Positions 1-32,000 of a DNA stretch of 32,000 nt are shown in pieces. A program made the position numbers and the translations under genes. The notes beneath the pieces are model-generated. The model ran no database searches. It had not been told where the DNA came from and worked only from the letters and a program-made list of their open reading frames with translations. How positions within the stretch are numbered: the first letter of the stretch is position 1; the number at the start of each line of letters is the position of its first letter. Source of the DNA: Candidatus Velamenicoccus archaeovorus (GTDB taxonomy: Bacteria > Omnitrophota > Gorgyraeia > Velamenicoccales > Velamenicoccaceae); assembly GCF_004102945.1 (NCBI RefSeq), contig NZ_CP019384.1:210001-242000 (forward strand), in the 5' to 3' direction.

Positions 1-78
1 CAGGCCAAGGAATCCTACAAGCCTTGCGCGATGGTCAAAAAATACACGCTGGCCGGAAAATGAACAGGGGCCGGGGCG

Positions 79-107
79 TAGACGTCCTCGTCTCCTTACG
101 TTATAAT
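79..107 (+). promoter_or_regulatory. Candidate sigma70-type promoter of the cyclophilin-like/rmuC operon
   Basis: TAGACG (79-84), 17-nt spacer, perfect TATAAT (102-107). The -10 ends 8 nt before ATG 116 and no SD lies in between. Confidence 0.4.
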
Positions 108-115
108 GATGCCGT

Positions 116-487
116 ATGCGCATCAAGATCACGATCGCGGAAGTCACGGTTTTTGCCGAGCTCAATGAGTCTAAAACGAGCCGACTGATTATTTCCAGGC
201 TTCCCTTGGAGTCAAAAGCCGAGTTATGGGGTCAGGAGGTTTATTGTTATATTACACCCAGGGCCGGGCTTGAAAAAGAATACACCCGCGACGTGATGGA
301 GGTCGGCGATGTGGCCTATTGGCCAAAGGGGCCGTGTTTCTGTCTGTTTTTCGGCCTGACGCCGAACAGCCGCGGCGGCAAGATCATGCCGGCGAGTTCC
401 GTCACTTTCCTAGGGCGGATCGTCGGCGATCCCCTCATCCTTAAAAAAGTCAAAGAGGGAGATATCCTTAGAATGGAGCATGCATGA
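116..487 (+). CDS. Cyclophilin-like fold protein (TM1367 / Cyclophil_like-type small protein)
   Basis: 123-aa ORF. The motif GDVAYWPKGPCFCLFFG.TP is typical of this small family. Its stop overlaps the next start (ATGA at 484-487). Confidence 0.6.
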   Translation: MRIKITIAEVTVFAELNESKTSRLIISRLPLESKAELWGQEVYCYITPRAGLEKEYTRDVMEVGDVAYWPKGPCFCLFFGLTPNSRGGKIMPASSVTFLGRIVGDPLILKKVKEGDILRMEHA

Positions 488-1647
488 GTGTGCCGTTTTT
501 ACACATACTGACCGGCATGGCTGCCGGTCTGGTCCTGGCTTTGGTCGTTTTTTGGGTGAAAGGCCTTTTGGGACGCAAAACAGCCCTGGGCCAGGAACAG
601 CAGCTGACCCAGGCCGTGGATCGGCTCAAGGGGATTTTCGCCAGCTTGTCCCTGGAGGCGCTTTCCAAGAATTCCGAGGAGTTTCTTAAACTGGCTCATG
701 AGAAATTCCAGGGCTTGAGCGCCATGGGCGAGAAGGACCTCGCCGGAAAAAAAGAGCTCATCGACAGGACGCTGGAAGAGATGAAGGAGGAATTGCTGCG
801 TGTCAAAGACCTCATGAACGGCCTGGAGAAGGACCGCGTGGAGAAATTCGCCAACCTATCGAAGGACATCGAGCGGATGAACGTCGAGACTTCCAGGCTC
901 CAGGAGACGACCGACCATCTCCGGACGGCCCTGGCTTCGACCAAGGCCATCGGTCAATGGGGGGAACGCATGGCAGAGGATGTTTTGCGCCTGGCGGGTT
1001 TCATCGAAGGCGTCAATTATGCCAAACAGAAGGCCCAGGGGCAGACCCGACCGGACTACACCTTTTTCTTGCCGCAGGGGTTGAAGCTCAACATGGATGT
1101 CAAGTTTCCCCTGATGAATTACCAGAGGTTTTTTGAGGCCAAAAACGAGCAGGAGAAGGATGCCTATAAGACGCAGTTCCTGCGCGATGTACGCCAGCGC
1201 ATCAAGGAAGTCACGACGCGTGATTATATCGATCCCCAGGAGCGGACGCTGGATTATGTGATCGTATTCATCCCGAATGAGCAGGTCTATGCCTTCATCA
1301 ATCAGAATGACCGTATGATCCTGGATGAGGCCATGAAGCAGCGCGTGATCTTCTGTTCGCCTCTGACGCTCTACGCGATCCTGGCGGTGATCCGCCAGGC
1401 CATGGATATGTTCCGTCTGGAAGGCACGACACGCCAGATATTTTCCGTCCTTGAATCTTTCAAGAAACAGTATCAGGCGTTCTGCGCGTCGTTGGAGAAG
1501 ATGGGCGAGCGGCTGGAAGATGCCCGCAAAGAATATGATGCGCTTGTCACTACGCGCAAGAACCAGCTTGACAGGCAGATCAAAAAGATCGAAGACCTGC
1601 GCCAGGCGGACGACGCCGCACAGCTCGAGGGGCCTCGTGATTCTTGA
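484..1647 (+). CDS. rmuC: DNA recombination protein RmuC
   Basis: 387 aa with an N-terminal TM helix, a long coiled-coil and a C-terminal region (DYVIVFIPNEQVYAF..., FCSPLTLYAIL) characteristic of the RmuC family. Confidence 0.85.
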   Translation: MSVPFLHILTGMAAGLVLALVVFWVKGLLGRKTALGQEQQLTQAVDRLKGIFASLSLEALSKNSEEFLKLAHEKFQGLSAMGEKDLAGKKELIDRTLEEMKEELLRVKDLMNGLEKDRVEKFANLSKDIERMNVETSRLQETTDHLRTALASTKAIGQWGERMAEDVLRLAGFIEGVNYAKQKAQGQTRPDYTFFLPQGLKLNMDVKFPLMNYQRFFEAKNEQEKDAYKTQFLRDVRQRIKEVTTRDYIDPQERTLDYVIVFIPNEQVYAFINQNDRMILDEAMKQRVIFCSPLTLYAILAVIRQAMDMFRLEGTTRQIFSVLESFKKQYQAFCASLEKMGERLEDARKEYDALVTTRKNQLDRQIKKIEDLRQADDAAQLEGPRDS

Positions 1648-1855
1648 AGTCAAGGTCATTCCAAAATCCTCCCGCAATGAGGTCGTGCAGGAAGCCGACC
1701 GCCTGAAGGTCTATGTGAGCGTTGCGCCTGAAAAAGGCAAAGCCAACAAGGCTTTGGTTGGACTCATCGCCGAGCATTTCTCTGTCCGCAAGAGCGATGT
1801 CCGTATCAGGCAGGGTCTTCACGCGCATACCAAGATCGTTGAAATCCCCGGATAA
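1637..1855 (+). CDS. DUF167 / YggU-family small protein
   Basis: A GTG at 1637 lies in the frame of ORF 1451-1855 and overlaps the rmuC stop. ILEVKVIPKSSRNEV...EKGKANKALVGLIAEHF...VRIRQG matches the YggU/DUF167 pattern. The upstream part of the track ORF lies inside rmuC. Confidence 0.7.
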   Translation: MILEVKVIPKSSRNEVVQEADRLKVYVSVAPEKGKANKALVGLIAEHFSVRKSDVRIRQGLHAHTKIVEIPG

Positions 1856-2589
1856 TGACAGAGGCGCTTGTTCTCCACAAGGAAGGGAACCGCTACAGGC
1901 TTAAAGTCTTTGAGGCTTTTGGCGCGCAGGCGTTTTTTACAACACGGCCTTTGGACATGTCTTTTGAGAATCCCGACAGGCGCCGGGCGCTCGCGGCCGC
2001 CGGCATCGACACAGGGGAGCTTGTGTGCCTTTCCCAGGCGCACGGCGATCGCGTCCTTGTCGCCGGCTGGCAACACAGGCGGGCCGGCGTCGCAGGGCGG
2101 CCGACAGCCATCCAGGCCACGGACGCCCTTGTGACCGGCACAAAAGGGGTTTCTTTGTCGGTCTTGACGGCTGATTGTCTGCCCGTTTTTATGCTTGATA
2201 CGGAAAAGAGAGTCATTGCGATGGTCCATGCCGGCTGGCGGGGTCTGCATCTGCGGATCGTTTCTCGTGCAATGTCGACGATGACGAAGAGTTTCGGCAG
2301 CCGGCCCGAGGATGTCCTGGCGGCGTTTGGGCCGGCCATAGGGCCTTGTTGTTACCGCGTAGGCGAGGAATTTGTTTCTATGTTTCCCTCGGCCGTTGTG
2401 CGCCGCAGAAGAGACGTCTTCATGGATTTGGCCTCGTGCGCCCGCGCGGAGTTGGAGGCGTGCGGCGTGCCGGCAGGAAGGATCGTGGAAAGCGGTATCT
2501 GCACGTCTTGCCGGAACGGGGAATTCTATTCCTACAGGCGTCAGGGAGAGGCGGCAGGACGCCAGGTGTCCGTCCTGAGGCTTTGTTGA
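1855..2589 (+). CDS. pgeF: Peptidoglycan editing factor PgeF / YfiH (DUF152, laccase-domain protein)
   Basis: 244 aa with the HGDRV, TADCLPV, HAGWRG and C-terminal CTSC motifs of the YfiH family. TAATG overlap with the previous gene. Confidence 0.85.
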   Translation: MTEALVLHKEGNRYRLKVFEAFGAQAFFTTRPLDMSFENPDRRRALAAAGIDTGELVCLSQAHGDRVLVAGWQHRRAGVAGRPTAIQATDALVTGTKGVSLSVLTADCLPVFMLDTEKRVIAMVHAGWRGLHLRIVSRAMSTMTKSFGSRPEDVLAAFGPAIGPCCYRVGEEFVSMFPSAVVRRRRDVFMDLASCARAELEACGVPAGRIVESGICTSCRNGEFYSYRRQGEAAGRQVSVLRLC

Positions 2590-2662
2590 GCGTTTTTCTG
2601 TTTTGCGCGGCGTTGCGCAGGCATATTATTCGTGGTAAGATGACGGGGACAGGTGAAAAATC

Positions 2663-3478
2663 ATGGTCAAATTGATAGAGATCAACGATACGCAATTCAA
2701 TGCCTTGGTGTTGAAGGCTTCCTTGCCCGTCTTGGTCGAGTGCGCCAGCCCGGAATGCATTATCTGCAAGGCGATGGCCCAGCGCGTCCGTGAAGCCGCC
2801 CGCGATTACCTGGACCAGATGCTTTTTTTCCGGCTTAACGTCAACGAAAGCCGGCGTTGGAAGGATTACGGCGTACGGGTGATCCCGACACTTTTGTATT
2901 TCAAAGGGGGAGAGTTGGCGGCCCGGCAGGAGACTTTTCCCGAGATCGAAGAGATCCAGGGGCAGATCCGGGTTGTTTTGGGTCAAGACGCCGGCACCGG
3001 CGGGCCAGTGGCTGAACTGAAGAACGCCATGGACTTGGAACATGCGGCCGCCCAGTTCTATAAGTATGTGGCTGCCAACGTGCGCAACGGCCGGGCCAAG
3101 GAACGTTTCCGTCAACTGCAGCACCAGTCCATAGCGCACCATGAGATCTTGGGGAGGAAGTATAAGGAGTTGTCCGGCGAGTCCTACCAGCCGGCCGAAA
3201 AGATCGTCGATCCAGGTCTGAAACCCTATGGTTTTTCCCTTCTGGGAGCGATGAAAATGGCCATTCGGCTTGAGGAGAAGCTCCTGGCTTATTATAAGAA
3301 GCTCGCAAAGTCCAGGATCAAGCCCGCCGAGAAGGAGTTATTCAAAAAGATCATCAAGGAGGAGGGCTTGCACCTGAAGGCTGTTCGGCAGGAGAAGGCC
3401 TACGCGCAGCGCCGGGAACTGGAAAGCTCCCTAGAAGTTCCTGAACAATCCAGTTGGCTGAACAAGGTGTTCGAATGA
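2663..3478 (+). CDS. Fusion protein: N-terminal thioredoxin-like domain (CIIC motif) plus C-terminal ferritin-like/rubrerythrin-like four-helix domain
   Basis: The N-terminal ~105 aa have a Trx-fold pattern (...LVECASPECIICK...VIPTLLYFKGGE). The C-terminal ~150 aa have paired amphipathic helices with E/H residues (MDLEHAAAQFY, IKEEGLH). SD AGGTGA lies 6 nt upstream of the ATG. Confidence 0.6.
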   Translation: MVKLIEINDTQFNALVLKASLPVLVECASPECIICKAMAQRVREAARDYLDQMLFFRLNVNESRRWKDYGVRVIPTLLYFKGGELAARQETFPEIEEIQGQIRVVLGQDAGTGGPVAELKNAMDLEHAAAQFYKYVAANVRNGRAKERFRQLQHQSIAHHEILGRKYKELSGESYQPAEKIVDPGLKPYGFSLLGAMKMAIRLEEKLLAYYKKLAKSRIKPAEKELFKKIIKEEGLHLKAVRQEKAYAQRRELESSLEVPEQSSWLNKVFE

Positions 3479-3576
3479 ACAAGACAAAAGGTCCCTCGTC
3501 TCAGGCACAAAGACGCTGAAGGAGGCCCGGAGTCAAGCTCAGGCAAATAGATTCAGCGGGAAAACGAGAGGTCGAT

Positions 3577-3810
3577 ATGGTCCGTGTCAAAGTGTATTCT
3601 ACGCCGACGTGCCCTTATTGTATCCGTGCGAAAAAATATTTGTCGGATAAGGGTGTTGATTTTGAGAATATCGATGTCTCGGCCGATGAAGAAGCGTTGA
3701 AACAGATGGTTGATGTTTCGGGACAGATGGGCGTGCCCGTCTTGGTGATCGACGGCGAAGTGATTGTGGGCTTTGACCAGGCCAGGATCGACCAGAAGTT
3801 GGGGCTTTAA
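3577..3810 (+). CDS. Glutaredoxin-like protein (NrdH/YruB-type, CPYC active site)
   Basis: 77 aa. VKVYSTPTCPYCIRAKKYL...GVPVLVIDGEVIVGFD is the classical Grx fold signature. SD GAGAGG upstream. Confidence 0.85.
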   Translation: MVRVKVYSTPTCPYCIRAKKYLSDKGVDFENIDVSADEEALKQMVDVSGQMGVPVLVIDGEVIVGFDQARIDQKLGL

Positions 3811-3813
3811 GGT

Positions 3814-4728
3814 ATGCTGGATCTTGTCATTATCGGCGCAGGCCCGGCGGGGATTACGGCTGCGATTTATGCCGCCCGTAAAAAAATCGACTTTGTCCTT
3901 GTGTCTGAGGACTTGGGCGGCCAGACGGCCTTGAGCGCCGATGTGGAGAATTATACCGGCTATCAGTTCATCACAGGACCGGACCTGGCGGCCAAGTTCG
4001 AAGAGCATCTGCGTCAATTCGCCATCACCTTTTATAACGGCGAAGCGGTGACGCGGATTGCCTGGCAGGCCGAAGGGGCCGGCGGCGGGTTTGCCGTCGA
4101 AAGCGCCAAGGCCTCTTATGCGTGCCGTTCCGTGTTGATCGCCTCGGGGCGCCGGCCCCGGTGGCTGGGAGTGCCCGGCGAAGAGAAATTTCGCAACAAG
4201 GGCGTCAGTTACTGTGCGACATGCGACGGGCCGCTGTTTTCCAAAAAGACGGTGGCGGTCATCGGCGGCGGCAACTCGGCCCTGGATGCGGCGCTGCAGA
4301 TGGTGAATATCGCCGAGAAGGTATATCTCGTCGATATCAATGCCGCGCTCGGCGGCGACGAGATCATGCGCCGCAAGGTTCAGGTATCGCCGAGGGTCGA
4401 GGTTTTGAATAACGCAAAGACAGTGGAGATCGCGGGCGATCGTTTTGTCACATCTCTGAAGGTTGAAGTTTCGGGAAAGCCGCGGGAACTGGCTGTGAGC
4501 GGTATCTTCGTGGAGATCGGTTCGATTCCCAACAGCGAGATTGCGGATTTTGTGGACAGGAATGATGCCGGTGAGATCGTCGTCGATTGCCTCAACAGGA
4601 CCAGTGTTCGGGGCGTCTTTGCCGCCGGCGACGTCACAACCGTGCCTGAGAAGCAGATCATCGTGGCCGCCGGCGAAGGCGCCAAGGCGGTCTTGGGTGT
4701 TTCCCGCTACTTGATGCAGGAAAAATGA
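3814..4728 (+). CDS. Thioredoxin-disulfide reductase-like flavoprotein (low-Mr TrxR family)
   Basis: 304 aa with FAD site GAGPAGITAAIYAAR, redox-active CATCDG, NAD(P)H site GGGNSALDAA and C-terminal GVFAAGDV. It starts 3 nt after the Grx-like gene. Confidence 0.85.
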   Translation: MLDLVIIGAGPAGITAAIYAARKKIDFVLVSEDLGGQTALSADVENYTGYQFITGPDLAAKFEEHLRQFAITFYNGEAVTRIAWQAEGAGGGFAVESAKASYACRSVLIASGRRPRWLGVPGEEKFRNKGVSYCATCDGPLFSKKTVAVIGGGNSALDAALQMVNIAEKVYLVDINAALGGDEIMRRKVQVSPRVEVLNNAKTVEIAGDRFVTSLKVEVSGKPRELAVSGIFVEIGSIPNSEIADFVDRNDAGEIVVDCLNRTSVRGVFAAGDVTTVPEKQIIVAAGEGAKAVLGVSRYLMQEK

Positions 4729-4732
4729 GAAG

Positions 4733-5062
4733 ATGAAATACTGCATGGTTTTCATGACGGCGCCGCAAGGCCCCGAGGCCAGGTCTCTGGCAGATATGCT
4801 TTTGAAGAAAAGGCTCTGTGCGTGCGTCAATATCGTCAAGGGCATGGCGTCTTTTTTCTGGTGGCAGGGAAGGATCGATGCGGCCAGGGAATCGCTTCTG
4901 ATCGCCAAGACCGAGCAGCGGCTTTTGAAGAAGATCGTACGGGAGGTCCGCCGGGTGCATAGTTACAGTGTCTGCGAGATCATTGCGATGCCGATTGTCG
5001 CGGGCAGCGCCCCTTATCTGGAATGGATCTCAGCTTCTTTAAGAAAGGGCAGAACGGCATGA
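4733..5062 (+). CDS. cutA: Divalent-cation tolerance protein CutA
   Basis: 109 aa. The pattern ...LAACVNI...S.Y.W.G.I.....L.IKT......I...HSY..PEI....I..G...YL.W is recognisable (CACVNIVKGMASFFWWQGRID...LIAKTE...VHSYSVCEIIAMPI). Confidence 0.8.
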   Translation: MKYCMVFMTAPQGPEARSLADMLLKKRLCACVNIVKGMASFFWWQGRIDAARESLLIAKTEQRLLKKIVREVRRVHSYSVCEIIAMPIVAGSAPYLEWISASLRKGRTA

Positions 5063-5730
5063 TTTCGGGTGGTAATCCATTTGAGTTCATCCTGGTTTTC
5101 GGCGCAGGCGTCCTGGTAAGTTTTTCGCCTTGTGTCTATCCGCTTTTGCCTGTGACGATCGGCTATATCGGCGCCGGTGCCCAGAAAGACAGGCTTCACG
5201 CTTTCATTTTGAGCCTCATTTATGTCCTTGGCATGGCCATTACCTATAGCATCCTCGGTGTCTTTGCCAGCATGACGGGGAAGATTTTCGGACAGATCAG
5301 CTCCAGCCCCATCTCTTTCTTCATCATCGGCAACATCTGCATTGTCTTTGGTCTTTCGATGCTGGGGGTCTTTGAAATGCACTTGCCGAACTTCTTTTTA
5401 AACAAGATCAAGGGACGCAAGTCGAAGTTTTCTGTTTTCCTTCTGGGGATGACTTCGGGGTTGATCGTCGGGCCGTGCACGGCCCCTGTCCTGGGCGCCA
5501 TCCTTGTCTATGTGGCGACCAAGCAGAACCTTTTTTACGGTGTTTTTCTTCTTTTCAGCTTTGCCTACGGCATGGGGGCTTTGTTGATCCTGGCAGGGAC
5601 ATTCAGCGGTTTGCTGGCAGGAATGCCCAAGTCCGGACAATGGATGTATACGATCGAAAAAATCGGCGGCGTGCTTTTGATCCTGACAGGAGAATATTTT
5701 CTTGTCAATATGGGGAGGGCTTTGATATGA
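5059..5730 (+). CDS. ccdA: Cytochrome c biogenesis / thiol-disulfide electron transporter CcdA (DsbD transmembrane domain family)
   Basis: Polytopic membrane protein with SPCVYPLLPV and GPCTAPVLG motifs. ATG 5059 forms an ATGA overlap with the cutA stop. The track start at 5023 is an in-frame alternative. Confidence 0.85.
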   Translation: MISGGNPFEFILVFGAGVLVSFSPCVYPLLPVTIGYIGAGAQKDRLHAFILSLIYVLGMAITYSILGVFASMTGKIFGQISSSPISFFIIGNICIVFGLSMLGVFEMHLPNFFLNKIKGRKSKFSVFLLGMTSGLIVGPCTAPVLGAILVYVATKQNLFYGVFLLFSFAYGMGALLILAGTFSGLLAGMPKSGQWMYTIEKIGGVLLILTGEYFLVNMGRALI

Positions 5731-6230
5731 GGCTGAGGATGGTCCGTTGTTTTATTTTTGTCTGGATATTGACCGTGTTTTCTTGCGTCCACAACGTTTC
5801 GGCCTCGGCATCCGTGAGACGGACACAGTTGGTCGGCAGCATCGCTCCGGATTTCACCCTGGAAACAACTGCTGACACCAAAGTGGCGCTGCGGGATTTG
5901 CACGGCCACGGCGTCATTCTCTTTTTCTTTACCACGTGGTGTCCCTATTGCCGCGAAAAGCTTCCATTGCTGGCGGGTGAACGCCGGAAGATGGAGGAGG
6001 GCAAGATCAAGCTTCTCCTTGTTGATGCCGGTGAAAGCAAGGCCAAGGTGAAGGCGTTCATCGAAAAACAACAGCTGCCTTTTGCGGTCCTTCTGGATAG
6101 CAACACCCTCGTCGCTGAAAGCTACGGCGTGGTCGGCGTGCCGACCTTTGTCTTGATCTCCTCTGACGGGGACGTCGTCTGGACGGGGAACGAATTGCCG
6201 GGTAATTATCGTAAGCTCCTGGGGCGCTGA
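5727..6230 (+). CDS. Periplasmic thiol:disulfide oxidoreductase, TlpA/ResA family (WCPYC)
   Basis: Signal peptide MRLRMVRCFIFVWILTVFSC, then APDFTLE...VILFFFTTWCPYCREKLP...GVPTFVLISSDG. ATG 5727 forms an ATGA overlap with the ccdA stop. The upstream part of track ORF 5475-6230 lies inside ccdA. Confidence 0.8.
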   Translation: MRLRMVRCFIFVWILTVFSCVHNVSASASVRRTQLVGSIAPDFTLETTADTKVALRDLHGHGVILFFFTTWCPYCREKLPLLAGERRKMEEGKIKLLLVDAGESKAKVKAFIEKQQLPFAVLLDSNTLVAESYGVVGVPTFVLISSDGDVVWTGNELPGNYRKLLGR

Positions 6231-6250
6231 AACATCTCCAAAAGACTCCC

Positions 6251-6279
6251 TTGACAGGATCTCCCAAAATCCTTAAAAT
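6251..6279 (+). promoter_or_regulatory. Sigma70-type promoter upstream of the Fur-family gene
   Basis: Perfect TTGACA (6251-6256), 17-nt spacer, TAAAAT (6274-6279). Confidence 0.55.
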
Positions 6280-6301
6280 AATAATAAGAATGATTATTAT
6301 T
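6277..6301. promoter_or_regulatory. Fur/PerR-box-like AT-rich inverted repeat (9-7-9) overlapping the -10 element
   Basis: AATAATAAT (6277-6285), AAGAATG, ATTATTATT (6293-6301). It is built from ATAAT/ATTAT hexamer-like units as in Fur-family operators. Confidence 0.5.
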
Positions 6302-6468
6302 TAGTACCCGTCACGCTCGAGCAGGCACGAGATTTTCCCGCCTTCCAAATCATCGGCAACGGCTTTAAAGAGACCGGCAAGGGATTTTTGTCCCTGCAAA
6401 GCCGCCCCGCAATCACGGAGAGGCTTTTCGTGGGTGAGGCCCTGTGCGGTGCGTCTGGGAGAATGACC

Positions 6469-6879
6469 ATGAAAAAGATGTCTCAAAACTACCGGATCAC
6501 GAAGCAGCGGCAAAAGATCCTGGAGCTTTTGACCAACACCAGGGAACACCCCACGGCGGATCAGATTTATAAAAAGTTCAAGGGAAAGTTTCCCCGTCTG
6601 AGCTTGGGCACGGTCTATCGTAATCTGCGGATTTTGAAAGAACAGGGTCAAATCTGGGAGTTGGACTTCGGTACGGGCCTCAGTCATTTCGATGCCGTTG
6701 TGCATTCGCATTATCACTTTATCTGCAAGAATTGCCGCAAAATCTACGATATCCGCATTCCTTCCATCAAAGAGTTGGATGATAGGGTGCGCACCCTGAC
6801 AGGCTTCAGGATTTATTCGCACAGACTGGAGTTCTTCGGTCTTTGCGACGCTTGTAATGCGCGGCAGATCGTGCGTTGA
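6469..6879 (+). CDS. Fur-family metalloregulator (PerR-like by context)
   Basis: RITKQRQKILELL...HPTADQIY...LSLGTVYRNLRIL...HYHFICKNCRKIYD...CDAC matches a winged helix plus two CxxC pairs. SD GGGAGA lies 6 nt before ATG 6469. ATG 6463 and ATG 6478 are alternatives, and the track start 6388 adds an atypical extension. Confidence 0.8.
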   Translation: MKKMSQNYRITKQRQKILELLTNTREHPTADQIYKKFKGKFPRLSLGTVYRNLRILKEQGQIWELDFGTGLSHFDAVVHSHYHFICKNCRKIYDIRIPSIKELDDRVRTLTGFRIYSHRLEFFGLCDACNARQIVR

Positions 6880-6884
6880 AAAAT

Positions 6885-6916
6885 GCCCTTCGTGTCTTGA
6901 GGGTGTTCGTTTTTTC
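6885..6916 (+). terminator. Weak candidate intrinsic terminator after the Fur-family gene
   Basis: Short stem GCCCT/AGGGT (6885-6889 with 6900-6904) followed by GTTCGTTTTTT. The stem is only 5 bp. Confidence 0.3.
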
Positions 6917-6929
6917 GCAATCAATGTCC

Positions 6930-6958
6930 TTGATTTTATTTTCTTTACCTAATATAAT
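6930..6958 (+). promoter_or_regulatory. Strong sigma70-type promoter of the por operon
   Basis: TTGATT (6930-6935), 17-nt spacer, perfect TATAAT (6953-6958). It predicts a leader of roughly 300 nt before porG. Confidence 0.6.
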
Positions 6959-6998
6959 GGAAAATCCTTTGCGGCTTGGGAACATCGCTCTTTGCTTA

Positions 6999-7260
6999 TG
7001 CGCTTGTAAGTTTTTCCAGGGTAGGCCGTCGGTCTGGCGCAGCCGGCCAGGACGGCCATAAGGGGGCAGACCTCCGCATTCCACATAGCGGAGGGTCTAA
7101 TCTCGCCAGAGGCGGAAGGATGAAGGAAATAAACGTTGCTCCCCGTGTAAGCATCTTGACAATTTATGCCTGCACCCAGTCCTCGCAGAGCTCGGACGGG
7201 CAGCCATAAATTCTCAAGATACACGTGGAGTTGATTCCGCCAGAGGCGGAATTAAGGAGG
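6999..7260 (+). repeat. Mosaic structured intergenic element, locus E (units E1 ~7001-7133 and E2 ~7134-7260), ending in the porG SD
   Basis: E1 has GCGCTTGTAAGTTTTTCC, a 38-nt GC palindrome (7022-7059) and the CAGACCTCCGC...GCGGAGGGTCTA hairpin. E2 has P1 CTCCCCGTGTA..TCTTGA / TCAAGATACACGTGGAG, P2 AATTTATG/CATAAATT and terminal hairpin ATTCCGCC-agag-GGCGGAAT, followed by TAAGGAGG and ATG 7268. Confidence 0.75.
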
Positions 7261-7267
7261 AATTCAT

Positions 7268-7816
7268 ATGAAGGAGATCAGGATACACGCCAGGGCCGGA
7301 CAAGGGGCTATTACCACCGCCGGCATCCTGGGTTACGCTTATTTTTTGAAAGGCCAGTTTCCCTATGCCTTTCCTCATTTCGGCGCCGCGCGGATGGGCG
7401 CGCCGATGAACGCCTTTGTGCGTATTGACGATAAGCCTGTGCGTTTGAGGAGCCAGGTCTACGAGCCGGATTATCTGATCGTCGTGGATGCGACGCTGAT
7501 GAGAGGATATAATTGCTATGTCGGTTTCAAGGATGACGGCGTCGCGGTGGTGAATGAAAGGGACGGCGTTGAGATCCCCAAACCCAAAGGGAAACAGAAG
7601 CTTTTTATTGTTCCCGGCAACAAGATTTCCATGGATATCATGGGTAAGGCCCTGTTGGGCAATACCGTGCTTTTGGGGGCCTATGCGGCGGCGACGGGTC
7701 AGCTGACGCTTGATGATTTGACAAAGGCCATCCGTGAGCGGTTCGGCGGCAAGGGGCAGAAGGTCGTCGACATGAACGTTGAGGCGCTGAGGCGCGGATT
7801 TGATTTTGTCAAATAA
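7268..7816 (+). CDS. porG: Pyruvate (2-oxoacid):ferredoxin oxidoreductase, gamma subunit
   Basis: 182 aa. IRIHARAGQGAITTAGILGYA...FPHFGAARMGAPMNAFVRI is typical of POR/VOR gamma subunits. SD AAGGAGG lies 7 nt upstream. Confidence 0.85.
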   Translation: MKEIRIHARAGQGAITTAGILGYAYFLKGQFPYAFPHFGAARMGAPMNAFVRIDDKPVRLRSQVYEPDYLIVVDATLMRGYNCYVGFKDDGVAVVNERDGVEIPKPKGKQKLFIVPGNKISMDIMGKALLGNTVLLGAYAAATGQLTLDDLTKAIRERFGGKGQKVVDMNVEALRRGFDFVK

Positions 7817-8055
7817 GGCCATAATTTACAGAGCGATAGCGATGTAAATTATACGGCCGCATTTGACCCAGCACAAATTTTACTGTGTTCTTATTTCAAA
7901 CAAGGAAGGATGGCACGTAAAACAGCAATTATGTTTCTTGTGCCACCATGTGGTAAAATTCGTGCTGGGTTTAATTCGCGGACGTCCCGCAAGAAACCGG
8001 GACTACAGTTTATCTCGTCCTTTGGACTCCATAAACTGTCCGCTCATTAAAGGAG
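7817..8055 (+). repeat. Mosaic structured intergenic element, locus F (porG-porD spacer), ending in the porD SD
   Basis: Hairpin GGCCATAATTTACA...TGTAAATTATACGGCC (7817-7858). P1 GACCCAGCAC (7865-7874) / GTGCTGGGT (7962-7970). P2 AAATTTTAC (7875-7883) / GTAAAATT (7953-7960). A 3' domain is closed by GCGGAC (7977-7982) / GTCCGC (8038-8043), followed by AAAGGAG and ATG 8062. Confidence 0.65.
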
Positions 8056-8061
8056 ATACGC

Positions 8062-8325
8062 ATGAAAGGTCATATGACGTCAAAGCCGGGTTCCAGCGTC
8101 GCCAACAAGACGGGTTCCTGGCGCACGGAAGTCAAGCCGAAGTTTCTCAGGAAGAACTGCATCGCCTGCAGGATGTGCGTGTATATTTGTCCCGAAGGGA
8201 TCATCTCCGGCGAAGGGAAGAACACGTTTGGCTGCGATCTGGATTATTGCAAGGGTTGCGGGAGCTGCGCGGCCATCTGTCCGAAAAAGGATATCGAGAT
8301 GGTTTCTGAGGACGAGAAGATATAG
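8062..8325 (+). CDS. porD: Pyruvate:ferredoxin oxidoreductase, delta subunit (2x[4Fe-4S] ferredoxin-like)
   Basis: 87 aa with two cluster motifs, CIACRMCVYICP and CKGCGSCAAICP. Confidence 0.85.
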   Translation: MKGHMTSKPGSSVANKTGSWRTEVKPKFLRKNCIACRMCVYICPEGIISGEGKNTFGCDLDYCKGCGSCAAICPKKDIEMVSEDEKI

Positions 8326-8376
8326 CCTGTCCCGGCCTTGTTTTGTCGGGGTCTATTTACCAGAGAGGATGTTCAT

Positions 8377-9555
8377 ATGAAAGAGTTTGTAGAAGGTTCC
8401 CATGCGGTAGCAGAGATCATCAAGAGGTGCCGCCCCGGCGTCGTATCGGCGTATCCAATCACGCCGCAGACGCATATCGTTGAGGACCTCGCCCAGATGG
8501 TTTCGAACAAGGAGTTGAACGCGCAGTTCGTCAACGTCGAGAGCGAGCATTCCGCGGCATCCGTGGTCCTCGGCGGCGAAGCCACGGGCGTGCGTTCTTA
8601 TACCGCGACGAGTTCCCAGGGGTTGCTCTTGATGGCCGAGGTCGTTTTTAATATCGCCGGCATGCGTCTGCCCGTCGTCATGACGACGGCCAATCGCGCC
8701 ATTTCAGCTCCGATCAACATCTGGAACGATCAACAGGATGTCATGGTCGTCAGGGATTCCGGATGGGTCTTGTTCTTTGCCGAAAGCATCCAGGAGGCTG
8801 TCGATCTGCACCTCCAGGCTTACAAGCTCGGCGAGGATCCGGATGTCATGCTGCCCGTGATGGTCAATATGGACGGCTTTATTCTCACACACGGCATGGA
8901 GGTTGTGGACATGCCTTCTCAGGAAGAGGTGGACCGGTATCTGCCTGCCTACAAGACGACCTATAAGCTCGATATCGACAATCCCCAGACGATGGGGTAT
9001 CTGGCGGATCCGGATTATTATCTGGAGATCCGCTACATGGTCCAGGAGACACACAGGGAGCTTTTGAGCAAGATCCCCGGGCTCGCCGCCGAGTTCAAGA
9101 AGGCTTTCGGCCGCGAGAGCGGCGGCCTTATCCAGACCTATCGCATGGAAGATGCCGAGCAGGCTTTTGTGGCGGCCGGCTCTGTCTGCGGGACGATCCG
9201 CGACGCGATCGACGAGTTGCGCGCCAAGGGAAAGAAGGTGGGGCTGGTCAAGATAGCCACCTACCGGCCTTTCCCGAAAGATGCGATCGTCGCCAGCCTC
9301 AAGAATGTCAGGGAAGTGGCGGTCGTGGATAAGAGTATTTCTCTGGGAGGTTTCGGTCCTTTTTACACGGATGTGACGTCGGCCTTGTCGTCTTTGGGGA
9401 CGAAGGCCCCCAAGACGAGCGGTTTCGTCCTGGGTCTGGGCGGCCGTGACATCCGGGTCAAGTCTATCCTCGACGTTTATGAGGCGCTGGGCGGCAAGCA
9501 GGTGGATTGCGCCTTTATCGGCTTAAAGCAGGAATTGCTTGCGGAGACGAAATGA
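8377..9555 (+). CDS. porA: Pyruvate:ferredoxin oxidoreductase, alpha subunit
   Basis: MKEFVEGSHAVAEIIKRCRPGVVSAYPITPQTHIVE... is the canonical POR alpha N-terminus. SD AGAGAGGA lies 7 nt before ATG 8377. The track start 8338 adds 13 unsupported residues. Confidence 0.9.
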   Translation: MKEFVEGSHAVAEIIKRCRPGVVSAYPITPQTHIVEDLAQMVSNKELNAQFVNVESEHSAASVVLGGEATGVRSYTATSSQGLLLMAEVVFNIAGMRLPVVMTTANRAISAPINIWNDQQDVMVVRDSGWVLFFAESIQEAVDLHLQAYKLGEDPDVMLPVMVNMDGFILTHGMEVVDMPSQEEVDRYLPAYKTTYKLDIDNPQTMGYLADPDYYLEIRYMVQETHRELLSKIPGLAAEFKKAFGRESGGLIQTYRMEDAEQAFVAAGSVCGTIRDAIDELRAKGKKVGLVKIATYRPFPKDAIVASLKNVREVAVVDKSISLGGFGPFYTDVTSALSSLGTKAPKTSGFVLGLGGRDIRVKSILDVYEALGGKQVDCAFIGLKQELLAETK

Positions 9556-9556
9556 G

Positions 9557-9987
9557 CATTGAACTTTTGCTCGAAACGCTCGAAAATTTCTGCCAAGACT
9601 CGGCCAGCGAAGCTGGCCAGTCGGCAAAAATTTCCTACCTGGCAAAATGGAGTTTTGCCGAGACTCGGGATTAATTTTGTAACCCACGAGGGGTAGGCCT
9701 TCCCCATACCATTAAAGGAAGGGCCTAATTTTGCGCCGCAGAAAGCGGCGCACTGGCCCTTCCGATATGGCCAGGTGTAAGGAAGAGAAACCCTGTTATA
9801 GGCAAAATAAGGAATAAACGTTTATCCCTCGTCTCAACGCTTGTAAATTTTTGCCACGACGGGTCGGCAAAAATTTCCTGCGCAGACTCGGGATTAACCC
9901 CACAAGGGGGTAGACCTGCGCAATACCGAATAAGCGAAGGGTCTAATTTTGTAAGGAAAGGGCCTAATTATAGGCAAAATTAAGGAG
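9557..9987 (+). repeat. Mosaic structured intergenic elements, locus A (tandem units A1 ~9557-9815 and A2 ~9816-9987) between porA and porB
   Basis: A2 has P1 TCCCTCGTCT (9825-9834) / AGACTCGGGA (9884-9893), P2 AAATTTTTGCC (9845-9855) / GGCAAAAATTT (9866-9876), CCCC-ACAA-GGGG (9898-9909), TAGACC (9911-9916) / GGTCTA (9940-9945) and closing ATTTTGT...GGCAAAAT, followed by TAAGGAG (to 9987) and ATG 9995. A1 has the same plan plus extra hairpins. Confidence 0.8.
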
Positions 9988-9994
9988 CTTAACA

Positions 9995-10864
9995 ATGACA
10001 GAGACGTTATTCAAGCCGGGTCATACAGCGTGCGCAGGATGCGGTCAGGCGATCGCGGCGCGCCTGGTCATTGATGCCGCCGGAAAAAACACCATGATCG
10101 CCAACAATACCGGGTGCCTGGAGGTATTCTCGACGAAATACCCGGAATCGGCATGGTGCGTTCCGTGGATCCATTCGCTCTTCGAGAACTGCGCGGCTGT
10201 GGCTTCGGGTGTTGAATCCGGGCTGAAGTATCTGGGTAAGAAAGACGCGATCAACGTGATCGCGCAGGGCGGAGACGGCGGGACGGCCGATATCGGCCTC
10301 CAGGCGCTCTCCGGGATGCTGGAGCGCGGCCACGATGTGCTTTATGTCTGCTATGACAATGAGGCTTACATGAATACGGGGATCCAGCGCAGCGGCTTAA
10401 CGCCGACGACCTCCAACACAACGACAACTCCACCGGGATCCGCTTCTTTCGGCAATCCCCGGCCCAAGAAACCCATGCCGGACATCGCCGCCGCCCACGG
10501 CATCCCCTATGTGGCGACAGCCTCCGTCGGCTATCCTCAGGATATCCAGAAGAAAGTCAAGAAGGCCCTGAGCATCAAAGGGCCGAAATACATCCAGATC
10601 CATGTGCCGTGCCCCCTGGGGTGGAGGCATGAATCTTCCCAGACATCCGAAGTGGCCAAGCTTGCGGTTGAGACAGGGCTTTATCCGATCTTCGAATACG
10701 AGAACGGCCAGCTCGTCCCGCGCAAGATCGCCTCTGTCAAGCCCGTCGAGGAATACCTTAAGATCCAGGGGCGGTTTAAGCATCTTCTCAAGGACGAGAA
10801 AGGCCTCAAGGAAATCCAGGCCGTCGCGGATTACAATATCCGTAAGTACGGCCTCTCCGTTTAA
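9995..10864 (+). CDS. porB: Pyruvate:ferredoxin oxidoreductase, beta subunit (TPP-binding)
   Basis: 289 aa with CAGCG near the N-terminus, GGDGGTADIG and YDNEAYMNTG (TPP motif region). Confidence 0.9.
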   Translation: MTETLFKPGHTACAGCGQAIAARLVIDAAGKNTMIANNTGCLEVFSTKYPESAWCVPWIHSLFENCAAVASGVESGLKYLGKKDAINVIAQGGDGGTADIGLQALSGMLERGHDVLYVCYDNEAYMNTGIQRSGLTPTTSNTTTTPPGSASFGNPRPKKPMPDIAAAHGIPYVATASVGYPQDIQKKVKKALSIKGPKYIQIHVPCPLGWRHESSQTSEVAKLAVETGLYPIFEYENGQLVPRKIASVKPVEEYLKIQGRFKHLLKDEKGLKEIQAVADYNIRKYGLSV

Positions 10865-11017
10865 AGCGCAGGGATAAGAAAAACCTATGCGGCTCCCTGT
10901 TTAAGCGCTTGATGATTTTTTCCAGGGTTCGGCCGGACAGGGCCGGCCAGCCGGGAAAAATTATCAAGCAGACCGGGAGTTGGTTTTGCAGGGCGATGGC
11001 CCGGAAGGGACAAAACC
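10864..11017 (+). repeat. Mosaic structured intergenic element, locus J (porB-rubredoxin spacer)
   Basis: Hairpin AAGCGCAGGGA...TCCCTGTTTAAGCGCTT. P2-like CTTGATGATTTTTTCC (10908-10923) / GGGAAAAATTATCAAG (10953-10968) encloses GGCCGG...CCGGCC. The 5' part GCGCTTGATGATTTTTTCCAGGGTTCGGCCG parallels E1 GCGCTTGTAAGTTTTTCCAGGGTAGGCCG. The closing stem GGTTTTG (10982-10988) / CAAAACC (11011-11017) ends 1 nt before ATG 11019. Confidence 0.6.
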
Positions 11018-11018
11018 A

Positions 11019-11180
11019 ATGGAAAAATGGGAGTGCACCGTTTGCGGCTACATTTACGATCCCGCCAAAGGCGATCCTGACAACGGCGTTGCGCCGGGCA
11101 CAAGGTTTGAAGATATCCCCGACACTTGGGTTTGCCCTGAGTGCGGCGTCCCCAAAGATAATTTCCGCAAACTCGCCTGA
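11019..11180 (+). CDS. Rubredoxin
   Basis: 53 aa, [15 protein letters not shown]...[13 protein letters not shown], with two CxxCG knuckles. The track ORF start 10980 lies in the repeat. Confidence 0.9.
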
Positions 11181-11188
11181 TTTCGCCT

Positions 11189-12247
11189 ATGTCGCAGAGA
11201 ATTCCGACTTCTTCCATCGTCGCCTGGGAGCAGGCAGACGGATTTGGGGCCATGCTGCGGTCTTTGGCTGTTGCCGTCGCTTCATTATTGCTGCGTCCCG
11301 TTGATTTTTTCCGGACACTCAAGAGCGCCGGCGGCGTCCCTGTCCGCCAGAGGGTCATCCGCGCGCTGGTCTTTGCCCTCCTCTTGGGATATCTCAAATT
11401 GGCCTTCGATGTCGCCAACATCTTTTGGCTGAAACATCTTTCGAGCCATGTCATTTCCCCTGAGCTGCGGGCCCAGATGTCGTTTGTCACCTTTTCGGCC
11501 ATGCACTCGCCGTTTTTCGTCCTGCGGCCGCTTTTGGTCCTGGCCGTCACCCTGGTCTTTGTTTCGGCCGGCATCAAGCTTGTCCTTGGGTTCGATAAGT
11601 CCCTCTTTCCGGTTTTTTTCATTGTTTGCTACAAGAGTGCGGCGGACATTTTTTATGCGCTTCCTGTTGTGGGGGGATTGTTTGCGTCGGTCTGGGGTTT
11701 GGCCCTCATTTTGATAGGCGTACGCGAACTCTATGGTGTCCCGGTCTGGCGGGCGGTGACGTCCGCCGTTATCCTGCCGTTTTTACTGATATCATTCCTT
11801 GCGCTTTCCGTCGGGCCGGCCCTGAACCGGACCCTGATCAAGTTCTATCCGGAGCTCCGCAGCCAGGTCATGAGGTTGAACGACATGACCGCTTACATGT
11901 ATACGCTCAGCATCGTTAATGCCGCCAAGACCTATAAACAGGAGCTGGGCTTTTATCCCGTGAACCTCGATGTCTTGAAAAAATATATTTCCAGGTCCGT
12001 TACCGATGATGTAAGCGACCCCAACAACGCCAGCGGCTACGTTTATTCCTACATCAAGCAGGACGAGAGTCATTTTACCGTCCAGGCGTCTCCCGTAAAG
12101 ATGAATGCTTCGGGGCGTTTTGTTTTTTATTCCGACGAGACGGGGCAGGTGCGCTTGGGAGGGCCTTCCGGTGCCGTTATCAGGGATACGCAGGAACTTG
12201 AGATGCATGAGCAGGCGCCGGGGTCGAAAAAAGAAGGTGCATCATGA
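11189..12247 (+). CDS. Membrane protein: Yip1-like multi-TM N-terminal region plus C-terminal pseudopilin-like globular domain
   Basis: 352 aa. The N-terminal part has WE...G...LLLRPVDFFRTL and about five hydrophobic helices (Yip1-domain-like). The C-terminal ~120 aa (NAAKTYKQELGFYPVNLDVLKKYI...DPNNASGYVYSY...FTVQASP) resemble the soluble domain of GspG/type IV pilin-like proteins. ATGA overlap with fprA. Confidence 0.45.
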   Translation: MSQRIPTSSIVAWEQADGFGAMLRSLAVAVASLLLRPVDFFRTLKSAGGVPVRQRVIRALVFALLLGYLKLAFDVANIFWLKHLSSHVISPELRAQMSFVTFSAMHSPFFVLRPLLVLAVTLVFVSAGIKLVLGFDKSLFPVFFIVCYKSAADIFYALPVVGGLFASVWGLALILIGVRELYGVPVWRAVTSAVILPFLLISFLALSVGPALNRTLIKFYPELRSQVMRLNDMTAYMYTLSIVNAAKTYKQELGFYPVNLDVLKKYISRSVTDDVSDPNNASGYVYSYIKQDESHFTVQASPVKMNASGRFVFYSDETGQVRLGGPSGAVIRDTQELEMHEQAPGSKKEGAS

Positions 12248-13431
12248 AAACCGTCGAGCTGAAAAATAAGATTTACTGGGTCGGCGCTGTTGATCATCAC
12301 ATCAGGGATTTTCATGGCTATCGCACGCCTCAGGGAACAAGTTACAACGCTTATCTCATCGTGGATGATAGGCTCACCTTGGTCGACACCGTCAAAAAAG
12401 ATTTCGGGTGCGACCTGTTGCGCCATGTGGCCTCGATCGCAAACCCGGCGAAGATAGATAACCTCATCATCAATCATGTGGAGATGGACCATTCGGGTTC
12501 CATCCTCGAGGTCCTGGCGGCTGCCCCCAAAGCTAAAATCTATTGCACCCCGAAGGGAAAAGAAGGGCTCTTGAGGCATTACGGCATTCGTGACAGGGAA
12601 TTCCATCTGGTGAAAACAGGAGACAGGCTTTCGATAGGCCGCAAGACTCTTTTATTCTTTACGGCCCCTATGGTTCATTGGCCGGACAGCATGTTTACCT
12701 ATTGCGTGGAGGATAAGGTTCTTTTGCCGAATGACGCCTTCGGTCAGCATCTGGGGCATCCTTTGCGTTTCGCCGACGAGATAGGCGAGGATTATTGTAT
12801 GGAGGAGGCCGCCAAGTATTACGGCAATATCCTGATGCCCCTGGGCGACGTCATTGCAAAAAAGCTTGAAGAATTCACGGCATTGCAGCTGCCTATCGAC
12901 ATCATCGGCCCGAGCCATGGCGCCATCTGGCGCAAAAATCCGATGCGCGTCGTTGAGGCTTATGGGCGCTGGACCGCAAGAGAGACCCTTTCCAAGGTCG
13001 TCATTGTTTACGATACAATGTGGGGATCCACGGATAAACTGGCCAGGTCTTTGGCGGAGGAGATCGCCGTCCCGGGCGTGGAGGTGAAGATTTACAACAT
13101 CCGCAGCAGCGATAACAGCCAGATCATCCGCGATGTGCTGGATGCGCGCGTCCTGCTTTTGGGGTCGCCTACTCTCAACGCCGATATGTTCTGGACCATG
13201 GGCGGTTTCCTGACATATCTGCGCGGGCTAAAACCCAGAAACAAGAAAGTAGGGATATTCGGTTCCTACGGCTGGGCCGAGGGTGCATCGCGGCGCATCG
13301 CCGGTGAAGTCGAGGCCATGGGGCTGGAGTCGATCGGTCCTCCGTTCGAAGTTCAGTATGTGCCCTCAGAAGAAGAGTTGAGCAAACTGGCGGATTATGC
13401 TAAAGTGGTAGTCCAAGCGGCCCAAAGATGA
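12244..13431 (+). CDS. fprA: Flavodiiron protein (A-type flavoprotein FprA / rubredoxin:oxygen oxidoreductase)
   Basis: 395 aa. It has a metallo-beta-lactamase-like domain with the diiron motif HVEMDHSG and a C-terminal flavodoxin-like domain (VVIVYDTMWGSTDKLA...). Confidence 0.9.
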   Translation: MKTVELKNKIYWVGAVDHHIRDFHGYRTPQGTSYNAYLIVDDRLTLVDTVKKDFGCDLLRHVASIANPAKIDNLIINHVEMDHSGSILEVLAAAPKAKIYCTPKGKEGLLRHYGIRDREFHLVKTGDRLSIGRKTLLFFTAPMVHWPDSMFTYCVEDKVLLPNDAFGQHLGHPLRFADEIGEDYCMEEAAKYYGNILMPLGDVIAKKLEEFTALQLPIDIIGPSHGAIWRKNPMRVVEAYGRWTARETLSKVVIVYDTMWGSTDKLARSLAEEIAVPGVEVKIYNIRSSDNSQIIRDVLDARVLLLGSPTLNADMFWTMGGFLTYLRGLKPRNKKVGIFGSYGWAEGASRRIAGEVEAMGLESIGPPFEVQYVPSEEELSKLADYAKVVVQAAQR

Positions 13432-13494
13432 GAGGCAAGCAGGTCCGGAGAACTGTAAAAAGAGAACGCTAAAACGGGAAAAAAGGGGGTATCC

Positions 13495-13968
13495 ATGGGT
13501 AAAAAATTCAGAGAAACGTCAGGGGTCGATCTTAAGGAACTTATCGCGGATCTGAACCGCGCCTATTGCGATGAATGGCTGGCGTATTACGCTTATACCT
13601 ATATGGCTTCCGTTGTTTCCGGCAAGGGCTATGAGGATATGGAAGAGTTTCTCAAGAAGATTGCCGGCGACGAGCTGGAACACCAGGGCGAATTGGCGGA
13701 TATGATCATTAAGCTCGGCGGCATGCCCTTCAGGGCGTTCGGGGAGATCGAGAAGAATGCCAATTTCCCGTATCCGGCGCCGCCCAAAGAAACGGATGAT
13801 TACGACAAGATCATCAAGTTTGTGATGGAAGCCGAAGGCGGGGCCATCGAGGTTTACCGCAAGATCGCCAAGAAAACCCTCGGCAAAGAGGATGTGGTTT
13901 ATCAGTTGGCGACCCATATCCTTTCCGAAGAAGTGACGCACGAAGAGATGTTCGAAAACTTGAAATAA
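13495..13968 (+). CDS. Ferritin-like / Dps-like (DPSL-type) diiron protein
   Basis: 157 aa four-helix-bundle pattern with ExxH motifs (DELEHQGE, EEVTHEE) and AYYAYTYMA typical of bacterioferritin/Dps-like proteins. Confidence 0.7.
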   Translation: MGKKFRETSGVDLKELIADLNRAYCDEWLAYYAYTYMASVVSGKGYEDMEEFLKKIAGDELEHQGELADMIIKLGGMPFRAFGEIEKNANFPYPAPPKETDDYDKIIKFVMEAEGGAIEVYRKIAKKTLGKEDVVYQLATHILSEEVTHEEMFENLK

Positions 13969-14062
13969 GAAAAGAAGGCCCTTCGTTTCCGACTTAAACG
14001 CTGATAGAGACGAGGGGTCGATGTCAGACAAACAAATTCAGCGGGAAATCGAGAGGACAATA

Positions 14063-14245
14063 ATGGCAAAAGTTACCGTTGATGCGGCCACATGCGTCGG
14101 CTGCGGCCTATGCGAACAGAACTGTCCAGAAGTATTTGAAGTCAAGGATGACGGCATCGCTCATGTCAAGGCCCAGCAGTGTTCCAGTTGCAATCTGCAG
14201 GAGATTGCGGATATGTGCCCTGTGAACGCGATCAAGGTGGAGTAG
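14063..14245 (+). CDS. Small [4Fe-4S]/[3Fe-4S] ferredoxin
   Basis: 60 aa, MAKVTVDAATCVGCGLCEQNCPEVFEV...CSSC...CPVNAI. SD GAGAGGA lies 5 nt before ATG 14063. The track start 14021 is an in-frame alternative. Confidence 0.85.
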   Translation: MAKVTVDAATCVGCGLCEQNCPEVFEVKDDGIAHVKAQQCSSCNLQEIADMCPVNAIKVE

Positions 14246-14259
14246 TTTCCGCAAGGACC

Positions 14260-14302
14260 ACACCACCCGTTCTTCTATGAGAGCGGGTGGTGTTTTTGTT
14301 TT
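14260..14302 (+). terminator. Rho-independent terminator of the redox operon
   Basis: Perfect 10-bp stem ACACCACCCG (14260-14269) / CGGGTGGTGT (14284-14293) followed by TTTTTGTTTT. Confidence 0.8.
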
Positions 14303-14338
14303 ATCTCGGCTCGGCCTCCGGCCAGGCCGAGATAAAAC
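14298..14338. other. Second perfect 13-bp hairpin directly after the terminator
   Basis: GTTTTATCTCGGC (14298-14310) / GCCGAGATAAAAC (14326-14338) encloses GGCC-tcc-GGCC. Function unknown. Confidence 0.5.
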
Positions 14339-14401
14339 AATCCACTACCGTTTTGTGGCGGCCGGATGGATCAGGGGCCGAAGGTGAAACAGGGGGCGGT
14401 C

Positions 14402-15253
14402 ATGAAAGAAGCTCTGTATTACGATAAGAGCCAAGATGGTGGCGTGCGTTGCCGGCTTTGCCCTCAATTTTGCCGGATCAAGGAGGGGGCCAAGGGATTT
14501 TGCGGTGTCCGGATCAACCAAGGCGGCAGCCTCTATACTCTTAATTACGGCCGGGTGGCTTCTCTTGCGCTTGACCCCGTTGAAAAAAAGCCGCTGTATC
14601 ACTTTCATCCCGGCGGGATGATCTTGTCTGCCGGCACCGTTGGGTGCAACCTTTCCTGTCTTTTCTGCCAGAATTGGAGCATTTCCCGGGAAGTCCAGAC
14701 GCCGACAGAACCTATGACGGTCGAGGATCTGATCGTACAGGCGCGCCGCCTGGATTCTTTTGGGATCGCCTATACCTACAATGAGCCTTTTATCTGGTAT
14801 GAGTTTGTTGTGGAAGCGGCAGAGGCGGCCAGGGGGGCTGGATTAAAGAATGTCCTGGTGACCAACGGCTTTGTCAATCCGGAGCCCCTGGCGGAGCTCC
14901 TGCCTTATATCGATGCGGCCAATATCGATATTAAGTCTATCCGGGATGATTTTTACAAAAAGGTATGTTCTGGGGGCGCCGGACCCGTCCTGGAGACGAT
15001 CAAGGCCATGGCAGGCAGGTGTCATGTCGAGCTGACAAATCTTCTGATCCCGACGCTCAATGACAGCCCCGAGGACATCTCAGGGCTGGTCGACTGGATT
15101 GCCGCCAATGTCGGTCCGAATATTCCGCTGCACTTCTCTCGTTACTTCCCCTGTTATAAAATGACGATCCCGCCGACCCCGCCGGAAAAACTTTTTGAGG
15201 CGCAGGCTATCGCCGAAAAGAAGCTTAAACACGTCCACTTGGGAAACATTTAG
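14402..15253 (+). CDS. Radical SAM enzyme, AmmeMemoRadiSam-system type (AmrS-like; PFL-activase-related)
   Basis: MKEALYY...VRCRLCPQFCRI..G..GFCGVR, a radical SAM CNLSCLFCQNW (Cx3Cx2C) motif and AYTYNEP. SD AGGGGG lies 5 nt before ATG 14402. Confidence 0.75.
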   Translation: MKEALYYDKSQDGGVRCRLCPQFCRIKEGAKGFCGVRINQGGSLYTLNYGRVASLALDPVEKKPLYHFHPGGMILSAGTVGCNLSCLFCQNWSISREVQTPTEPMTVEDLIVQARRLDSFGIAYTYNEPFIWYEFVVEAAEAARGAGLKNVLVTNGFVNPEPLAELLPYIDAANIDIKSIRDDFYKKVCSGGAGPVLETIKAMAGRCHVELTNLLIPTLNDSPEDISGLVDWIAANVGPNIPLHFSRYFPCYKMTIPPTPPEKLFEAQAIAEKKLKHVHLGNI

Positions 15254-15290
15254 ACGGCCTTTCCTGGAAGTCGCAGGTTGCCCCGATATC

Positions 15291-15327
15291 TTTATTAAAT
15301 AGGAAGCCGCCGGCTCCTGTCGGCGGA
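15291..15327 (-). terminator. Weak candidate terminator hairpin between the convergent amrS-like and ppiD-like genes
   Basis: CCGCCG (15307-15312) / CGGCGG (15321-15326). On the - strand it is followed by CTTCCTATTTAATAAAG, so the U-tract is imperfect. Confidence 0.3.
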
Positions 15328-15330
15328 GCC

Positions 15331-16881
15331 TCACTTTCCTTCAGCCGCAGCAACAGGCATGCCGTAACGGCCAATCTGGTTGACGTAACTGACCAGATGC
15401 GCCTGTTTTTTTAAGTCTTCGAAAAACGAGTTAAAGGCTTCGTTGCGTTTTTGTTCCAGCAGGCTTTTCTTGAAATCGTCGAATTCTTTTTTGAGCTTGT
15501 CCTCGTCGAGAGAGGGTGTTTGCAGGCTCTGGATGACGAGGAAACCCTGGGGCGTACTTACGGGTTTATCGTAAATCTCGTCTTTTTTCAAGCCGAAGGC
15601 GGCATCCTTGAGGACGGTCGCCAATCCCAACTCGGGGATATAGGAATCTTTGGTGAACGGCGGCGTTTCTTTGACGTCCAGCCTCAGGTTTTCAGCCGCA
15701 CGGTCAAAGGGCATGGCCGGCCGGACGGGCGTTTTTTCGGTTTTCTCTGGACCCCGTGGCTGTTCCTTGGCCTCGGGATTCCTGACGCGGTTCAGGAAGT
15801 CCTGGGCGTTCTGGAAGGCGATCTGCGAGGCTTTTTCTTCAATGAGGGCGGTCCTGACCTTGTCCTTGGCCTCTTTAAAGTCAGGGATATAAGCGTCTTT
15901 TTTTTCAAGGATACCGAAGAGATAGATTCCCCGTTCTGTTTCTAACGGTTGGGTGATGGCGCCTTGCGGTGTATCAAAGATAGCTGTCTTGATTTGCGGC
16001 AGCCACCCCAGGGCGGGGATAGGGTCGTTAAATCCGAAAAATCCGGTTTCTTTGGCTTCGAGCCCTGCTTCTTGCGCGGCTGCTTTCAAGCCGGCAGTCT
16101 TGGCCTTTCGGGCAATCTTCTGCATGGTTTCTTGCGCCTTGCCCTTTTCTTCCTCAGTTGTTTTCTCGTCATAGGGGATCATGCAGAAAACGGCATTGAT
16201 CTGCGGCGGGACCTTAAAGGTCTCCTTGGATGTTTCATAATATTTATTGAGCTCTTCATCTGTTACGGCAATGTTATTTTTATAACTTTGCGGGGAGAAG
16301 AGGACGTAGCGCAGGCGCGTCTCGGTATGCTGCTTCTTGTATTCTGCCCGTGCCTCATCGTCGGTGATGGTGACCGGCTTGGTTACCTCTTCATAGACCT
16401 TGGTCATGGAAATGTCCTGGCGCGCCTGTTCTTCGAATTGCCGCGCATCCATGCGAAGGGTATATTTCAGGAAGAGCTCATAGGATTGAGGATCGAAGCG
16501 GCCGTTCTTTTGGAGGAAAGGCAGGCGGGTGATATGGTCGACGACGTCCCGATCGCTGATGCGGATGCCGCGCCGGCGGACTTCGTGAAGCATGATCAGG
16601 CGGTCCCATGCGCCGTTGATGGGGTTTAAAAGGGGCCTGAGGTTCTTTTCCGCCTCTTCGCCGTATTGAAGCAGGATGTGCGTTTTCCATGCCTGCATGG
16701 ATTGCTGGAAGCGGTCGTAACTGACATTTTTGCCGAAAATCCGGCCTGCGATGTTCGGGACGCGGTCTTTCTTGTTGATGACGCTGGCCGATCCCCAGAT
16801 GACGAATGCCGGGATGATAAGGACGGCAAGCACATAGAAGATTCTTTTGGCGACCTTCTTTTTGCGGAGCTGTCTCAACAT
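15331..16881 (-). CDS. Periplasmic chaperone / peptidyl-prolyl isomerase, PpiD (SurA-N plus parvulin-like) family
   Basis: 516 aa with an N-terminal membrane anchor (RIFYVLAVLIIPAFVIWG), a SurA-N-like region and a parvulin-like segment (GFFGFNDPIPALGW...GIYLFGILEKK). It is the only gene on the - strand. Confidence 0.75.
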   Translation of the reverse strand: MLRQLRKKKVAKRIFYVLAVLIIPAFVIWGSASVINKKDRVPNIAGRIFGKNVSYDRFQQSMQAWKTHILLQYGEEAEKNLRPLLNPINGAWDRLIMLHEVRRRGIRISDRDVVDHITRLPFLQKNGRFDPQSYELFLKYTLRMDARQFEEQARQDISMTKVYEEVTKPVTITDDEARAEYKKQHTETRLRYVLFSPQSYKNNIAVTDEELNKYYETSKETFKVPPQINAVFCMIPYDEKTTEEEKGKAQETMQKIARKAKTAGLKAAAQEAGLEAKETGFFGFNDPIPALGWLPQIKTAIFDTPQGAITQPLETERGIYLFGILEKKDAYIPDFKEAKDKVRTALIEEKASQIAFQNAQDFLNRVRNPEAKEQPRGPEKTEKTPVRPAMPFDRAAENLRLDVKETPPFTKDSYIPELGLATVLKDAAFGLKKDEIYDKPVSTPQGFLVIQSLQTPSLDEDKLKKEFDDFKKSLLEQKRNEAFNSFFEDLKKQAHLVSYVNQIGRYGMPVAAAEGK

Positions 16882-16946
16882 ATTTAACCCCTTGATTTGT
16901 CAGGTGTTATTTATCAAAGTCTTAATTATACTCCGCCACTTTTTTC

Positions 16947-16975
16947 TTTACAAAGCATATTTTCAAATGTATAAT
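16947..16975 (+). promoter_or_regulatory. Sigma70-type promoter of hisG
   Basis: TTTACA (16947-16952), 17-nt spacer, perfect TATAAT (16970-16975). The -10 overlaps the track start codon at 16974. Confidence 0.5.
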
Positions 16976-16985
16976 GACCCCCGCT

Positions 16986-17876
16986 ATGATGACTAAAGAT
17001 GACGGAAAACTCAAATTAGGTATCCCGAAAGGCAGCCTGACCGAGGCGACCATCAAGATGTTTGCCAAGGCGGGTTTCAGCATTGTCGTCAGCTCCAGGT
17101 CTTATGTCCCTGTGATCGACGACCCCGAGATCCAGCCGATCATGCTGCGGGCACAGGAGATGTCCCGCTATGTCGAAGACGGGGTCCTGGATTGCGGCAT
17201 CACCGGTAACGATTGGATCCTGGAGAACCGTTCGGATGTCGTTAAGCTGGCCGACCTGGCTTATGCCAAACAGAGCATGAATCCTGTCCGCTGGGTATTG
17301 GCCATCCCGGAACAGTCTTCCATCAAGTCCGTCAAGGACCTTCAGGGCAAGAGGATTGCCACCGAGCTTGTCGAGGTCACAAAAGACTACTTTAAGAAGA
17401 ATAATGTTGCGGCGGATGTAGAGTTCAGCTGGGGAGCGACCGAAGTCAAGGTCGCCGCCAACCTCGTGGATGCGATCGTCGAGTTGACCGAGACAGGATC
17501 GAGCCTGCGTGCCCACAATTTGAAAGAGATCGCCACGATCTGTACGTCGACAACACAGTTCATCGCCAACAAGAAATCGGTCAGAGATCCGAAGAAAAAG
17601 AAGAAGATGGACCAGGTCATTATGCTGCTGCGCGGGGCCATTGATGCTGAAGGCAAGGTGGGCCTCAAGATGAATATCCCGGCCAAGGCGTTGCCGCAGC
17701 TCCTGCGTGTCCTGCCGGCGTTGCGCAAGCCGACGATCTCGCACCTTTCCGACGAAAAATGGGTCGCGGTTGAGACCGTGATTGAAGAAAAGCTGGTACG
17801 CAAGATCATCCCCGAACTCAAAGAGGCTGGAGCTGAGGGAATCATCGAGTATTCCTTGAATAAATTGATCGTGTGA
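16986..17876 (+). CDS. hisG: ATP phosphoribosyltransferase, long form
   Basis: [24 protein letters not shown]... plus a C-terminal regulatory domain. ATG 16986 or 16989 is preferred because ATG 16974 lies inside the predicted -10 box. No SD precedes any of the three. Confidence 0.85.
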
Positions 17877-17954
17877 AAGACAGAGTACGGAGAACAGAGC
17901 ACAGAGGACAGAAAAAACAAAATCATTCCGTTGTCTGTTGTCTGTTTTCCCCCG

Positions 17955-18057
17955 AGCAAAGTGAGGTCGCTGTTGCGGCGAATAAGCCGCAACACGTTTA
18001 GCGACGCCCGCCGAGAGGGTGAGGCGGGCCGAGGTCGAAGCGCTTCCTTTGCTTTTT
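17955..18057 (+). other. Multi-hairpin structured element ending in a U-tract (candidate complex terminator or small RNA)
   Basis: Closing stem AGCAAAG (17955-17961) / CTTTGCT (18047-18053) plus TTTTT. Inner stems are GTCGCT/AGCGAC, GTTGCGGC-gaataa-GCCGCAAC (17972-17993) and GCCCGCC...GGCGGGC (18006-18029). Confidence 0.35.
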
Positions 18058-18209
18058 ATTGAAGGTTAAGCGAGACTAGACATATATAGGGAGGCGGCGT
18101 GTCGAGCGGAGCCCTTTGACGCGGCTATCAAAGCTAATCTTGCTCAGGGTGAGTCCTGAGCTTGTCGAAGGACGAAGCGGGACGGTGGGTCGCCTGAAGA
18201 GGAGGCTAT

Positions 18210-18311
18210 ATGCCTTGTGGCAGAAAAAGAAAAAGACGCAAGATCAAGACTCACAAGAGAAAAAAGATGCGTCGCAAACTCAGACACCTCAAGAAGAGAG
18301 ATTGGGGTTGA
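18210..18311 (+). CDS. 33-aa highly basic protein, bS22 / AURKAIP1-COX24-domain-like (absent from the ORF track)
   Basis: ATG 18210 is preceded by GAAGAGGAGG (4-nt spacing). Translation is MPCGRKRKRRKIKTHKRKKMRRKLRHLKKRDWG, stop at 18309-18311. The MP.G+KRKR+K..THKRKK pattern matches the small bacterial bS22-type proteins as I remember them. Confidence 0.6.
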   Translation: MPCGRKRKRRKIKTHKRKKMRRKLRHLKKRDWG

Positions 18312-18417
18312 TGAGGGGCCCGTCCACCCCTTTAGGGGCGGGGGCTTGTCCCGTATCTGTGAAGTTTTTGCCCCGTTAGGGAATGTTCTATAACAGGGTT
18401 TGCGGGATGCTGACGAG

Positions 18418-19392
18418 ATGTTTTTAAAAAAGAGGTGGCTTCTTTTTGTCTGCAGCCTCCTGGCCCTGGCGGCGACCGGGATCATCTCCTGTGCGCCCGT
18501 CAATGAAAGCGTCCGCAGAACATCCTCTTCTTACGGCGCTTATATGAAAGGGCTTCTGGCAGACCGCCTCGGGTCGTTTGAAGAAGCGGCGGCCCATTAT
18601 CGCCGGGCACGAAGCCTGGATCAAAAGTCGCCTTTGCCCCATATTCAGCTGGGGCGGGATTACGTAGGGCTTGGGGATTTACAAAAGGCCGCCGCTGAAT
18701 TCCGGACGGCCCTCCTCTCGGCGCCCGGCGACGCGCAGACCCGGTATGTTCTGGCACTGATCTATGCGCAGCTCAATGATTACAAGAAGGCCGCCGAACA
18801 ATGCGAAATCCTGCTCAAAGATGCTGCGGCCTTACCGCAAAAGACACAGCTGAGACGGATCCTGTCTCAGCTCTATTTTTTGGAAGGCGATTTTGTCGCG
18901 GCCAGGAAATACAGCCAGGAGATTTTAGCGCTTGACCCGTTGGATCGCGAAGCCTTGTTTTTTATGGGCCTGATCTCCAGCGAAGAAGGGTCAAGCGAAG
19001 AGGCTGAAAGGTTCTTTCAAAAGGTCCTGCGGTATTATCCCGACGATATTGATGCCGCCAACAGCTTGGCATTTCTGTATGCCGAAAAAGGAGAGCATCT
19101 TGTTGAAGCGCTGGATCTGGCCTTGCGGGCGGCAGAGGCCCAGGGTGATAACGGCACCTACCTGGATACTCTCGGATGGGTGTATTTTCAGCTTGGTGAC
19201 ACCCCCAAGGCGGTCGCGTTTCTTGAAAAGGCTTCAAAGGTCATGGTGGATCCGGTGATTCTCAATCATCTGGCTGCCGCTTATGAAAGGCAGGGTGAGA
19301 CGGAGAAAGCCAGAGAACAATGGGAGATATCCCTGGCCTTGGATCCGTCCCAGGGGGATATCCGCGAAAAGTTAAAGATCATCAAAAGATAA
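18418..19392 (+). CDS. TPR-repeat lipoprotein
   Basis: MFLKKRWLLFVCSLLALAATGIISC (lipobox IISC) followed by multiple TPR units (A..Y..A..L.P....A...LG). The track start is a TTG at 18400. Confidence 0.7.
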   Translation: MFLKKRWLLFVCSLLALAATGIISCAPVNESVRRTSSSYGAYMKGLLADRLGSFEEAAAHYRRARSLDQKSPLPHIQLGRDYVGLGDLQKAAAEFRTALLSAPGDAQTRYVLALIYAQLNDYKKAAEQCEILLKDAAALPQKTQLRRILSQLYFLEGDFVAARKYSQEILALDPLDREALFFMGLISSEEGSSEEAERFFQKVLRYYPDDIDAANSLAFLYAEKGEHLVEALDLALRAAEAQGDNGTYLDTLGWVYFQLGDTPKAVAFLEKASKVMVDPVILNHLAAAYERQGETEKAREQWEISLALDPSQGDIREKLKIIKR

Positions 19393-19395
19393 CCT

Positions 19396-20223
19396 ATGCT
19401 TTTGGATTCAAGAAAAATCAAAGAATTGGAAGATAAGGCCAGGGAGATCCGCATCATGATCGTCCAGATGCTGGCGCGTGCCGGATCGGGCCATCCGGGC
19501 GGGTCTCTGTCCAGCACGGACATCTTGACGTGTCTCTATTACGCTGTCATGCGCCATAACCCCAGGGATCCTTCATGGCCGGACCGCGACCGCTTTCATT
19601 TGTCGAAAGGACATTGTTGTCCGGCGCTTTATGCGGTCTTGGCAGAGCAGGGGTATTTTGCGAAAGAGGAGCTGTGGAAACTGCGGCGGTTCGGTTGTCT
19701 CTTGCAGGGGCATCCGGAGCGTCACACGCCTGGCATTGAGGTGTGCAGCGGGTCTTTGGGGCAAGGGCTTTCCGTGGCATTGGGGATGAGCTTGGCAGCG
19801 AAACTGGACCGCAAGGATTACCGGACGTATTGTCTCTTGGGGGACGGAGAGATCCAGGAGGGCAACGTCTGGGAAGCGGCCATGGCCGCCGCGCACTACA
19901 AATGCGATAATCTTTGCGTTATCCTGGACTACAATGGTTTTCAGATCGACGGCCGGGTCATGGAAGTCATGGCGATTGAGCCATTGGCGGAGAAATGGCG
20001 CAGCTTCGGATGGTATGTGCTTGAGATCGACGGACATAATATGGCCGCGATCCATAAAGCCTTTGCCACAGCGAAAAAGATCAAGGAAAAACCGACGATC
20101 ATCATCGCCAAGACGATCAAGGGTAAAGGCGTCTCTTTCATGGAGAACGTCGTGGATTTCCACGGCCGGGCGCCCAGCCGGGAGGAAGAGGATCTGGCGA
20201 TGAAAGAACTGGGCGAATCGTAG
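19396..20223 (+). CDS. Transketolase, N-terminal (TPP-binding) subunit of a split enzyme
   Basis: 275 aa with GSGHPGGSLS, HLSKGH and GSLGQGLSVA...GDGEIQEGNVWEA. Confidence 0.9.
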   Translation: MLLDSRKIKELEDKAREIRIMIVQMLARAGSGHPGGSLSSTDILTCLYYAVMRHNPRDPSWPDRDRFHLSKGHCCPALYAVLAEQGYFAKEELWKLRRFGCLLQGHPERHTPGIEVCSGSLGQGLSVALGMSLAAKLDRKDYRTYCLLGDGEIQEGNVWEAAMAAAHYKCDNLCVILDYNGFQIDGRVMEVMAIEPLAEKWRSFGWYVLEIDGHNMAAIHKAFATAKKIKEKPTIIIAKTIKGKGVSFMENVVDFHGRAPSREEEDLAMKELGES

Positions 20224-20244
20224 AGGAAGAATCGGACCGATACC

Positions 20245-21174
20245 ATGGCTGAAATGCTTTATCAACGCGATATTTACGGCAAGACGCTGGTTGAACTCGG
20301 CCGCCGCACGGCGGATGTCGTGGTGTGCGATGCGGACTTGTCCGGTTCGACGCGCACGGCGTTTTTTGCCAGGGAATTCGCATCCCGGTTTTTCAATTTC
20401 GGTGTTGCTGAACAGAACATGATGGCGACGGCGGCGGGCTTGGCGTCTTGCGGGAAGGTCGTTTTTGCGTCCACATTCGCCATGTTCGCCTCGGGCCGCG
20501 CCTGGGACCAGGTGCGCAACACCATCTGTTACAGCGGACTCAATGTCAAGATCGTGGCGACCCATGCGGGCGTCACCGTCGGTCCCGACGGCGCCAGTCA
20601 CCAGGCGCTTGAGGATATCGCCATCATGCGGGCCATCCCCAATATGACCGTTATTGTGCCTTGTGACGGGCCGGAAACGCGGGAAGCTATCCTGACCGCT
20701 TTTGAGACCTCGGGGCCGTTTTATATCCGTCTGGGCCGTGCCAAGGTGCCAAGCATCGACAAGAGGCCGGAGTTTCGTCTTGGGAAAGGCGGTCTCCTGC
20801 AAGAGGGCAGCGACGTTACGCTCGTGGCGTGCGGCATCATGGTTCAGGAAGCCCTGAAGGCGGCCGCTGAATTGGCTAAAAACAAGATATCCGCCCGTGT
20901 TATCAATATGCCCACCATTAAGCCGCTCGATGAAAATATCCTTGTGGAAGCCGCTCGTCAGACGAAAGGACTTGTGGTTTGTGAAGAGCATTCTGTGACG
21001 GGCGGACTTGCTTCGGCTGTTGCGGAAACTTTAAGCGAGAAGCATCCTGCACCGATCGTCCGCGTCGGTGTCAAGAACAGGTTCGGTCAATCAGGGGATG
21101 AGGCGGCCTTGCTGACGGAATACCAGCTGACGTGCGCTGACATCGTCAGGGGTGCCCACTCCATTTTGGCATAA
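20245..21174 (+). CDS. Transketolase, C-terminal (pyrimidine-binding) subunit of a split enzyme
   Basis: 309 aa with FFNFGVAEQNMM, THAGVTVGPDGASHQALEDIA and MRAIPNMTV. Confidence 0.9.
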   Translation: MAEMLYQRDIYGKTLVELGRRTADVVVCDADLSGSTRTAFFAREFASRFFNFGVAEQNMMATAAGLASCGKVVFASTFAMFASGRAWDQVRNTICYSGLNVKIVATHAGVTVGPDGASHQALEDIAIMRAIPNMTVIVPCDGPETREAILTAFETSGPFYIRLGRAKVPSIDKRPEFRLGKGGLLQEGSDVTLVACGIMVQEALKAAAELAKNKISARVINMPTIKPLDENILVEAARQTKGLVVCEEHSVTGGLASAVAETLSEKHPAPIVRVGVKNRFGQSGDEAALLTEYQLTCADIVRGAHSILA

Positions 21175-21189
21175 GAGATCCCCAGTCCA

Positions 21190-22116
21190 ATGGCCTCCGT
21201 TAATTCTCTTTTACTTTCCTCTCCCGCCAAGCTCAATCTTTATCTTGACGTCCTGGGCCGGCGGCCCGACGGCTACCACGAACTCCTGACTTTTTTTGAA
21301 CGTATCTCTCTTTGCGACACCGTCCGCCTAACGGAGATCCAGACGGACGAGATCGTCTTGTCTTGTGACAGCCGCCTGGTTCCCTCCGATGCTGCTAATT
21401 TGGCGTGGCAGGCTGCCGATCTGCTACGGCGGTCCTTTGGTGTCAAGAAAGGCGTCAAGATCGAAATCCAGAAGCAGATTCCTGTGGGCGGCGGCATGGG
21501 GGGAGGGTCAAGCAATGCCGCTACCGTCCTTTTGGGCATGAACAGGCTTTTCGGGATGCGTCTAAGCCGGCCGGTACTGGTCGATTTGGCCAACCGTCTG
21601 GGCAGCGATGTGGCTTTTTTTGTTTCTGGAAGGCGTTTTGCCATCGGCCGGGGCCGCGGAGGCGATCTGACGGGCGTCTCGATTCCTCCCCGAGTGCGTT
21701 TATGGCACGTTCTTTTTGTTCCGCCGAAGAACATTATGACCAAAGATGTCTATGCGCTCTTTGATAGGGGGTCTCAAAGGAGCAGAACAGGCCGGAATCC
21801 CAGAGAAACTTTAACGTTGACAAAGAATAATGAGAATGTTAATATACTACTCTCTTGTCTTAAAGAGGGAGATCTCCGTTTTCTTAACAGGAAGATTTAC
21901 AATCGGTTAAGCGAAATCGTAATAGAATCATATGGTTTCGTTTCTGAACTAAGAACTGATCTTTCTAAACTCGGGTTCAAATGGCTACACATGTCAGGTA
22001 GCGGGCCGACCCTTTTTGTTGTATGTAAAGACCAAAAATACGCGCAGCGGGTTTATGATAAGGCGCGCGCCAGGCTTTCAGATAAATGCCACGTATTTAT
22101 CGCCGCAACGCTGTAA
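21190..22116 (+). CDS. ispE: 4-diphosphocytidyl-2-C-methyl-D-erythritol kinase
   Basis: PAKLNLYLDVLGRRPDGYHEL and the GHMP kinase motif PVGGGMGGGSSNAA. Confidence 0.9.
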   Translation: MASVNSLLLSSPAKLNLYLDVLGRRPDGYHELLTFFERISLCDTVRLTEIQTDEIVLSCDSRLVPSDAANLAWQAADLLRRSFGVKKGVKIEIQKQIPVGGGMGGGSSNAATVLLGMNRLFGMRLSRPVLVDLANRLGSDVAFFVSGRRFAIGRGRGGDLTGVSIPPRVRLWHVLFVPPKNIMTKDVYALFDRGSQRSRTGRNPRETLTLTKNNENVNILLSCLKEGDLRFLNRKIYNRLSEIVIESYGFVSELRTDLSKLGFKWLHMSGSGPTLFVVCKDQKYAQRVYDKARARLSDKCHVFIAATL

Positions 22117-22158
22117 TTATTGTATTTTTTGGTCGGTTACACAGGGAGGGGACGATCC

Positions 22159-22578
22159 ATGGAAATCACTGAGGTGAGGGTTTTTCTCAAGGATAGTCCT
22201 GACAAGAAACTTAAAGCTTATGCCACGGTGACGTTCGACAACGCTTTCGTCGTCAGGAACATTAAAGTGATCGAGGGGGGCAGCGGCCTTTTTATCGCCA
22301 TGCCTTCTCGAAAGCTCAAGACAGCATGTCCCAAGTGTAATTTTCGCAACGAGGTCCGCAGTAAATATTGCAACCAGTGCGCAACGCAATTGCCGGCTGT
22401 CATGCGGCCGGTGACTGTAGAATCCAATGCGGATGGCGCTCAGTCTGAACACAGGGATATCGCCCATCCGATCACTCAGACCTTCCGGGATTACTTGCAG
22501 AAAAAGGTTTTAGATGCCTTTGAGAGCGAAAAAGCCAAAGGCCCTTCTTCCTTTTCAGGTCACGACAGCGAAGAATGA
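22159..22578 (+). CDS. spoVG: SpoVG-family protein with an internal CxxC...CxxC zinc-ribbon-like insertion
   Basis: MEITEVRVF...KAYATVTFDNAFVVRNIKVIEGGSGLFIAMPSRK ... HRDIAHPI is the SpoVG core. About 45 extra residues (CPKCNFRN...CNQC...) lie between MPSRK and RDIAHPI. SD GGGAGGGG precedes ATG 22159, and the track start is a TTG at 22120. Confidence 0.8.
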   Translation: MEITEVRVFLKDSPDKKLKAYATVTFDNAFVVRNIKVIEGGSGLFIAMPSRKLKTACPKCNFRNEVRSKYCNQCATQLPAVMRPVTVESNADGAQSEHRDIAHPITQTFRDYLQKKVLDAFESEKAKGPSSFSGHDSEE

Positions 22579-22597
22579 GATAGATTTTCTGAGATAT

Positions 22598-22669
22598 TGC
22601 CCGGTGGTGCAACTGGTAGCACATCAGACTTTGGATCTGAGTATCCTGGTTCGAGCCCAGGCTGGGCAG
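22598..22669 (+). tRNA. tRNA-Gln (anticodon UUG)
   Basis: Hand-folded cloverleaf: acceptor TGCCCGG/CTGGGCA (U1:A72), D arm GTGC-AACTGGTA-GCAC, anticodon arm TCAGA-CTTTGGA-TCTGA (TTG at 22631-22633), 4-nt variable loop, T arm CCTGG-TTCGAGC-CCAGG, discriminator G. CCA is not encoded. Confidence 0.85.
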
Positions 22670-22700
22670 TTCGATTATCGGCCTGGCGAGAACCAAAGGG
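22653..22700 (+). repeat. Direct repeat copy 1 (last 17 nt of tRNA-Gln plus 31 nt downstream)
   Basis: GAGCCCAGGCTGGGCAGTTCGATTATCGGCCTGGCGAGAACCAAAGGG matches 22836-22883 at 46 of 48 positions. Confidence 0.85.
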
Positions 22701-22835
22701 GTGCGGGGAGACCGTCCCCGCGCTTTCGGGGTAACAGGAGCGAATCCGCGTAAGCGGATGAGCCCGCCATAGGGGCAGAGCCCCTTTGGGGAGCGGAGTG
22801 GAAACGAAGAGACTGGTTCTAGGCGCGCAGCGCCG

Positions 22836-22883
22836 GAGCCCAGGCTGGGCAGCTTGATTATCGGCCTGGCGAGAACCAAAGGG
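22836..22883 (+). repeat. Direct repeat copy 2 (orphan tRNA-Gln 3' end plus flank)
   Basis: GAGCCCAGGCTGGGCAGCTTGATTATCGGCCTGGCGAGAACCAAAGGG lies 183 bp downstream of copy 1. No complete tRNA can be folded around it. Confidence 0.85.
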
Positions 22884-23231
22884 CGCTGGTCGGTTTCATG
22901 GCCGGCCTGGCGACCTGCCTGCTTTGGCTAAGGCCAAAGGCAGGGAACCAAAATAATATATTGACGCGTCCCCCCGTCGTTCGTTGACGCATTGTCAAGC
23001 GCGGGGGCTTGTACTTCGACAGACTCAGGGTTATGCTCTGAGCAAGTCCACCTTCGGTGGACGCATCGAAGAGTTTGCTAACCACAAGGCCATGGCGTGT
23101 TCCTGCGATCATGCAATCACCGACCTTTTTGTAGGCAACGGATGTTGTCGAGAGGCCGGTGAGCCTTCCGGTTTTTATCAGCAATCACGCGTTTCACGGC
23201 GAAAGAAAATCCCGGGGAATTCCTAAAACTT

Positions 23232-24491
23232 ATGTTAAAGTTGTGCGTTATCGTTTTGGCTGCAGGAGAGGGGAAACGGATGAAGTCCGCCACCCCGAAG
23301 GTCCTGCATGAAGTGGCCTGGCGTCCTATGTTGAGCTTCGTTATGGATGCCGCCGTATCGATGAAGCCCAGAAAGACCGTTGTGGTTTTAAGTCCCAAGA
23401 GGCCTGAGGTTCGCGGCGTCCTCGAGAAGTCCGTGGCTGTTGCGTTCCAGAAAAGTCCTCTCGGCACGGCCGATGCCGTTGCAGCGGCGGTCAAGGAGAT
23501 CCCGAAAGATTCAGGCGACGTCATGGTGCTTTACGGCGATACGCCGCTGATCCGTCCACAGACGGTGCGCCGCCTCTATGAAGCCCATGTGGCGAGCAGC
23601 GCATCCTGCACCGTGTTGACGACATTTTTGAACGATCCGCGGGGTTACGGCAGGGTCTTGCGCAACGATGCGGGTCGCTTTCTGGCGATCGTCGAGGAAA
23701 GAGATGCGACAGTTTCCCAAAAGGCCGTGCGGGAGATCAACACGGGCCTTTATTGTTTTAAAAAAGACGATCTTCTGGAAGGGTTGAAGCATATCAGGCC
23801 CGACAACAGAAGCGGTGAGTATTACCTTACAGACGTCTTGGGTTGGCTTTTTGGTTCCAACAAAAAGGTCGAGACGGTCCTTGCGGAAGATCCTCAGGAA
23901 GTGTTGGGCGTCAATTCGCGCCGGGACCTGCGGGAGGCCTCGGAAGTCCTCCGGATGCGTATCCTGGAATCATTTGAGGAGCGGGGTGTCGTCATCGAGG
24001 ACCCGAAGTCGACCTTTATCGACCCTGCCGCAATGATCGGATCGGGCTCCCGTGTTCGTCCATTCACCTATATCGAAAAAGATGTCGTGATAGGCCGCGA
24101 TTGCTCCATCGGGCCCTTCTGCCATCTGCGTCCCGGGGTTGTCCTCGGCGACCGGGCGGCTGTAGGAAATTTTGCCGAAGTCAAAAATTCGACCCTGGGA
24201 GAAGAAAGCGTCATGCATCACGTGGGATATCTCGGCGATACGGAGGTTGGCCGCAGGGTCAATATCGGGGCCGGCACCGTCGTTGCCAATTTTGACGGTC
24301 AGAAAAAGAGCAAGACCATCATTAAAGACCAGGCTTTTATCGGTAGTGATGCGGTTTTGATTGCGCCAGTGGTCATCGGCAAGAAGGCCGTGGTCGGCGC
24401 CGGAAGCGTCGTGACGCGGCGTCATGATGTTCCGGACCGGGCGGTTGTGGCGGGCGTGCCGGCCCGGGCCCTGAAACCCAAACGTAAATAA
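23232..24491 (+). CDS. glmU: Bifunctional UDP-N-acetylglucosamine pyrophosphorylase / glucosamine-1-phosphate N-acetyltransferase
   Basis: LAAGEGKRMKS nucleotidyltransferase motif, YYLTDV, and a C-terminal left-handed beta-helix of hexapeptide repeats (IGRDCSIGPF..., VGNFAEVKNS..., IGAGTVV...). Confidence 0.9.
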   Translation: MLKLCVIVLAAGEGKRMKSATPKVLHEVAWRPMLSFVMDAAVSMKPRKTVVVLSPKRPEVRGVLEKSVAVAFQKSPLGTADAVAAAVKEIPKDSGDVMVLYGDTPLIRPQTVRRLYEAHVASSASCTVLTTFLNDPRGYGRVLRNDAGRFLAIVEERDATVSQKAVREINTGLYCFKKDDLLEGLKHIRPDNRSGEYYLTDVLGWLFGSNKKVETVLAEDPQEVLGVNSRRDLREASEVLRMRILESFEERGVVIEDPKSTFIDPAAMIGSGSRVRPFTYIEKDVVIGRDCSIGPFCHLRPGVVLGDRAAVGNFAEVKNSTLGEESVMHHVGYLGDTEVGRRVNIGAGTVVANFDGQKKSKTIIKDQAFIGSDAVLIAPVVIGKKAVVGAGSVVTRRHDVPDRAVVAGVPARALKPKRK

Positions 24492-24865
24492 TTTTGATCG
24501 AGCCGCAGAATGCGGCGAAGATCAGACCCTTCCTTTATGTGGAATGAGGAAGGTCTACCCTTTCTGGGTCACCCCGCGAGTATCGGAAAAATTTGGCGCC
24601 CGGCAGCCCTGGGTAAGAAATTTTTCCGATATCTTACGATGCGCAGGTCTCCAGGAAAGAAACCCTGTGCTCATTCTGCTCGAACAGGGCGAGTACAGGG
24701 AGATTCATTGAGGCCATGACTTACGCCTGCCTTTGGTCTTCAGCCAAGGCAGGCAGGGAACCGTCACGTTGCTCCTGGTGACGTAAGTCATATGGCCGAA
24801 TTAATCCGCCGAAGCTTTGGTGGCGGATGGATTTATTTAGGTCGCAGAAGCGGTAATCATAGGAG
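24492..24865 (+). repeat. Mosaic structured intergenic element, locus D (scrambled module order) in the glmU-prs spacer
   Basis: ATTTTG plus GCCGCAGAATGCGGC. AGACCCTTCCT...AGGAAGGTCT. P2-like CGGAAAAATTT (24584-24594) / AAATTTTTCCG (24618-24628). GGAAAGAAACCCTGT. A 14-bp stem GGCCATGACTTACG (24712-24725) / CGTAAGTCATATGGCC (24782-24797). ATCCGCC...GGCGGAT, followed by TAGGAG and ATG 24873. Confidence 0.65.
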
Positions 24866-24872
24866 TCATGAT

Positions 24873-25826
24873 ATGAACAAGCTTGAGATTTTTTCAGGGA
24901 ACGCCAACAAGGGGTTGGCGGAGGAGATCGCCAAGGAGCTGGGCAAGAAGCTTGGCGGCATGATGGTGGAGCGTTTCAGCGAAGGGGAGATCAGGGTCAA
25001 GATTGACGACAATGTCCGGGGCAAAGATGTTTTTGTGATCCAGCCGACCTGCCCGCCGCCCAATGAAAACCTCATGGAGCTTTTGATCATCATCGACGCC
25101 TTGAAGCGCGCCTCCGCCGGGCGCATCACGGCTGTTGTGCCGTATTACGGATATGCCCGCCAGGACCGTAAGGACCAGCCGCGTGTGCCGATTTCAGCTA
25201 AACTTGTGGCGAACCTCCTGACCGTGGCCGGGGCCAGCCGTATTTTGACGATGGATCTCCATGCCGGGCAGATCCAGGGGTTCTTTGATATTCCCTTGGA
25301 TCATCTTTTTGCCGTTAATGTCTTTGTCGAATACATCACCTCAAAGCTCAAGTTGGAGAATTATGTCGTGGTTTCTCCCGATGTCGGCGGCATCAAGACC
25401 GCGCGGGCGTACGCCAAGAGGCTCGGGGTAGGCCTGGCGATCGTGGATAAGCGCCGCATCTCCCCCGAAAAGGCAGAAGCCATGAATATCCTCGGCGAAG
25501 TCGAAGGCAAGAACGCCATCCTGGTGGACGATTTGATTGCGACCGGCGGATCCCTGATCGAGGCCGCGAACGCCTTGAGACGGGCGGGAGTCAAGAAGAT
25601 CTATGCGGCTGTTGTCCACGGTGTTCTTTCCGGAGACGCCGTCAAGAAAATCGAAAGTTCGATCCTCGAGCAGTTGATCATCACCAACACGATCCCGAAG
25701 GATGACCACAAGGCGAGTTCCAAGATCAAGGTCTTGTCCGTCGCGCCCCTCTTGGCGGAGGCCATCAAGCGGATCCACCACGAAGAATCGATCAGCTGTT
25801 TGTTTGATGAGAGATTTGAGATATAA
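24873..25826 (+). CDS. prs: Ribose-phosphate pyrophosphokinase
   Basis: MNKLEIFSGNANKGLAEEIA..., VIPYYGYARQDRK and the PRPP-binding VSPDVGG...ILVDDLIATGGS. SD AGGAG lies 7 nt before ATG 24873. The track start 24792 lies in the repeat. Confidence 0.9.
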   Translation: MNKLEIFSGNANKGLAEEIAKELGKKLGGMMVERFSEGEIRVKIDDNVRGKDVFVIQPTCPPPNENLMELLIIIDALKRASAGRITAVVPYYGYARQDRKDQPRVPISAKLVANLLTVAGASRILTMDLHAGQIQGFFDIPLDHLFAVNVFVEYITSKLKLENYVVVSPDVGGIKTARAYAKRLGVGLAIVDKRRISPEKAEAMNILGEVEGKNAILVDDLIATGGSLIEAANALRRAGVKKIYAAVVHGVLSGDAVKKIESSILEQLIITNTIPKDDHKASSKIKVLSVAPLLAEAIKRIHHEESISCLFDERFEI

Positions 25827-25837
25827 GGGAAGAAATG

Positions 25838-25967
25838 TTGACCCCTCGCTTAAGCACTTGTAAATTTTCTCTCCGGCCGGCTAAACCGGCCTTCAGAAAA
25901 TTTCCTGCGTAAGCTCGGGGTTGATTTTGTAGGGAAAAAGTTACCCATTATAGGCAAAATCAAGGAG
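25838..25967 (+). repeat. Mosaic structured intergenic element, locus B (single short unit) ending in the rplY SD
   Basis: P1 CCCCTCGCTTAAGC (25842-25855) / GCGTAAGCTCGGGG (25907-25920). P2 AAATTTTCT (25862-25870) / AGAAAATTT (25895-25903) encloses GGCCGG-ctaaa-CCGGCC. Closing ATTTTGT (25924-25930) / GGCAAAAT (25953-25960), followed by CAAGGAG and ATG 25977. 25841-25929 matches 28116-28204 at 88 of 89 positions. Confidence 0.85.
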
Positions 25968-25976
25968 AATACGACG

Positions 25977-26669
25977 ATGGAAGCGATTTATCTGGAAGCG
26001 AAGGTGCGGGAAGGCGCCGAGGTCGGCAAGAGCCATATCCTGCGCCGTGGAGGATTTGTGCCGTGCGTTGTTTACGGTGAGGGCAAGAAGACATTGCCTC
26101 TGAAGATCGAGCGGAGCCGTTTGATCAAATTCATGCACGCGCATCACGGCGGCGAAAACATGGTGATCACCCTGAAGATCGCCGGCGGCAAAAAAGACGA
26201 AGAGAAGGCGGTCCTGATCAAAGAGATCCAGAATCACCCGGTCACCAGTGATATTCTCCATGTGGATTTTAACGAGATATCCCTGACGAAGAAGATCACC
26301 GTTCCTGTGCCCATAGAAGCCGTCGGAGAACCTGTAGGCGTCAAGCAGGAAGGCGGGACGCTGGAACACATCATCTGGGAAGTAGAGGTCGAATGTCTGC
26401 CGACCCAGATCCCCGAAAAGTTGACCGTTGATGTCTCCCAGATGAAGATCGGCGATACGATTTATCTGAAGGATGTGTCTTTGCCGTCGGGTGTCGTGAT
26501 CAAGCACGATCTGGATTCCATTGTCTTTTCCTTGTTGGCGCCTCTTAAGGAAGAGGCGGCGCCTGCGGAAGCCGCCGCGGCCGAAGGGGCAGCGGCAACT
26601 GCCGAGCCGGAAGTCATCAAGAAAGAGAAGAAACCTGTCGAGGAAACTGAAGAAACCAAGGGTGCGTAG
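25977..26669 (+). CDS. rplY: 50S ribosomal protein L25 / general stress protein Ctc (long form)
   Basis: 230 aa. The N-terminal REGAEVGKSHILRRGGFVPCVVYG... is L25-like, followed by a Ctc-type C-terminal domain and an acidic/Ala-rich tail. Confidence 0.85.
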   Translation: MEAIYLEAKVREGAEVGKSHILRRGGFVPCVVYGEGKKTLPLKIERSRLIKFMHAHHGGENMVITLKIAGGKKDEEKAVLIKEIQNHPVTSDILHVDFNEISLTKKITVPVPIEAVGEPVGVKQEGGTLEHIIWEVEVECLPTQIPEKLTVDVSQMKIGDTIYLKDVSLPSGVVIKHDLDSIVFSLLAPLKEEAAPAEAAAAEGAAATAEPEVIKKEKKPVEETEETKGA

Positions 26670-26703
26670 AACGGCGATGAGGGCTCAAGGAACCGACGCG
26701 AAG

Positions 26704-27270
26704 ATGATCGTTGGCCTGGGCAATCCGGGTTCCCAATACCGCCTGACAAGGCATAATGCGGGAGCCAGGGCCGTTGAGGCATTGGCGCGCAAGCACGGCT
26801 GGAGACTCAAGAACAGCAGGTTCACCAGAAGCTTGTGGGCAGCGGGTGATCTTTTTGAGGCTAAGATTTATCTGGTTTTGCCGCAAACATATATGAATCT
26901 TTCGGGCGAAGCCGTCGCCGCAGGCCTTAGAAAGAAAAGGTTGAAAACTCGGGACCTGCTTGTGGTTTGTGATGATGTGGCTTTGCCGCTGGGAGAGATG
27001 CGTTTCAAGGTCCGCGGAAGCGCCGGCGGCCACAACGGGCTGAAATCCGTTATCGAACATATCAAGACGGATGAGTTTAACCGTCTGAGATTAGGTGTCG
27101 GCCGCGAAGCACAGGAAGGCGATCTGGCGGATTACGTACTTGCGAAGTTCACCGTCCGTGAGGGGCCGGCCGTCGAGGAAATGACGGCGGCGGCTGTCCG
27201 GGCCATGGAGATGTGGCTGGAAGCCGGCATTGACAGAAGCATGAATTTATTTAACGCAAAGAAGAAATAG
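26704..27270 (+). CDS. pth: Peptidyl-tRNA hydrolase
   Basis: MIVGLGNPGSQYRLTRHNAG..., GGHNGLKS. ATG 26704 is preceded by AAGGA. ATG 26677 is an in-frame alternative, and the track start 26521 lies inside rplY. Confidence 0.9.
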   Translation: MIVGLGNPGSQYRLTRHNAGARAVEALARKHGWRLKNSRFTRSLWAAGDLFEAKIYLVLPQTYMNLSGEAVAAGLRKKRLKTRDLLVVCDDVALPLGEMRFKVRGSAGGHNGLKSVIEHIKTDEFNRLRLGVGREAQEGDLADYVLAKFTVREGPAVEEMTAAAVRAMEMWLEAGIDRSMNLFNAKKK

Positions 27271-27283
27271 GGGGTAAGAAGGT

Positions 27284-27604
27284 ATGAAAAAGTACGAAGC
27301 GATGTTCATCGTCAGACCGGACCTTAAAGAAGAAGACAAAAATGCCGTCCTTAAAGGGATCAAAGACCAGGTTGTCAAGCATCAGGGTACCGTGACCCAG
27401 GACCAGGTGTGGGCGGAACGGCGCAAACTGGCGTACGACCTGTTCCCGATAGGGGGCGGGACCCGCTATAAGGAAGGGCTTTATTATCTGGTCAATTTTG
27501 ATGTGGATCCTTTGGTTGTCAATACGCTGAAGAGCGCCTACGGCCTTAATGAAAACATCCTCAGGTATATCATCCTGAAGATCGACGAGAAAAAAGCCGC
27601 CTAA
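27284..27604 (+). CDS. rpsF: 30S ribosomal protein S6
   Basis: MKKYEAMFIVRPDL...W..R+LAY.I....G.Y pattern, 106 aa. Confidence 0.9.
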   Translation: MKKYEAMFIVRPDLKEEDKNAVLKGIKDQVVKHQGTVTQDQVWAERRKLAYDLFPIGGGTRYKEGLYYLVNFDVDPLVVNTLKSAYGLNENILRYIILKIDEKKAA

Positions 27605-27653
27605 TGCGCGCGGTCGAAGATGAAGTCCGGGTGTCGGGAAAAAAGGAGTCCAT

Positions 27654-28112
27654 ATGGCTAATCTCAACAAGGTTTTTTTGATCGGCAATCTTACCAAAGA
27701 CCCTGAATTGCGCTATACGCCCGGAGGCACGGCGGTCGTCAATCTCAGGATGGCGACAAACCGTCGCTTCAAGGACAAGACAGGCGAGATGAAACAGGAA
27801 GTATGTTTTATCACGGTTGTGGCATGGGACAAGCAGGCGGAGGTCTGCAACCAGTATTTGCGTAAAGGCAGTCCGTTGTTCGTGGAAGGCCGCCTGCAGA
27901 CCCGCAGCTGGGACGGCAACGACGGCAAGAAAAGAAGCGTCGTCGAGGTCAGGGCGGAGCGGATCCAGTTCTTGGGGCAGGCGGGCCAGAAAGGCGAGAC
28001 TGCTGCCGAAGAGCATGTTTCTACGGCTGAAGAAAAACAGGCTGCGCCGGCACTCGGTGCGGATACCGACGACGTTTCCTGGGGTCAGGATGCGGCAGAG
28101 GATGTGAGTTAG
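27654..28112 (+). CDS. ssb: Single-stranded DNA-binding protein
   Basis: MANLNKVFLIGNLTKDPELRYTPGGTAVVNLRMATN... is an OB fold, followed by an acidic C-terminal region. The stop TAG (28110-28112) abuts the repeat element. Confidence 0.9.
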   Translation: MANLNKVFLIGNLTKDPELRYTPGGTAVVNLRMATNRRFKDKTGEMKQEVCFITVVAWDKQAEVCNQYLRKGSPLFVEGRLQTRSWDGNDGKKRSVVEVRAERIQFLGQAGQKGETAAEEHVSTAEEKQAAPALGADTDDVSWGQDAAEDVS

Positions 28113-28604
28113 GAGACCCCTCGCTTAAGCACTTGTAAATTTTCTCTCCGGCCGGCTAAACCGGCCTTCGGAAAATTTCCTGCGTAAGCTCGGGGTTGAT
28201 TTTGCAAGGAAAATTACCCATTATAGGCAAAATTAAGGAATAAGCGTTGACTCCGCACTTGGGCACTTGAAAATTTGTGCCATGGCTAGGCCGTCGGCCT
28301 GGCGCAGCCGGCCAGGACGGCCATCCGGCACAAATTTTCCTGGTCTGCTGAAACAGCAGACCGAGTAAGTGCGGAGTTAACCCCACAAGGGGGTAGGCCT
28401 TCGCATGCCGCAGAAAGCTGCACCCCGCTTTAATAGGATAAGCGGGTGCGTCCCACTGGACGGCATACTGGCTCATCCGATTGAGCCAGGTAATTCCGAA
28501 TAAGCGAAGGGCCTAATTTTGCGCCGCAGAAAGCGGCGCACTGGCCCTTCCGATATGGCCAGGTGTAAGGAATAGAAACCCTGTTATAGGCAAAATTAAG
28601 GAGG
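28113..28604 (+). repeat. Mosaic structured intergenic elements, locus C (tandem units C1 28113-28240 and C2 28241-28604) between ssb and rpsR
   Basis: C1 is nearly identical to locus B. C2 has P1 ACTCCGCACTT (28250-28260) / AAGTGCGGAGT (28367-28377), and P2 GAAAATTTGTGCC (28269-28281) / GGCACAAATTTTC (28327-28339) enclosing the 38-nt GC palindrome (28287-28324). It also has GGTCTGCTG-aaa-CAGCAGACC, CCCC-ACAA-GGGG (28381-28392) and TAGGCCTTCGC (28394-28404) / GCGAAGGGCCTA (28504-28515) with nested hairpins. 28507-28596 matches 9719-9808 at 89 of 90 positions. It ends in TAAGGAGG (to 28604). Confidence 0.85.
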
Positions 28605-28615
28605 TCGTGAGATCT

Positions 28616-28939
28616 ATGGTTTATCAAAAGAGAGAGATGGGGAGACGGGGAGGATCGCGTGACAGCGGCGGCAGAGGTTCGGCCAAGCCGGGTGCGCGCA
28701 GACGCGAGAGGCGAGACGATCTTGAGGGGCGCTTCCGCCGCAAGACGTGCCGTTTTTGCGAAGAGAAGGTTAACAATCTGGATTATAAGGATTTGAAGCG
28801 CATGGAGCGCTTGGTGAGCGAGCGCGGTAAAATCCTGTCGCGCCGCGTGACAGGAACATGCGCCAAACATCAGCGCTGTGTTGTCGAAGCCGTCAAGAGG
28901 GCCCGTTTTATCGCACTCTTGCCGTATTTGAAGAAATAA
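28616..28939 (+). CDS. rpsR: 30S ribosomal protein S18 (with an R/G-rich N-terminal extension)
   Basis: ...[68 protein letters not shown] 28616 lies 11 nt after GGAGG. The GTG at 28607 (track start) is only 2 nt from the SD. Confidence 0.9.
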
Positions 28940-29021
28940 CGGGATTGAATAAAAAGATATTTTGGAAACTTGAATTTGGTTATTGGTCATTGTTTGGTTA
29001 TTTGTTACTCGAGAGGTTGCC

Positions 29022-29468
29022 ATGTTGAAAGTTGTTTTGAGATCCGATGTTCCCGGGATTGGCAAGATTGGCGAAGTCAAACAGGTCAAGGACGGTTTTG
29101 CCCGTAATTTTCTTCTGCCGCAGAACCTGGCTGTGATAGCGACGGACCATGCCTTGAAGCAGATGGAGCTGGAGCAGAAGAAGCGGCAGGCCAGGCTTGC
29201 CCAGGAGCGAAAGAAGGCCGAAGAGCTGGCCCAGAAGCTTAACGGATTTTCCCTGACCATAACCGTCGAGGTCAATGAAGAAGAAAAGCTTTACGGGAGC
29301 TTGACGGTCCAGGACATCCAGAAAACCCTGGCCGGCGAGGGGATCGACGTGGAAAAAAAGTGTATCGTCTTGGAGGCCCCTCTGAAGGCGCTGGGCATAT
29401 ATGACATCGACGTCAGACTTCATCCTGAGGTGACGTCGAAGATCAAGGTCTGGGTGGTCAAGAAATAG
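29022..29468 (+). CDS. rplI: 50S ribosomal protein L9
   Basis: MLKVVLRSDVPGIGKIGEVKQVKDGFARNFLLPQNLA is the canonical L9 N-terminus. SD GAGAGG precedes ATG 29022, and the track start is a TTG at 28983. Confidence 0.9.
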   Translation: MLKVVLRSDVPGIGKIGEVKQVKDGFARNFLLPQNLAVIATDHALKQMELEQKKRQARLAQERKKAEELAQKLNGFSLTITVEVNEEEKLYGSLTVQDIQKTLAGEGIDVEKKCIVLEAPLKALGIYDIDVRLHPEVTSKIKVWVVKK

Positions 29469-29575
29469 GTCGGAAAAGCGAATTCTTTGAGTTTATCGAG
29501 TTCTTATGGCTTGACTCCATAGGCTCAATGAACCGTTGTTGGTGATATTTCCTTCGAGGTTTCCATATTTTTTCT

Positions 29576-30967
29576 ATGAAAAAATCGCCGAAACGTCATG
29601 ACAAAGAAGGAGTTGCCGGGGCCCTGGCGCCTATCGAGAAGCTGCCCCCGCAGAATATCGAAGCGGAAATGGCGGTGCTGGGCTGTATGTTGATCGAGGA
29701 AGACGCCATTGGCCTGGCGGTCGAGAATCTCTCGGCGGAAGACTTCTATAAAGACGCTCACAAGAAGATATTTTCTTCTATTGTCCAGCTTTATGATCAG
29801 CGCAAGGCCGTCGATCTGATCACGTTGATCGAGAGGCTCAGGAATGAAGGCGTCCTCGAGGAAGTCGGCGGCGCCAGTTATCTGACGGCCCTGACCAATA
29901 CCGTCCCTACCGCGGCGAACGTCTCCCATTATTCCCGCATCGTCAAAGAGAAAAATGTCCTGCGTCTTTTGATCCACCACGCGACCCAGATCGTGACCGA
30001 GGCCTATGACACCGAAGATGCGGTCGGCGATGTCCTGGACCGCGCCGAGAAGATGATCTTCGAGATCGCCGACAGGCGTGTGGGCCAGGCGGGTTTTATC
30101 CTCATCAAAGAGATCATTAAAGACTCTATTGAGACAATCGATCGGCTCTATCAGAATAAAGCTCATGTGACGGGAGTTGCGACAGGCTACACGGATTTCG
30201 ATATCAAGACTGCCGGCCTTCAGCCTTCGGACCTGATTATTGTCGCCGGTCGTCCTTCCATGGGGAAAAGCGCTTTTGTCATCAATATTCTCGAGCATGC
30301 CAGTATCATCGAGAAGATCCCGACGGCCTTTTTCAGCCTGGAAATGTCCAAAGAACAGCTGGTGCAAAGGCTCTTGTGCTCGCATGCCCGCGTGGACGCC
30401 CACAAGGTCAGGACGGGTTATCTCTCGGCGTCCGACTGGCCGAGCCTGACGACGGCGGCAGGCAAACTGTCCGAAGCGCCTATTTTTATCGATGATACGC
30501 CCGGCATCTCCGTTCTGGAATTAAGGGCCAAAGCCAGGCGGTTGAAGGCCCATCACAATATCGGCCTGATCGCCCTGGATTATCTCCAGCTCATGCGCGG
30601 CACGGCGGGGGTGGAGAGCCGGCAGCAGGAGATTTCCGAGATATCCCGTTCTCTTAAGGCGCTGGCCAGGGAATTGAACGTTCCTGTGATCGCCATCAGC
30701 CAGTTGTCCCGCGCCGTGGAAAGCCGTACGGACCACCGGCCCCAGCTGTCGGACCTGAGGGAGTCTGGCGCCATCGAACAGGACGCCGATGTGGTGGTGC
30801 TTTTGATTAGGGAGGAATATTATAATCCTTCGGAGCAGAATCGCGGCATCGCCGAGGCCATTATCGCCAAGCAACGCAACGGGCCTGTCGGGACCGTGAA
30901 GCTTGCCTTTATCAAGGAGTATACGCGTTTTGAGAATCTGACCGGCGCCGAGGCGCAAAACGGCTGA
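29576..30967 (+). CDS. dnaB: Replicative DNA helicase DnaB
   Basis: 463 aa with PPQNIEAEMAVLGCML, Walker A GRPSMGKSAF, LIALDYLQLM and RESGAIEQDADVV. Confidence 0.95.
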   Translation: MKKSPKRHDKEGVAGALAPIEKLPPQNIEAEMAVLGCMLIEEDAIGLAVENLSAEDFYKDAHKKIFSSIVQLYDQRKAVDLITLIERLRNEGVLEEVGGASYLTALTNTVPTAANVSHYSRIVKEKNVLRLLIHHATQIVTEAYDTEDAVGDVLDRAEKMIFEIADRRVGQAGFILIKEIIKDSIETIDRLYQNKAHVTGVATGYTDFDIKTAGLQPSDLIIVAGRPSMGKSAFVINILEHASIIEKIPTAFFSLEMSKEQLVQRLLCSHARVDAHKVRTGYLSASDWPSLTTAAGKLSEAPIFIDDTPGISVLELRAKARRLKAHHNIGLIALDYLQLMRGTAGVESRQQEISEISRSLKALARELNVPVIAISQLSRAVESRTDHRPQLSDLRESGAIEQDADVVVLLIREEYYNPSEQNRGIAEAIIAKQRNGPVGTVKLAFIKEYTRFENLTGAEAQNG

Positions 30968-31001
30968 TACCGGGATAACGCGTGGAATGATAACTCAGTG
31001 A

Positions 31002-31030
31002 TTGACTTTCGGTTAAGGCTTTCGTATAAT
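31002..31030 (+). promoter_or_regulatory. Strong sigma70-type promoter upstream of bamA
   Basis: TTGACT (31002-31007), 17-nt spacer, perfect TATAAT (31025-31030). It predicts a leader of about 110 nt. Confidence 0.6.
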
Positions 31031-31148
31031 TTGATACATTCGCGGGAAATCACTCGCATCCATATCTGGGGGGCGGGATGCGTGAAAAGTCCGCTCAGCA
31101 TCGACCCTGAGCATCGAATGGGTTGAGAAAACCAATCATAGGGCTATA

Positions 31149-32000
31149 GTGAGACGCCTTCAAACCTACCTTATAAGTATCGTTTTTCTTTGTTGCGCTG
31201 TTTCTGTCTTCGCCCAGAAAGAGGAGGCTCAAGAGGCAGAAGCAACCCCGTCCAAGATCGTCAAATCCGTTGAAGTGACCGGCAACAAGGCCATCAGTAC
31301 CGCCACGATCATGGCCAAGCTCAAAACGCGGGTGGGACAGGTTTATTTTCCGCAAGCGGCCCGCGACGACATCAAGCGGCTCTATGAGACCGGATTTTTC
31401 TCGGATATCAGCCTGGATCTGGAAGATGTCGAGGGCGGCCTGAAGGTGACCTTCAAGGTGGAGGAGAGGCCGATCATCGAAGATATCGCCATCGAAGGCA
31501 ACAAGACGTTCCGCACGAGCACACTCCTGCGCAAGCTCAAATCCAAACAGGGGCAGTACATGAATCTGGCCGTTCTCAAGGACGACCTGACATTGATCAA
31601 GAAAGAATATGAAAAGAAGGGCCAGCCCGATGTGACGGTGGACCAGAGTGTGACCACCGACCCCAAGACGAACAAGGCCAAGATCACCATCAAAATCAAT
31701 GAAGGCCGGCGCATCAAGATCAGGAAGATCTATGTGGACGGGAATCTCCATTTTCCGGACGGCAAGATCCTGGGATTGATCAAGACCAAGCGCGCCGGCT
31801 GGTTCAATCCCGGTTATTTCAAGGAAGACCAGTTCAACGACGACCTGGAACGGATCAAGGATTTTTATCAGAAGAACGGCTATCTGGATGCCGCCGTTGA
31901 TTACCGCCTTGATTACGACGCCAAGGGGGATATTTATTTGCGTATCCACGTCGAAGAAGGGAAATCCTACAGCGTCGGCAGCATCACGTTCAGGGGCAAT
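31149..32000 (+). CDS. bamA: Outer membrane protein assembly factor BamA (5' partial, POTRA domains; runs off the window)
   Basis: Not in the ORF track because no stop lies within the window. The frame is open from GTG 31149. My translation begins VRRLQTYLISIVFLCCAVSVFAQ (signal peptide), then KIVKSVEVTGNKAIS...IKRLYETGFFSDI...VEERPII.DI.IEGNK (POTRA repeats). The 284-aa antisense ORF 31095-31949 is a shadow. Confidence 0.8.
   Translation, partial: MRRLQTYLISIVFLCCAVSVFAQKEEAQEAEATPSKIVKSVEVTGNKAISTATIMAKLKTRVGQVYFPQAARDDIKRLYETGFFSDISLDLEDVEGGLKVTFKVEERPIIEDIAIEGNKTFRTSTLLRKLKSKQGQYMNLAVLKDDLTLIKKEYEKKGQPDVTVDQSVTTDPKTNKAKITIKINEGRRIKIRKIYVDGNLHFPDGKILGLIKTKRAGWFNPGYFKEDQFNDDLERIKDFYQKNGYLDAAVDYRLDYDAKGDIYLRIHVEEGKSYSVGSITFRGN

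Follow-up and report, generated by a model that had tools for sequence, protein, structure and literature searches.

Several plus-strand genes in the 32,000-nt stretch of the Candidatus Velamenicoccus archaeovorus genome analysed here (the window) are preceded by hairpin-rich sequence, which raises the question of whether these spacers form one family and what they provide to the genes behind them. A sequence-only reading had counted at least ten units at seven loci (A to F and J), each built from a long P1/P2 hairpin, optional hairpins and a closing clamp. The repeats are a genuine, previously uncatalogued family of modular hairpins of uncultivated Omnitrophota; they occupy the spacers between housekeeping genes and are closer to intergenic repeats already described in bacteria than to a new type of system.

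The family and its units in the window

A covariance model (R1) built from 13 units matched six units in the window: B, C1, A2, J, E2, and C2. The same model detected 39 units at E<1e-9 in 301 kb of loci from related Omnitrophota MAGs and ∼39 further units in metagenome contigs; there were no matches in 253 kb of control loci. The Rfam scan that the reading had proposed found no match to the family. Six of the ten or more claimed units are demonstrable with R1 and two (A1 and E1) are truncated, but F and D escaped the model. The direct repeats seen in the window were borne out at 97% identity (25840–25938 with 28115–28213, and 9713–9808 with 28501–28596), and TTATAGGCAAAAT occurs five times, always on the plus strand, against 0.62 expected. 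The assigned gene context (porG, porD, porA, porB, rubredoxin, glmU, prs, rplY, ssb, and rpsR) agreed with Pfam. Across the family, the genes downstream of units include those for S18, L25, L19, S16, S6, EF-Ts, ClpP, ACP, FabG, GlnA, POR, and ferredoxin, among others.

A terminator-like hairpin 3′ of fur (6882–6907, plus strand; Fur by Pfam match), followed by six consecutive T, and a sigma70-like promoter TTGATT-17-TATAAT (6930–6958, plus strand; 10/12 promoter match) put E within the por operon 5′ leader. E1 (6975–7128, plus strand), recognised by nhmmer module matches and sequence, is degenerate or truncated; it comprises the P1/P2 5′ half (6987–7014), a GTAG hairpin (MR, 7020–7059), a GCAGACC hairpin (MT, 7056–7105), and a small clamp hairpin with terminal GGATGAAGGAA. 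E2 (7130–7258, plus strand; R1 46.3 bits, E 1e-7) is complete and belongs to the CTTGACAATTTATG subtype. The clamp, TTGATTCCGCC-AGA-GGCGGAATTAA, leads into GGAGG and the porG start at 7268, and the E2 ortholog in the sister genome CAZAYJ has a covarying clamp, ATTTTG/CAAAAT. F, the porG–porD spacer (7817–8061, plus strand; MFE −91 kcal/mol), shares the general plan of long stem, AAATTTTAC/GTAAAATT, TTAA, clamp, and TTAAAGGAG; no R1 match at E<1 was found in 7817–8055. A1 (9557–9813, plus strand; weak R1 match of 16.8 bits at 9694–9813) is truncated, lacking the P1 5′ arm, and continues into an MT module (9678–9733) and an MG module (GCCGC-AGAAA-GCGGC, 9734–9795); the clamp of this region (9776–9808) terminates in AAGGAA without a start codon. 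The full unit A2 (9816–9986, plus strand; R1 72.7 bits) consists of P1, P2, CCCC-ACAA-GGGG, a GTAGACC hairpin, clamp, and TAAGGAG, with the porB start at 9995. In J, also full (10884–11022, plus strand; R1 58.6 bits, E 2e-10), the clamp GGTTTTG...CAAAACC abuts the ATG of rubredoxin (11019; Pfam match) and holds GGAAGGG in its loop.

D (24492–24872, no strand assigned), delineated by module matches and comparison with CAZAYJ, which lacks its 336 nt, is a composite of hairpins inserted between glmU and prs. Its span 24492–24865 was not matched by R1, and it holds an MT (GTAGRCC) module in reverse (24518–24569, minus strand). B (25833–25966, plus strand; R1 120 bits) is a canonical simple unit of P1, P2, clamp, and CAAGGAG, with the rplY start at 25977. 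C1 (28108–28239, plus strand; R1 118.5 bits) is of the same kind and 97% identical to B; it terminates in TTAAGGAA with no start codon. C2 (28242–28602, plus strand; R1 38 bits at 28242–28391) carries nested modules: MR in the P2 loop (28286–28325), an additional GGTCTGCTG-AAA-CAGCAGACC hairpin, CCCC-ACAA-GGGG, a long GTAGGCC hairpin, MG (28522–28583), and a clamp (28564–28602) followed by GGAGG. The rpsR start lies downstream at 28616.

Pairing, Shine-Dalgarno donation and orientation

In the 39-unit alignment, 95.5% of cells are paired, as compared with 35–55% in slid controls, and double changes occur in 25 of the 31 pairs. In a MAFFT alignment, which is not fitted to structure, 11/31 pairs covary, in P1, P2, and the closing stem. 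The compensatory changes noticed in the window therefore hold in both alignments. They are insufficient alone to establish function at the RNA level, because REP and MITE hairpins covary as well, and sense RNA has no stability advantage over antisense (14 of the 39 units).

The proposed donation of a Shine-Dalgarno (SD) sequence was supported by an empty site. The pth–rpsF spacer of the window (27271–27283, plus strand) is 13 nt long (GGGGTAAGAAGGT) and has its own SD. Sister genomes carry units of 215–336 nt ending TTAAGGAGGTTATT...ATG in its place, those of CAYYFL (336 nt) and CAZAYJ (∼215 nt) reading ...GGCAAAATTAAGGAGGTTATT...ATG. Comparison of empty and filled rpsF sites thus confirms, as judged from sequence, that units usually supply a putative SD to the next gene. 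The proposed spacing, a start codon 6–11 nt beyond the SD, applies to E2, F, A2, B, and C but not to J, which has no (T)AAGGAG and whose start follows the clamp directly; several copies likewise have an ATG fused to the clamp and no SD. D had wrongly been taken for a donor: its SD (ATAGGAGTC; ATAGGAG) is already present in the relative without the 336-nt insert and is therefore native. The SD duplex of cassette-fed genes is stronger, at −9.4 kcal/mol versus −4.4 kcal/mol for non-cassette gene starts taken from simple ORF calls (p 7e-4). The unpaired probability of the SD is 0.53, versus 0.32 with shuffled upstream sequence (p 3e-7); a gain in accessibility is expected from any hairpin-rich upstream sequence.

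The strict orientation claimed for the units describes this genome, in which they are co-oriented with genes, but does not extend to the whole family or to the GTAGRCC module of D. Among ∼60 independent units matched by core, 3′-arm, or clamp modules, none has an oppositely oriented downstream gene. When units were ascertained independently of the SD, ∼9 of ∼39 were reversed relative to genes, all outside the genus and abutting tRNA, 5S, 6S, or riboswitch elements. The orientation lock is thus strong within the genus and not absolute. More than 90% of genes in these genomes lie on the favoured strand, so orientation to transcription is inseparable from orientation to replication. Together with one sense unit located between smpB and tmRNA, the reversed copies suggest that the P1/P2 core has a life beyond SD donation.

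Turnover among related genomes

Presence or absence of units varies among genomes that are 86–94% identical, and paralogous units are 97–100% identical. C1 is present in CAZAYJ and absent from CAYYFL; the porA–porB spacer measures ∼440 nt in the window, 218 nt in CAYYFL, and ∼100 nt in CAZAYJ. At the porG–porD junction, the sister genomes have two other, canonical cassettes, making three different cassettes in three congeneric genomes. Divergence between orthologous units is in some cases far below that at four-fold sites (0.05 versus 0.1–0.5), with B differing from its CAYYFL ortholog by 5.3% (10–30% at four-fold sites), and in one case above it (0.31 versus 0.15). In CAYYFL, a tract of ∼300 nt upstream of rpsF and rpsR is 100% identical; it begins within a diverged P2 loop and stops right after the SD. 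No consistent target-site duplication, fixed target, or fixed ends were found for the units. On the basis of this one clear tract, the apparent mode of spread is gene conversion or cassette replacement rather than transposition with TIRs and target-site duplications, and the suggestion of a mobile element that targets ribosome-binding sites is not supported.

Likeness to known repeats and possible roles

The reading had recognised no known repeat. This agrees with the absence from Rfam but misses the closest kinds: Neisseria REP2, Borrelia IR repeats, BIMEs, and Correia elements. REP2 (the contact-regulated element) and the plasmid repeats IR-A/IR-B are 120–150 nt interspersed repeats in tens of copies, with a promoter, two internal stem-loops, and a ribosome-binding site (RBS), and without transposon-type terminal inverted repeats; they lie in fixed orientation directly before ORFs and provide these with an RBS and some of the 5′ UTR (PMC3184786). 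REP2 includes a documented promoter and ATG, whereas the present units have only a consensus match to a promoter and usually leave the ATG to the gene itself. They further differ in lying within operons and in tandem, with mosaic optional hairpins, abundant compensatory change, and reversed copies, in a different phylum and with no sequence relationship. REP/BIME and REPIN–RAYT elements are likewise extragenic, co-transcribed mosaics of imperfect palindromes in intercistronic regions, and RAYT-associated REPs share the GTAG start of the optional hairpins and persist vertically (PMC3116915, PMC3337134). REP/BIME are 20–40 nt, however, and the P1/P2 core is 80–130 nt, without inverted doublets, with a strong sense bias and an SD at its end. 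Correia elements (a Neisseria MITE) and ERIC are hairpin-forming, intergenic, and co-transcribed, can create promoters, serve as RNase III or RNase E substrates, and affect neighbouring genes according to orientation (PMC2649163, PMC2229807); the TIRs of Correia elements are a defined 26 bp and their target duplication is TA, whereas no target duplication or fixed ends were found here and the one resolved event is conversion-like. Mycobacterial MIRUs are orientation-locked intercistronic repeats in polycistronic mRNA whose presence varies among relatives (PMC3184786). Their small ORFs overlap flanking stop and start codons for translational coupling, whereas a conserved ORF is lacking here and the hairpin is followed by an SD that the unit provides.

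P1/P2, an interrupted stem of 25–30 bp with conserved internal loops, could be a putative processing or stability site for a double-strand-specific nuclease of the RNase III type, comparable to phage T7 intercistronic sites and Correia elements, that would separate co-transcribed genes or RNAs, with the clamp shielding the new 5′ end beside the SD. Confinement of units to presumably transcribed spacers, reversed copies exactly between tRNA, 5S, 6S, or riboswitch and the next gene, the smpB–tmRNA copy, and cleavage or protection of Correia elements by RNase III (PMC2649163) all fit, and both orientations are expected of a structure-specific site. We nevertheless consider this unlikely, since an orientation-free role leaves the sense bias within the genus unexplained, as well as the near-identity of paralogs, and uncoupling porA from porB, subunits of the same enzyme, brings no obvious gain. 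A role as a portable expression cassette, comparable to REP2, appears quite unlikely. The unit would then comprise a putative promoter (TTGAC-17-TAAATT, overlapping the P1 and P2 5′ arms), structured 5′ UTR, and RBS, and its full hairpin and UUGAUUUUG might attenuate upstream transcription in read-through RNA. REP2 and Borrelia IR are precedents, the organism's por promoter is sigma70-like, and the genes downstream, tmRNA included, are ones expected to be highly expressed. Promoter-like matches occur in B (TTGACC-17-TAAATT) and C2, terminator-like calls at the P1 3′ arm are followed by TTGATTTTG, and the 5′ arm has a fixed length whereas the 3′ arm accepts indels. The −35 hexamer, however, shows little conservation beyond the genus or among array-first units. 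CTTG is replaced by CTCG or other sequence in ∼18/38 units, so that an extended −10 is not conserved, and a hairpin is inserted in the promoter 'spacer' of one unit (L034). The U tract has only four consecutive U, versus the six T after the fur hairpin; E1 and E2 already lie downstream of a good canonical promoter, and termination between porA and porB would do harm.

A selfish, non-autonomous single-strand-hairpin element of the REP/REPIN–RAYT or IS200/IS605–PATE type, in which the conserved hairpin nucleotides would be an HUH transposase recognition site and SD donation would merely let insertions survive, is distinctly improbable. It would account for the variable presence and near-identical paralogs described above, the core conserved between genera, and the units adjoining tRNA genes. 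The optional hairpins, found in either orientation, open with GTAG(G/A)CC, which includes the tetranucleotide characteristic of REPs, and REPINs persist through vertical inheritance (PMC3116915). But inverted doublets, a consistent target duplication, and a fixed target are absent, copy number is low (10–15 exact clamp matches per MAG), no transposase was seen beside any unit among the loci examined, and the best-resolved recent event is bounded within homologous sequence. Least credible, to a degree that makes it very improbable, is a putative cis-regulatory RNA regulon in which one global protein or small ligand co-regulates housekeeping translation through unpaired candidate nucleotides (the CUYG/AAAUUU junction, the purine-rich clamp loop, and UUAUAGG). 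Loops and junctions are conserved beyond pairing needs, many copies precede functionally coherent genes, and G-U pairs outnumber A-C pairs (52 versus 16). Clamp conservation is inflated, however, because loci were ascertained with the clamp sequence itself; some units (E2, J, L051, and L030) have a different clamp whose stem and loop are unrelated, and GGA is not a conserved feature of the loop. Further arguments against it are the reversed copies, the tandem units without a gene behind them, and the lack of a stability advantage for sense RNA.

We tentatively favour, at somewhat short of even chances, the view of the units as transcribed-spacer cassettes, interspersed and recombining in an Omnitrophota clade, that form a modular hairpin family of the REP2/BIME kind. 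Insulation alone leaves the strong cross-genus conservation of CTYG-AAATTT and the clamp loop unexplained. As a transcribed-spacer cassette, a full copy would take over everything between stop and start codon, or the 5′ leader, ahead of a housekeeping gene. Its parts would be the long P1/P2 hairpin, optional hairpins of GTAG type or GNRA-like form set within loops and junctions, and, at the end, a clamp hairpin flanked by TTRA...TYAA that runs directly into GGAG(G). Copies would be homogenised and swapped between loci chiefly through gene conversion or cassette replacement and not through cut-and-paste, and we propose that the sense bias arises because the ribosome-binding site is restored in that orientation only. 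With all upstream nucleotides tied up in local hairpins of the transcript, the strong SD would be kept single-stranded; any benefit to the organism may then lie in insulated translation, with ribosomes starting independently on the downstream gene even though the spacer measures 130–500 nt.

A structured repeat family in Omnitrophota spacers

The family of hairpin-rich intergenic repeats described by the sequence-only reading is real for most of the reported set. Repeats of 96–99 nt with 97% identity pair unit B with C1 and unit A1 with C2, and the window contains five copies of TTATAGGCAAAAT where 0.62 would be expected, every one of them on the + strand. Nearly all window genes lie on the + strand, and Pfam confirmed fur, porG, porD, porA, porB, rubredoxin, glmU, prs, rplY, ssb and rpsR. 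Upstream of element E, a terminator-like hairpin after fur is followed by a sigma70-like promoter (TTGATT-17-TATAAT, 6930–6958), which places E in the por 5′ leader.

A seed alignment of 13 simple units from five genomes was folded with RNAalifold, giving a long outer stem (P1) broken by a pyrimidine internal loop, a stem with an AAATTT core (P2) and a closing clamp, TTRATTTTG...CAAAATYAA; compensatory change was found in 11 of the 31 pairs. The covariance model built from these units (R1), now available for annotating the family, recovered six window units (B, C1, A2, J, E2 and C2); across 301 kb of Omnitrophota loci it matched 39 units at E<1e-9, and across 253 kb of unrelated loci sharing a 19-mer by chance it matched none. 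In the 39-unit alignment, which was fitted to R1 so that its pairing figures lean towards the structure, 95.5% of cells pair and 25/31 pairs have double changes, compared with pairing of only 35–55% when partners were slid by 1–3 columns. UA17/CG16/GC2, CG22/UA15 and AU19/GC13 are unambiguous single covarying pairs, and the covariation claimed for the TAGRCC hairpin (TAGACC/GGTCTA vs TAGGCC/GGCCTA) is visible in the sequence.

Function at the RNA level had been deduced from these compensatory changes together with strict orientation and SD donation. G-U pairs outnumber A-C pairs by 52 to 16 (32 to 15 with one constant pair left out). When sense and antisense RNA stability were compared as a test for RNA-level selection, the sense strand was ahead in 14 of 39 units, with a mean difference of +0.5 kcal/mol. 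DNA palindromes of the REP and MITE types likewise keep their stems. The covariation therefore shows that a hairpin has been maintained by selection, or by templated correction, whichever molecule, RNA or DNA, forms it.

Individual window units require correction. F and D, both listed as members, are not detected by R1. D had also been described as co-oriented with the flanking genes; its CCC-loop-GGG and GTAGRCC module runs in reverse (24518–24569), and the ortholog in the related genome CAYYFL carries three tandem copies of the module, reversed. Another relative, CAZAYJ, has the same SD as the window at this site without the 336-nt insert, so D donates nothing. A1 lacks the P1 5′ arm, E1 lacks the 3′ half, and J has none of the TAAGGAG given in the shared plan.

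As to an already described RNA family, none matched in Rfam 15: the sole match at the gathering threshold was tRNA, and in E-value mode the best E over both element-rich regions was 0.3, such matches being to unrelated snoRNA/miRNA models. Viral contigs gave no R1 match and one chance match to the clamp pattern. A literature search on Omnitrophica repeats gave nothing relevant and one on SD-bearing repeats in general nothing specific; two MITE reviews make no mention of SD donation. When one genome per species was scanned with the clamp-hairpin pattern, multi-copy matches were found in six MAGs only, labelled Candidatus Omnitrophica/Omnitrophota or mislabelled 'Planctomycetia' or 'Deltaproteobacteria'. 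Identity to the window is ∼93% for CAYYFL01, ∼86% for CAZAYJ01 and ∼75% for JBLMXZ01; UBA6210 is 87.5% identical to CAYYFL01.

Several other features were noted in the window. A second, unrelated repeated leader (3513–3577 and 13998–14062; 77% over 65 nt), with a hairpin ACGCTGA...TCAGCG and then GAGAGG, occurs upstream of genes for a glutaredoxin-like protein and for a ferredoxin; in JBLMXZ01 (L053), its place before the orthologous ferredoxin gene is taken by a canonical unit. The last 17 nt of a tRNA (22598–22669) and the following 31 nt occur again 183 nt further on (22653–22700 vs 22836–22883, 96%), and the whole (22598–22883) resembles a scar left by the integration or excision of an element. 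At 14296–14340, an A tract and a T tract flank a perfect inverted repeat of 21 nt, an arrangement resembling a bidirectional intrinsic terminator. On the minus strand at 9967–9995, the clamp loop reads TATAAT and forms with TTGTTA a 10/12 sigma70-like site, antisense into A2, that is probably due to chance.

Delivery of the Shine-Dalgarno sequence and proposed exchange of cassettes

The proposed donation of an SD to the downstream gene is borne out by the pth-rpsF junction, which is empty in the window and filled in CAYYFL and CAZAYJ. The window spacer is 13 nt long (TAG-GGGGTAAGAAGGT-ATG), and the other two genomes hold 336 nt (CAYYFL) or ∼215 nt (CAZAYJ) of units extending from the stop codon through ...GGCAAAATTAAGGAGGTTATT...ATG; the cassette therefore replaces the entire spacer, SD included. 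In the window, the SD:anti-SD duplex is stronger for cassette-fed genes than for the others, whose starts are simple ORF calls (−9.4 vs −4.4 kcal/mol, p 7e-4). The probability of the SD being unpaired is higher after natural units (0.53) than after shuffled upstream sequence (0.32; p 3e-7).

The ATG usually lies 6–11 nt past the repeat end. In 6–7 copies (before PheT, GlmS-like and other genes) it falls within the repeat at TTAATG, so that the clamp stem puts a start codon at the usual place of the SD (L013 1701–1830, L063 1700–1829, L133 3922–4042, L160 3079–3244, L185 2099–2219, L121 2227–2363 and L129 451–564, all loci from relatives or metagenomes). These copies have no SD at the normal distance, and their sole SD-like run is a purine-rich stretch of the clamp loop ∼30 nt upstream. 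Downstream genes identified by Pfam encode ribosomal proteins S18, L25, L19, S16 and S6; EF-Ts, PheT, PurB, ClpP, an ACP-like protein, FabG, GlnA, Amt and HtpX; and ferredoxin, flavodoxin, rubredoxin and POR subunits. Most of these are housekeeping genes, and high expression is typical of many.

Differences between orthologous junctions involve entire modules. The porA-porB spacer measures about 440, 218 and 100 nt in three genomes, the porG-porD junction holds three different cassettes, and C1 is shared by the window with the more distant CAZAYJ and missing from the closer CAYYFL. In CAYYFL01, a ∼300-nt leader tract is 100% identical before rpsR and rpsF (L043 3358–3650 and 4553–4850), indicating a putative, very recent conversion or duplication. 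The identity sets in within the P2 loop, the two units being otherwise diverged, and ends directly after GGAGGTTA; such boundaries are characteristic of gene conversion acting on homologous leaders and not of a fixed-end element. Some orthologous units, at 0.053 (B), 0.046 (C1) and 0.04 (C2 5′ part), are far less diverged than four-fold sites (0.10–0.52). The A2 5′ part diverges more (0.31 vs ∼0.15 at four-fold sites), an excess that indicates a likely replacement.

Orientation bias and reversed copies at stable RNAs

Orientation in the genome loci was judged with a codon-based gene caller. The downstream gene was oppositely oriented in none of ∼120 core-module matches (∼60 units), and no Omnitrophota genome locus carried core units on both strands. 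Each of these loci has >90% of its genes on one strand, so the orientations of transcription and replication are confounded. A metagenome scan with the P2 pattern, without the SD, yielded about 39 further R1 units, ∼28 of them sense, each with an SD and a long ORF, and ∼9 reversed, running against the genes and the GC skew alike. The orientation described as strict is thus a strong bias, not a rule.

The reversed copies adjoin stable or structured RNAs. Most are only a few nucleotides away from the 3′ end of a tRNA gene (L167 1276–1455, L155 11797–12084, L081 742–916 and L158 1212–1457), a 5S rRNA gene (L137 6103–6345) or a 6S RNA gene (L150 6873–7131); those at L108 (701–980 and 1849–2240) lie immediately downstream of TPP and cobalamin riboswitch aptamers. 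A sense unit between smpB and tmRNA ends 4 nt ahead of the tmRNA. Together with the reversed copies, this unit shows that the P1/P2 core also exists apart from SD donation, in every case in a probably transcribed spacer. At L079 5004–6763, smpB, the sense unit, tmRNA (5775–6179), an ORF with weak LAGLIDADG matches (5145–5642) and an opposite-orientation unit (5004–5125) follow one another in this order, such that the tmRNA and the endonuclease-like ORF are bracketed by two inverted units.

Known repeat classes, rival readings and significance

The Neisseria REP2 and Borrelia IR repeats, which have stem-loops, an RBS and a fixed place upstream of ORFs (PMC3184786), are the closest known kind. 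Like REP2, the units lie directly upstream of ORFs in a fixed orientation with the RBS inside, except for tandem internal units and the about 9 reversed copies. BIMEs/REPINs (PMC3116915), Correia elements (PMC2649163), ERIC (PMC2229807) and MIRU are relatives in behaviour; judged by their defining features, the units probably fall outside REPINs, MITEs and MIRUs. REP/REPIN-RAYT palindromes are short and carry a conserved 5′ GTAG; the optional MT and MR hairpins mostly open with GTAG(G/A)CC (E1's MT has GCAGACC), and the P1/P2 core lacks this start. The P1 arms form inverted repeats at the 5′ end and middle of the unit; since the unit runs on for 40–250 nt past the 3′ arm, they do not bound it as the terminal repeats of MITEs such as Correia would. 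Unlike MIRU, the units have no small ORF overlapping the flanking stop and start codons, contain stops in all frames and have indels of lengths not divisible by three. The lack of a conserved frame ruled out small ORFs and leader peptides within the units; an integron attC site was ruled out as the GTTRRRY core is absent and the genes are housekeeping.

The reading given most weight, tentatively and short of an even chance, treats the units as spacer cassettes of a self-folding, recombining family that deliver a hairpin-clamped strong SD: the cassette would fold on itself, and the clamp hairpin would present the SD to the downstream gene. An RNase III-type processing or stability site, which we consider rather unlikely, would account for both orientations and for the stable-RNA neighbourhood. 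Somewhat less probable is a REP2-like promoter cassette, suggested by a promoter-like TTGAC-17-TAAATT and by the terminator-like P1 with its U tract. These elements are, however, poorly conserved: promoter consensus matches are predicted in B and C2 only, with poorly conserved hexamers over the family, and P1 followed by TTGATTTTG passes a lax intrinsic-terminator scan with only four consecutive T. Units sit inside operons, and none of the core-module matches in the genome loci lies between convergent genes. An extended −10 promoter (TGnAAATTT) was weakened by a CTTG that is not invariant.

A selfish single-strand-hairpin transposon, to which we assign a slightly lower probability still, would fit the GTAG hairpins and the presence/absence differences between genomes, but the inverted doublets of REPINs are absent, the units in the Omnitrophota genome loci being single or in direct tandem, and the target-site duplications that flank MITE copies are missing. 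The flanking tetranucleotides form none: the TTGA/TTAA-like ones around P1 are mostly unlike within one unit, the one on the right instead varies together with the clamp stem, and the tabulated flanks ruled out a TTGA...TTGA duplication. That the units constitute a regulon for a trans factor is very improbable; a CsrA-type twin-GGA site was ruled out by the lack of a conserved loop GGA. In a more far-reaching but unlikely reading, a dedicated host factor (such as a nuclease, HUH enzyme or RNA-binding protein) would recognise the P1/P2 core as a functional RNA or single-strand module, and the cassettes would form a self-propagating 'expression punctuation' system. If true, this would set processing, stability and translation initiation across a whole Omnitrophota lineage, for ribosomal-protein, tRNA, tmRNA, 6S and energy-metabolism transcripts.

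An uncultivated phylum thus carries a structured repeat, conserved across genera, that writes the RBS of core genes, including those for ribosomal proteins, EF-Ts, ClpP and pyruvate:ferredoxin oxidoreductase. The family is also a clean natural example of entire leader cassettes being exchanged among loci and among close relatives, and it bears on three questions: how such MAG spacers should be handled in gene calling and RNA-motif scans, how intergenic repeats persist, and how translation inside operons stays independent of upstream structure.
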